DNA of 64,000 nt from Haliotis rufescens. Its lineage: Eukaryota. Where the stretch lies: positions 9,858,001 to 9,922,000 of the forward strand of contig NW_025963891.1 of assembly GCF_023055435.1 (NCBI RefSeq), given 5' to 3'. Below, in pieces: positions 1 to 64,000 of this stretch. Positions within the stretch are counted from its first letter, which is position 1. Each line of letters begins with the position of its first letter. Below the pieces are notes generated by a model. That model saw only the letters and a list, made by a program, of their open reading frames with translations. It searched no databases and was not told the DNA's origin. A program made the position numbers and the translations under genes.

Positions 1-2978
1 ATGTGTAGGTCAAAGACCTTATGATCACATTTTGTTCGCTGTTTTAGTCTCAGTGGAAATGAGTACTTTAAATCTTGAAATTAACGCGAGCGTGAAAAAT
101 GTGAGTGGTCTTGGCTTGCATTTTTAAACATCGCATTTATATCAACAATAAGACATTTTGGAAAGCAGAAATACCAACTTAGACATATGCTGAAAACAAA
201 CAACTTTGTATTCCACATCACTGTTTATTGAGCAGCACTTGTAACAAGTATATAAACAATGTCATTCAAACACTATTTACATCCTGTGAATTGTCACTGC
301 TGGGGTCAAGACAAGAGTTCTACTCACTGATGTCATCACTGATCACACCTGCAAGTCCAGACAGACGCCACCCACGCAACACGGTGTCTTTGTTCTTTGC
401 GACTGCGTCACGAGCCAGCGCGCATGTATTGTTTTAGCAAAAGTACTCTACTCAGCGCTAATAAGCAGTTTTATTTGGTGTGTGATTGGATTAATGTAAG
501 GTTGGATTAAGGTGAGGATTCTCCTGTAAACCTCACAAAGGAAATTTTCTTTAGATAACATATCCACTGATGCTTGAGAGGACGGAGGTGTCGCATTCAT
601 ATTGAGTCGCATTTTTGGCCAGGGGCCAGCGTTCGCATTCTTTTGGAGATGCATTAATTTCATGATTTACAGTAATCAGGGTGATAGTGATTGGCCGCTT
701 TAAGCAGTATCAAGGCGGGGGAAACCAGAAATGGGAATCATGATAATAAGCATAATCATGTGGTAAATGTCTGAGACCTGCATCACTTCGGGCTTTCATC
801 CCACTTTAAGCTGACAAGCCGTGATATGACTAGAATACTGTTAAAAGCGGCTTAAAACCCAACTCACTCATCATACTTCATTACATAAAATGGTACTTGA
901 TATCAACGATTTCCTTAAATCACATGTGAACTTGTATAGCAGCTTTGATGACTATACTTGCCTCCAGTATGCTGTTTCATAGGTCATTCCTTACTCTGGT
1001 GTAATGATCAGCCTGTGTCTAGCATGCAGTTAGCATGGTTATTGATGCTTCATGAGTATGAGTAGAGGTTAACTGTATTCTCTCAGAGTACTGTGAAACC
1101 TCATTAATAAAAGACCAGAAAGTTCAGATTCCTTGATGATTACCTCTTGTAATGTCTGAACAGAACATTAATCTGTGCCCATGATCATGTGATGATTCAT
1201 TAATCTAGTATTTTGTTAATCGGTATGAATTGAATCTGAATGGTTAACCCATCAGTGAATGGGTACCAAGTAGGATGAAATGATAATGTTTCGCATACTC
1301 CCTAGGGAGCTGAGAATGAAAATCCAGTGCACACCGATCCATTGACTGGTGTAATAATGTAATGCTCTGAGCATGCTTTAGAGTGAGTCGGGAAATAATT
1401 ATTAAACAGGTTTGTGGTACCCCTTTACTCATAATGACCATGCGTGGTGATAACTTGGAGGCTCCATATGCCACAATATTTTTCAATTCAAATAAAGACA
1501 GAAATACATCCTGTACCTTAATTTGACTTTTTGTTGACTAAGTATATTGTGTTTATAGCCCATGTGTAAAACATTTTAAAGACACCATGGGCGGTTGCAA
1601 GCCAGGGATCGCTTAGAGTAAACAAATTAATCGTTCACCTGGGGTCTGTAACAGCTCGAAGCACTTGCGCACTCTTCCAAAATGGTGGCGCAACTACGGC
1701 TTGGTTGCCTTGCCCAAATGAAGAACGTACACAGAAGAGGCTCGATGACTAGCTGATGCATTTATGACTACTTTGTAGATGTGGAGCAGACTGAGGATGG
1801 TGGGATGTTAGCTGCCTTTGCCAATGTCCCAGTTGATCCAGTGAAAGATTTCTTATTCTGCTGTCAAACTTAGCCGCCATTTTGGATTGAGAACGAAGTG
1901 ACCTCAGGCAGCGATTGTTGCACTTGCAAGTAGCTGAAAGTTAGCGCACCGTTGTAAGGCGAATCGCTGTACATCGCTTGCAAGCAATTGGCACTTTGCA
2001 ATGCGTCCCATCTGTCTAACAATACACATGTACTAGTACAGAGTTGGTAATTCTATCGCCATGGTTGCGTTGTCATTATATACTATACAAAAGAAGTTCT
2101 TAACTTCTTTTCAGTAGTATAGGTACTATTTTCTATGCACATGCATGAATATGTTGCACATTCGTAACTCTCAAATCAATAACATAATAAAACAATGATT
2201 TTGGAGCAAATTTGTATCATTGGTTTCAGGGCATTTTTCACACAAATTTGTCTTACATATTCAAGAACACTGATGATGATGGTCATTGTATTTGCTTTTG
2301 TATTTAAAACAATGGACCATAATAAAACATGTACAATCCGTTTAATGTTTGTAATTCTTTAGTGCATTTGACATGATACATACTTCAATGCATGTAAAGA
2401 TAAGCAAATATCCCAAGAACCTTTTACAAACTTTTTAAAATTTTGAAACCATTCTGAAACAGGACAAAGTTTGATGATATTTGCATGATTAGAATTCCTG
2501 TGGGGTGTATTAAAGACATTGATGTAACTTTGTGGGGATTCCAGGAAGGTGTCGGGCGCGGTGTTGTCTATGTGGGGACTCAAATTGGGATCGGGTGAAC
2601 ATAATGGGCGCTGAGGATGAATAGTGATTGAATGGGGAAGACAAGGGTGCCATTTCACAAAACCTTCATAGCGCTACGACCTAACCCATACGACATGGTT
2701 TATGACCGTCTGAAGGATCACCTTATGAAACAAATCCTGATTAGCCTAGAAGGCGCTGCCTTTCGCTGTGCAGAGTTACGTCCCTTGGGCACCCTAGAAA
2801 ACCATGATCGTTGGTTCAAATTCTGGTTTGCCTTGAAATTGAAATGACGTACTTGTTGATAAAGTATATGACAGACTTAAGTTATTTTATTTGTCAGTTG
2901 AGGAAATAAGTCTTCTTGGAAAATTTGTGTTATTACCACTGCTTCTTAGATCTGACGACAAAAATATGGTATGCTGGA

Positions 2979-3241
2979 GGGGGCACGGGTGGCCCAGTCG
3001 TCTAAGGCAGAGTTGCGTCCCTTTGGCACGCCAGAAACCTATGATTGTGGGTTCGAATCCCGGTTCGCCCCGATTATGTTTCTAGGTTTGTCATCACCAT
3101 ACCCGTGCTCGTGGGTTTCACCAAATTGGTAAACGTCTGAGACCTGCATCACTTCGAGCTTTCCTCCCACATTAAGCTGACACGCCGCGATATAACTGGA
3201 ATATTGTTAAAAGCGGCGTTAAACCCAACTCACTCACTCAC
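2979..3241 (+). mobile_element. tRNA-derived SINE (family 2, tRNA-Leu-like head)
   Basis: TGGCCCAGTCGTCTAAGGC A box, GGTTCGAATCC B box, CTTTCCTCCCAC core, ACTC tail; TSD TGGTATGCTGGA at 2967-2978 and 3242-3253. Other copies: ~765-870, 6160-6350, 22497-22755 (-), 25415-25492 (head only), 28875-29125. Confidence 0.85.
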
Positions 3242-5179
3242 TGGTATGCTGGACTTAAAAAAAACTATTCACTGACAAAAGCCCCAAAGCCTTGAAAATG
3301 ACAGTGGAAAGCCTTGTAAAGTCCTAGAATTTAGTGTTCCATGTCTGTATGAAGCTTGCGGCTGTATTCAGTCGATAAGAAACGTCAAGACGATCTGATC
3401 GAAAATCAAGATCTATATTGTAATAAAACGGGTCTTACCTCGCGAAGTGCATCACAATCATGTAAGCACCTTGATTAAAAACATGAAAAAATTTGCAAAT
3501 ATCTGTCGACGCCCAGTTGACGGCACACATGCTCTGCAAACCCTGCAGTCGGCCGATATATGCACGTTGAAATCCATGTTTGCGAACCGGATGTCTAGTT
3601 CGTCACGCGATTTTGATTAGACTGTATGCATGGACTCTTTAGTCCAGCCAAAATGTAACTCCATAATTCCAGCTTAGTTCGGCAAGGGTGGGAAGTGGAC
3701 TTTTAGAGTATTTTACAGTTAACTGCCTTGCCTCGGGAAGGTGAGTTTTGTAATACTATTGGGTAATCAAATTTCTTCATACTTATTTGTACCCAAGCAA
3801 CTCAACATTAATTGGGTTATGGTGATTTAGTCTGCATATTTTATGCCGATACGCAGCCTATCTGCAGCTCTGTGATTATACTCATAGGGGATACCAGGTT
3901 GGTGATGCCACATCTGGATTGTATGATACAGGTTTCAAGATAATTCAGATAAATATTTTGAGTTAATATGACTGGTATGATTGAAAGGAAACTGGCTTGC
4001 ATTTGAAATATAAACACGTGAAATTTCATAAACCAAAGAGTTCAAGGTCACAAACTGGGACAAAACGTTCATTTGGGGATTCCAGGGTAGAATTAGACCA
4101 AATTAACATATGCTTGTTAGAAGACTTTAATAGATAGTCAGACTCCGGGTCTTGGCTGATTGTGACACATCATTTCCTGATGGAGTGGATCACCTATACT
4201 TTGAGTCACGGGTTTGCCTGGGTCATTTTAAATAGACCAACAGGAGGATATTTTGAGGAAAGTTAAATGGTTGACTCTACCCTAAACAGGACGTGTCAAG
4301 TATTCAGTTGGAAATCCTACTTGGTACATTTTAAGTTCCAAATCTGTCTAGTGAGTTGTCTCACAAAATTGAAAGCGAACTGAATTATGATTTGGACCTT
4401 GAAGCAGTTAAATGTTTAAAAATGGGAAAAGTCCGGGACCGAATGGGCTTACTGTGGAATTCTTAAAATTCTTCTGGAATGATATTGGTATATATTTAGA
4501 AGGGGCATAGCTCGTAGTAGCCACTGCTGGTTTTAGCCTACTTGTGGCGCTACGATCGAGCCAGGAACTTTCAGCCTAGTTCGACTTTTATAGACATTTA
4601 ACGCCCTTGCCTCGGGAAGATGGGCAGTATGGCAAGAGGGATGACGTCAACTTTCCAATTGTCAGCTTTCCCTTTAAATGTCGACCAATATTTGATTAGC
4701 TCCACCCTTTGTACAATCGAGCATGCCTGTTGCGAAGATTTGAAAAAGGGTCATATAAATCTCACTCAAAGGTTGTTCGAGCTTTTCATCTCTCAAACAA
4801 GCGTTAAATAATCTAGAATTCAAACCAGACTTTGAGCTTTCGAGCATTTATTGTTGTTTTTTCAGGCACCAAAACAATAAATCGGACATACTATTCTGAG
4901 GCCAAGCCGATCAGTTCTTGTTTTATACCTTTAATGCCGAGTTCCAGACAGGTTCACAACACGTACCATCTTTTGGTGTGACGTGGCCGAGGATCGAACC
5001 ACCGACCTTGCACAATAGAGGTTAATGGACTTGAGGTTGAAAGTATCGTATGTCATACTGACTAGGCTGAGGAAGACATTCTCATCATCGCCACAATAAT
5101 TGTGTAGTCCAGGTTTGAACCCCTTGGGGATTTCGGGTAAAACAGGCTCCCAGGAACCTATGCTTGTTCATTGGATCAA

Positions 5180-5420
5180 GGGGGCGGTCGGGTAGCCTTG
5201 TGGTTAAAGCGTTCGCTCGTCACGCCGAAGACCCGGGTTCGCTTCCCGACATGGGTACAATGTGTGAAGCCCATTTCTGGTGTCCCCCGCCGTGATATTC
5301 CTGGAATATTGCTAAAAGCGGCGTAAAACCATACTCACTCACTCACTCACTCACTCACTCACTCACTCACTCACTCACTCTCACTCACTCACTCACTCAC
5401 TCACTCACTCACTCACTCAC
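5180..5420 (+). mobile_element. tRNA-derived SINE (family 1) with expanded (ACTC)n tail, nested in an older family 3 element
   Basis: A box TAGCCTTGTGG, B box GGTTCGCTTCC, GTC anticodon-like loop; TSD TCATTGGATCA at 5168-5178 and 5421-5431. Confidence 0.9.
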
Positions 5421-6355
5421 TCATTGGATCAGATGGTCAAGCCTGGTGACTTGGTTGATAGTATGTCAACGTACCCCGTGGCTCACAGTATATGATCACC
5501 GGTTGTCTGGCCCTGAATCGATTATGGAATATTGGCTAATATGTGTGCAGGGTTAAACAACGTAAGTAAATCAAGCCATGCTTTGATCTTATGCGACATT
5601 CGACTGAATAACGAACAAACGAAGTACATACTTTTTCAACGTGTATTCTTCTTGTACAGAATTACATATTATGTTCACACTAATAATAAGAAGTTCACAT
5701 TAGTGGCAGTGAGACAATTAACACAGTCACTGTTTCTACAACGACGTCAACGTACCTTCACACTACGAGGAAACATCGTTCACAATATTCACAGTTCACC
5801 GTTGGAATTCATAACCACGACAACAATAAGAAGAAATTGTAACTCCACGATCGTGAACGTTCTGTCCAAGCACAAACAAACACACAGTCAATAAATGTCG
5901 ATATTGCTGAAATTAACAGACGTTTATAAAAAGAATTCAACCGTTTGAGTTGAAATAATTAACTTAAACACTTATGCCCATTTAACTCGTCACGTATACT
6001 AAAACGCAAATGCAAAGGAACTAATATCTATGAACATTATGCCATTAAGACTTTGGTGTCTACATTTCATAATTTTCGTGATGCAATCGAACATGCCTAT
6101 TGCGATTAAGGAAAAGGAACTAATATCTATCAAGATCATGTCATAAAGTTCAAGCGAGTTCGGTGAAACCCATGATCGTGGGTCGGAATCCCGCTTATGT
6201 TTCCAGCTTTGTCAGCACCATACCCGTGCTGGTGGGTTTCACGAAAGTATTGAACCTCTGAGACATGCATCACTGTCCTCCAACATTAAGGTGATACGCC
6301 GTGATATAGCGGGAATAATGTTCAAAGCGGCGCAAAACCCAACCGACTCACCCCG

Positions 6356-7015
6356 CTACTTATGTGACATCCTTCGCTTGAGATTGGTCAGTATAGTTCC
6401 TGGAAAGGTCATCCTTCGGGACGGCTGACCAAACCTGTCCTTGTACACAATGCATGCTTGTCTGAAAAGCTGACGAAATAGCCGATCAACCTGCTCCTTG
6501 TCTGCCGCTGATAGTTCCATGTACATGTGTTCCCAGTCAATGGTGGCCACAGCATCAGCAACTTGCCATATGGGAGTCTTCCTTTCCGCATCTATGTCCA
6601 CCTTATTGGCGACAATAAATAAGGGAACTTTCTGCTCCCCTTTCAGCTCCAGAATCAGATCCCTGAGCTTGTACAGCTCCTCAAATGAGTCTTTATCGAC
6701 TACAGAATACAGCAAGATGAAAGCATCTCCATTCTCAATGGCCATTTGTCTCACAGAGGGGACAGAATCGCCTTTCGTGATATCTACAATTTCCAAATTG
6801 ACTCGCACACCTCTGTCTTCAAATGGTCGAGAGTATATGGTCTCAAAGGTGCCTTTGTATTTTTCAAGAAACTGATCACCAAGAAACTTGGATATAAGGG
6901 TGCTCTTACCGACTCCTTCTCCTCCCAAGACAACGATTTTCAATTCCTCATGCTTCTTGGAAGAACGAATGGACAAAGGACTGAACGATTTCATTGTATT
7001 CTTACGGCTAGCCAT
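6356..7015 (-). CDS. Intronless Ras-family small GTPase, Rhes/RASD/Ras-dva/DIRAS-like, 219 aa, atypical
   Basis: G1 GGEGVGKS, G2-like YKGTFE, degenerate G3 DITKG, GDAFILLYS, G4 NKVD, G5 ELSAA. ATG at 7015 has a strong ACCATGG context and lies downstream of a TATA, so it is preferred over the GTG start at 7051. No CAAX. Confidence 0.88.
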   Translation of the reverse strand: MASRKNTMKSFSPLSIRSSKKHEELKIVVLGGEGVGKSTLISKFLGDQFLEKYKGTFETIYSRPFEDRGVRVNLEIVDITKGDSVPSVRQMAIENGDAFILLYSVVDKDSFEELYKLRDLILELKGEQKVPLFIVANKVDIDAERKTPIWQVADAVATIDWEHMYMELSAADKEQVDRLFRQLFRQACIVYKDRFGQPSRRMTFPGTILTNLKRRMSHK

Positions 7016-7059
7016 GGTGAGAGATGAGGTTTTCCAAAAGAATATGCACACTGCATTGT

Positions 7060-7105
7060 CGCTTTATATGGACTCGAGCCACACACGTCATGGTCACATG
7101 AGTCA
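7060..7105 (-). promoter_or_regulatory. Compact promoter of the Ras-like gene: TATA, CRE-like and AP-1 sites
   Basis: On the minus strand: CATATAAAGC at 7070-7061, TGACGTGT at 7090-7083, and TGAGTCA/TGACTCA at 7099-7105. Confidence 0.5.
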
Positions 7106-7533
7106 CCAGTTAGCAACACTTGTACTCGGTATTGTTGTTGGCGTTTCCAAGCCCTGTGAGACTTCTAACATAAGAAAAACGGCAATGTCTCTCACAACTG
7201 GTAACACGCGAAGAAACAAAGAAAACTGAGCTGAATCATTGATATAAGAATATACATAATGACTGATTATGAAATTAACTGTAACATTATATGAGAGGCG
7301 ACTAACGGGATCAGATGGTCAGGCGAGCTGACTTGGATGGTGCAGGTGCATTGTATCCGATATCCATGGTATCAATCCTATGGATTGTCTAGTTCAGACT
7401 CGATTATTTACAGACTGCCGTAAAATAGCTAGAAAATTGCGGAGTGCGGCTTTAAATAACAAACAAAAACTACAATAAGGAAAGAACTACTGAATTTATA
7501 CCAAAAACGGAAAACTGAACAACGATTGGATAA

Positions 7534-9781
7534 CTATATACACACCAGTTCCTGGCAGCCCTCGCTGAGCTTTCCACAGAACATGGTTTCGATCAGTTTA
7601 TTTACAGAGGCCTGTAAAAGAAAAGTTTTTTAACGACACGTAGTCATGATTTTATGACTGCATTACATCAACGTGTTCGATTTGTTAATTTAATTTAAAA
7701 CAAAATGGTACATGTTTATTTAGTTTGGGAAATAATGCAAATATGTCAGACCAACATTGGAGTGATTAAACCTTCTTAATATTTGTCACTCACAACATTG
7801 TCCATTTTCTTTTCTTTGATATCTTTTAGAAAGTTTTGGCAGTCCTTGCATCGCCCTCTCCCTTGAACCTACGGAAACATGAAATGACAAATTGTATGCA
7901 TCATTATGCCTACAAGTTTTAAACTTTCGTTTGTAACCAATGTAACAATAATATTGCAGCACAATAAGTGTGACGAATGGAGACCTCCCCTTTCTAACCA
8001 AGTACATTGTACAAATAATGTACACGTTAAGACATTCATTTGATTGTGTGTAAGTTTGATGAGTTATACTCACTAAACCTGTTGACTAGTGGACTAGGTA
8101 TTAATCTTGCCTTGTTTGTAGGTGTGTTCATGTTGATGGTATCAAGCGACGGACAGTTCTTGGTGGTTTTACAGATGGCTTTAGGGGTCTGCAGCTGTGA
8201 ATTGCTTACTCGCAGTGTACAATAATAATTATATAGTTAAAGGGGAAAATATAGTTCAGTTCTCAGCGTTTTGTGTAACTCAGTGAAAACAGGATAGAGG
8301 TTATTATTCTGATAAAGGAAATGTAAGCTAAAATGCTGAAAAAGAGGTATCCATCTCATTTCCCAGGTATCCAAATTCCATCTGATTGGTACATTCCTGA
8401 ACTTTTTGCATCAATCACCTTTTTCATGATGACAGTATATCCAAATGTAAGCTGACGAAATCTTGTGCTTCATGATTAGTCCATTGATTGGAGCAGGATT
8501 TCTGATGATGTGGAAGTTAACAGTTACCTGACTGTTGACTTTGTCTTTCTTCTCCAGGCATATTTTCTGCAATTTTGTCTTACACTGCAAATACGCGTTT
8601 TCACAATGTGAGCATCGAGAATACTAGGTTATCTAATTTACAGCGTTAAGGATCAACACAGTTTGCAATGAATATAGACCATTGCTCCTTTTTAATTATC
8701 TACCTTGTTAATACCATATCCTGTATAAAACATACATTCTCAACAAGGATATACAGGCAGTACTAGAGCGCTTAATGGTGATGAACAATGATAGTCGCTT
8801 GCCAAGGAAAATCAATATAATTACCTCAATTATCGGATGTGTGATATATTCAATACAATGCTCTTTGCAATAAAACATTTGATCTTGTTGTTTATGAAAT
8901 CCGTTTGTTTACTATTGAGAACTATTATTTATCTCACCTCTTCCACCTTGCTGGGTTCCATTGAAGAACAGACGTTGTTCATATTTGCTTCCTGTTCCTC
9001 CTGAAACACATGTTATATAAAAACCTCAGTACATTAGATCTGGAGAAGAGACATGAGTGTATTTGTGACATGTTTACATCCTTACTTTCAGGGGTAGACG
9101 TATCTTTAAATATATGGACAATCATGTAGTAATAGATTCATTCGTAGCAGATAGAATAGTGATAAATATATGAAAGTAGGGTTCAGTACATTATTATTCC
9201 TGGACAGATGCCATTTATTTTGGGAAATTGGAAAATTCAGATGTAGATTCCAAAAAGGAACACTTGGTTGACAGGTTCCATTACTTTATTTATTATATTC
9301 AGGGTAGGGGTATAAACCATCGTGTATAATTAAAAAGATAATGTTCTAAACATGTACGTATATGTAAGTGTGGACATTAAGAAATAACACGATTTTTACG
9401 AACCATCATGGGAAACAGTCAGTATTATTTACGTACAATCGATTCGAGTTCCATCTCCTGGCGATCAGTAATGAAAGCGATGCAATCAGCGCACTCATCA
9501 TTTCCATCCTGTATTGAAAGGGTCATAGCTGAAAATATGTAAATATAAAACGTCAACGCGTCAACTTTAGTCAAAAAATGATTTATGTAAATATGTTTAG
9601 ATTCGAACACATCAGAAAAAGAAGTAATGCATATAATTGGATATTTGTAAATATCATATTGCTGCGCCTTAGCCACGACCATCGTATCTACTGAGAAGTG
9701 GATAGTAAGAAGGCATGGCCATTTAAAACACTCACCCTGGCTTGCTACAACAGCGACAACAAATGCGAAAAAAGTCTTCAT
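7534..9781 (-). CDS. Copy A: 3'-truncated saposin-like gene (exons 1-7 only); may encode a 1.5-domain protein
   Basis: Exons 9781-9736, 9528-9437, 9000-8938, 8584-8528, 8188-8111, 7868-7794, 7611-7546, all in frame. TATA at 9833-9840. Homology to paralogous intron 7 ends at ~7240 and no exon 8 or 9 follows. Read-through into intron 7 gives VCI* ending at 7534. Confidence 0.65.
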
Positions 9782-10021
9782 TGTCCTTGAAGCTGAGAAA
9801 TTCAACTGTTGTGATGTGTTTAAATGTAAAGCTTTATATATGTTCCAATTCTTCATACATGATGACTTACATGTAATCAATTACATCTCACAGTAGAATA
9901 GCTCTAATTAACAGCAAACTAATTCAATTAGACGACTCAGACTGACAGATGTCCTGTTCTTAACGAATACACATGTTGAGACAATAATTCTCGCGTTCTT
10001 AATAAAATAACCTGTTTTTGA

Positions 10022-10183
10022 GTGATTGAGTATAGTTTTACGCCGCTTTTAGCAATATTCCAGCAATATCACGGCTGGGGACACCAGAAATGGGCTTTAC
10101 ACATTGTACCCATTTCGGGAATCGAACCCGGGTCTTCGGCGTGACGAGCGAACGCTTTTACAACTAGGCTACCCCACCGCCCC
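10022..10183 (-). mobile_element. tRNA-derived SINE (family 1)
   Basis: A/B boxes; TSD ACCTGTTTTTGA at 10010-10021 and 10184-10195; empty site in the G promoter region (~58225). Confidence 0.9.
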
Positions 10184-10279
10184 ACCTGTTTTTGATATCT
10201 CTCTTGATTAGACCTCTTTGCCACCTACTGTTGATCATGGTGAAACACACTACCATCACTTGATAGGATGAAAGAACTC

Positions 10280-10412
10280 ACGCTCGTCACGCCGAAGACA
10301 CGGGTTCCATTCCTCACATGAGTGAAGGCCATTTCTGGTGTCCCCCGCCGTGATATTGCTGGAATATTGCTAAAAGCGGCGTAAAACCAAACTCACTCAC
10401 TCTCTCACTCAC
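10280..10412 (+). mobile_element. SINE family 1, 5'-clipped; same insertion as upstream of F and G
   Basis: Body and ACTC tail followed by TCTACAAAAGTCAG, the reverse complement of the F/G TSD. Confidence 0.8.
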
Positions 10413-11071
10413 TCTACAAAAGTCAGGGGATAAACAGAGACGTCTTTCCTATAAACCCTTGCATGTATTCTTCTTAAGAATTTGTCAAGAGATCTAAAAA
10501 TTCGGGCAAAAGAAAGCGTACACACATTTTTTATTGTTGCTAAAATTGAAACTAACAAACAATGATTATTCGACGGTGATGTATTTCATAGGGGAATCGC
10601 AGTGGTGATTTAGACCTAAGTTTTGCAGTTTTTCGGCGACTGTTTTCAGCTTATTAACGTTTTGATGACGTTTGTCAAAATCCCTTTTAAAGTGTATACT
10701 TTCTTTGTCCGGCAGTTTATATCTATACGTGAATACAATGGTGGTCGTTCTTAGTGTCTGTAAGATTATCAATTGCTGTAATATATGATATGGAGGGAGA
10801 TATGGGTGCAGTTGTCTATGGTTCCGTAATTCGCAGTCAAGAGTTACGCCCCTTAGGGAAACCAGCATCCGATGATCATGGATTCGAACGTTTTCATTTT
10901 GATCATTTTGTCTTTAGACTTGTATTTGAACCAAACAAAAATATGTAGTAATTACACTAATGCGATATACAAGATTTTAACAAGCAGCATAATGTACGCA
11001 TATGCAACTCAAAAGAGTGCTCTTATTTATTCAACCAATAATCCATCGTATGGTGAACCTATTATTCTGGA

Positions 11072-11240
11072 GGGGCGGTCGGGTAGCCTAGTGGTTAAAG
11101 CGTTCGCTCGTCACGCGGAAAACCCGGGTTCGATTCCCGACATGGATACAATGTGTGAAGCCCATTTCTGGTGTCCCCCGCCGTGATATTGCTGGAATAT
11201 TGCTAACAGCGGCGTAAAACCATACTCACTCACTCACTCA
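11072..11240 (+). mobile_element. tRNA-derived SINE (family 1)
   Basis: TSD CTATTATTCTGGA at 11059-11071 and 11241-11253; empty paralogous site at ~47322-47334. Confidence 0.9.
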
Positions 11241-11661
11241 CTATTATTCTGGATGGGTATACAACGATAACCGAGTTGATAAGATTTTAAATGTCATGTG
11301 ATACGCGTCATATTGATGTATGGAAGGCGTTTGAATTGTACATTTCTCAACTTTACTTTCCAGTTTCACACCTGAATAATTACCACATGAGTTAGTTTTT
11401 AGTTTCTATTGCCTTAACAATTCAGTTGCATGTAATCATTTGTGTTTTAATTGATTCCAAATATATATACACATGGCAGTTTGTGTATTATGGTTTGACG
11501 TGTTTTAGCAAGGTGGGTTCTGTATTTGTTGTTTCTGAATTTTTTATGCCAGTACATTTTTAGTAGATTTTCAATGCACATTTTTTTGTTATACGCCCGA
11601 ATTTGCACTTTTGAAGGTAAATGATTAAGGGTAATGGTGGTTAATGAAGATTTTCTTGTCG

Positions 11662-11722
11662 TTGAATGAATGAATGAATGAATGAATGAATGAATGAATG
11701 AATGAATGAATGAATGAATGAA
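11662..11722 (+). repeat. (TGAA)n microsatellite
   Basis: Perfect tetranucleotide run; inverted paralog at 46865-46924. Confidence 0.97.
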
Positions 11723-12899
11723 ATCAGATCAATTTTACTGTTTGTGTTTTCATTGACTAGGCAGCAATTGGCAACATTCGAACTATATCCTGGTGCCATA
11801 CACATAATAGATTCGTCTGGGAACGGCGTCTTATACCTTCTTTGCATAATCAAAGTCTTACGACGTCCAAGTGCAGTGACACGCAATCGGCAAAGTAACA
11901 GGACCTGACTACCCGATCCCTAATTTTGACAGAGATTTTAATCAACATAGGAATCTGTTCTGTGAAAAATGTTTACCTGAAAATATAAGTTTCTTCATCA
12001 GGAAACTGCATTTATACACACAACCATTGTTGTGCTAGTTACCATGGATATGCCCCTCCCTTAGCCTGGTTGCTACAAAGATGGCCACGCACATACAACA
12101 ATGTATACATGAGCCTAATATATCGTTTTCTAATGTGTCTTGGCAAAGCCTTTGCGGTGGCATGAATAAATAGATTATCCTTGGTGGAATAGAGACAGAA
12201 ATAGCTGTCAAATGACATAACAGCTCGTGACACTGCAGGTTACCGCCGCTTCTACAATCGGCGGTTTATGGAACGTACAGTTCACGGTGTCCGGCGTGTT
12301 TACGACATGTTGATGGAGAGGCAGATGTGTTTACCTGTGAACCATCCCCTCAACATGGAGATACTGATGTGTCAACCTCTTAACCATCCCTTAAAATGAC
12401 AAGGATTGTTGTTAGATCCAAAATAACTCAGGACAAAATGTATGAAGGCGATCAAATCATATACTTCCTGAGGAGTGTGTCATCATTAAAAAGACTAAAG
12501 TTATTGTTGATGAAACATCCTTGATGACAAAACAAGAGACCCTTATCAGAAGTGAGACAAATGCTGACAAATCTTTACAGGATGCACGACTGAAAGGAGA
12601 TGACCAGATTTTATTACGGATGTACAGAAGTGCGGTTCCATGCGTCATGTTATAAAACAGTACTCGAAATGTGTATATAATATGAATTCCTCGCATTGAA
12701 CCTTCCAGGAAATTTTGTGCAGAGGTAATTGAGAAAAGTATTAAAAGAAAGGGAGAAGTACTTTGAATGAACTTGGCTCACAAAACTGTTTGTTTCATTT
12801 GTACATGAAGTGGACGTTGTTGATTTTACTGAATATCGGAATGATCAGGTAAAGTTGAGAACTCATAAACAGGTACCCACATCTGAAGTATGTTCAGCA

Positions 12900-13350
12900 T
12901 GATGCAACTACATATGAATTAGTCTTTCTTTCATCAAGCCCATAATGACAACACTTATTTTCAGTTCAGGGAACCAGAATTCGCACAGTTGTATCGAGCT
13001 GCTGTCATCATTCGAACAGCTGTTGCCTCTTCACCTAGTTTTCCTTTGTGGCTTCTCGATACAGGGAATGTTTCGTACATGAGTGCCAAAAAGTGGTTTC
13101 GCCTGTTCCCTTATTTTCCTGGCATGGCATAGGAGAAAGCTGATGCGAAAACACTTTGCTTTAGGTGTGGCCTAAAGACACCTTAAAGGGTCTGCCAAAT
13201 TACAGCAGCTACTCAACTCGTTTGGACACTGCGTTTCACACTCGGTGACTCTTGCGTGAAACCGATGTTCCCTATGGATTTCGAAACAATGTGTTTACCA
13301 CCCTGGTGTGAAATAACATCGATTTGGGTGATATCGCATTATGGCATCAA
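12900..13350 (+). mobile_element. Degraded DNA-transposon transposase relic (possibly Academ-like)
   Basis: Frameshifted translation MRKHFALGVA.RHLKGSAKLQQLLNSFGHCVSHSVTL...VFTTLV*NNIDLG. Copies at ~35480-35625 (+), 43670-44180 (-), 53780-54030 (-), 63830-64000 (-). Superfamily assignment is from memory of the motif only. Confidence 0.4.
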
Positions 13351-13933
13351 CTTTAAGTTATGTCAATTCTCACAAAAATGAATTCCAGTGACATTTTACA
13401 ATATTTTATGATTAATATATAATTATATTCCTGATGAACATTCAAATAAAGTAAGTGAATTAAATATAAACAAAACAAACAATGTTATGAAATGTAATAA
13501 GATGCAATATTTATTTTTATACATGGTTCATTGAAGCTGGTCAGGTAATTCAAGTACATGTAAGAGTTAGTAGCCATGATCCCTTCAGTCCGTTCACCTT
13601 TTTGCACAGTATATCATGCTTCTCATGGTGTCACTGCTTTCTGCTTTTCATGTTAATACATAATGTCTCGTTCTATAATCTATACCATACTATACTATAA
13701 TAGTATCCAGTATGCTCACTCTTTACGCAGGCAGCCAGTGTTCGAATGCCGGGTCGGCACTTTATATTTGGTGTCCTCATTTGGTTGTGATCGCAAGATT
13801 GATATACGACCGAAAAACTAATACACAACCACCACCACTTACTTCGATAATACTGTCTTATGGACTTATGGATTTTTCTCTATTTTAACCAAATGTTCCT
13901 TATTTATATTGATATCTAGTACTGCATATCACA

Positions 13934-14100
13934 GGGACGATGAGGTAGCCTAGTTGTTAAAGTGTTAGTTCGTCACGGCGAACACCCGGGTTTTATTCCC
14001 ACCTGAGTACAATGCATGAAGCCCATGTTCCGGTGTCCCTTTCGTGATGTTGTTGAAATATAGAAGTGGCGTAAAACCATACTCATTCCTCACTCACTCA
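13934..14100 (+). mobile_element. Older diverged SINE family 1 copy, duplicated with the unit
   Basis: Degenerate A/B boxes and ACTC tail; inverted equivalents at ~42908-43075, 53468-53635, 63510-63677. Confidence 0.75.
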
Positions 14101-14129
14101 TATGTGGGAGGAAACTACTAGGTCGGCAG

Positions 14130-14800
14130 AGACCGTGACTGTAAGTGAGATTCAGTAATGTCCAGCAACAAGACAACTGAGCAGTGGAAGCCAGATGACC
14201 ATCAAGACACTACGAGTACATCATTATCAGTGCCTGACAAGATGAATACCAGACCAACTGTACTACAGCAGGAATGTGAAGAGACTGAAAGGAGATGTTC
14301 CAAGAGAGTCACCAGACCACTAGTTAGACTGAATCTCTTACCTTGTAAGACAAGAGCACTTTGTGCCCCGTGAAAGGTCATGCTCATTGCTGGGGCTTTA
14401 AAGTTGAAGTTTATTCAAATATTTCAAGTTGATAAGTTCTGAGTTAAACGTTTGTAACGTTGGTGAAGATTCAACCATTCAAATAAAGGAGAGGTCTGGT
14501 ATCCATCTGATAATTGGTCTAAGGAATGTAATGTTTCCTTCGCTTATTGTCCAATGCTAGGCAACCATGCACTACCACATCATATCCCGTGCGACACTAG
14601 GTCACGATTACCCGTCACTTGTACCATGCAATGAAATGGTTGAACCTTACATGTCTCCTTATTGTCTTTGTCACTGTACATTTACATGCTCCCCGGTAAA
14701 GTTCCCGTGGGTGAAGCGGATATATATGACTGAGCCGTGGAGCAGTGAATATAATTTCAATTAATCAAAAGAGAGTATCAATATTCAAGAGCACCCATGT
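14130..14800 (+). mobile_element. Possible LTR-retrotransposon 3' relic (pol tail plus LTR-like sequence), present in most duplication units
   Basis: ERRCSKRVTRPLVRLNL resembles the RRSxRxxxPPxRL tail after gypsy integrase, followed by a purine tract (AAAGGAGAGG). Inverted copies at ~42450-42900, 52830-53450, 62800-63500. Confidence 0.45.
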
Positions 14801-14844
14801 GTGACATTGCATTATATCACCCGTCACGAGTGCTGATGAAACTG

Positions 14845-15830
14845 ACATACTGTTCAAAGCGGCGTTAACCTAAATTCACTCACTCTTTCCTGTACAAGTC
14901 GCTAATTAGGCGATAGCTTCGTTCTGTTTATATTCTTTGGATATTTGTTGAAAATAGTGATCGTAATGGGTTCATTGGCCAATGACCGTTTTATTTCCAT
15001 TTGTTTCAGGAATGAACTGGTGACAATTTGTTATGTTCATTTGTCTTGATCCTGCATACATGTGTCTCCTCCTTTAATCGTATATTGTCTGGTTCTGAGT
15101 ATTTAGTTCACCCTATAATGGTCTATCTTGAAGGGTGAGGATGCGGCTGGTTCAACCGTTTGAGGCGCCGACATTTGATGAATTGTGTTCCTTGGACAAT
15201 CCAAACCCAACTCACTTCCTCTATCCTCAAAATCGAACGATAATAGAAAAACGTGTTTCATTTGAACATCAGTTGACCAACCTTGACTAATTTCTTCAAT
15301 CCTATCATCTTGACTGTCGAGAGTCTTTATGCCCTTGCATACTGTTCAAAGCGGCGTTAACCTTAACTCACTCACTCTTTGCTGTACAAGTCGCTAATGA
15401 GGCGATATCTTCGTTCTGTTTATCTTCTTAGGATATTTTTTGAAAATTGTGATCGTAATGGGTTCATTTGGCAAGAACCGTTTTATTTCCATTTGTTTCA
15501 GGAATTAACTGGTAACAACTTATTATGTTCATTTGTCTTGATCCTGCATACATGTGTCTCCTCCTTTAATCGTATATTGTCTGGTTCTGAGTATTTAGTT
15601 CACCCCATAATGGTCTATCCTGAAGGGTGAGGATACGGCTGGTTCAGCCGTCTGAGGCGACGCTATTTGCTGTGCAGAGTTGCGTTCCTTGGGCAACCCA
15701 AACCCAACTCACTCACTCTATCCTCAAAATCGAATGATAATAGAAAATCGTGTTAAAGTAGTTTCATTTGATCATCAGTTGACCAACCTGGACCTATTTC
15801 TTTGCGATCTTGACTGTCGAGAGTCTATGT
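14845..15830 (+). repeat. Local ~490-bp tandem duplication downstream of copy B
   Basis: 14845-15335 is repeated at 15337-15830 (both start CATACTGTTCAAAGCGGCGTTAACC); single-copy in the E, F and G units. Confidence 0.85.
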
Positions 15831-17184
15831 TCCGATCCGACTGCTAAACAATTGTCACGTACCTATTATATGACACAAGTTCAACACATGATCTCGATGT
15901 CGCACATAAACCGTCCAAGCAACCACAGTACTCTGGTTAAATGCAAAGTTTTATTGACAATGGTTTACACGTGGCGTTGTCCGTGGGCGATGAAGGATCG
16001 AGAGGCAACCTGGACCAATTTCTTCCAACCTATCTTCTTTACTGTCGAGAGTCTATGTTTTGTATGGCGTTCCAATAGGATCCCCTTGCTAAATAATTGT
16101 CACGTGCCTATAACATGACGCAAAGTTCAACACATGATCTCAATAGGTCACATAAACCGTCCAAGCAACAACAGTACTCTGGTTAAATGCAAAGTTTTAT
16201 TGACCATGGTTTACATGTGACGTTTTCCGTGGGCGATGAAGGATCGAGAGGCAGCATATTCAGCATCTGCAATGCCGAAAGTTCAAGATGAGGTTAACGT
16301 GTCATGTTTAATAATGTAAGAATATTTCATATCATGACTAGTCATCAGGAATGCGTACTATGTGCACAACGCATGAACACCATCTCCCGATACACCGCCT
16401 TCGTGGAGAAGTGGACAGAGCGTCCGTCCGGGGAGCAGAAGACAGTTGGTCCAGAGTAAGTATTTCTCCCAATCAACCTATGCTGGTCGTTAGAGGCGGC
16501 TTAATGGGTCGAGTGATCAGGCTCGGTTATTTGGCTGATTGCGTGTCTGGTTCAGACAGGCTTTCATATAGTTGGAATATTGCTGATGGCGGCGTTGAAC
16601 TTAACGAAACAAACAGTCAATAGTTCCAACAGTAACTTGTTCCTCAGACAGTGGTGAAACCAGTCAGAAGGAGAACCTCCATGGTGTATTTGACAGAGCG
16701 TCTGCCCGAGGAGCTATTGCAATTAATGTGGAGTAATTTGTCCTGATTTGTAAACCCACTTAATTTTTGTAATTCATTTGTTGATTGTATACAACACGCT
16801 GGTTGTTTGTTGGTTTCACACGAAGTTCTTTTACGTTCAGACTTCTGGATTAACATACTATTTCAATTTGGGAATCAACACGAAACAGTATATAATTTCA
16901 ATTTGTAAAAGGAGAGTAGCAATGTTCAAAAGCACCCGTTTGTGCTTTAGCGCAACATCAACCATCAACAAGCACTGGCCGGCTCGGTGTCTGAGTATTA
17001 TGTGTCAGAGTGGAGTTTCCATGTAAAACTGCGACATGGCATCCCAGTGAGCAAGCACTATAAGGTCCGGACAAGGACAAGCCGCCACACGGAGTGGAAT
17101 AACCTTGAACCCGATGTTAAAACTCATTTCGCCTCACTTCACCTTACCTCGCCTATATCACGTTCAATACAACTCACCTTACAA

Positions 17185-18784
17185 CTAGTTGGCACCACAC
17201 ATACCAAGTCGGTTGCATGCCGTTTTAACATCCTGTAATAACAAATGTTCCATTCTTTTACATATGTTTCCAAAAAAAACCAGTCGTCTTTTAACTCTAA
17301 CTAGCCAGGTTTTATACTTCAGTCCGATCATACATATTGATAAGTGGCTTTAATGGATATCTGTAAAGAAATCGATATATATGCCTGTAAAGTGTAAGTT
17401 TATGTATGTATTATTACAATGAGTATCTCACTTATACATCCAACATTTACTTACCACCAAATCTAGTAGCTCGATTTCCATTTCGATTGCTGCATATAGA
17501 AAGTCAACACACTGAAACAGAGTACACAGAATGCTCAAACATAATTAGATGAATGTGAAATTGTATACATACACACATTATATAATGATATAAGAATATA
17601 TAGCATGACTGATTATGAAATTAACTGTAACACAATATGAGGGGCGACCTACGGGATCAGATGGTCAGGCTAGCTGACTTGCATGGTGCACGTCATTGTA
17701 TCCGATACTCATGGTGTCAAACACATGGATTGTCTAGGACTACAATAAGGAAAGAACTACTGAATTTATATCATAATCAGAAAACTGAACAATGATTGGA
17801 TAACTATATACACACCTGTTCCTGGCGGTCTTCGCTGAGCATTTCACAGAACATGGTTTCGATCATTTATTTACAGAGGCCTGTAAAAGAAAAGTTTTTA
17901 ACTACAAGTAGTCATGAATTTGTGATTGCATGGTACATATTTTATGTATTTTGGGAAATAATGCAAATATGCCAGACCAACATCGGAGTCATAAAAACAA
18001 TTTGTCATTCACAACATCGTCCATTATCCTTTCTTTGACGTCTTTGAGAAAGTTCTTGCAGTCCTTGCATCGCCCTCTCCCTTGAACCTACGGAAACATG
18101 AAATGACAAATTGAATGCATTATTATGCCTACAGGTTTTAGGCTTTCGTTTGTAACCAATGTAACAATAATGTTGCAGCCCAATAAGTGTGACGAATGGA
18201 GACCTCCTCTTTCTAACCCAGTAAATTGTACAAATCATGTACACGTTAAGACATTCATTTGATTGTGTATAAGGTTGATGAGTTGTGCTCACTATACCTG
18301 TTGACTAGTGGACTAGTACTAGGTATTAATCTTGCCTTGTTTGTAGGTGTGTTCATGTTGGCGGTATCAAGCGACGGACAGAACTTGGTGGCTTTACAGA
18401 TGGCTTCAGGACTCTGTGAAGGTGAACACAATTGCATGATATGTTGTAAAACCAAATCCTTTTACTTACTCGCAGTGTACAATAATAATTATAGAGTTAA
18501 AGGTAAAAACATAGTTCAGTTCTCATCGTTTTGTGTAACTCAGTGAAAACATGAAAACGGTTATTATTCTGATAAAGGAAATGTAAGCTGAAATGCTGAT
18601 ATAGAGTTTTCCATCTCTTTCCCCGGGTATCCAAACTCCATCTGATTGGTAAATCCCTGAACTTGTGCTTCATGATTAGTCCATTGATTGGAGCAGAATT
18701 TCTGATTATGGGAAAGTTATCAGTTACCTGACTGTTGACTTTGTCCCTCTTCTCCTGGCATATTTTCTGCACCTTTGTCTTACA
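17185..18784 (-). pseudogene. Copy B: saposin-like pseudogene (exons 4-9 only, frameshift and stop in exon 7)
   Basis: Exons 18784-18728, 18413-18336, 18087-18013, 17880-17816 (65 nt instead of 66; AAT AAA CTG ATC became AAT AAA TGA), 17511-17455, 17232-17185. Promoter and exons 1-3 are absent. Confidence 0.85.
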
Positions 18785-18933
18785 CTGCAAATGCGAGTAG
18801 GATATTTACAAATATCCAATTATATGCATTAATCAGGATTTCTTTTCTGATTTGTTCGAATGTAAACATATATACATTAATCATTTTTTCACTGAAGTTG
18901 GCGCGTTGACGTTTTATATTTACATATTTTCAG

Positions 18934-21582
18934 CTATGTCCATGTCGATACAGGATGGAAATGATGAGTGTGCTGATTGCATCGCTTTCATTACTGATCG
19001 CCAGGAGATGGAACTCGAATCGATTGTACGTAAATAATACCGACTATATCCCATGATAGTTCGTAAAAATCGTGTTATTCAAAATGTGCCCACTAACATA
19101 TACGTACATGTTTAGAACATTATCTTATTGATTATACACTAATGGTTTATACCCTTATCCTTAATATAATTCATCAAAATGGGATATGTTGTCAACCAAG
19201 TGTCATTTTGGAAATAATATGGCACCTGTCAAGTCCTTAGAGGAATAATGTACTGAGTAATGTACTATCTACCATAAATGAATCTCTTACTGAAGATATG
19301 TCCATATATTTATCAGTATTCTATCTACCACAAATTAATCTATTACAACATATGTGTACATATTTTAAAAGAAGCCTATCCATGAAATTACGAATGTAAA
19401 ATGTCACAAATACACTGCTTCTTTCTCTTCTCCAGATTTAATGTACTGAGTTTTTAAACATTTCTTTCAGGATGAACAGGAAGCAAAAATGAACAATATC
19501 TGTTCCACAATGGAACCCAGCCAGGTGGAAGAGGTGAGAAAAATAATAGTTCTCAATAGTAGAAAAACGGATTTCATAAACAAGAAGATCAGACATGTCA
19601 TTGCAAAGAGGAATGTATTAAATATATCACACATCTGATAATTGAGGTAATAATTTTGATTATCTTTTGCAAACAATTATCACTGCTCAGCGTTCTAGAA
19701 CTGCCTGTATATTCTTGTTTAGAATGCATACATCCTAATATCGGAGGTGGTTTTAACAAGGTAGATAATTAAAAAGGAACAATAATCTCTATTCATTGTA
19801 AATTGTCACCTTTAAAATCTTAACGCCGTGATCATAGATAATCTTGTATTATCGAGGCTAACATTGTGAAAACGCGTATTTGCAGTGTAAGACAAAAGTG
19901 CAGAAAATATGCCAGAAGAAGAAGGACAAAGTCAACAGTCAGGTAACAGTTAACTTTTACATCATCAGAAATCCTTCTCCAATCAATGGACTACTCACGA
20001 ATCGAAGATTGCGTCAGCTTACATTTGCATATACTGACATCATGAAAAAGGCGATTGATGCAAAAAGTTCAGGGATGTACCAATCAGATGGAATTTGCAT
20101 ACCCAGGGAAGGAGATATATCTCACTATCAGCATTTCAGCTTACATTTCCTTTATCAGAATAATAACCTTTATCATGTATACACTGATTTACACAAAACG
20201 CTGAGAACTGAAATTTGTTTTCCCCTGCAACTCTGTTATTATAATTGTAAACTGCGAGTAAGTAAAAGGATTGGGTTTTACAACATATCATGCAAATGTG
20301 TTCACCTTCACAGAGTCCTGAAGCCATCTGTAAAGCCACCAAGTACTGTCCGTCGCTTGATACCGCCAACATGAACACACCCACAAACAAGGCAAGAATA
20401 ATACCTAGTACTAGTCCAGTAGTCAACAGGTTTAGTGAGTATAACTCATCAAACTTACACACAATCAAATGAATGTCTTAACGGAGGTCTTCATTCGTCA
20501 CACTTATTGTGCTACAATATTATTGTTACATTTGTTACAAACGAAAGCCTAAAAAACGTAGGCATAATGATACATTCAATTTGTCATTTCATGTTTCCGT
20601 AGGTTCAAGGGAGAGGGCGATGCAAGGACTGCAAGAACTTTCTCAAAGACGTCAAAGAAAGGCAAATGGACACTGTTGTGAGTGACAAATATTGAGAAGG
20701 TTTATCACTCCTATGTCGGTCTGGCATATTTGCATTTTTTCCCAAACTACATAAACATGTACCATCTTGTTTTAAGTTAAATTAACAAATCGTACACGTT
20801 GATGTTATGCAATTATAAAATCATGACTACTTTTAGTTAAAAGCTTTCCTGTTACAGGCCTCTGTAAATAAACTGATTGAAACCATGTTTGTTGAAAAGC
20901 TCAGCGAAGACCGCAAGGAACTGGTGTGTATATAGCTATCCAATACTTTTTCAGTTTTCTGTTTTTGATATAAATTCAGTAGTTCCATTCTAATTGTTTT
21001 TTAACGCCGCACTCTGCAATATGTTAGCTACTTTACTGCAGTCTGAAAATAATCGATTCTGGACCAGACAATCCAGTGATGGACATCATGAGTGTCGGAG
21101 ACAATGACGTGCACCATCCAAGTCAGCGAGCCTGACCATCTGATACCGTTAGTCGTCTCTCATATCTTGCAGTTAATTTCATAATGAGTCATCATATATA
21201 TTCTTATATCATTATATAATGTGTGTATGTTTATACTTTCAAACTCATCTAATTGTTTTTGAGCATTCTATGTACTCTGCTTCAGTGTGCTGACTTTCTA
21301 GATGCAGCAATCGAAATGGAAATCCAGCTGATAGATTTGGTAGTAAGTAAATGTTGGATGAATAAATGAGATACTCATTGTTTTAATACATGCATAAACT
21401 TACACTTTACAGCCATAGATATACCAAATAAGGACAATTATCAATATGTATAAATAACTGGATAGTTAGAGATAAAAGACTGATGTTTATTTAATTAAAC
21501 ATAAGTAAAAGAATGAAACATTTTTTTATTACAGGATGTTAAAACGTCATGCAATCGACTTGGTATGTGTGGTGCCAACTAG
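18934..21582 (+). pseudogene. Copy C: saposin-like probable pseudogene (exons 2-9, no promoter or signal-peptide exon)
   Basis: Exons 18934-19025, 19471-19533, 19886-19942, 20314-20391, 20603-20677, 20858-20923, 21286-21342, 21535-21582, in frame. Cys3 of domain 2 is replaced by Val (TTC TGT -> TTT GTT), and the poly(A) signal reads AATAAC at 22203. Confidence 0.8.
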
Positions 21583-23847
21583 TTGTAAGGTGAGTTGTTT
21601 TGAACGTGATATGGGCGAGGTAAGGTGAAGTGAGGCAAAATGAGTTTTATCATCGCGTTCAAGATTATTGTACTCATATAGCGATGTACACGCACGTGTA
21701 TATGGCAGCTTGTACTGGTCCGGACTTTATAGTCATGTCGAGTGCCAGGCAGACTAACAACAGGTACCATATTTTAAGGTCTTTTGGAATGTCACGGCCG
21801 GGGATCGAACAAAACGATCTGCCGCTCCCCGGGTAGATGCTCTATCCACTACAACACGGAGGTTCTACTTCTGCCTATGTGGCAGTTACACCACTGTCTG
21901 AGAAACATTTTTAGGTTGGAACTATATTGAATGGTTGTTTATTTACTGTAACGCTGCAATCAGCAATACTCCAACTTTATGACAGCCTGTCAAAAATCGA
22001 GTCTGGTCCAGACAAGCCAGGGATCCATATTGTAAGAACCGATCCACGCCGTCGGGGTACGATGACACGCATCAATCGACTGTTATTACATTATTAAACA
22101 AGACACGGTTAACTTCATCTTGAACTTTCGGCATTGCAGATGCTGACTATGCTGCCTCTCGATCCTTTATCGCACGGACAACGTCACATGTAAACCAGGG
22201 TCAATAACACTTTGCATTTAACTAGAGTACTGTTGTTGCTTAGACGGTTTATGTGCGATATGGAGATCATGTGTGGAACGTTTCAAGAAACTGTGTCATA
22301 TTATAGGCACGTGACAATTATTTAGCAAGGGAATCTTCGTGCAACGCCTGTTTTCACACCATACATAACATAGTCTCTCGACAGTCAAGAACGCAAAGAT
22401 CGATTTGTATAAATTGGTCCAAGTTGGTCAGCTGATGATCAAATGAAACTACTTGAACATGCATGTCTATTATCATTCGATTTTGAGGATAGCGGGGTGT
22501 GTTAGGTTTAACGCCTCCTTAAACAGTACTCCAGTTATATCACGTCGTGTCACCTTAATGTGGGAGGAAAGCCCAAAGTGATTCAGTTTTGAGATGTTAA
22601 CCACTTTGTCGAAATCCATGACCACAGGTATGGTGCCGATAAACCTAAAAACATAATCGGCGCGAACTGGGACCCGAACCCACAATCATACGTTTCTGGC
22701 GTGCCAAAGGGACGCAGCTCTGCACAGCGAATAGCGGCGCCGTAGACGACTGGGTGAAATGTTGCTAAAGGCGACTTACCGGCAAGGGTCTTCAGGCTCA
22801 GTGACATTGGTTGATTGAGTATCATCGTAAACCGATCCTTGCTCACAACACCAATCATTGGATTGTCTGGTCCGAACTCGATTATATCCAGTTCGACATT
22901 AAACAACAAACAAACACACTTCTCCTCGAAGCAAAGTTCTTTACGAAATATAGTGAAATATAGTAAAATATAGTGAATATACATGGACATTATTATACGA
23001 GAATGTGTGTCAAGCTGAGTTTACGAAATGAATGTCAGATATTTTGTATTTCCCGCGAGAAATCAGTGTGACACACATGTGAGTGTCATTATTTCTTTAT
23101 TACACATTATTTCCTAATCCTTTCAGCTTCTCTTTAGAAAAATGCACTGATCACCACACAATTTGTGGAATGACGTCAACAATCTTTAGCTATGACGTCG
23201 TTTCTAGTGTGACGCAATTCCGATCTTACGTCATAATAAGATTCGTCAACAATGTCGTCCGTATGACGGAAACTATACACTGCTGCGCGAGAAGGGATAT
23301 TTGCACTAGTTCACATACGGTTTTAATGTTGGTAGGTTGGTTTGTTGTTTAACGCCGCACACAGCAATATTCCAGCTATAAGACAGCGGTCTGTAAATAA
23401 TCGAGTCTGGACCAGACACTCCAGTGATTAATATCATGAACATCGATCAACGCAATTGGGATGGATGACATGCATCAACCAAGTCAGCGAGCCTGACCAC
23501 CTGATCACCTGATCGCCTGGATCTTCACAGGTCCACGGTTTTAATGAACTCGTTTATTTCTAACCCTATTGGTAATAAATGACTGGATACTCGAGATATG
23601 ATGTAAATGAGATTGCGGTTGTAGCGGTTTTGGCATCATATACTTATCAGTACTTCGATCATTGTTAGAAATACTGGCCAAGTTAGTCACTCACCATCAA
23701 AGTATTATAATTGAATGACAGCGACACAAATGCACCAGCATGATGATATCAGTATACCCTCAAGAACGAACACATATCTTAACACTTGACGTACTTGTCC
23801 CTTGCCGTGTGGCGTGTGTATAGCAGGATGCTAATGGACCTTACATA

Positions 23848-25250
23848 TACTCAACAACAAAAGTTCCTGTGACACCAATATTTTAGTGTATTTTTCAAAC
23901 AAGTTAAGTTTGGTTTTCAATATTGTAGTACATGTATGGAATCAAGTCACAAAAATGCAACTGCTACAGAAAAGCATGCATTCCATGCAAAAGTTGACTT
24001 TTATGCAAGCCCCATGCATTTCACTACCAAAGAATTGGCATAAAAACATGTGCGTTAACGGGATTCCATATGCATTGTTTAGCATCGTGCTGACAACAAC
24101 CACTCCGAAAAACAACAAAATTACGCAATTATTCAACATTACGAAATGCCACGCCTGTCCGAAAATGAGCGTCTGCGAGCCATTGGTTACTTGAAGCAGG
24201 ATCGAGTCAACGTGATGTTGCAAGACAATTTAACGTCCACAGAAACACCATTTGGTGTTTATGGCAACGTTGGCAACAGACGAATGCAGTCAGAGACCAT
24301 CCTCGGAGTGGCAGGCCACGCGTAACCAATAAACGACAAGACAACTGGATTCGACCAACACACCTACGTAATCGATTCCAGCCAGCAAAAGTGACTGCAA
24401 GAAGCATCCCTGGCCTTCGACGAATATCTTCACAAACCGTACGTCGTTGTCTCAGATGTGCAGGGATTGTCGCCAGAAGACCCGCCAGACGTTCCATTTT
24501 GAGGGGACAAGTACCATTCACTGACGAGTCTCGTTTTCCCCTCAGCCACAGCGATGGACGGATTCGAATGTACCGACGTCGAGGTGAACGTTACGTCAAT
24601 AATTGTGTCATGGAAGAAGATCGGTTCGGGGGCGGCATGATATGGGTTGGGATTACAGCAAGACAGATGACCCGTTTGATAGTGGTAGAGGGAAATCTCA
24701 ATGGACAGCGCTACCGCGACGAGATCATCGGCCCTGTTGTTCTATCGTTTTTGCGTCGTCATGACCCAGGCATTACCTTTAAACATGACAACGCCCGGCC
24801 TCATATTGCTCGACTTGTTCAGGATTCCCTTCAACAAAACAACGTGAATGTCATCCCCTGGCCGGCTCGCTCCCCAGACCTCTCACTAATCGGGCACATG
24901 TGGGCTGAGATGGATCGGCGCCTTCGACGTCAACCACGTGTTCCACAGACACTCCAGGAACTTCGAAACATGCTCCAGCAGATATGGACAGATATCCCAC
25001 AGGACTTTGTGCGACGCCTGGTCCATTCCATGAGACGAAGATGTGTTGCTTGCATTGCAACCAGAGGTGGACACACACGCTATTGATTTGTAAATTGACA
25101 TTTTGGCATGTTCATGGTTTTTTTATGAAATCAGTATGGCAAATTAAACCATTTGAACACTTACGGGAGTCTTTTTTCTGTTGCAAACCGAAATGTTTCA
25201 GATTTGGTACATAACTTATTCAATGTTACAGGAACTTTTGTTGTTCAGTA
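23848..25250 (+). mobile_element. Tc1/mariner DNA transposon, full length but inactive
   Basis: 27-bp TIRs (TACTCAACAACAAAAGTTCCTGTGACA at 23848-23874; 25224-25250, 2 mismatches) with flanking TA. Transposase runs from ATG 24146 (frameshifted) to 25086 with FTDES, HDNARPH and WPARSPDL; the catalytic E is replaced by G (LIGHMW). Confidence 0.92.
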
Positions 25251-25252
25251 TA

Positions 25253-25412
25253 TTAATCCGTCTGACGTCATGTTTGGAAACGTTACTGAGTATATTTGAT
25301 GAAATATGGACAACCGGAAATTTACCTCCTTCATGGCTCAATGCTATTATTGTTCCTATTCCAAAGCCTGGACGGGATCACACAGATTCATCCAACTACC
25401 TTCCAATATCAT
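25253..25412 (+). mobile_element. LINE ORF2 fragment (region just before the RT domain)
   Basis: Translates LLSIFDEIWTTGNLPPSWLNAIIVPIPKPGRDHTDSSNYLPISL, the typical P.SW..A...PIPKPG.D.....YRPISL block. Confidence 0.75.
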
Positions 25413-25492
25413 TAGGGGGCACGGGTGGCCCAGTCGTTTAAGGCGCCGCGATTCGCTGTGCAGAGTTGCGTCCCTTGGGCACGCCAGAAACC

Positions 25493-28032
25493 TGAACTGG
25501 ACAGATTTCCACGAGGTGAAGCCTTGTGGGAGGCTGTTGATGGGCACAGAAACAAATGGAACTTTCCGAACTGCGCAAGAGCAATTGATGCTACACATGT
25601 TCCCATTATTGCTCCGAACTATTGCCATGCTGATTTTGTGAACAGAAAAGGATGGTACTCCATCATTATGCAGGCTGTGTGTGATGTTTGCCAAATCTAC
25701 TTTGAAGACTATGGTCGACAATGGAAGCCTCCTGCCAACGTCACCTGAGAGGGTAACATCTGCTGGGCTTGACAATGCTCTTGTGGACATGCCGTTAGTT
25801 CTCACTGGTGACCCAGCTTACCCATTGTCCTCCTGGCTCCTGAAACCATTCACCAATAGAGGACAGCTCACAGCAGAACAGTTGTACTTCAACTACCTAA
25901 GCAGTGGCCGTATGACGATTGAGAATACATTCGGACGGTTCAAAGGTAGATGGAGGCGTTTCCTCAAGAGGGTTGACGTTGATGTCAATTTCGTATCAAC
26001 TCTTGTGGCTGCAGCTGTCGCACTACACAACCTGTGTGAAAACAAGGATCAGCCCTACCTTCCAGACTGGCACGCTGCAGTCCAAGATGCACATACATCC
26101 CAATCAGGAACCACAGACAACGTAGGGATCATACATGCACCTGGCACCGACATCAAAGATGCATTGACCCTTCAGTTTTGCAAGGATCGCATTTGAAGAA
26201 CATAAACAACACGTGGACAATTAGTTTGACATTTAATCTGAAATTACATGATTGCAAATAAAAAAAATCTTATCTTCGCAAATATACCATCTGTTTTAAA
26301 CATACGATGGGAAACAAACATCAGAAACCAATACTATCTGATACGTCGTGCAATATGACAATTATAGTATAACAGTTATGCATGAGTGTGACGTTAACTT
26401 AGATAATATAGAAATACTCTCATGTTTACATGTTACATACATGTGTACATGCATCGCATTGTGACAAAATACTATTTGTATCAACATAACACTGCTTAAA
26501 ATGATAACACATACACTACTAAATAAATAGTAAAAGGGCACCATTTCCACAGACAACTTATGTGTTTCAATACCAAATGATCATGATAAGTAACAAAACG
26601 AAGAGTCTTTTGGGGCAACAGGCAATGCAGTAGTCATGTACAGTTTACATGTTCAAGTAAGTACGTCCATCACTGCTCACAGTGTGATGACCCGTGAAGA
26701 TCCGGGTTAGAATAACCCATGCTTGCCGTAAAAGGCGACTATGCTTGTCGTAAGAGGCGACTAACGGGATCGGGTGGACAGGCTCGCTGACTTGGTTGAT
26801 GCATGTCATCATATCCCAATTGCATGGATAGATGCTCATGATGTCAATCACTGGATTGTCTGGTCCAGACTCGATTATTTACAGACCGCCGTAATATAGT
26901 TGGAATATTGCTGAGTGCGGCGTTAAACAACAAGCCAACCAACCAACCATCATAGTGTGATAATGGCGACTGGGAGACGAGTTTTTGTCCTCCACTGAGT
27001 CGTCTATGTTTCTTCTTGGAGTCGTCTGGATACCCTGTTGACTGTGTGACATTTTTTAGTTCAAAATCGCGTTTAGAGGCCTCGTCATCAAGTTTCTTCA
27101 TTTCATATTCCCGTCGAGCCTTTTCAAGATCGATATGGTTGCTTTCGATCATTTCGTTTGATTTGGTGAATTTGTCCATCACAGTATTTAGTGTGAGCTC
27201 AAGACGATTTTTTCTCTCCTTTCCCTTTAGCTTTGTTTTCCCAGATGCAGCATATTTGCCTTTACAAACAGTTGCTTCTGTCTGACTTGCAGTATCGGAA
27301 TCACTAACTTCACCATCTGCAATCACATTGGAATGTTTGATGGCACTACCACATGGCTGGACCTCAACTTCAGAATCATTGTCGTTTTCAAAATCAGACA
27401 AATCCTGCTCAGATACCATACTCTGTACGACCTTGGTTGGCGAAGTTGATGGCCTGTCTTCAAGAATCCCATTCAGGTCCGTCAAGTTTCTACACAGAGT
27501 CTGTGATTGTCCACTGGTTTTCAGTTTGTCTCCGTTCTTTGCACTGGCTTGGTGTTTTGACAAAAACCCTGTCCTTCATGACTGTGGTCACCTTCGCGTA
27601 AACGACTGTATCTGTAGCACTTGCACCGTCATGCTGGGCTTGTATATGTAATTCCAGCCACATGTCTGGCATACACTTGGTCTCCTCTTCAGACCATGCA
27701 TTACCTCGAGCACGTTTAGCTTTCGGCGGCATTTTTCAATCTAGCAGGAGAATGTTGTTGGTTTTGACTTCTAAAACTCCTCTTAAATATTGCATAATAT
27801 CTATTTATACATTTTCAAGAAATTCCCTGTGAGCAGGTCCATTGTAAATATATAGGGGTGTTGCAAGACAGTGAGGCAAATGTCTGGTGGGGCAAATGTC
27901 GGAATGCGTTTATATGCATATAATACCCCCTTAGGGTAAATGCGTTTACACGCCCAAATATACCCCAAGGGGCAGATATACCCACGAGGGTAAAAGTACC
28001 CCAGGGGTAAATGGATGCATATAAACAGGGCT
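25493..28032. mobile_element. PIF/Harbinger transposon relic: DDE nuclease (+, ~25493-26196) converging on a Myb/SANT-like gene (-, 27732-~27000)
   Basis: Nuclease motifs FPNCARAIDATHVPI, NRKGWYSIIMQAVCD, GDPAYPL, RMTIENTFGRFKGRWR (frameshifted). Partner gene WSEEETKC..W...VYAKV..M......KTPSQCKER. Right end ...ATATAAACAGGGCT followed by TAA, with subterminal TACCCC/GGGGTA repeats. No left end found. Confidence 0.85.
26689..26949 (+). mobile_element. Short retroposon family 3 (Nin-domain-like), inserted in the Harbinger
   Basis: Contains the TGTCGTAAGAGGCGACTAA hairpin, shares its 3' end with the other SINEs, (AACC)n tail; TSD TCA(C/T)AGTGTGAT at 26677-26688 and 26950-26961. Fragments at ~5140-5560, 7295-7470, 23340-23535 (-) and in intron 7 of the saposin copies. 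Confidence 0.7.
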
Positions 28033-30132
28033 TAAGATATGTGTTCGTTCTTTAGGGTATACTGAAATCATCATGCTGGTGCACTTGTGTCGCTGTCATT
28101 GAATTATAATACTTTGATGGTGAGTGACTAACTTGGCCAGTATTTCTAACAATGATCGAAGTACTGATAAGTATATGATGACAAAACCGTTGCAACCGCA
28201 ATCTCATTTAAACCATATCTCGAGTATCCAGTCATTTATTACCAATAGGGTTAGAAATAAACGAGTTCATTAAAACCGTGGACCCGTGAAGATCCAGGCG
28301 ACTAACGGGATCCGGTGGTCAGGCTTGCTGACTTGGTTGATGCATGTCAAATATCCCTTCTCGCGCACCAGTGTATAGTTTCCGTCATACGGACGACATT
28401 GTTGACGAATCTTTGTATGACGTAAGATCGGAATGGCGTCACACTAGAAACGACGTCATAGCTAAAAATTGTTGACGTCATTCCACAAATTTTGTGGTGA
28501 TCAGTGCATTTTTCTAAAGAGGAGCTGAAAAGGATAAGGAAATAATGGGTAATAAAGAAATAATGACACTCACATGTGTGTCATACTGATTTCTCGCGGG
28601 AAATACAAAATATCTGACACTCATTTCGTAAACTCAGCTTGACACACATGCTCGTATGTAAATGTCCACGTATATTCACTATATTTCGTAAAGAACTTTG
28701 CTTCGAGGAGAAGTGTGTTAGTTTGTTGTTTAATGTCGAACTGGATATAATCGAGTTCGGACCAGACAATCCAATAATTGGTGTTGTGAGCAAGGATCGG
28801 TGTACGATGACCCTCAATCAACCAATGTCACTGAGCCTGAAGACCTTGCCGGTAAGTCGCCTTGAGCAACATATAGCCCAGTCGTCTAAGGCGCTGCTAT
28901 TCGCTGTGCAGAGCTGCGTCCCCTTGGCACGCCAGAAACGTATGATTGTGGGTTCGGGTCCCAGTTCGCGCCGATTATGTTTCTAGGTTTATCGGCACCA
29001 TACCTGTGGTCATGGATTTCGACAAAGTAGTTAACATCTCAGAACTTTGGGCTTTCCTCCCACATTAAGGTAACACGACGTGATATAACTGGAGTACTGT
29101 TTAAAGAGGCGTTAACCCAAACACACCCATCCTATCCTCAAAATCGAAATATAATAGAAATTCATGTTCAAGTAGTTTCATTTGATCATCAGCTGACTAA
29201 CTTGGACCAATTTATATAAATCGATCTTTGCATTCTTAACTGTCGAGAGTCTATGTTGTGTATGGTGTGAAAACAGGCGTTGCACGAGAATTCCCTTGCT
29301 AAATAATTGTCACGTACCTATAATATGACACAGGTTCTTGCAAAGTTCCACACATGGTCTCCATATCGCACATAAACCGGCTAAGCAACAACAGTACTCT
29401 GGTTAAATGAAAAGTTTTATTGACCATGGTTTACATGTGACGTTGTCCGTGGGCGATGAAGGATCGAGAGGCAGCATAGTCAGCATCTGCAATGCCGAAA
29501 GTTCAAGATGAAGTTAACCGTGTCTTGTTTAATAATGTTATTACAGTCGATTGATTGCGTGTCATCGTACCCCGACGGCGTGGATCGTTTCTTACAATAT
29601 GGATCTCTGGCTTGTCTGGACCAGACTCGATTTTTGACAGGCTGTCATAAAGTTGGAGTATTGCTGATTGCAGCGTTACAGTAAATAAACAACCATTCAA
29701 TATAGTTCCAACATTAAAACGTTTCTCAGACAGTGGTGTAACTGCCACATAGGCAGAAGTAGAACCTCCCTGTTGTAGTGGATAGAGCATCTGCCCGGGG
29801 AGCGGCAGGTCGTTTTGTTCGATCCCCGGCCGTGACATTCCAAAAAGACCTTAAAATATGGTACTTGTTGAAGGGGATAAAACAAGCACTGGCCGGCTCG
29901 GTGTCTGAGTATAATGTGTCTGAGTGAATTTCCATTGCGAAACGGCGACATAGTATCTCAGTGAGCTGGCAGTCTGGCACTTTAACGTCCGGATCAGTAC
30001 AAGGTAGGTGCCACATACACGTGCATGTATATCGCTATAAAACTGCAATAATCTTGAAAGCGATGTTAAAACTCATTTTGCCTCACCTCACCTCAACCCG
30101 CCCATATCATGTTTAAAAAACTCACCTTACAA

Positions 30133-33100
30133 CTAGTTGGCACCACACATACCAAGCCGATTGCATGACTTCTTAACATCCTGTAATAAGAACATGTTCC
30201 ACTCTTTTACATATGTTTAATTAAATAAACCTCAGTCTTTTATCTCTAACTAGCCAGTTATTTATACATATTGATAATTGTCCTTATTTGGTATATCTAT
30301 GGCTGTAAAGTGTAAGTTTATACATGTATTAAAACAATGAACATCTCATTCATACATCCAACATTTACTTACTACCAAATCTAGTAGCTCGATTTCCAAT
30401 CCAGTTGCTGCATCTAGAAAGTCAGCACACTGAAACAGAGTACACAGAATGCTCAAAAATAATTAAATGAATTTAAAAGTATAAACATACACACATTTAA
30501 GATGATATAAAAAAATATATATGATGACTCATAATGAAATTAACTGTAAGATATGAGAGACGACTAACGGGATCAGATGGTCAGGGTGAANNNNNNNNNN
30601 NNNNNNNNNNNNNNNNNNNNNNNNNNNNNNNNNNNNNNNNNNNNNNNNNNNNNNNNNNNNNNNNNNNNNNNNNNNNNNNNNNNNNNNNNNNNNNNNNNNN
30701 NNNNNNNNNNNNNNNNNNNNNNNNNNNNNNNNNNNNNNNNNNNNNNNNNNNNNNNNNNNNNNNNNNNNNNNNNNNNNNNNNNNNNNNNNNGAATTAAATG
30801 AATTGTCTGGTCCAGACATTATTCATTACAGACTGACGTAAAAAAGCTAGCCAATTGCGAAGTGATGTGCTTATTAACAAACAAAAAATATAAAATAAGA
30901 AAAGAACTACTGAATTTATATCAAAAACAGAAGACTGAAAAAATGTTTGTATAACTTTATACACACCTGTTCATGGCGGTCTTCGCTGAGCTTTTCACAG
31001 AACATGGTTTCGATCAGTTTATTCACAGAGATCGGTAAAGAAAAGTTTTTAACTACATGTAGTCATTTTTTTATGATTGCATTACATCAACGTGTAAGAT
31101 TTGTTATTTAACTTAAAACAAGATGGTACATGTTTTATGTATTTTGGGAAATAATGCAAATGTGCCAGACCAACATAGGAGTGATAAACCTTCTCAATAT
31201 TTGTCACTCACAACATTGTCCATTTCCTTTTCTTTGACGTCTTTGAGAAAGTTCTTGCAGTCCTTGCATCGCCCTTTCCCTTGAACCTACGGAAACATGA
31301 AATGACAAAGTTTTTAGACTTTCGTTTGTAACAAATGTAACAATAATATTGTAGCACAATAAGTGTGACGAATGGAGACCTCCCCTTTCTAACCCAGTAC
31401 ATTGTACAAATCATGTACACGTTAAGGCATTCATTTGATTGTGTGTAAGCTTGATGAGTTGTGCTCACTAAACCTGTTGACTAGTGGACTAGTACTAGGT
31501 ATTAATCTTGCCTCGTTTGTGGGTGTGTTCATGTTGACGGTATCAAGCGACGGACAGAACTTGGTGGCTTTACAGATGGCTTCAGGGGTCTGTGAAGGTG
31601 AACACAATTGCATGATATGTTGTAAAACCCAATCCTTTTGCTTACTCTCAGTTTACAATAATAATTATAGAGTTAAAGGGAAAAACATAGTTCAATTCTC
31701 AGCGTTTTGTGTAAATGGAGTTTTCCCTCTCTTTCCCCGGGTATCTAAATTCCATCTGATTGGTACATTCCTGAATTTTTTGCATCAATCACCTTTTTCA
31801 TGATGTCAGTATATGCAAATGTAAGCTGACGCAATCTTGTGCTTCATGATAAGTCCATTGATTGGAGCAGGATTTTTGATGATGTAAACGTTAACAGTTA
31901 CCTGACTGTTGACTTTGTCCTTCTTCTTCTGGCATATTTTCTGCACTTTTGTCTTACACTGCAAATACGCGTTTTCACAATGTGAGCCTCCATAATACCA
32001 GATTATCTATGATCACGGCGTTAAGATTTTATAGGTAACAATTTACAATGTTCCTTTTTAATTGCCTACCTTGTTTATATCACATCCGATATTATGTATG
32101 CATTCTAAACAAGAATATACAGGCAGCTCTGGAACGCTTTTCATCATGGTGATGAACAATGATAATTGTTTGCAAAAGATAATCAAAATTATTACCTCAA
32201 TTATCGGATGTGTGATATATTTAATACATTCCTCTTTGCAATGAAATGTCTGATCTTGTTGCTCATAAAATCCGTTTGTCTACTATTGAGAACTATTATT
32301 TGTCTCACCTCTTCCACCTTGCTGGGTTCCATTGTGGAACAGATAATGTTCATTTTTGCTTCCTTATCATCCTGAAAGAAAAGTATAAAAACTCAATACA
32401 TTAAAGCTGGAGAAGAGAAAGAAGCAGTGTATTTGTGACATTTAACATTCATAATATCATGGATAGGCTTCTTTTAAAATATAGAGACATATGTAGTAAT
32501 AGATTAATTTGTGGTAGATAAAAAACTGATTAATATATGGACATATCTTCAGTAATAGATTCATTTATGGTCGATAGTACATTACTCAGTACATTATTCC
32601 TCTAAGAACTTGACAGTTGCCATATTATTTCCAAAATGAACACTTGGTTGACAACAAATCCCATTTTGATGTATTATATTGAGGATTAGTGTATAAACCA
32701 TTAGTGTGTAATCAATAGGATAATGTTCTACACATGTACGTATATATAAGTGTGGACATTTAGAAATAACTCCATCTTTACGAACTATAATGGGATATAG
32801 TCGGTATTATTTACGTACAATCGATTCGAGATCCATCTCCTGGCGATCAGTAATGAAAGCGATGCAATCAGCGCACACATCATTTCCATCCTGTATCGAC
32901 ATGGCCATAGCTGAAAACATGTAAACATAAAACGGCAACGCGTCAACTGAAAATGATTAATGTAAATATGTTTAGATTCTAACACATGACAAACGCATCC
33001 TTACAAGTCTAGCTATCTTCACACATCATATTGCGGCGCCTTAGTCACGTACCATCGTATCTACTGAGAAGTGGATAGTAAAATATCATGGCCACACTCA

Positions 33101-33147
33101 CCCTGGCCTGCTGCAACAGCAACTACAAATGCGAAAAAGGTCTTCAT
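30133..33147 (-). CDS. Copy D: two-domain saposin-like gene with all 9 exons but a mutated exon 7 acceptor (exon-skipping variant or young pseudogene)
   Basis: Exons (5'->3') 33147-33102, 32910-32819, 32371-32309, 31958-31902, 31589-31512, 31286-31212, 31032-30967, 30429-30373, 30180-30133. Frames open; TATA at 33199-33206. The acceptor before exon 7 reads TTTACCG, against TTACAG in the other copies. The N gap falls in intron 7. Confidence 0.75.
30591..30790. other. Assembly gap (200 N) inside intron 7 of copy D
   Basis: Run of N. Confidence 1.
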
Positions 33148-34399
33148 TGTACTTGCGGCTGTGAAATTCAACTGTTGAAATGTGTTTAAATGTAAAGCTT
33201 TATATATGTTCCAATCCTTCATAGTTGATGACAAAGTCAATCACAGCGCACAGTGGGATGACTCTAATTAATATCAAACTGATTCAATTGGATGACTCAG
33301 ACAGAAAGATATCCTGTCCTTAACAAAATATTCTCTGTTTGATACCTTCACATGTTGAGACAATAATGATGGCCTTCTTAATAAAAAAAACTATTTGTGA
33401 CATCTGTCTCGATTCGATTCTTTCCCACCTACTGTTGACCATGGTGATACTCACTAAATGATTTGTAACTAGTCTACGGTTGATCAAATTTGTTTTGAAA
33501 TTACATGATGACTGAAATATGTCAATTACCAGACTTTGCACCTCTTCCGTATTCTTCTTAAGAATTTTTCAAGAGATGTAAACTTCCGAGTAAAAGAATG
33601 TTTACACACATTTCTTATGGTGACTTAAATGAAATAAACAAGAAATGTATTCTTCGGCGTTTTCTTTCCTTTGCCCCGGAGATTATGTCTATACACGAAT
33701 ACGACGATACGGGCGCTATCGTCTAAGGTACCGTAATTCCCAGTCGAGAATTACACCCCTTAGGGGTGCCAGCATCGTATCATCATGGGTTCGAACGTTT
33801 TGATTTTAGTCATTTTTGTCTTTTATCTTGCACCTAACGAAAACTATGGAGTAATTATACTAATGCAATATACATGATATTATATTTTGTGCTTATTGAA
33901 GCACACTGCAACTCGAAAGCATGCTCTGGTTTATTAAGCCGAGAACTCATTTTGTGGTGAACCTTAAATTTTATGGTAAATAACGAGACACGAGTTGATC
34001 TGATTTCTAATGTTATGTGAAACGCGATTCATTGATTTATCGAATGAGTTTGAATCGTTCATTTCACAAATTTACGTTCCAGTTACACAACCGATTAATT
34101 AGCACATGAGTTGGTTTTTAGTCCCATGGCCTTATCAATTCAGTTTCATGTAATCGTGCTATCATTTGTGTTTTAATTATTTGCGCATACACATGGCAAT
34201 ATTCTGATTTAACTCAGTTAATCATGATAGGTACTGTATTTTTTATTGATGAAGTTTTATTTTATTTTATTTTTTCCCAAGCAAAACATGTTTTTCTTTT
34301 TTTTCCCACCATATTTTACATTTCAATATCATACACAGAGGGTGCATGGATTTATCATTTTTGGCATGTTTGTAGCATGGACAGATCAGATATCATAGT

Positions 34400-35175
34400 T
34401 ATACAGAGTATCTAAATATTACATGTAGAGATTACCAGAAGGCATAACTTGCCTAATTACAATTTGAATATGCAATACATTTTGTAATTTCATAATATCG
34501 TCGTATTTCTTTTTGAATAAGTAATAAGATTGGTTTGACTTTTTTTCTATTACATGTGTACAGCATAGCTTTTGTTACCATATTCACTGCATTGAGTGAA
34601 TTGTTATAATTCTCTTTAAATCCATTATGTGTTCATTACTAAAATTAACTCTGCCTTCTGTATAGTTTCCAAGCCAATCTGAAAGTTTCGTCCACATATC
34701 AGCAGCATAGTGACAATTACATAATACATGAGTAATTGTTTCAAATGGTTTATTACATAATGAACAAACTGTCAATTCAACATATCCAATTTTAAATAAA
34801 TAATAAATAACAGTTAGTACTTAAAATATTATGTATAACTTTAAACTGAAACCGTCTTAATACAGAACTTTGTGTTCATCTTTTTGCCATAAGGTTAAAG
34901 TTTGTCCACTCTGTATCATAAAACTGTTTTTCAAGAAAATCTTCCCATTTACTGTAACACTTATGTTTTATAAATTTAGGGTTTAATAGGGCTTCATAAA
35001 ATACCTTGCTTCCCTTTTTATTTTTTTTTATATATTATATGGCAGTACTGGTCTTTGGCAAACTTTAGCACAATGTATTATATTTTCATTCTGTAAATAC
35101 CAGTCTTTTGATAGTTTTACTCCTTGATAGGTCAAAAAGTCTGTCTTCAAACTGTATTTTTGTACAAAGTCTGTT
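34400..35175 (-). mobile_element. LINE (Tx1/L1-like) 3' ORF2 fragment with zf-RVT
   Basis: Translates FQFKVIHNIL ... CSLCNKPFETITHVLCNC...W, a CCHC zinc knuckle downstream of RT; degraded. Confidence 0.7.
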
Positions 35176-35629
35176 ATATATATGTGTTTCTGATGTGTCT
35201 TGGTACAAACGTTGTGATTACATGGATATACGGATTACCCAAGATTGAATAGAGAAATTAATAGCTGCCAAGTTTGACATAACAACTCTTAACATTGTAG
35301 GTTATCACCGGTACTGCTGTCTACCCCCTCAACATGGAGAGACAGATGTGCCTACATGTTCTTAGATCCAAAAGAAAACACAGGATAACAGTTTTTAAGG
35401 CGATCAATGCATGTGCTTCCTCAGGAGAGTATCATCAAAATACTTTTTGTTGCAAAGATATAATTCGTCTATCCTTTATGGGGAGAAAGCTCATGTCAAA
35501 CCACTTAGCTTTAGGTATGACCATATGACCTTACAGGTTCTGCAACATTACAGCAGCTATTCAACTCGTTTGGACACTGCGTTTCCCAGTCGGTGACTCT
35601 TGATACGGCCTTGGCAACAAAATAATTAT

Positions 35630-36715
35630 GGATCAATCTCTTGACCTGTCTAAGTTCTCGAGAGAGAGTACCGACAATTCTGTCAGATTGGCTGTTGAGG
35701 AACCAGTAGGGAGCTGTAAGTTACGTTTCGTGGGGAGACCCAGAACTATCATTTAAAGGACAGCGTTTCGATTTTTCCATCAAACTGTTCTTGCAAATTC
35801 ATATCGAAAGCATGTTTTAAGTGTGGTACATGAAACACCTTTTGGCGGGCCATTTGGGTGCAAACAAAACTTGTGACAAAATCTTGTCCCATTTCTTTTG
35901 GCCCAATTTACGGTATGATGTGGCTGAATTTTGCAAAACATGTCATGTGTCTCAAATGGTTGGCAAACCTTATCAGAAAGTCCCAGCCGCACCTCTGAAA
36001 CCAAATCCAGCTTTTGAAGAACCTTTTTAGAGAACTCTACAGAATATGACAAAAGACTGAGAAAGATTGGGGTGAAGGCATTGATGTGTTGTTGTTTGCT
36101 GTGGGTCAGTTCAGGGGTCCCTAGGTTTTAGTCCTTTTGACTTGTCTTAGGCCATACTGTTCGTGGACCTTTAAAAGAACTTTGGCTTAATCATTTCGGG
36201 CCAGTTAACAGGGATAACTCAGAAATCCCAAGACAAAATGAAAGTACAATATGACAAAAAGTCTCAAGAGAGAAATTACAGTTCTGGTGATAGAATCTTA
36301 GTGTGTTTGCCAATCCCTGGTCAACCATTACGTACTAGGTTCCACTCCTATGTTATTTACAGAAAAGTCAGTGATACAGACAATGTACAAACACCAGGCT
36401 GTCGTAAAACGACACAGCTTTGCCTTGTTAGCATGATTTGAAAGTATCATGAAGAATGACAATGTACCTTCTCAGTGTCTTGCCACTGTTTCTCCTGTGG
36501 ATAATGTATTAGATTGTGATACTGATGAGAAAGCTAAACAACAAGTATTTGCTTACTTGGATGCTAAGTTAAGTCATTTGTCATCTGAGCTAAAGGCTCA
36601 TGTGTCAGGGTTAATTCAAGAGTTTGCTCACTTGTTCACGGATGTACCTGGCCGTAAAGATGTAGGTGACGCTGTGCCTGTGAAACAGCATGCCTACCGG
36701 GAAATCCAAAAATGA
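35630..36715 (+). mobile_element. Gypsy LTR retrotransposon pol fragment, Gmr1-type (integrase before RT)
   Basis: Integrase HHCC (H...GHLGANKT...FFWP....V..FCKTCHVSQMVGKP), integrase tail MKVQYDKK...GDRILVCLP, then pre-RT linker EFAHLFTDVPG..DVGDAVPVKQHAYR. Confidence 0.8.
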
Positions 36716-36920
36716 TTTAAATTGAACTGTCATAAAACTTCAGAAACAATACAGAGCCCAACGTGTCAAACCAGAATATTGGCATGTGTGCACATATTTG
36801 GAATTAATTCAAACACAAATGATAGCAAGATTACATGATACTGAATGTTAATGGCATGGAACTAAAAACTCATGTGTTGATTAATCAGTACAATCTCCTT
36901 CGAAACATCAATATGACGCC

Positions 36921-37078
36921 GGGGCGGTCGGGTAGCCTAGTGGTTAAAGCGTTCGCTCGTCACACCGAAGACCCGGGTTCGATTCCCGACATTGGTACAA
37001 TGTGTGAAGCCCATTTCTGATGTCCCCCGCCATGATATTGCTGGAATATTGCTAAAAGCGGTGTTAAGCCATACTCAC
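36921..37078 (+). mobile_element. tRNA-derived SINE (family 1)
   Basis: TSD TCAATATGACG at 36908-36918 and 37079-37089; empty paralogous site at ~47259. Confidence 0.9.
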
Positions 37079-38041
37079 TCAATATGACGTGATTCACATA
37101 ACATTTGTTATCTGATCAACTCATTTCTCGTTATGTGCCAATCTACAATATAAAGTTCACTACCACAGTTCTCGGTAGAATCCATAAGGACAGCCTTTTG
37201 AGTTGCCGTGTGCTTAAATTATTTTGCTTGAAAAAATTCATGTATATTGCATTAGTATAATTACTACATATCAATTGTTAGGTTGATATGCCAGACAAAA
37301 GACAAAAATGTCCCAAATGATGGTTCAAAACCCATGACCATTGGATGCTGGGGTACGATTCATGACACCTTATCTCACACAATAATATATATTACAACAA
37401 CTGATAATCTTGAAGACACTGGGATCAAATAAACTGGCGGGCTAAAGAATGTACACACTTGAAAAAGGATTTTGAAAAAAAATTGAGAGAAAACGTTATT
37501 AGTTTAAAAACAGTCGCTGAAACACTGCACACTTAAGGACCAAATCACAACTACCATACCCCTATCAAATACATGACTATCGAATCATCATTTCTTGTTT
37601 GTTTCATTTTCAGACATCATTCAACATGTGTGTATACATTCTTTTACCCATCTTTTGACGAGGTGAAAGGGGTTATAGGAAATAAGTTTATGTTTATCAC
37701 CTGATGTTTCCTTAATAGCAATGTCAAGTAATTGACATATTTTAGTATACATGTAACTGCAAAACAAATTTAATCAACTGTCGACATATCAATTTATTTT
37801 AATGTGTATTACCATGGTCAACAGTAGGTGGCAAAGATGTCTACTCTAGACTAATGTCAAATACTGGTTATATTATTAAGAACGCCGCCATTTTCGTCTC
37901 AATATGTGTAGGTATCAAACAGAGAATATTCATTATGAATAGGATATTTTCTCCCGAGTCATCCAATAGAATCAGTTTGATAAGAGTAATCCCGCTGTGC
38001 GCTGTGATCGACAAACTCATCAACTATGAAGAATTGGAAAA

Positions 38042-38049
38042 TATATAAA
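38042..38049 (+). promoter_or_regulatory. TATA box of saposin-like copy E (also present in A, D, F, G)
   Basis: TATATAAA ~55-60 nt before the ATG in every copy that retains exon 1: A 9833-9840 (-), D 33199-33206 (-), F 48393-48400, G 58414-58421. Confidence 0.7.
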
Positions 38050-38100
38050 GCTTTACATTTAAACACATCACAACAGTTGAATTTCTCAGTTTCAAGGACA

Positions 38101-40879
38101 ATGAAGACCTTTTTCGCATTTGTTGTCGCTGTTGTAGCAAGCCAGGGTGAGTGTTTTAAATGGCCATGCCTTCTTACTATCCCCTTCTCAGCAGATACGA
38201 CGGTAGTGGCTAAGGCGCAGCAATATAATATTTGAAGATATCCAATTATATGCATTAATCAGGAATTGTTTTCTGAAAATGTTTACATTGATCATTTATG
38301 ACTAAAGTTGACGCGTTGACGTTTTATATTTACATGTTTTCAGCTATGGCCCTGTCGAAACAGGGTGGAAATGATGAGTGCGCTGATTGCATCGCTTTCA
38401 TTACTGATCGCCAGGAGATGGAACTCGAATCGATTGTACGTAAATAATACCGACTATATCCCATGATAGTTCGTAAAAATCGTGTTATTTCCAAACGTAC
38501 CCACTAACATATACGTACATCTTTAGAACACTATCTTTTTAATTATACACTATGGTTTATATCCTTACCCTCAATATAATAGATAGAGTAATACTCAACC
38601 AAGTATTCGTTTCGGAATCTACATCTGAATTTTCCAATTTCCCCAAATAAATGGCAACTTTCCAGTCGTTGGTAGAATATGTCACTGAACCCTACTCTCA
38701 TATATTTATCAGTATTCTATCTACTACAAATAGATCTATTACTACATATAATTGAAAATAAGTCTACCCCTAAACGTAAGGAGGTAAACATGTCACAAAT
38801 ACACTCTTGTCTCTTCTCCAGATCTAATGTACTGAGTTTTTATATAACGTGTTTCAGGAGGAACAGGAAGCAAAAATGAACAACGTCTGTTCTTCAATGG
38901 AACCCAGCAAGGTGGAAGAGGTCAGACAAGTAATAGTTCTCAAAAGTAAACAAACGGATTTCATAAACAACAAGATCAGATGTTTCATTGCAAAGAGCAA
39001 TGTTCTGAATATACCACAAGGTAGATAATTAAAATAATATATATTCAATGCAAACTGTGTGGATCCTTAACGCTGTGAATGAGATAAACTAATATTTATA
39101 TGGTATTAACAAGATAGATAATTAAAAAGGAACAATAATCTATATTCATTGCAAACTGTGTTGATCCTTATAAACGCGTATTTGCAGTGTAAGACAAAAG
39201 TGCAGAAAATATGCCAGAAGAAGAAGGACAAAGTCAACAGTCAGGTAACTGTTAATTTTTACATCATCCGAAATCCGGCTCCAATCAATGGACTAATCAC
39301 GAAGCACAAGATTGCGTCAGCTTACATTTGCATATACTGACATCATGAAAAAGGTGATTGATCCAAAAAGTTCAGGAATATACCAATCAGATGGAATTTA
39401 GATACCGGGGAAGGAGATTGAAAACTCTATATCAGCATCCTTTTTCAGAATTATAACCTTTATCATGTTTTCACTGAGTTACACAAAATGCTGAGGATTG
39501 GACTACGTTTTTTCCCTTTAACTCTATAATTATTATTGTACACTGCGAGTAAGCAAAAGGATTTGGTTTTACAACATATCATGTAATTGTGTTCACCTTC
39601 ACAGACCCCAGAAGCCATCTGTAAAGCCACCAAGTACTGTCCGTCGCTTGATACCGTCAACATGAACACACCCACAAACAAGGCAAGATTAATACCTAGT
39701 ACTAGTCCACTAGTCAACAGGTTTAACAGTTTAACTTATCAAACTTACACATAATCAAATGATTGTATTAACGTGTTCTTGGTTTGTACAATCTACTGGG
39801 TTCGAAAGTAGGTTCTTCTTTCGTCACACTTATTGTGCTGCAATATTAGTGTTACATTGGTTACAAGCGAAAGTCTAAAAACTGTAGGTATAATGATGTA
39901 TTCAATTTGTCATTTGATGTTTCCGTAGGTTGGAGGGAAACGGCGATGCAAGGACTGCAAGAACTTTCTCAAAGACGTCAAAGAAAGGCAAATGGACACT
40001 GTTGTGAGTGACAAATGTTGAGAAGGTTTATCACTCCTATGTTGGTTTGGCATATTTGCATTATTTCCAGAAAATACATAAAGTATGTACCATCTTGTTT
40101 TAAGTTAAATTAACAAATCGTACACGTTGATGTAATGCAATCATAAAATCATGACTACGTGCAGTTAAAACTTTTCTTTTACAGGCCTCTGTAAATGAAC
40201 TGATCGAAACCATGTTCTGTGAAAAGCTCAGCGAAGACCGCGAGGAACAGGTGTGTATATAGTTATCCAATTATTGTTCAGTTTTCTTATTATGATATAA
40301 ATTCAGGAGTTCTTTCCTTATTGTAGTCCTAGACAATCCATGTGTTTGACACCATGAGTATTGGATACAATATCATGTACCTTCCAAGTCAGCGTGCTTG
40401 ACCATCTGATCCCGTTAGTAGCCTCTCATATAATGTTACTGTTAATTTCATAATCAGTCATCACATATATTCTGATATCCTTTTATAATGTGTGTGTGTA
40501 CAATTTCAAATTTTTCTAATTATTTTTGAGCATTCTGTGTACTCTGTTTCAGTGTGCTGACTTTTTAAATGCAGCAATCGAAATGGAAATCGCTCTACTA
40601 GATTTGGTGGTAAGTAAATTTTGGATGTGTAAGTGAGATACTCATTGTTTTAAGACATACATAAACTTACACTTTACAGGCATATATACCGATGTTTTTA
40701 CACATATCCATTAAGGCCACTTATCAATATGTATGATCCGACTGAAGTATAAAACCTGGCTAGTTAGAGTTAAAAGACTACTGTTTATTCAATTAAACAT
40801 ATGTAAAAGATTGGAACATTTTTTATTACAGAATGTTAAAACGTCATGCAAACTACTTGGTATGTGTGGTGCCAACTAG
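38101..40879 (+). CDS. Copy E: secreted two-domain saposin-like protein (SAPLIP), 193 aa, 9 coding exons, intact
   Basis: Exons 38101-38146, 38344-38435, 38858-38920, 39188-39244, 39605-39682, 39929-40003, 40185-40250, 40553-40609, 40832-40879 (582 nt). All acceptors AG; all donors GT except intron 5 (GC). Protein: MKTFFAFVVAVVASQAMALSKQGGNDECADCIAFITDRQEMELESIEEQEAKMNNVCSSMEPSKVEECKTKVQKICQKKKDKVNSQTPEAICKATKYCPSLDTVNMNTPTNKVGGKRRCKDCKNFLKDVKERQMDTVASVNELIETMFCEKLSEDREEQCADFLNAAIEMEIALLDLVNVKTSCKLLGMCGAN*. Signal peptide plus two C-x2-C-x25/26-C-x10-C-x23-C-x5-C arrays (saposin B spacing). TATA at 38042. Confidence 0.9.
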
Positions 40880-41836
40880 TTGTAAGGTGAGTCGTATTGA
40901 ACGTGATATTGGCGAGGGAGGGTGAAGTGATCCGAAATGATTTTTTAAGATCGTGTTCAAGATTACTGCACTCCATGTGGCGGCTTGTTCTTGTCCGGAC
41001 TTTATAGTGCTTGCTCACTGAGATGACATGTTGCAGTGTCACATGGAAACCCCACTATGACACATAATACTCAGACAACGAGCCGGCCAGTGTTTGTTGA
41101 TGGTTGATGTTGCGCTAAAGCACAAACGGGTGCTTTTGAACATTGCTACTCTCCTTTTACAAATTGAAATTATATACTGTTTCGTGTTGATTCCCAAATT
41201 GAAATAGCATGTTAATCCAGAAATCTGAGCGTTAAAGAACTTTGTGTGAAACCAACAAACAAGCAGCATGATGTATACAATCAACAAATGAATAACAAAA
41301 ATTAACTAGGTTTACAAATCAGGAAAAAATACTCCACATTAATTACAATAGCTCCTCGGGCAGACGCTCTGTCCAATTCACCATGGAGTTTCTCCTTCTG
41401 TCTGGTTTCACCACTGTCTGAGGAACAAGTTTCGGTTGGAACTATTGACTGTTTGTTTAGTACACTTCAACGCCGAAATCAACAATATTTCAGCTATATG
41501 AAGGCCTGTCTGAGCCAGACAAGCCAGAAACTGTGCACACCTTTGGTACACGATTACACGCAAACGGCAAAATTACCGAGCCTGACCACTCGACCCATTA
41601 AGTCGCCTCTATCGACCAGCATAGGTTGATTGGGAGAAATACCTACTCTGGGCCAACTGTCTTCTGCTCCCCGGACAGACGTTCTAACCACTTCTACACG
41701 AAGGCGGTTTATCGGGAGATGGTCCTCATGCGTTGTGCAAATAGTACGCTTTCCTGATGACTAGTCATGATATAAACTACTATTACATTATCAAACATGA
41801 CACGGTTAACTTCATCTTGAACTTTCGGCATTGCAG

Positions 41837-41925
41837 ATGCTGAAAATGCTGCCTCTCGATCTTTCATCGCCCACGGACAACGTCACATGTAAACCATGGT
41901 CAATAAAACTTTGCATTTAACCAGA
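41837..41925 (+). other. Probable non-coding terminal exon (3' UTR) with poly(A) signal, copy E
   Basis: Conserved AAG|GTGAGT donor 7 nt after the stop codon (40886|40887), conserved TTGCAG acceptor ending at 41836, AATAAA at 41902-41907. Equivalents (exon start/signal): F 52083/52148, G 62066/62131, D 29486/29421 (-), C 22140, B 16266 (-). Confidence 0.6.
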
Positions 41926-44183
41926 GTACTGTTGTTGCTTAGACGGTTTATGTGAGATATGGAGATCATGTGTTGAACTTTGCTCATGTAATAGGCACGT
42001 GACAATTATTTAGCAAGGGGATCCTAGTCGAACGCCATACAAGACTTGTTAAACTTTTGTAAAACATAGACTCTCGACAGTCAAAATTTTGAGGATAGAG
42101 GAAGTGAGTTTGGTTTGGATTGTCCAAGGAACGCAACTCTGCACAGCAAATAGTAGCGCCTCAGGCGACTGAACCAGCCGTATCCTCACGCTTAAGGATA
42201 GACCATTATGGGGTGAACTAAATACCCAGAACCAGACATTATACGATTAAAGAAGGAGACACATGTATACAGGATCAAGACAAATGTACATAATAAGTTC
42301 TCAGAAGTTAATTCCTGAAACAAATTGAAATAAAACGGTTATTGGCTAATGAACCCATTACGATCACTATTTCAACAAATATCTAAAGAATATAAAAAGA
42401 ACGAAGCTATCGCCTAATTAGCGACTTGTACAGCAAAGAGTGAGTGAGTTAACGCCTAGCATTGGACAATAAGTGAAGGAAACATTACATTCCTTAGAAC
42501 TATTATCAGATTGAAACCAGACCTCTCCTTCATTTGAATGGTTGAAGTTTCACCAACGTTACAAAATTTTAACTCAGAACTAATCAACTTGAAATATATG
42601 AATAAACTTTAACTTTAAAGCCCCAGCAATAAGCATGACCTTTGATGGGGCACAAATTTCTCTTGTATCACAAGGTAAGAGATTCACTCTAACTGGTGGT
42701 CTGGTGACTCTCTTGGAACACCTCCTTTCAGTCTCTTCACATTCCTGCTGTAGTAAAGTTGGTCTGGTATACATCTTGTCAAGCTCTAATAATGATGTAC
42801 TCGTAGTGTCTTGATGGTCATCTGGTTCGCATGGCTTGCACTGCTCACTGAATCTTACTTACAGTCACGGTTTCTTTCTGCCGACCTAGTAGTTTCCTAC
42901 TCGCATATGAGTGAGTGAGGAGTGAGTATAGCTTTACGCCACTTCTATATTTCAACAATATCATGAAAGGGACACCGGAACATGGGCTTCATGCATTGTA
43001 CTCAGGTGTGAATAAAACCCGGGTATTCGTCGTGACGAACTAACACTTAAACAACTAGGCTATTCCATCGTCCCTGTGATGTGCAGTACTAGGTATCAAT
43101 ATAAATAAGGAACATTTGGTTAAAATAGAGACCAGAAACATCCATAAGTCCATAAGACAGTATTATTATAGATAAGTGGTGGTGGTTGTGTATTAGATCT
43201 TCGGTCGTATACCAAACTTGCGATCACAACCAAATGAGGACACCAAACATAAAGTACTTAAAGTGCCGAAACGGCATTCGAACACTGGCTGCCTGCGTAA
43301 AGAGTGAGCATACTGGAGACTATTATAGTATAGTATGGTCTAGAATATAGAACGAGACATTATGTATTAACATGAAAAGCAGAAAGCAGTGACACCATGA
43401 GAAGCATGATATAGTGTTCAAAAAAGTAAACGGACTGAAGGGATCATGGCTCTCAAAAGTACTTGAAATGCCTGAACAACTTCAATGAACCATGTATAAA
43501 AATAAATATTGCATCTTATTACACTTCATCACATTGTTTGTTTTTGTGATTATGTAATTCACTTACTTTATTTGAATGTTCCTCTGGAATATAATTATAT
43601 ATTAAGTGAAAAAAAAATTAAAGTGTGACTGGAATTCAATTTTTTGAGAATTGACATAACTTAAAGTTGATGCCATAATGCGATATCACCCAAATCGATG
43701 TTATTCCACACCAGGGTGGTAAACACATTGTTGCAAAATCCAGTGGGAACATCAGTTTCACACTGTAATTTTGCATTGTCGTCAAAGCGGTATCAAGAGT
43801 CACCGATTAGGAAAAGCAGTGTCCAAACGAGTTGAATAGCTGCTGTAATTTGGCAGAACCTTTAATGTGTCTTTAGGCCACACCTATAGGAAAGTGTTTT
43901 CGCATCAGCTTTCTCCTATGCCATGCCAGGAAAATAGGGGAACAGGCGAAACCACTTTCTGTCACTCATGTAACGAAACATTCCCTGTATCGAGAGGCCA
44001 CACAGAAACACTTGGTGAAGAGGCAACAGCTGTTCGAATGATGAAAGCAGCTCGATACAACTGTGCGAATTCTGGTTCACTGAACTGAAAATAAGTGTCG
44101 TCATTATGAGCTTGATGAAAGAAAGACTAAATCATATGTAGTTGCATCATGCTGAACACACTTCAGATGTGGGTATCTGTTTA

Positions 44184-45476
44184 CAGTATGAATCATAATT
44201 ATTGAGAATTGAAAAATCTTTAAAATTGTAAATATGAATATTTCCCCCGATAAAATATAACATATTTTAAGTGAGCACAAACCTTCTTTAATCACAGTAA
44301 CATCAATATTTTATCAGACCTCCATTTGCTCCCTAACTCAGTTTTATACGATTGGGCATACTCCCTATGAGAGAGGTTAGAGTCTCATGGGTGAGAGAGT
44401 CCCAAAATCGCACCACCTCGCGCTTCATATCATCAACTTTTGTCAATCCCTTTTGGTTCACCGACTCCTTCATGAGTCCCCATAAATTTTCTATAGGATT
44501 TAAGTCCGGGCTGTAGCTGGGCCAGTCCGAAACGGTCACATTGTTTTCCACAAACCACTGCCGCGCATGTCTTGCGGTGTGTTTGGGGTCATTATCCTGT
44601 TGCAAAATCCATATATTTCCATTAAAAAAAACATCTGCATTTGGGATCAGGTGAGCTCTCAAAATGTCTCTATGCCTTTCACTGGTTAAATTAACCTCAA
44701 AGACACACATTGCCGTCGTCCCAAGTGAAGATATCCCTCCCCAAACATGAAACTTCGGACTGTCCTTTGGTCTCTGGTACAATGGAACGGAATGACATTT
44801 TGTCCACATTTTAACATTGTTAGGATACACCCATACAGAGCTCTCATCTGTGAAAATAACACTGTTCCACTCAAAGATTTCATGCGCCAAACACTACTCT
44901 ACACGTCTATCCTTGTGTTCTTGTTTCAAGAGCGAAGAGGCAATTCCTTTCTTTTTCCCATTCAAGTTCAATCAGATGTCTTCTTACTGTAGATTTGGAT
45001 ACATTTACTGTCCCTCTATTTACCATTTAATGTTGGATATTTGAGATACTCTCCCTTCTGTTTTTAGAAGCCAAAATACCCAGTCTCACACGATCACCAA
45101 ACACCAGTTTTCGAGGTCTCCCCGCTCCTTTTCTGTGCTCAATTCCTGAACGATTCTCAATATTCTTCTTAACTCTATACACTGTAGAAAGAGGAGTATC
45201 TGTGCTCTTTGCTAATGTAGCAGCATCAGTGATGCCTTCATCATGGAGCTGTAGAATCAACCTTCTTTTCTCCTCTGCATTCATTTCTGACATATATCAG
45301 GAAAAGTCGTCTGCTCCATAATCAAGGGAGATAACTCTAATTTGCAACTTCTAAAATTGAAGCGGAGTTGCTTCCCTTTGACTATACCCCAATTTTAAAC
45401 AAGTTTCAATATTGATATTTTGTGTATGCTTCCTTGAATATGACATTAAAATTCAAAATAATTTTGAACCAGACTA
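44184..45476 (-). mobile_element. Tc1 (DD34E) DNA transposon, inactive
   Basis: HTH ORF 45293-45027 and catalytic ORF 44890-44333 (FTDES, QQDNDPKH, 34 residues between D and the E of SPDLNPIE). Degenerate TIRs, TA duplication at 44182-44183 and 45477-45478. The paralogous empty site with a single TA is at ~12866. Confidence 0.9.
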
Positions 45477-46864
45477 TATCAGTTCTTAACTTTACCTGAT
45501 CATTCCGACATTAAGTAAAATCAGCATTGTCTACAACTTGTACAAATGTTACAAACAGTTTTGTGAGCCAAGTTCATTCCCAGTACTTCTCCCTTTCTTT
45601 CAATACTTTTCTCAATTATCTCTGAACAACATTTCTTGGAGGCTTTCATGCTAGGAATTCAGATTATATACACATTAAGAGTACTGTTCATAACATGAGG
45701 CATAGTACCGCATTTCTGTACATTCTGGGTCCGAGTTCCTAATCCGTTATAAAATCTGGTCATCTCCTTTCAGTCATGCATCCTGTAAAGATTTGTCAGC
45801 ATTTGTCTCACAATAACTTTAGTCTTTTAAGTGATGATACACTCCTCGGGAAGTATATGCTTTGGTCGCCTTCATACATTTTGTCCTGAGTTATTTAGGA
45901 TCTAAGAATAATTCTTGTCATTTTAAGGGATAGTTAAGAGGTTAGCACATCAGTATCTCCATGTTGAGGGGATGGTTCAAAGGTAAACACATCTGCCTCT
46001 CCTTCAATATGAACTGTACGTTCCATAAACCGTCGATTGTAGAAGCGGCGATAACATGCAGTGTCATGAGCTGTTATGTCAATTGGCAGCTATTTCTATT
46101 CTCTATTCCATCTAGGATAATCTAAATTATATATTCATGCCACCACAAAGGCTTTGCCAAGACACATCAGAAAATGCTATATTAGGCTCACGCATACATT
46201 GTTGTATGTGCATGGCGATCTTTGTAGGAACCAGGCTAAGGGAGGGTCTTACTTCTGATTGGTCAATATCATATCATATCCATTGTAACTAGCACAACAA
46301 TGGTTGTGTGTATAAATGCAGTTGCTTAATGAAGAAACATATATTTTCAGGTAAACATTTTTTTCACATGTACACACACATGCCTCTCCATCAACATGTC
46401 GTAAACACGCCTGACACCATGAAATGTACGTTTCATAAACCGTGGATTGCAGTAGCGGCGATAACATGCAGTGTCACGATTATGTCAATTGGCAGCTATT
46501 TCTTTCTCTATTCCATCTAGGATAATGGTTGTGTGTATAAATGCAATTTCATAATGAAGAAACATATATATTCAGGTAAACATTTTTTTAGATATAATTT
46601 ATTCTTATAACAACTTATTCTTGACAGAACAGATTCCTATGTTGATTAAAATCTCTGACAAAATTAGGTATCGGGTACTCAGGTCCTGTAACTTTACCGA
46701 TTGCGTGTCACTGCACTTGGACGGCGTAAGACTTTAATTATGCAAAGAAGGTATAAGACGCCGTTCCCAGACGGATCTATTATGTGTATGGCACCAGGAT
46801 ATAGTTAAAATGTTGCCAGTTGCTACCCAATTAATAAAATCACAAACAGTAATATTGATCTGAT

Positions 46865-46924
46865 TTCATTCATTCATTCATTCATTCATTCATTCATTCA
46901 TTCATTCATTCATTCATTCATTCA
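46865..46924 (+). repeat. (TTCA)n microsatellite
   Basis: Perfect tetranucleotide run. Confidence 0.97.
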
Positions 46925-47866
46925 ACTACAAGAAAATTTTCATAAACCGCCTTTACCCTTAATCAATTACCTTCAAAAGTGCAAATTCAGGCGCATAACA
47001 AAAAGAGATGCATTGGGAATCTACTAAAAATTTACTGGCATCAAAAATTCAGAAACAACAAATACAGAACCCTCCTTGATAAAACACGTCAAACTGCCAT
47101 GTGTATATCTATTTGGAATTAATTAAAACACAAATGATTACATGCAGCTGAATTGTTAAGGCAATGGAAAATAAAAACTCACTTATGTCTTAATTAATCT
47201 GGTGTGAAACTGGAAAGTAAATAGTTGAGAAATGAGCAATTAAAACGCCTTCCATACATCAGTATGACGCGTTTCACATAGCATTTACAATCTAATCAAC
47301 TCGGTTCTCGTTATGTACCCATCCAGAATAATAGTTTTACCACCCAATGGATTAGCGGTTGAATAAATAAGAGCACTCTTTGGAGTTACTGCTTGATAAA
47401 ACCTTGTATATTGCATGAGTATAATTACTACATATTCTTTGATTGGTTTAAATACAAGTCTAAAACGTTCGAATCCATGATTATCAGATACTGGCTTGCC
47501 TAAGGGGCGTAACTCTTGTCTGCGAACTACGAAACCATAGACGACTGAACCCATATCTCCCTCCATATCATATAATACAGAAATTGATAATCTTACAGAC
47601 ACTAAGAACGACCACCTTTGTATTCACGTTTAGATATAAACTGCCGGACAAAGAAAGTATAAGAGATTTTCACAAAACGTTACTAAGCTGAAAGCAGTCG
47701 CCGAAACACTGCAAAACTTAAGGTCTAAATCACCACTGCGATTCCCCTATCAAATACATCACCATCGAATACTCATTTTTGTTTGTTTCAATTTTAGCAA
47801 CAATCAAAAATGTGTGTACGCTTAATTTGGGAAAGACGTTTCTGTTTATCACCTGACTTTTGTAGA

Positions 47867-48030
47867 GTGAGTGAGAGAGTGAGTGAGTTTGGTTTTACGC
47901 CGCTTTTAGCAATATTCAAGCAATATCACGGCGGGGGACACCAGAAATGGACTTCACCAATGTAAGGAATGGATCCCGGGTCTTCGGCGTGACGAGCGAA
48001 CGCTTTATCCACTAGGCGACCTCACCGCCC
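47867..48030 (-). mobile_element. tRNA-derived SINE (family 1) upstream of copy F
   Basis: TSD CTGACTTTTGTAGA at 47853-47866 and 48033-48046. Confidence 0.9.
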
Positions 48031-48446
48031 AACTGACTTTTGTAGAATAAGCAATGTCAGCTATAGTTTAGTAACCATGTGGATGCAAAACAATTCAATC
48101 AACTGTTGACTAGTTACGAGTTCTTTCATCATGTCAATTGATTGGCGTGTGTATCACCATGGTCAACAGTAGGTGGCAAAGAGGTCTAATCAAGAGAGAT
48201 ATCAAAACAGTTATTTTATTAAGAACGCGACAATTATTGCCCCAACATGTGTAGGTTTCAAACAGAGAATATTCGTTAAGAACAGAACATCTGTCAGTCT
48301 CAGTCGTCTAATTGAATTAGTTTGCTCTTAATTAGAGCCATCCTACTGTGCGCTGTGATTGACTAAGTCACCAACCATGAAGGATTGGAACATATATAAA
48401 GCTTTTAAACACATCACAACAGTTGAATTTCTCAGCTTCAAGGAAA

Positions 48447-51214
48447 ATGAAGACCCTTTTCGCATTTGTTGTCGCTGTTGTAGCAAGCCAGGGTGAGTGT
48501 TTTAAATGGCCATGCCTTCTTACTATCCACTTCTCAGCAGATACGATGGTCGTGGCTAAGGCGCAGCAATATCATATTTACAGATATCCAATTATATGCA
48601 TTCAGTCTTTTTCTTATGTGTTCGAATGTAAACATATTTACATTAATCATTTTTTGACTAATGTTGAGGCGTTGACGTTTTATATTTACATATTTTCAGC
48701 TATGGCCCTGTCGATACAGGATGGAAATGATGAGTGCGCTGATTGCATCACTTTCATTACTGATCGCCAGGAGATGGAACTCGAATCGATTGTACGTAAA
48801 TAATACCGACTATAACCCATGATTGTTCGTAAAAATCGTGCTATTTCCAAACGTGCCCACTAACATATACGTACATGTTTAGAACACTATCTTTTTGATT
48901 ATACACTAATGGTTTATACCCCTACCCTCAACATAATACTTAAAGTAATGGGACCAGTCAACCAAGTGTTCGTTTCGGAATCTACATCTGAATTTTCCAA
49001 TTTCCCAAAATAAATGGGATCTGTCCAGTCTTTGGTAGAATATTGTACTGAACCCTACTCTCATATATTTATCACTATTCTATCTACTACAAATGGATCT
49101 ATTACTACATATATTTAAAGATAAGTTTACCCCAGAACGTAAGGAGGTAAACATGTCACAAATACACTCATGTCTCTTCTCCAGATCTATTGTACTGAGT
49201 TTTTATATAACATGTGTTTCAGGAAGAACAGGAAGCAAAAATGAACAACGTCTGTTCTTCAATGGAACCCAGCAAGGTGGAAGAGGTGAGATAAATAATA
49301 GTTCTCAATAGTAAACAAACGGATTTCATAAACAACAAGATCAGATGTTTCATTGCAAAGAGCAATGTACTGAATATATCACAAGGTAGATAATTAAAAA
49401 GGTACAATAATCTATATTCATAGCAAACTGTGTTGATCCTTAACGCTGTGAATTAGATAAACTAATATTCTTGAAGTTAATATTATAAAAACGCGTATTT
49501 GCAGTGTAAGACAAAAGTGCAGAAAATATGCCAGAAGAAGAAGGACAAAGTCAACAGTCAGGTAACTGTTAATTTTTACATCATCCGAAATCCTGCTCCA
49601 ATCAATGGACTTATCATGAAGCACAAGATTGCGTCAGCTTACACTTGCATATACTGACATCATGAAAAAGGTGATTGATGCAAAAAGTTCAGGAATGTAC
49701 CAATCAGATGGAATTTAGATACCCGGGGAAGGAGATGAAAAACTCTATATCAGCATTTCAGCTTACATTTCCTTTATCAGAATTATAACCTTTACCATGT
49801 TTTCACTGAGTTACACAAAATGCTGAGGATTGGACTATGATTTTACCCTTTAACTCTTTAATTATTATTGTACACTGCAAGTAAGCAAAAGGATTTGGTT
49901 TTACAACATATCATGTAATTGTGTTCACCTTCACAGAGCCCTGAAGCCATCTGTAAAGCCACCAAGTACTGCCCGTCGCTTGATACCGCCAACATGAACA
50001 CACCTACAAACAAGGCAAGATTAATACCTAGTACCAGTCCTCTAGTCAACAGGTTTAGTGAGTATAACTCATCAAACTTACACACAATCAAATGAATGTC
50101 TTAACGTGTTCATGATTTGTACAATTTACTGGGTTAGAAAGTAGGTTCTACTTTCGTCACACTTATTGTGCTGCAATATTATTGTTACATTGGTTACAAA
50201 CGAAAGTTTAAAAACTGTAGGCATAATGATGCATTCAATTTGTCATTTCATGTTTCGTAGGTCCAAGGGAGACGGCGATGCAAGGACTGCAAGAACTTTC
50301 TAAAAGACGTCAAAGAAAGGCAAATGGTCACTGTTGTGAGTGACAAATATTGAGAAGGTTTAATCACTCCTATGTTGGTCTGGCACATTTACATTATTTC
50401 CCAAACTACATAAAACATGTACCATCTTGTTTTAAGTAAAATAACTAATCGTACACGTTGATGTAATGCAATCATAACATCATGACAACGTGTAGTTAAA
50501 AACGTTTCTTTTACAGGCCTCTGTAAAGGAACTGATCGAAACCATGTTCTGTGAAAAGCTCAGCGAAGACCGCCAGGAACAGGTGTGTATATAGTTATCC
50601 AATCATTGTTCAGTTTTCTGATTATGATATAAATTCAGTAGTTCTTTCCTTATTGTAGTCCTAGACAATCCATGTGTTTGACACCATGAGTATCGGATAC
50701 AATGACGTGCACCATTCAAGTCAGCTAGCCTGACCATCTGATCCCGTAGGTCGCCCCTCATATTGTGTTACAGTTAATTTCATAATCAGTCATGATACAT
50801 ATTCTTATTTCATTATATAATGTGTGTATGTATACAATTTCACGTTCATCTAATTATGTTTGAGCATTCTGTGTACTCTGTTTCAGTGTGCTTACTTTCT
50901 AGATGCAGCAATCGAAATCGAAATCGAGCTACTAGATTTGGTGGTAAGTAAATGTTGGATGTATAAGTGAGATACTCATTGTTTTGATATTTACATAAAC
51001 TTACACTTTACAGCCATATATGTCGATTTCTTAAGACATATCCATTAAGGACACTTATCAATATGTATGATCGGAATGAAGTATAAAACCTGGATCGTAA
51101 GAGTTAAAAGACTACTGTTTATTTAATTAAAACTATGTAAAAGAATGGAACTTTTTTTTATTACAGAATGTTAAAACGTCATGCAAACTACTTGGTATGT
51201 GTGGTGCCAACTAG
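48447..51214 (+). CDS. Copy F: secreted two-domain saposin-like protein, intact
   Basis: Exons 48447-48492, 48700-48791, 49223-49285, 49505-49561, 49937-50014, 50261-50335, 50517-50582, 50887-50943, 51167-51214. Frame open throughout, all 13 Cys kept, splice sites conserved, TATA at 48393. Confidence 0.9.
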
Positions 51215-53960
51215 TTGTAAGGTGAGTTGTATTGAACGTGATATAGGCGAGGTAAGGTGACGTGAGGCGGGATGAGTTTTAACATCGCGTTCAAGATTAT
51301 TGCACTCCATGTGGCGGCTTGTTCTCGTCCGGACTTTATAGTGCTTGCTCACTGAGATGCCATGTCGCAGTTTCACATAGAAACCCCACTCTGACACATT
51401 ATACTCAGACACCGAGCCGGCCAGTGCTTGTTGATGGTTGATGTTGCGCTAAAGCACACACGGATGCTTTTGAACATTGCTACTCTCCTTTTACAAATTG
51501 AAATTATATACTGTTTCGTGTTGATTCCCAAATTGTAATAGTATGTTAATCCAGAAGTCTGAACGTAAAAGAACTTCGTGTGAAACCAACAAACAACCAG
51601 CATGTTGTATACAATCAACAAATGAATTACAAAAATTAACTGGGTTTACAAATCAGGACAAATTACTCCACATTAATTACAATGGCGCCTCGGGCAGACG
51701 CCCTGTCCAATACACCACGGAGGTTTTCCTTCTGTCTACGCAATAGTTACACCGCTGTCTGAGGAACAAGTTTCGGTTGGAACTATTGACTGTTTGTTTC
51801 GTTTACTTCAACGCCACAATCAGCACTATTCCAGCTATATGAAGGCCTGTCTGAACCAGACACGCAATCAGCCAAATTACCGAGTCTGGCCACTCGACCC
51901 ATTAAGTCGCCTCTAACGACCAGCATAGGTTGATTGGGAGAAATACTTACTCTGGACCAACTGTCTTCTGCTCCCCGGACGGATGCTCTGTCCACTCTAC
52001 TGATGACTAGTCATGATATGAAATATTCTTACATTATTACACATGACACGGTTAACTTCAGTGTGTATTTTTGGTATTGCAGATGCTGACAATGCTGCCT
52101 CTCGATCCTTCAGCGCACACGAACAACGTCACGTGTAAAACATTGTCAATAAAACTTTGCATTTGACCAGAGTACTGTTGTTGCTTGGACGGTTTATTTG
52201 AGATATGGAGATCATTTGTTGAACCTGTGTCATATAATAGGCACGTGAAAATTATTTAGCAATCGAATCCTAGTGGAACGCCATTTATCACACCATACAT
52301 AACATAGACTCTCCACAGTCAAGAACGCAAAGAAATTGGTCCAGGCTGGTCAACTGATGATCAAATGAAACTACTTTAACACGTTTTTCTATTATCGTTC
52401 TATTTTGAGGATAGAGGAAATGAGTTGGGTTTGGTTTGTCCAAGGAACGGAACTCTGCACGGCGAATAGCGGCGCCTCAGACGACTGAACCAATCGCATC
52501 CTCATCCTTGAGGATAGACCATTATGCGGTGAACTAAATACTCAGAACCAGACATTATACGATTAAATGAGGAGACACATGTATACAGGATCAAGACAAA
52601 TGGACATAATAAGTTGTCACCAGTTAATTCCTGAAACAAATTGAAATAAAACGGTTATTGGCAAATGAACCCATTACGATTACTATTTTCAACAGATATC
52701 CTAAGAAAATAAACAGAACGAAGCTATCGCGTGTACAGCAAAGAGTGAGTGAGTTTAGGTTAACGCCTCTTTGAACAGTACGTCAGTTTCATCAGCACTC
52801 GTGATGGGTGCTATAATGCTATGTCACACATGGGTGCTCTTGAATATTAATACTCTCTTTTGATTAATTGAAATTATATTCACTGCTCCACGGCTCAGTC
52901 ATATATATCCGCTTCACCCACGGGCACTTTACCGGGGATCATGGTACATGTGACGGGTAATCGTGACCTAGTGTCGCACGGGATATGATGTGGTAGTGCA
53001 TGGTTGCCTAGCATTGGACAATAAGTGAAGGAAACATTACATTCCTTAGAACTATTATCAGATGGATACCAGACCTATCCTTCATTTGAATGGTTAAAGC
53101 TTCACCAACGTTACAAACTTTTAACTCAGAACTTATCAACTTGAAATATTTGAATAAACTTTAATTTTAAAGTCTCTGCAATGAGCATGACCTTTCACGG
53201 GGCACAAAGTGCTCTTGTCTCACAAGGTAAGAGATTCAGTCTAACTAGTGGTCTGGTGACTCTCTTGGAACATCTCCTTTCAGTCTCTTCACATTCCTGC
53301 TGTAGTACAGTAGGTCTGGTATTCATCTCGTCAGGCACTGATAATGATGTACTCGTAGTGTCTTGATGGTCATCTGGCTTCCACTGCTCAGTTGTCTTGT
53401 TGCTGGACATTACTGAATCTCACTTACAGTCACGGTATCTGCCGTCCTAGTAGTTTCCTCCCACATATGAGTGAGTGAGGAATGAGTATGGTTTTACGCC
53501 ACTTCTACATTGCAACAATATCACGAAAGGGACACCGGAACATGGGCTTCATGCATTGTACTCAGGTGGGAATAAAACCCGGGTGTTTGCCGTGACGAAC
53601 TAACACTTTTACAACTAGGCTACCTCATCGTCCCTGTGATGTGCAGTACTACAGTATATTTGTTTTGTTTATATTTAATTCACTTACTTTATTTGAATGT
53701 TCATCTGGAATATAATTATATATTAATCATAAAATATCGTAAAATATCACTGACATTAAATGTTTGGAGAATTGACATTACCTGAAGTTGATGTCATAAT
53801 GCGTTATCACCCAAATAGATGTTATCCCACACCAGGGTGGTGAACACATTGCCGCGAAATCCATAGGGAACATCGGTTTCATGCTGTAATTTTGTTTTGT
53901 CGTCAAAGCCGTATCAAGAGTCACCGAGTAGGAAACGCCGTGTCCTAACGAGTTGAGTAG
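48870..53960 (+). repeat. Near-identical direct repeat of ~58865-64000 (period ~10 kb)
   Basis: Introns and intergenic DNA match almost base for base; paired ORFs in the track are identical (49093/59104, 49418/59429, 53195/63238). Confidence 0.9.
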
Positions 53961-54339
53961 CTGCTGTAATTTGGTAGACCCTTTAATGTGTCTTTAGGGC
54001 CACACCTAAAGCAAAGTGTTTTCGCATCAGCTTTCCACCACAGAGAAAAGACGAATTATGTCTTGTGAAAGAGAAAGTATTTTTCTGGTTGTTATTTCCT
54101 TTTATTTCCACCAACTGCCGTTCTTTTAATACTTTTCTCAATTATCTAAATACGAAAATTTCTTGAAGGCTTTAATGCGAGATGTTCAGATTATATACAC
54201 ATTTAGAGTACTGTTTATAACATGACGCATGGTACCGCATTTCTGTACATACTGGGTCCGAGTACCAAATACGGGTCTCTTGTTTTCTCTTCAAGGATCA
54301 ATTTTTGTTTTGATCGCCTTCATACATTTTGTCCTGTCC

Positions 54340-56430
54340 ATTTTGTGACCTAGATCAGAAGATGTTTTGGACTTTAAATCGACGTGGGAACCAATTGCAT
54401 GCCTTGAAGCAGAAGGTGTGCAAACAAGAAATGCCCAAGAAATCTGTACCATAATGCCAAACCATATGAAACAGGTATCAAGCGACCAAGATGAGCTTCA
54501 CTTTGATCAAGAGGTTAGGAAGCACATTGAGGGACACGTGGAAAGGATACGTTTGGACATACAGGGCACTGACCAGTCATCAGTTGATCTTCTAACAAGT
54601 CCAGGGGAAAAAAAAAAAATTTGCAAAACCCCAAAACGCAAACAAGGCTGCTGGTATGGACAACATGTTTTTTGAACATCTTTGATATGGTGGAAAATAC
54701 CTTACAAAGTGCTTGTCAGAACACTTTAACCTCGTTATTACATCTGGATACATTCCTGCCCAATGGAAAAGAGGCACTATCATACCGATATTCAAAGGAG
54801 GCAACATGTCTCGCGTGTTACCGGATTCCTATCGAGGGGTAACCCTATTGCCGGTTATATACAAGGTATTTGAAGTCATTGTAAGTAGTAGAATCCAACA
54901 GCTCACCAACAGTGAATCCTTTCCATGTATACAACAACGTGGTTTCTAGAAAGGCCTTTCCTCCAGTGACACCTCCTTAATTGTACAAGAATCAATACTT
55001 CATAAAGAACGATCGGACGCCATCAACTTAGCCTTCTTAGACAGTTCAAAAGCGTTTGACGCAGTATGACACCAAGGACTTTTATACAAGCTGTATCATC
55101 TTGGAATCCCAGATGCACTGTGGGGGATATTTGACAATAGATACAAGTTCATCGAGAGCAGCGTCCTTGTTAATAACACAAGATCATACTGGTTTCCGTT
55201 ATCAAGAGGTGTTCGGCAAGGAAGCGTCCTGTCGGCAAAACTCTACCTGCTATACATAGATGAACTGTGAGAGAAACTGTCCACCAGCAAACTTGGTGCA
55301 GTGATCTTGGATATCCATGTAATGGCACCCACTCAAGCGGACGATATAGCAATTGTTAGTCCAGTATCAGCAAATCTGCAGAAGATGATGACCATATGTG
55401 AAAGATATGGTTCAGACTGGCGGTTCTCTTTTTATCTCCTTCCAAGAGCCAGATAGTCAGATATAGTGACAGAAAAGCAGCTGCTTCTAGTGTTGTACTC
55501 TATGGACGTGATATCCCAGTGACAATTGAGCTTAAGCACGTTGGTTATATTGAACACTGAATTTAACTCATGGTAGAGAACTCTGGAGAGCTGCTCAAAG
55601 ATGAAAGCATCAGCCATGACTTTTCAACATCAGGAAACTATTCTTTCTTGGCCACCTCTGTAATTGTTCTAATCATCTGCTTTCTAAGAAGGTTTTTATG
55701 ACTCGTATCTCCATGTATATACATAAGTGTTCATTCACAAGTATGGGCTTTGTCCCAGACAAATGTCGCATCCTCCACAAGTATTCATTATACTGTCACC
55801 TGGAGGCATTTCTTAGTTCCAGTACATCCCTGGAGCGGAAGATATGGAAAAGGACAGTCAAAGAAGCCGTGAATACTTTTGAAGTACCAGCATGTCGGGA
55901 AAGACTTTCATCAGAAACTGACACTGTGCACTTTGAGAGTATTCACACGTGGCGAGGAGGATAGCTCGAGAGTGTCCTGAGCTAAAGTCAGCTGCCTGTT
56001 TTGCTGTCAACATTTGTGCGATGTGGAGACCGGGGAAATTACATGGTATCTGTTCACAGTGTAGTATTAACTACCATGACTTACTGACTCACGTACGGTG
56101 CCACTGTGTGAGTAAGAGAACAATAAGAGAGAACTTATGGTGTGACATTGTGTGTATAGGTCCCGTTGACATCAGCGTTGAACTCCACAACAAATCAGGT
56201 TATGTTTGCTGTCCTGTAAGCCACCTTTGGATACTGATCCAGATACCAGTGGCTCTTACTCACGAAGTGAAATTCGAGGACTATACCGCTTTCATTATAT
56301 GGACGGAATTTACTAACAAAATACGTTACCACAGTGGTATATGGTGGTATACTCTGACAATGTAATAATTTTCATGTACTTATCTTTAATATTATACCTT
56401 GTAACTCTCCTATTGAGGAATAAAAGTGTA
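54340..56430 (+). mobile_element. 5'-truncated LINE (CR1/L2-group-like), degraded RT
   Basis: PAQWKRGTIIPIFKG, YRGVTLLPVIYKVFE, QQRGF, LDSSKAFDAV, GVRQGSVLS, QADD; many stops and frameshifts; ends near AATAAA at ~56418. Absent from the paralogous units. Confidence 0.85.
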
Positions 56431-57872
56431 CTTCTCCCTTTCTTTTAATACTTTTAATTACCTCTGCACAAAGTTTCTTGGAGGCTTTCATGCGAGGAAT
56501 TCAGATTATATACACATTTAGAGTACTGTTTTATAACATGACGCATGGTACCGCGCTTCTGTACATGCTGGGTCCGAGTTCCCAATCTGTAATAAAATCT
56601 GGTCATCTCCTTTCAGTCGTGCATCCTGTAAAGATTTGTCAGCATTTGGATCACATCTGATAAGGGTCTCTTGTTTTGTCTTCAAGGATGTTTCATCAAC
56701 AATAACTTTAGTCTTTTTAATGATGACACACTCCTTAGGAAGTATATGATTTGATCGCCTTCATACTTTTTGTCCTGAGTTATTTTGGATCTAAGAACAA
56801 TCCTTGTCATTTTAAGGGATGGTTAAGAGGTTGATACATCTGTATCTCCATGTTGAGGGGAAGGTTCACAGGTAAACACATCTGCCTCTCCATCAACATG
56901 TCGTAAACACACCGGACACCATGAACTGTACGTTCCATAAACCGTCGATTGCAGTAGCGGCGATAAATTGCGTGTCACTGCACTTGGACGGCGTAAGACT
57001 TTGATTATACAAAGAAGGTATAAGACGCCGTTCCCAGGCGAAACTATAATGTGTATGTCACCAGGATATAGTTCGAATGTTGCCGATTGCTTCCTAATCA
57101 ATAAAATAAAATAAAATCTACTAAAAATGTACTGGCATAAACAATTCAGAAACAACAAATACAGAACCCACCTAGATGAAACACATCAAACCATAATACA
57201 CAAAATGCCATGTCTATTTGGAATTAATTAAAACACAAATGATTACATGCAACTGAATTGTTAAGGCAATGGAAACTAAACACTCACTTATGTGGTAATT
57301 AATCAGGTGTGAAACTGGAAAGTAAAGTTGATAAATGAACATGAGTATAATTACTACATATTCTTTGTTTGGTTCAAATACAAATCTGAAGACAAAATTG
57401 TCAAAATGAAAACGTTCGTACTCATGATCATCGGATGCTGGCTTCCCTAAGGGGCGTAACTCTTGACTGCCAATTACGGAACAATAGGCGACTGCACCCT
57501 TATCTCCCTCCATGTCATATATTACAGAAATTTATAATCTAACAGATACTAAGAACGACCACCATTGTATTGACTGTATTTGTATAAACTGCCGGATAAA
57601 GAAAGTATACATTTGACAAGGGATTTTGACAAACGTTGTCAAAAGGTTACCAAGCTGAAAACAGTCGCCGAAACACTGCAAAACTTAAGGTATAAATCTA
57701 TGAAATACATCACCATCGAATAATCATGTTTGTTTGTTTCAATTTTAGCAACAATAAGAAATGTGTTTACACTTTCTTTTGCCCGAAAGTTTACATCTCT
57801 TGACAAATTCTCAAGAAGAATACATGCAAGCGTTTTAGGAAAGACGTTTCTGTTTATCACCTGACTTTTGGA

Positions 57873-58038
57873 GAGTGAGTGAGAGAGTGGGTGAATTTGG
57901 TTTTACGCCGCTTTTAGCAATATTCAAGCAATATCACGGCGGGGGACACCAGAAATGGACTTCATCCATGTGAAGAATGGAACCCGGGTCTTCGGCGTGA
58001 CGAGCGAACGCTTTATCAACTAGGCTACCTCACCGCCC
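57873..58038 (-). mobile_element. tRNA-derived SINE (family 1) upstream of copy G
   Basis: Same position and flanks as the copy upstream of F. Confidence 0.88.
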
Positions 58039-58472
58039 AACTGACTCTTGTAGCATTGGCAATGTCAGATAATTGACATAGTTTAGTAATCATGTAGATG
58101 CAAAACAAATTCAGTCAGCTGTTGACTAGTTACGACTCTTGAGTTCTTTCATCATGTCAATTGATTGTAGGGTGTATCACCATGGTCAACAGTAGGTGGC
58201 AAAGAGATCTAATCGAGAGAGATATCAAAAACAGGTTATTTTATTAAGAACGCGACAATTATTGTCTCAACATGTGTAGGTTTCAAACAGAGAATATTCG
58301 TTAAGAACAGGACATCTGTCTGAATCGTCTAGTTGAATTAGTTTGCTGTTAATTAAAGCCATCCTACTGTGCGCTGTGATTGACTAAGTCACCAACTATG
58401 AAGAATCGGAACATATATAAAGCTTTACATTTAAACACATCACAACAGTTGAATTTCTCAGCTTCAAGGACA

Positions 58473-61226
58473 ATGAAGACTTTTTTCGCATTTGTAGTCG
58501 CTGTTGTAGCAAGTCAAGGTGAGTGTTTTAAATGGCCATGCCTTCTTACTATCCACTTCTCAGTAGATACGATGGTCGTGGCTAAGGCGCAGCAATATGA
58601 TATTTACGGAAATCCAATTATATGCATTAATTCTTTTTCTGATGTGTTCGAATCTAAACATATTTACATTAATTATTTTTTGACTAAAGTTGACGCGTTG
58701 ACGTTTTATATTTACATGTTTTCAGCTATGGCCCTGTCGATACAGGATGGAAATGATGAGTGCGCTGATTGCATCGCTTTCATTACTGATCGCCAGGAGA
58801 TGGAACTCGAATCGATTGTACGTAAATAATACCGACTATAACCCATGATGGTTCGTAAAAATCGTACCCACTAACATATACGTACATGTTTAGAACATTA
58901 TCTTTTTGATTATACACTAATGGTTTATACCCCTAACCTCAACATAATACTTAAAGTAATGGGACCAGTCAACCAAGTGTTCGTTTCGGAATCTACATCT
59001 GAATTTTCCAATTTCCCAAAATAAATGGGATCTGTCCAGTCTTTGGTAGAATATTGTACTGAACCCTACTCTCATATATTTATCACTATTCTATCTACTA
59101 CAAATGGATCTATTACTACATATATTTAAAGATAAGTTTACCCCAGAACGTAAGGAGGTAAACATGTCACAAATACACTCATGTCTCTTCTCCAGATCTA
59201 TTGTACTGAGTTTTTATATAACATGTGTTTCAGGAAGAACAGGAAGCAAAAATGAACAACGTCTGTTCTTCAATGGAACCCAGCAAGGTGGAAGAGGTGA
59301 GATAAATAATAGTTCTCAATAGTAAACAAACGGATTTCATAAACAACAAGATCAGATGTTTCATTGCAAAGAGCAATGTACTGAATATATCACAAGGTAG
59401 ATAATTAAAAAGGTACAATAATCTATATTCATAGCAAACTGTGTTGATCCTTAACGCTGTGAATTAGATAAACTAATATTCTTGAAGTTAATATTATAAA
59501 AACGCGTATTTGCAGTGTAAGACAAAAGTGCAGAAAATATGCCAGAAGAAGAAGGACAAAGTCAACAGTCAGGTAACTGTTAATTTTTACATCATCAGAA
59601 ATCCTGCTCCAATCAATGGACTTATCATGAAGCACAAGATTGCGTCAGCTTACATTTGCATATACTGACATCATGAAAAAGGTGATTGATGCAAAAAGTT
59701 CAGGAAAGTACCAATCAGATGGAATTTAGATACCCGGGGAAGGAGATGGAAAACTCTATATCAGCATTTCAGCTTACATTTCCTTTATCAGAATAATAAC
59801 CTTTACCATGATTTCACTGAGTTACACAAAATGCTGAGAATTGGACTATGATTTTACCCTTTAACTCTATAATTATTATTGTACACTGCGAGTAAGCAAA
59901 AGGATTTGGTTTTACAACATATCATGTAATTGTGTTCACCTTCATAGAGCCCTGAAGCCATCTGCAAAGCCACCAAGTACTGCCCGTCGCTTGATACCGC
60001 CAACATGAACACACCTACAAACAAGGCAAGATTAATACCTAGTACCAGTCCTCTAGTCAACAGGTTTAGTGAGTATAACTCATCAAACTTACACACAATC
60101 AAATGAATGTCTTAACGTGTTCATGATTTGTACAATTTACTGGGTTCGAAAGTAGGTTCGTCTTTCGTCACACTTATTGTGCTGCAATATTATTGTTACA
60201 TTGGTTACAATCTAAAGTTTAAAAACTGTAGGCATAATGATGCATTCAATTTGTCATTTCATGTTTCGTAGGTTCAAGGGAGACGGCGATGCAAGGACTG
60301 CAAGAACTTTCTAAAAGACGTCAAAGAAAGGCAAATGGTCACTGTTGTGAGTGACAAATATTGAGAAGGTTTAATCACTCCTATGTTGGTCTGGCACATT
60401 TACATTATTTCCCAAACTACATAAAACATGTACCATCTTGTTTTAAGTAAAATAACTAATCGTACACGTTGATGTAATGCAATCATAACATCATGACAAC
60501 GTGTAGTTAAAAACGTTTCTTTTACAGGCCTCTGTAAAGGAACTGATCGAAACCATGTTCTGTGAAAAGCTCAGCGAAGACCGCCAGGAACAGGTGTGTA
60601 TATAGTTATCCAATCATTGTTCAGTTTTCTGATTATGATATAAATTCAGTAGTTCTTTCCTTATTATAGTCCTAGACAATCCATGTGTTTGACACCATGA
60701 ATATCGGATACAATGACGTGCACCATTCAAGTCAGCTAGCCTGACCATCTGATCCCGTAGGTCGCCCCTCATATTGTGTTACAGGTAATTTCATAATCAG
60801 TCATGATACATATTCTTATTTCATTATATAATGTGTGTATGTATACAATTTCACGTTCATCTTATTATGTTTGAGCATTCTGTGTACTCTGTTTCAGTGT
60901 GCTGACTTTCTAGATGCAGCAATCGAAATCGAAATCGAGCTACTAGATTTGGTGGTAAGTAAATGTTGGATGTATAAGTGAGATACTCATTGTTTTGATA
61001 TCTACATAAACTTACACTTTACAGCTATATATGTCGATTTCTTAAGACATATCCATTAAGGACACTTATCAATATGTATGATCGGAATGAAGTATAAAAC
61101 CTGGATAGTAAGAGTTAAAAGACTACTGTTTATTTAATTAAAACTATGTAAAAGAATGGAACTTTTTGTTTATTACAGAATGTTAAAACGTCATGCAAAC
61201 TACTTGGTATGTGTGGTGCCAACTAG
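58473..61226 (+). CDS. Copy G: secreted two-domain saposin-like protein, intact
   Basis: Exons 58473-58518, 58726-58817, 59234-59296, 59516-59572, 59948-60025, 60272-60346, 60528-60593, 60898-60954, 61179-61226. Differs from F at 3 aa by hand count. TATA at 58414. Confidence 0.9.
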
Positions 61227-64000
61227 TTGTAAGGTGAGTTGTATTGAACGTGATATAGGCGAGGTAAGGTGAAGTGAGGCGGGATGAGTTTTAACATCGC
61301 GTTCAAGATTATTGCACTCCATGTGGCGGCTTGTTCTCGTCCGGACTTTATAGTGCTTGCTCACTGAGATGCCATGTCGCAGTTTCACATAGAAACCCCA
61401 CTCTGACACATTATACTCAGACACCGAGCCGGCCAGTGCTTGTTGATGGTTGATGTTGCGCTAAAGCACACACGGGTGCTTTTGAACATTGCTACTCTCC
61501 TTTTACAAACTGAAATTATGTACTGTTTCGTGTTGATTCCCAAATTGAAATAGTATGTTAATCCAGAAGTCTGAACGTAAAAGAACTTCGTGTGAAACCA
61601 ACAAACAACCAGCATGTTGTATACAATCAACAAATGAATTACAAAAATTAACTGGGTTTACAAATCAGGACAAATTACTCCACATTAATTACAATGGCGC
61701 CTCGGGCAATACACCACGGAGGTTTTCCTTCTGTCTACGCAATAGTTACACCGCTGTCTGAGGAACAAGTTTCGGTTGGAACTATTGACTGTTTGTTTCG
61801 TTTACTTCAACGCCACAATCAGCACTATTCCAGCTATATGAAGGCCTGTCTGAACCAGACACGCAATCAGCCAAATTACCGAGTCTGGCCACTCGACCCA
61901 TTAAGTCGCCTCTAACGACCAGCATAGGTTGATTGGGAGAAATACTTACTCTGGACCAACTGTCTTCTGCTCCCCAGACGGATGCTCTGTCCACTCTGAT
62001 ATGAAATATTCTTACATTATTACACATGACACGGTTAACTTCAGTGTGTATTTTTGGTATTGCAGATGCTGACAATGCTGCCTCTCGATCCTTCAGCGCA
62101 CACGAACAACGTCACGTGTAAAACATTGTCAATAAAACTTTGCATTTGACCAGAGTACTGTTGTTTCTTGGACGGTTTATGTGAGATATGGAGATCATTT
62201 GTTGAACCTGTGTCATATAATAGGCACGTGAAAATTATTTAGCAATCGAATCCTAGTGGAACGCCATTTATCACACCATACATAACATAGACTCTCGACA
62301 GTCAAGAACGCAAAGAAATTGGTCCAGGCTGGTCAACTGATGATCAAATGAAACTACTTTAACACGTTTTTCTATTATCGTTCTATTTTGAGGATAGAGG
62401 AAGGGAGTTGGGTTTGGTTTGTCCAAGGAACGGAACTCTGCACGGCGAATAGCGGCGCCTCAGACGACTGAACCAATCGCATCCTCATCCTTGAGGATAG
62501 ACCATTATGCGGTGAACTAAATACTCAGAATCAGACATTATACGATTAAATGAGGAGACACATGTATACAGGATCAAGACAAATGGACATAATAAGTTGT
62601 CACCAGTTAATTCCTGAAACAAATTGAAATAAAACGGTTATTGGCAAATGAACCCATTACGATTACTATTTTCAACAGATATCCTAAGAAGATAAACAGA
62701 ACGAAGCTATCGCGTGTACAGCAAAGAGTGAGTGAGTTTAGGTTAACGCCTCTTTGAACAGTACGTCAGTTTCATCAGCACTCGTGACGGGTGCTATAAT
62801 GCTATGTCACACATGGGTGCTCTTGAATATTAATACTCTCTTTTGATTAATTGAAATTATATTCACTGCTCCACGGCTCAGTCATATATATCCGCTTCAC
62901 CCACGGGCACTTTACCGGGGATCATGTAAATGTACAGTGACAAAGACAATAAGGAGACATGTAAGGTTCAACCATTTCATTGCATGGTACAAGTGACGGG
63001 TAATCGTGACCTAGTGTCGCACGGGATATGATGTGGTAGTGCATGGTTGCCTAGCATTGGACAATAAGTGAAGGAAACATTACATTCCTTAGAACTATTA
63101 TCAGATGGATACCAGACCTATCCTTCATTTGAATGGTTAAAGCTTCACCAACGTTACAAACTTTTAACTCAGAACTTATCAACTTGAAATATTTGAATAA
63201 ACTTTAATTTTAAAGTCTCTGCAATGAGCATGACCTTTCACGGGGCACAAAGTGCTCTTGTCTCACAAGGTAAGAGATTCAGTCTAACTAGTGGTCTGGT
63301 GACTCTCTTGGAACATCTCCTTTCAGTCTCTTCACATTCCTGCTGTAGTACAGTAGGTCTGGTATTCATCTCGTCAGGCACTGATAATGATGTACTCGTA
63401 GTGTCTTGATGGTCATCTGGCTTCCACTGCTCAGTTGTCTTGTTGCTGGACATTACTGAATCTCACTTACAGTCACGGTATCTGCCGTCCTAGTAGTTTC
63501 CTCCCACATATGAGTGAGTGAGGAATGAGTATGGTTTTACGCCACTTCTACATTGCAACAATATCACGAAAGGGACACCGGAACATGGGCTTCATGCATT
63601 GTACTCAGGTGGGAATAAAACCCGGGTGTTTGCCGTGACGAACTAACACTTTTACAACTAGGCTACCTCATCGTCCCTGTGATGTGCAGTACTACAGTAT
63701 ATTTGTTTTGTTTATATTTAATTCACTTACTTTATTTGAATGTTCATCTGGAATATAATTATATATTAATCATAAAATATCGTAAAATATCACTGACATT
63801 AAATGTTTGGAGAATTGACAATACCTGAAGTTGATGTCATAATGCGTTATCACCCAAATAGATGTTATCCCACACCAGGGTGGTGAACACATTGCCGCGA
63901 AATCCATAGGGAACATCGGTTTCATGCTGTAATTTTGTTTTGTCGTCAAAGCCGTATCAAGAGTCACCGAGTAGGAAACGCCGTGTCCTAACGAGTTGAG

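Follow-up and report, generated by a model that had tools for sequence, protein, structure and literature searches.

Among proteins with a saposin fold, surfactant protein B (SP-B) has a seventh cysteine that forms dimers. Precursors with more than one saposin B-type (SapB) domain are known as well: Dictyostelium AplE and AplK combine a signal peptide with two SapB domains and are processed into antimicrobial peptides, and the same work cites multi-peptide SAPLIP precursors from nematodes and Naegleria (PMC11542183). Here we compared a 64-kb stretch of Haliotis rufescens DNA (the window) with itself and identified one gene unit that occurs seven times, in both orientations. As an earlier note on this DNA had proposed, and as our results support, the unit encodes a protein of secreted type in which two saposin-like domains each carry six cysteines. 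It is a Haliotis-restricted, uncharacterised, expanded member of a known superfamily and not a new kind of gene.

The nine short exons (46–92 nt) that the earlier note had recognised do recur in the seven window copies, referred to here as A to G, and all nine are present only in D, E, F and G. However, the cluster is not a seven-copy one; since five further copies lie just outside the window, the whole array holds 12 copies over ~110 kb of a 22.5-Mb scaffold, with seven inside the window. Copies A–D are rearranged and inverted, and copies E–L stand in tandem. Transposase remnants were seen between copies.

Copy A (7546–9781, minus strand) is 3′-truncated and retains e1 (9736–9781), e2 (9437–9528), e3 (8938–9000), e4 (8528–8584), e5 (8111–8188), e6 (7794–7868) and e7 (7546–7611), with e8 and e9 missing. 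Its homology to the unit stops near 7241, and the cluster start proposed earlier, 7534, falls 12 nt outside the last exon of this copy. Copy B (17185–18784, minus strand) misses e1–e3 and consists of e4 (18728–18784), e5 (18336–18413), e6 (18013–18087), e7 (17816–17880), e8 (17455–17511) and e9 (17185–17232); its e7 has 65 nt instead of the usual 66, which leads to a frameshift and then a stop. Copies B and C are head-to-head, with their junction at ~18798–18802. Copy C (18934–21582, plus strand) is without e1 and includes e2 (18934–19025), e3 (19471–19533), e4 (19886–19942), e5 (20314–20391), e6 (20603–20677), e7 (20858–20923), e8 (21286–21342) and e9 (21535–21582), with Val in place of Cys149.

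Copy D (30133–33147, minus strand) has e1 (33102–33147), e2 (32819–32910), e3 (32309–32371), e4 (31902–31958), e5 (31512–31589), e6 (31212–31286), e7 (30967–31032), e8 (30373–30429) and e9 (30133–30180), and its 193-aa ORF is whole. The acceptor of its e7 is CG, not AG; nonetheless, RefSeq models this copy (P0029). Between e7 and e8 of copy D, intron 7 contains an assembly gap of Ns (30591–30790), and thus no coding frame crosses the gap. The sequences on its two sides keep the order and orientation that intron 7 has in the other copies.

The remaining three window copies, all on the plus strand, are intact: copy E (38101–40879), copy F (48447–51214) and copy G (58473–61226). Together with the truncated or altered copies A–C and the lost acceptor in copy D, they bear out the proposed tandem amplification with both intact and damaged copies. 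The exons of copy F are e1 (48447–48492), e2 (48700–48791), e3 (49223–49285), e4 (49505–49561), e5 (49937–50014), e6 (50261–50335), e7 (50517–50582), e8 (50887–50943) and e9 (51167–51214), while those of copy G are e1 (58473–58518), e2 (58726–58817), e3 (59234–59296), e4 (59516–59572), e5 (59948–60025), e6 (60272–60346), e7 (60528–60593), e8 (60898–60954) and e9 (61179–61226). The products of copies E and F are identical, letter for letter, to the RefSeq proteins P0026 (XP_046350243.2) and P0027 (XP_048256786.1), respectively, and that of copy G differs from P0023 by one residue. The gene is therefore not hidden, as had been claimed, and for copies E and F the identical proteins amount to gene models that were made independently and use the same junctions. 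Nor does it lack a name, since RefSeq already calls these H. rufescens genes ‘proactivator polypeptide-like 1’ or ‘prosaposin-like’. We found no paper on an abalone double-saposin family in the literature.

The gene structure is best followed in copy E. Exon 1 (38101–38146, 46 nt) carries the ATG and the hydrophobic, signal-peptide-like start, and exon 2 (38344–38435, 92 nt) encodes the putative signal-peptide end followed by helix 1 of domain 1 with Cys28 and Cys31. Exon 2 is acidic, as is exon 3 (38858–38920, 63 nt), which holds Cys57 of domain 1. Exon 4 (39188–39244, 57 nt), also in domain 1, starts with Cys68, has the extra Cys76 inside and bears a net charge of +6; exon 5 (39605–39682, 78 nt) adds Cys92, Cys98 and the linker. 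Domain 2 begins with helix 1 in the basic exon 6 (39929–40003, 75 nt; Cys119 and Cys122) and continues through exon 7 (40185–40250, 66 nt; Cys149), exon 8 (40553–40609, 57 nt), which has Cys160 first and is hydrophobic and acidic, and exon 9 (40832–40879, 48 nt with the stop included; Cys184 and Cys190). Spliced together, exons of these lengths give a product of 193 aa.

All introns of copy E have polypyrimidine-AG acceptors, and their donors are GT except in intron 5, a GC-AG intron whose GC donor is kept in 12 of 12 copies. An alternative exon 5, ending at a GT donor after 39655 and giving 184 aa, was dropped because that GT is missing in copies A, B, C, F and G. The GC donor after 39682 is conserved, yields 193 aa and agrees with RefSeq. 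Each domain is made of four phase-0 exons, divided at equivalent points in both domains, and the phase-0 intron immediately before Cys4 is also present in a canonical SapB gene that this genome carries.

With four of the seven window copies truncated or damaged and transposase remnants between copies, one could regard the array as mostly a decaying or unexpressed product of duplication, its gene models being merely ab initio predictions. We consider this highly improbable, as the ORF is complete in all eight copies from E to L and none of them has lost any splice signal, not even the unusual GC donor. Moreover, pN/pS is 0.1–0.6, and the divergence of copy E from the other copies is 4% in exons, half that in introns (9%). 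The same architecture is also retained in H. cracherodii, H. asinina and H. rubra. RefSeq has about ten paralogues in H. cracherodii, and some of the H. asinina models are without e5 and some have extra units.

The translated exons of copy E place the cysteines exactly where the earlier note had put them, at 28/31/57/68/92/98 and 119/122/149/160/184/190, and add Cys76; the twelve positions of the framework are found in all complete copies. They lie in two homologous domains of ~80 aa each, with the six cysteines of each domain spaced as in saposins (C-x2-C ... C-x10-C ... C-x5-C within ~80 residues). Ahead of the domains is an N-terminal hydrophobic segment of signal type, of which residues 1–16 are hydrophobic (GRAVY 1.59) with a small-x-small motif at the end. 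Across the Haliotis sequences the framework cysteines are invariant or almost so, and H. rubra and one H. asinina paralogue have Ser in place of Cys76. Identity with abalone lysin or sp18 was set aside for want of a cysteine framework, which neither of them is known to have.

Searches were done with single exons, and full-length work used the database proteins returned by the exon-2 search, among which P0026 equals the copy E product. Against 1.84 billion proteins, the exon-2 profile matched only Haliotis paralogues and multi-SapB proteins, including P0013 (a SapB protein of 22–27 domains, E 1.6e-6) and P0014 (E 1e-4). Alignment to the SapB protein P0014 with hhalign gave E 8.7e-5 at a probability of 60%. 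When the family profile was compared with all PDB sequences, saposin B was the sole match (E 0.0015), with the six domain-2 cysteines in register; domain 2 aligns over the full length of human saposin B. The ten nearest language-model clusters are all SapB (top score 0.91). Half-domain HMMs built from the genome’s own canonical SapB exons scored weakly: for three of the four halves, ~4 of 2000 shuffles scored as high, and the N-half of domain 1 did no better than shuffles. Local hhalign likewise yielded little (P 0.003). On the other hand, no Pfam SapB_1 or SapB_2 match lay within the window when the genome was searched in six frames, single exons gave nothing in Pfam at E up to 10, and the full proteins P0009, P0029 and P0030 had no SapB_1 or SapB_2 match above the gathering score. 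A reading as a MANF- or canopy-type saposin-like protein was set aside, as no matches of note were seen. Taken together, the sequence evidence supports saposin kinship, with scores that are all modest.

Two AlphaFold models were all-helical, at low-to-middling confidence (mean pLDDT 52.6 and 70). Saposins B, C and A and SP-B led or dominated the Foldseek lists for both models, with E 0.2 or worse, and the best match by VIA was saposin A, whose Z of 8.4 is no higher than that of generic helical hairpins. None of the structural matches to the models was significant or clear of such hairpins. In the model of an H. asinina isoform, two units are joined by a long central helix.

NK-lysin and granulysin are cationic, whereas the mature abalone protein has a net charge of −5 to −8, a pI of ~5 and a GRAVY of −0.55. 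Being acidic and hydrophilic, it bears little resemblance to the classical cationic lytic SAPLIPs. Its domain 1 is very polar, with no obvious hydrophobic core. On our analysis, the most likely role is that of a dosage-amplified extracellular or gut-lumen effector, probably acting on lipids or membranes in host defence or digestion. The same acidic, saposin-like pI could instead point to a sphingolipid-activator-type cofactor, which would solubilise glycolipids and other lipids for hydrolases in the lysosome or digestive gland, as saposin B does, with no membrane attack. Such a cofactor would also fit saposin B as the only solved relative by sequence and the automatic prosaposin-like names in RefSeq. 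We regard it as possible, if rather unlikely, because the protein has only two domains and no SapA match, which also agrees with the earlier statement that it is not prosaposin. In addition, a canonical prosaposin-like gene ~300 kb away (C113:10211710-10236021) could fill the housekeeping role, and a twelve-fold tandem amplification found in Haliotis only would be unusual for a housekeeping cofactor.

Since the family is genus-restricted and multi-copy, with turnover of copies, a reproductive, gamete-surface or mucus protein was also considered, whose helical domains, with their charge pattern, would target egg coats, sperm membranes or mucus rather than microbes. In the gonads of H. discus hannai, a gene annotated as SapB1 shows a strong sex bias (PMC11989308), and its link to the array family is putative; that gene carries the Pfam SapB_1 label, which the array family does not get. 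Furthermore, pN/pS stays below 1 throughout and so gives no hint of the fast adaptive evolution for which abalone gamete proteins are typical; a reproductive role thus appears improbable.

For the preferred role as a lipid- or membrane-active effector, the 193-aa protein would be secreted, and each domain may fold as a disulphide-stapled helical bundle with the pairs C1–C6, C2–C5 and C3–C4, as in saposins. Domain 2, with its hydrophobic third helix, would be the module that binds lipids or membranes. Domain 1 would be a degenerate partner, given its acidic first half, its lysine-rich third helix of +6 and its presumably unpaired Cys76; it might serve to modulate domain 2, to bind charged surfaces or to link two molecules in a covalent dimer. 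Activity might be best at acidic pH, as with the amoeba and nematode SAPLIP precursors that have two domains. A bolder, unlikely version sees the family as an innovation specific to Haliotis, built on the saposin scaffold with a symmetric phase-0 exon for each helix, in which domain 1 would be a charge-segregated non-lipid module making covalent dimers through its free Cys, and the array would have a new extracellular function, perhaps as a pH-switched antimicrobial, mucus or gamete-interaction protein. With one helix per symmetric phase-0 exon, the skipping or repeating of exons would keep the frame, as the H. asinina models suggest.

With this array, the saposin-like superfamily gains a branch that is confined to one genus, tandemly expanded and as yet unstudied, in farmed and endangered molluscs about whose innate defences little is known. 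Should its products indeed prove membrane-active, they would rank as candidate effectors of immunity or digestion and as a neat case of exon-per-helix domain duplication. A reading of raw sequence can thus recover a gene of short exons, in this case one that public annotation already contains.

In the lytic single-domain SAPLIPs (NK-lysin, granulysin, amoebapores and caenopores), the mature peptide is one amphipathic saposin domain, whereas the abalone protein has two domains. It shares with Dictyostelium AplE/AplK (PMC11542183) a signal peptide, predicted in the abalone protein, two saposin B-type domains with a linker, and a multigene family, those of AplE/AplK type being tied to defence; the layout is in common, with sequence kinship at the superfamily level only and no common descent implied. 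The aphid ‘bicycle’ gall effectors (preprint PMC13041983) are likewise secreted, lineage-restricted and multi-copy with two saposin-like units, as far as sequence and models tell for the abalone side, and bicycle g2703 has a long central helix joining its two units, as in the H. asinina isoform model. This likeness is by description, not by sequence, and the bicycle proteins differ in acting on plants and in being without amphipathic lipid-binding character. SP-B resembles the abalone protein in its saposin fold (predicted in the latter), in a seventh unpaired Cys in the third-helix region and in a strongly cationic stretch; however, SP-B is very hydrophobic and comes from a three-domain precursor, whereas the abalone lysine-rich helix is hydrophilic. 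Like prosaposin (proactivator polypeptide), the abalone protein carries several SapB-type domains in one precursor, presumably secreted, but two instead of four or more and without the SapA domains that prosaposin has at its ends. With saposin B and SapB domains in general (Pfam SapB_1 PF05184 and SapB_2 PF03489) it shares the Cys spacings of 3, 26–27, 11, 24 and 6, the all-helical prediction, the acidic pI and a domain 2 aligned end to end. It differs from them in being too diverged for the Pfam models, in a very polar domain 1 with a seventh cysteine, and in a gene that places each helix on its own short exon.

In copy E, the nine segments join into a continuous reading frame, with textbook acceptors (a pyrimidine tract followed by AG) and likewise textbook donors. 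The exons (e1–e9) measure 46, 92, 63, 57, 78, 75, 66, 57 and 48 nt and encode a predicted product of 193 aa, with cysteines at 28, 31, 57, 68, 92 and 98 in domain 1 and at 119, 122, 149, 160, 184 and 190 in domain 2, and a thirteenth cysteine at 76. The nine exons and the twelve domain cysteines had been recognised correctly, and with care, in the earlier note. The donor of exon 5 is a GC after window position 39682; it lies in a good GC-donor context, and no other in-frame donor is conserved across all copies. An exon 5 ending at the GT after 39655, which would give a product of 184 aa, was ruled out, as this GT is absent from five copies. The three introns within domain 1 share alignment columns with the three introns within domain 2, and the lengths of e3–e8 are all divisible by three, which argues that the protein was born by duplication of a four-exon unit; this unit has about one helix per exon.

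Two H. asinina models (P0010 and P0011) differ in exon content: one lacks exon 5 in frame and the other has extra units resembling e3, e6, e7 and e8. The inner exons are symmetric phase-0 cassettes, which makes both arrangements possible; the models represent either true isoforms or annotation slips. The RefSeq model P0015 (263 aa, LOC124131215) joins e1–e8 of copy F to 52068-52145 and 55764-55961 (+) of the window instead of e9, which reflects either an alternative 3′ end or an erroneous join in the model.

Self-comparison of the window (G000:C113:9858001-9922000, on a scaffold of 22,494,865 bases in the 1.33-Gb genome of the red abalone, Haliotis rufescens) identified one repeat unit occurring seven times. 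Copies E, F and G, all on the (+) strand, follow one another in regular tandem at intervals of about 10 kb, and have all nine exons intact. The rearranged part holds copies A (-), B (-), C (+) and D (-). Copy A is 3′ truncated, retaining e1–e7 without e8 and e9; copy B retains e4–e9, with e7 short by one base, leading to a frameshift and a stop; copy C retains e2–e9, has no e1 and carries Val in place of Cys149; and copy D has all nine exons and a whole ORF, with CG as the e7 acceptor. Thus, the count of three intact and four altered copies proposed earlier was borne out. Intron 7 of copy D contains an assembly gap (N, 30591-30790). The sequences on either side of the gap have the same order and strand as their counterparts in the other copies; the sequence is likely continuous across the gap, which affects no reading frame.

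Between copies B and C there is a head-to-head junction near 18800 (at approximately 18798-18802), and C and D are arranged tail-to-tail around a transposon-rich centre. A large inverted repeat, 90–93% identical (21131-23303 vs 28348-30585), sets C and D in this orientation. At least two inversions have occurred in the older part of the array. Transposase remnants were detected in the inter-copy spacers at 24391-25083 (+), 25681-26193 (+) and 44336-44890 (-), two of the DDE_3 (Tc1/mariner) type and one of the DDE_Tnp_4 type. An intronless Ras-family ORF at 6359-7051 (-), encoding 231 aa with 97% identity to a "ras-related protein Rap-2a-like" of H. cracherodii, adjoins the truncated end of copy A.

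Eleven near-identical matches to exon 2 were found on the scaffold, from 9867437 to 9973744; together with copy B, which has no exon 2, the array thus comprises twelve copies. The five outside the window (H–L) were taken as loci L017-L021. Four of them (H, I, J and L) are intact; copy K has an intact coding part and an intron 8 enlarged to 7,737 nt, compared with about 220 nt elsewhere (L020:2885 to L022:6622), presumably by an insertion. No additional copies were found in the 10 kb that precede the window or in the 10 kb that follow copy L.

Exon 2 encodes exactly 30 aa. It was aligned across eight copies, and the resulting profile was run against 1.84 billion representative proteins. Its best match was P0009 from H. 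cracherodii, a protein of 193 aa matched at residues 17-46, which is the position of exon 2 in our gene model. The 90% cluster of P0009 has 18 members, annotated as "proactivator polypeptide-like 1" in H. rufescens and as "prosaposin-like" or "uncharacterized protein" in H. cracherodii. Six copies showed exact matches to database proteins: D to P0029, E to P0026 (XP_046350243.2), F to P0027, I to P0023, J to P0016 and L to P0017. These genes are therefore already in the public annotation with identical junctions, the GC donor among them, and the earlier description of the gene as hidden does not hold. A word-indexed search with P0026 returned relatives in H. cracherodii, H. rufescens, H. asinina and H. 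rubra only, and a literature search found no paper on the array family.

Among intact copies, pN/pS ranged from 0.08 to 0.63, and copy E diverges from the other copies by 4% in its exons and by 9% in its introns, which indicates that the coding sequence is under purifying selection. Copies F–K are 0.5–2% apart, the same for exons and introns, and on this divergence are very young. Two neighbouring units (52940-53957 vs 62983-64000) are 99.8% identical over 1 kb, reflecting either a very recent duplication or an assembly copy number in need of checking. In the protein tree, copy D and two H. cracherodii proteins form one group (support 91/90), and at least two lineages therefore predate the split between H. 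rufescens and H. cracherodii, and copies F–J form an unresolved set restricted to H. rufescens. Along with the truncation of some copies and the remnants of transposases, the tree fits a birth-and-death turnover, as already suggested, with recent tandem gain.

The cysteine spacing of the array protein fits saposin. Outside Haliotis, all matches of the exon-2 profile were proteins rich in SapB domains; P0013, with 22–27 Pfam SapB domains, was matched with an E of 1.6e-6 and P0014 with an E of 1e-4. The family profile, searched against all PDB chain sequences, gave human saposin B as its sole match (E 0.0015), with domain 2 aligned to residues 6-80 and all six cysteines in register, and hhalign matched the same profile to P0014 (E 8.7e-5). 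In the ESM-Atlas, all ten nearest clusters to the whole protein carry SapB families (top score 0.91); domain 1 alone reached 0.84, a lead only. A phase-0 intron directly before Cys4 is common to the array genes and the canonical multi-SapB gene on scaffold C13. Against this, Pfam SapB_1 and SapB_2 gave no match to the exons or to the full proteins. AlphaFold models were all-helical, with low to middling confidence, for both P0026 (mean pLDDT 52.6, domain 1 better than domain 2) and P0010 (mean pLDDT 70). Foldseek ranked saposins B, C, A and D and SP-B first or close to first for both models, with E never better than 0.2, and the best VIA match, saposin A (Z 8.4, 75 residues aligned), does not rise above generic helical hairpins. 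We conclude from these comparisons that the array protein is probably a diverged SAPLIP. The saposin reading of the earlier note is thus largely right: kinship is well supported for domain 2, while for domain 1 it is supported mainly by homology to domain 2 and by the cysteine frame.

Canonical SapB genes were identified in the same genome at G000:C113:10211710-10236021 and G000:C13:27726281-27747674 (L001-L016). The first, which is prosaposin-like, shares the scaffold of the array and lies about 300 kb further downstream; the second has at least ten SapB domains, its pre-Cys4 intron positioned as in the array genes. Another saposin-like gene lies just past the last array copy on the opposite strand (L023:5634-6625, G000:C113:9982634-9983625, -). 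It is similar to the canonical SapB portion at the N-terminus of the H. asinina "prosaposin-like" protein P0012, whose C-terminus is an array-type domain 1.

The mature protein is acidic (pI approximately 5) and hydrophilic, with its charge sorted by exon: e2 and e3 are acidic, e4 has a net charge of +6, e6 of +4 to +5, and e7 and e8 are acidic, e8 being hydrophobic too. This acidic, polar character speaks against an NK-lysin-type cationic lytic peptide. Every H. rufescens and H. cracherodii copy has Cys76, as does one of the H. asinina proteins; in H. rubra and a second H. asinina protein, Ser takes its place. The main rival for function is a lipid-presenting role like that of saposin B. We favour a secreted lipid- or membrane-active effector of defence or digestion, because of the dosage amplification and the analogy with two-domain SAPLIP precursors of Dictyostelium (PMC11542183). 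The array represents a genus-restricted expansion of a known superfamily, already annotated and uncharacterised, so its novelty is small.

What the first reader, a model, noticed from the sequence alone, without database searches (positions are those of the whole stretch)
38344..40879. The two saposin domains have mirror-image charge, and domain 1 has lost its hydrophobic C-terminal helix
Domain 1 has an acidic first half (DRQEMELESIEEQE) and a strongly basic, hydrophilic segment after Cys4 (KTKVQKICQKKKDKVNSQ), where saposins normally have an amphipathic Leu/Ile-rich helix. Domain 2 is the reverse: a basic start (RRCKDCKNFLKDVKER) and an acidic, hydrophobic exon 8 (ADFLDAAIEMEIELLDLV). Exon 4 is identical in protein sequence in C, D, E, F and G. 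Inference: the domains pack against each other, or swap halves, as a charge-complementary pair. The acidic domain could mask a cationic membrane-binding face until low pH or cleavage releases it.
Basis: partly seen in the sequence, partly recalled or inferred. Interest (0 to 1): 0.7.

Follow-up and report, generated by a model that had tools for sequence, protein, structure and literature searches.

The report
Abalone saposin with a polar half
A spliced abalone gene, one of a tandem run of about twelve copies, encodes a likely secreted protein with two saposin-type domains, the first of which has swapped much of its greasy lipid-holding face for charged residues and is predicted to be a self-neutralising helical hairpin, so that probably only the second domain still binds lipid.

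Summary
The gene is real: 9 coding exons (38101-40879), all 8 introns spliced in transcript-like contigs, and a product identical to a Haliotis rufescens RefSeq protein. Domain 1's exon-4 helix is a true outlier: 17% hydrophobic and +5, against 26-54% and at most +2 in 270 ordinary saposin domains. Exon 4 is invariant to the nucleotide in 10 copies. The 'mirror-image' reading is overstated. Both domains have the same net charge and pI (about 4.95, no His). Domain 2's acidic, hydrophobic exon 8 is ordinary and is the most variable exon, and this copy lacks two of the quoted acids. The exon-4 helix is not lost; it is predicted with high confidence. The conserved disulfides place domain 1's acidic arm (-6) antiparallel to its own basic arm (+7), so the charges most likely pair inside domain 1. 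Both domains lack a hinge Gly/Pro and are predicted as open hairpins. Domain-domain packing is not excluded (invariant Lys79 and Glu171). The family arose from ordinary saposin genes next door. No description of it was found in the papers searched or in earlier scan notes. New variant of a known kind.

The parts
38101..38146 (+). Exon 1 of the focal copy (E): start codon and hydrophobic leader, likely a signal peptide (judged by eye; no predictor run)
   Evidence: intron 1 spliced in X1, X2
38344..38435 (+). Exon 2: end of leader, Cys28/Cys31, helix 1 of domain 1, start of the acidic arm
38858..38920 (+). Exon 3: rest of the acidic arm, Cys57, turn
39188..39244 (+). Exon 4: Cys68, basic polar helix with extra Cys76 and the Lys79-Lys80-Asp81-Lys82 motif; no nucleotide difference among 10 copies (invariant run 39172-39249)
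39605..39682 (+). Exon 5: last helix of domain 1 (Cys92, Cys98) and interdomain linker; followed by a GC-AG intron
39929..40003 (+). Exon 6: basic start and helix 1 of domain 2 (Cys119, Cys122)
40185..40250 (+). Exon 7: helix 2 of domain 2 (Cys149)
40553..40609 (+). Exon 8: Cys160 and amphipathic helix 3 of domain 2; most variable exon among the copies; invariant Glu171 and Asp176
40832..40886 (+). Exon 9: last helix of domain 2 (Cys184, Cys190), stop codon ending at 40879
41837..41907 (+). Exon 10, untranslated; its end is inferred from an AATAAA at 41902-41907
   Evidence: loose ends at 40886 in X2 and X6 match this place (compared by eye)
7546..9781 (-). Copy A: exons 1-7; exons 8-9 not found in 7000-10000; three amino-acid changes in exon 4
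17185..18784 (-). Copy B: exons 4-9 only, one base missing in exon 7; two amino-acid changes in exon 4
18934..21582 (+). Copy C: exons 2-9; exon 1 not found; Cys149 replaced by Val
30133..33147 (-). Copy D: nine exons; the acceptor before exon 7 reads CG, not AG; joined exons equal RefSeq protein P0016
48447..51214 (+). Copy F: intact, equals RefSeq protein P0014
58473..61226 (+). Copy G: intact

Best explanation
The gene encodes a spliced, likely secreted two-domain saposin-like protein in which domain 1 has replaced much of its lipid-facing core with charged residues and is predicted to form an open, disulfide-stapled helical hairpin whose acidic and basic arms likely neutralise each other, while domain 2 keeps an amphipathic face and is probably the only lipid- or surface-binding part. 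SHOWN: gene structure, splicing, cysteine pattern, loss of hydrophobic core residues in domain 1, equal net charge of the two domains, same exon plan as the ordinary saposin gene next door. PREDICTED: two continuous helices per domain (open form). INFERRED: the standard disulfides (28-98, 31-92, 57-68) set the two arms antiparallel, so Glu40-Glu50 lie along Lys71-Lys82. New hydrophobic residues at normally polar sites (Ile32, Leu43, Ile46) extend a narrow coiled-coil stripe through the old hinge. Domain 2 would then anchor on lipid or pair with another domain 2, and domain 1 would act as a soluble charged arm that shows the conserved Lys79-Lys82 patch to a polyanion or partner protein. The odd Cys76 may link two chains.
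For: Domain 1 is outside the range of 270 comparison domains in hydrophobicity (0.21 overall, minimum 0.25) and in charge of the Cys4-Cys5 segment, whereas domain 2 is inside it (0.33, mean 0.35). Nine of 20 core positions are polar in domain 1. Arm charges are -6/+7 in domain 1 and -1/-2 in domain 2. Opposite-minus-like charge pairs across the disulfide register score +14 (+15 with the fixed register) for domain 1, against mean -1.3, SD 3.3, maximum 10 in 270 domains. Two AlphaFold2 runs on different alignments both give helix 24/26-58 plus helix 62-83/85, with block pLDDT 67-89 and 78-91 over residues 31-90; in the first, domain 1 is confident while domain 2 is not. Best matches in the second look are open saposins: SapA-LDAO 4ddj Z 9.3, rmsd 4.3, 75 aligned (domain 1); open SapC 2qyp Z 9.0, rmsd 4.7, 75 aligned (domain 2). 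A Gly/Pro at Cys4+6 to +11 is present in 208 of 270 comparison domains and 1 of 26 family domains. Leu/Ile43, Ile46, Met53, Val72 are kept in all 19 proteins. Saposin topology (helix 1 with 4, helix 2 with 3; the open form exposes the hydrophobic face): PMC7614494, passages read.
Against: Shuffling residues within each arm gives scores as high as the real one in 18-28% of shuffles, so the effect is arm composition, not a special residue-by-residue register. The score falls to +6 and +7 in the H. asinina and H. rubra proteins and to -9 in the domain 1 of P0020. Alignments were shallow (9 and 17 rows), and long helices may be over-predicted. Unrelated helical hairpins tie with open SapA in the wide fold search (Z 8.1-8.5), and Foldseek gave nothing at E<=0.001. 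Domain 2 also departs at 7 of 20 core positions (three of these have a hydrophobic neighbour one residue away). Lipid binding by domain 2, secretion, the tissue and any ligand of domain 1 are untested.
Confidence: 0.5

Rival explanations
1. One reading: the two open hairpins of one chain pack face to face like an open saposin dimer, with buried salt bridges (for example Lys79 with Glu171) in place of lipid. Domain 1 caps the hydrophobic face of domain 2 until low pH, lipid or cleavage releases it.
For: Lys79 and Glu171 sit at the same position (Cys4+11), hydrophobic in 93% of comparison domains, and each is invariant in 19 of 19 proteins. Domain 2's arms face acid against acid more than shuffles do (P 0.02-0.12), leaving an unpaired acidic patch. 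Domain 2 has a wide hydrophobic face that needs a partner. The 20-residue linker is predicted disordered. A Lys-Arg or Arg-Arg site precedes domain 2 in copy E and in the H. asinina and H. rubra proteins.
Against: Equal net charge and pI, no His. Exon 8 has 11 non-synonymous changes among 10 copies and exon 4 none; Asp165, Glu169 and Glu173 are each replaced in some proteins. The dibasic site is absent in copies A, B, C, D and H. Domain 1 already balances its own charge. What would be masked is hydrophobic and acidic, not cationic.
Confidence: 0.25
2. The protein has left lipid handling altogether. Both domains are open rods; domain 1's lysine patch and domain 2's acidic patch bind polyanions and cations (mucus or algal polysaccharide, Ca2+) or a receptor, and chains cross-link through Cys76 and domain 2 dimers into a structural or signalling secretion.
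For: Both domains are far more charged than ordinary saposins (0.33-0.42 against mean 0.21, maximum 0.36). There is no N-glycosylation sequon and no Pfam saposin hit in 19 of 19 proteins. The tandem amplification suggests demand for quantity. A saposin-like fold that probably does not bind lipid in the usual way is known in cone snails (PMC10437998, passages read).
Against: Domain 2 keeps an ordinary hydrophobic content and most core residues. Cys76 is Ser in 2 of 19 proteins. The ordinary saposin neighbour is spliced in the same three runs, which fits a shared lipid-related role. No ligand evidence.
Confidence: 0.17
3. Domain 1 is a decaying or purely pro-piece domain, and the frozen exon 4 reflects a recent gene-conversion tract, not selection.
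For: Between species exon 4 is no better conserved than other exons (11/19, 14/19, 13/19). Absence of synonymous change cannot be told from chance (2 expected, P about 0.14 by my Poisson estimate). Lys78 is Glu in the broken copies A and B and in P0017, P0018 and P0020, so it looks recent.
Against: Domain 1's six standard Cys are kept in all intact copies, and Phe34, Asp37, Arg38, Glu40, Met41, Glu44, Ile46, Glu50, Met53, Val72, Lys79, Asp81 are invariant across four species at about 60% identity. The invariant run matches the exon and its splice signals almost exactly (78 nt; next longest 28). The broken copies do vary there.
Confidence: 0.08

Closest known systems
Saposin-like proteins (SAPLIPs): human saposins A-D / prosaposin, especially open forms (PDB 4ddj, 2qyp, 5nxb, 5u85)
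   Same: Six-cysteine spacing in both domains; weak sequence matches (SapB E 0.066 to domain 1, SapD E 0.14 to domain 2); best fold matches in the second look; acidic pI; tandem domains behind a leader.
   Different: Domain 1 lacks the amphipathic helix 3 and nine core hydrophobic residues; hinge Gly/Pro missing; no N-glycan sequon; seventh Cys in domain 1; no Pfam SapB_1/SapB_2 hit; predicted open without lipid.
Ordinary multi-saposin genes directly downstream (G000:C113 about 9.983-10.017 Mb, minus strand; H. asinina 'prosaposin-like' P0020 N-terminal part)
   Same: Four exons per domain, all phase 0, with an exon starting exactly at Cys4 (75/69/60/90-93 nt against 75/63-66/57/78 here); spliced in the same runs X1, X2, X6.
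   Different: The neighbour keeps the Pro-Gly hinge and Leu/Val-rich helix 3, and has GT-AG introns at the joints seen.
Uncharacterised Haliotis RefSeq proteins ('proactivator polypeptide-like 1', 'prosaposin-like'; XP_046350243.2 = P0013)
   Same: P0013 is identical to this copy's product; relatives at 57-98% in H. cracherodii, H. rubra, H. asinina.
   Different: Names are automatic; no paper on them was found.
[quoted passage not shown]
   Same: Gastropod secreted proteins that reuse a saposin-like fold and probably do not bind lipid as SAPLIPs do.
   Different: Those are locked closed by five disulfides and have no identified saposin ancestor; here the standard cysteines are kept, the predicted form is open, and the likely parent gene lies next door. 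No sequence comparison with them was made and nothing suggests a toxin.
Surfactant protein B (mature domain)
   Same: Saposin fold forming covalent homodimers (PMC6719169, start of abstract in search listing); an odd seventh Cys (recalled).
   Different: SP-B is very hydrophobic; its extra Cys lies close after Cys4 (recalled), against eight residues after it here, where it is Ser in 2 of 19 proteins.

Membership tests
Saposin-like proteins (SAPLIP, saposin B-type domain) | Six cysteines in saposin spacing per domain | tested here: met
   Cys 28,31,57,68,92,98 (+76) and 119,122,149,160,184,190; they align with those of ordinary saposin domains.
Saposin-like proteins (SAPLIP, saposin B-type domain) | Disulfide connectivity 1-6, 2-5, 3-4 | not testable with these tools
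Saposin-like proteins (SAPLIP, saposin B-type domain) | Homology to known saposin domains | tested here: met
   Profile search returns multi-saposin proteins down to E 7e-40 (names); ESM Atlas first hit 0.90 to a cluster with SapB_2 59%; shared exon plan with the ordinary neighbour. Pfam SapB models did not hit (0 of 19).
Saposin-like proteins (SAPLIP, saposin B-type domain) | All-helical saposin fold | tested here: inconclusive
   Predicted open hairpins; open saposins rank first in the second look (Z 9.3, 9.0) but tie with unrelated hairpins in the wide search; Foldseek E>0.001.
Lipid-binding saposins (SapA-D type) | Amphipathic helices with a large hydrophobic inner face - domain 1 | tested here: not met
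   0.17 hydrophobic in Cys4-Cys5, 0 of 270 as low; 9 of 20 core sites polar.
Lipid-binding saposins (SapA-D type) | Amphipathic helices with a large hydrophobic inner face - domain 2 | tested here: met
   0.33 overall, 0.43 in Cys4-Cys5; 7 of 20 core sites depart, three with a hydrophobic neighbour.
Lipid-binding saposins (SapA-D type) | Lipid or membrane interaction | not testable with these tools
   Needs liposome or detergent assays.
Prosaposin orthologues | Four or more B domains, saposin A-type end pieces, N-glycan sequons | tested here: not met
   Two domains, no A-type end piece in the 193-residue product, no N-x-S/T.
Cationic antimicrobial SAPLIPs (NK-lysin, granulysin type; definition recalled) | Net cationic amphipathic domain | tested here: not met
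   Both domains have pI near 4.95; the basic segment is not amphipathic.

The most novel reading that the evidence does not exclude
Abalones have turned a saposin domain into a permanently open, lipid-free, disulfide-stapled coiled coil. It clamps onto its sister domain through a buried Lys79-Glu171 bridge at the position where lipid normally sits, giving a one-chain open saposin 'dimer' that is released by pH or cleavage, or that binds polyanions instead of lipid. With the ordinary parent gene next door, it would be a traceable case of a lipid-transfer fold being rewired.
Probability: 0.2. Interest if true: 0.65.

Novelty: new variant of a known kind. Interest (0 to 1): 0.36.

Why it matters
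Saposin domains work by opening on a hinge to expose a hydrophobic face. Here is a natural, amplified and expressed family in which one domain has lost that face and both lack the hinge Gly/Pro, next to the unchanged parent genes. It gives a clean natural test of what makes a saposin bind lipid and stay open, of use to those who build saposin nanodiscs. It is also an apparently undescribed secreted protein family of a farmed mollusc. It does not overturn any principle: saposin-like folds with non-lipid roles are known.

Tried and rejected
Complex prediction of domain 1 (24-101) with domain 2 (113-193): verdict 'no answer', scores 0.06 and 0.05 against a mark of 0.34; the alignment was not used and no controls were folded; not counted either way. 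No run was on record as RNA; the four laid runs are guessed RNA, and only their spliced joints are used. Runs with next to none of the words, and X21 showing no joint on the neighbour gene, were not used as tissue evidence. No closed saposin heads the VIA-align lists; this absence is not evidence. Ferritin-like Foldseek rows (rmsd 14-18, E>0.4) were rejected as generic helices. Pfam GAS, E 0.006-0.06, below its cut-off, was rejected as a coiled-coil match. ESM Atlas on domain 1 alone gave at most 0.83, a lead only. A residue-level salt-bridge register in domain 1 did not beat within-arm shuffles. In ordinary saposins the charges of paired helices are not correlated, so no general rule supports either pairing. 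Identity with the H. asinina mucus-associated proteins could not be checked (paper not held; only its citation seen). The SAPLIP review PMC1175101 was not held. A saposin-domain gene higher in ovary than testis of H. discus hannai (PMC11989308, passages read; supplements not opened) could not be mapped to this family. Paper searches that found no description of the family: (listings only, except as stated); subscription journals and supplements were not searched. Earlier scan notes: nothing near, nothing by sequence, three unrelated notes by words.

Full report
THE GENE. The finding lies in one of seven copies in the window of a nine-exon gene. The focal copy (E) runs from the ATG at 38101 to the stop ending at 40879 and gives 193 residues: a hydrophobic leader, two cysteine-patterned domains and a 20-residue linker. 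All eight coding introns are bridged by contigs of guessed-RNA runs, and loose ends show a tenth, untranslated exon from 41837. The product is identical to P0013, a Haliotis rufescens RefSeq protein with an automatic name. A search of the own genome finds 12 exon-4 matches, all within 110 kb of one contig. Of the 12 copies, eight have nine exons and an open frame (one of them, D, with a damaged acceptor); A, B, C and K are incomplete. Close relatives were found only in Haliotis.

IT IS A SAPOSIN DERIVATIVE. Pfam saposin models do not hit (0 of 19 proteins). However, a profile of the family retrieves multi-saposin proteins of tunicates, echinoderms and limpets, human saposins B and D are the only PDB sequence matches (E 0.07-0.14), and the ESM Atlas points to SapB clusters (0.90). 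Ordinary hydrophobic saposin genes lie just downstream of the array. One of them has the same plan of four phase-0 exons per domain with an exon starting at Cys4 and is spliced in the same runs X1, X2 and X6. The family is most simply a local offshoot of these genes (inference).

WHAT IS UNUSUAL. I compared the domains with 270 distinct saposin domains cut by cysteine pattern from 38 of the retrieved proteins. Family members P0001-P0019, the family-type domain of P0020, and eleven isoform or paralogue records were left out, and many of the 270 are repeats within one protein, so they are not independent. Domain 1's Cys4-Cys5 segment is 17% hydrophobic and +5; the comparison range is 26-54% and -9 to +2. 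Nine of 20 core positions are polar (Arg38, Glu42, Gln49, Lys71, Lys79, Lys80, Lys82, Gln86, Thr95). Domain 1's acidic first half is not unusual (75 of 270), nor is domain 2's exon 8 (0.43 hydrophobic, the mean); domain 2's basic start is mild (+2; maximum +3). Domain 2 departs at 7 of 20 core positions but has normal overall hydrophobicity.

NOT A MIRROR PAIR. Both domains carry -3 and have pI 4.97 and 4.93, with no histidine. Counting between the cysteines, domain 1's arms are -6 and +7, domain 2's -1 and -2. The exon-8 string quoted in the finding is the family consensus; this copy has Asn and Ala at two of the quoted acids, and exon 8 is the most variable exon (14 variable sites, 11 replacements). 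A surface that pairs with an invariant basic helix would be expected to vary less.

WHERE THE CHARGES PROBABLY PAIR. In saposins helix 1 is tied to helix 4 by two disulfides and helix 2 to helix 3 by one (PMC7614494, passages read). Applied here, residue i of the first arm lies near residue 124-i of the second, which lays Glu40-Glu50 along Lys74-Lys82 of the same domain. A crude pair score gives +14 to +15 for domain 1, against -1.3 +/- 3.3 (maximum 10) in the 270. Against this: within-arm shuffles reach the same score in 18-28% of trials, so it reflects arm composition only, and the score is lower in the other species (+6, +7, -9). Two AlphaFold2 runs (9 and 17 rows; mean pLDDT 52.5 and 67.9; pTM 0.41 and 0.56) predict domain 1 as two long unbroken helices plus a short last helix, at 67-91 block pLDDT; the second run predicts domain 2 likewise at 66-76. 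Open saposins rank first in the second look but tie with generic hairpins in the wide search. In keeping with straight helices, only 1 of 26 family domains has the Gly/Pro found after Cys4 in 208 of 270 ordinary ones, and domain 1 has gained conserved hydrophobic residues (43, 46) in the old first hinge. I had no coordinates, so contacts are inferred.

Lys79 and Glu171 replace the same core hydrophobic position in the two domains and are invariant in all 19 proteins from four species. Domain 2 sets acids against acids across its arms and has a wide hydrophobic face that needs a partner. Face-to-face packing of the two hairpins cannot be excluded; I put it at about one in four. If it occurs, the masked face is hydrophobic and acidic, not cationic. 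A dibasic site before domain 2 is present in some copies only.

THE FROZEN EXON. Exon 4 has no nucleotide difference among ten copies whose genes differ by up to 16%; the invariant run (39172-39249) covers the exon and its splice signals, and the flanks vary. Chance placement gives P=0.0008 for any empty exon, and the pattern holds among the divergent copies C, D, E, G alone. About seven replacements but only two silent changes were expected, so purifying selection and a conversion tract cannot be told apart. The broken copies A and B do vary here. H. cracherodii paralogues show only Lys-to-Arg changes. Between species the exon is ordinary in identity (58-74%), with Lys79, Asp81, Ser85 and Gln86 invariant.

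LIKELY WORKING. A secreted two-part molecule: domain 2 anchors on lipid or pairs with another domain 2, and domain 1 is a soluble, self-neutralising rod that shows a lysine patch, possibly linked chain to chain by the odd Cys76 (Ser in 2 of 19). Secretion, tissue, lipid binding and ligand are untested. Confidence in the whole mechanism is 0.5; the loss of the lipid face in domain 1 is much firmer.

NOVELTY. No description of the family was found in the searches listed under Tried and rejected; subscription papers and supplements were not covered. Saposin-like folds that probably do not bind lipid in the usual way are known, including in cone snails (PMC10437998, passages read), but those are locked closed. 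A predicted open, charge-zipped saposin beside its ordinary parent gene is a new variant of a known kind. Interest 0.36.

Noticed in passing
window 39683-39928 and the same intron in all 12 copies: Intron 5 has a GC donor in every copy and is spliced in contigs; the joints seen in the ordinary neighbour gene are GT-AG.
   Followed up: partly
window about 18784-18934: Copies B (minus, exons 4-9) and C (plus, exons 2-9) are joined head to head within 150 bases, each missing its 5' exons; looks like an inversion-deletion junction.
   Followed up: partly
window 31032-31034 (minus strand, copy D): The acceptor before exon 7 reads CG instead of AG, yet the RefSeq protein P0016 equals the fully spliced product.
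   Followed up: partly
L004 (copy K, G000:C113 about 9.957-9.960 Mb): Exon 9 not found; RefSeq models P0002 and P0018 appear to run exon 8 into the normally untranslated last exon, giving odd C-termini.
   Followed up: partly
L007:4200-5300 and L008:2000-7000 (minus), also G000:C113:10017262: A second tandem family of ordinary hydrophobic multi-saposin genes directly downstream; the H. asinina model P0020 fuses such a gene to a domain 1 of the polar family.
   Followed up: partly
window 6356-7063 (minus): Open frame of 235 residues with a Ras-family match (E 4e-29), just beyond the truncated end of copy A.
   Followed up: partly
window 24169-25086 (plus): Tc1/mariner-type transposase frame (DDE_3, E 4e-10) between copies C and D.
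   Followed up: partly
window 26844-27575 (minus): Stop-to-stop frame of 243 residues with no Pfam match.
   Followed up: no
window 36921-37091, also 5181, 10239, 11072: A dispersed repeat of about 170 bases in four copies, tRNA-like by eye, probably a SINE.
   Followed up: no
P0031 (unnamed, 228 residues): A two-saposin protein whose second domain resembles domain 2 here while its first domain is ordinary; a possible intermediate state.
   Followed up: partly
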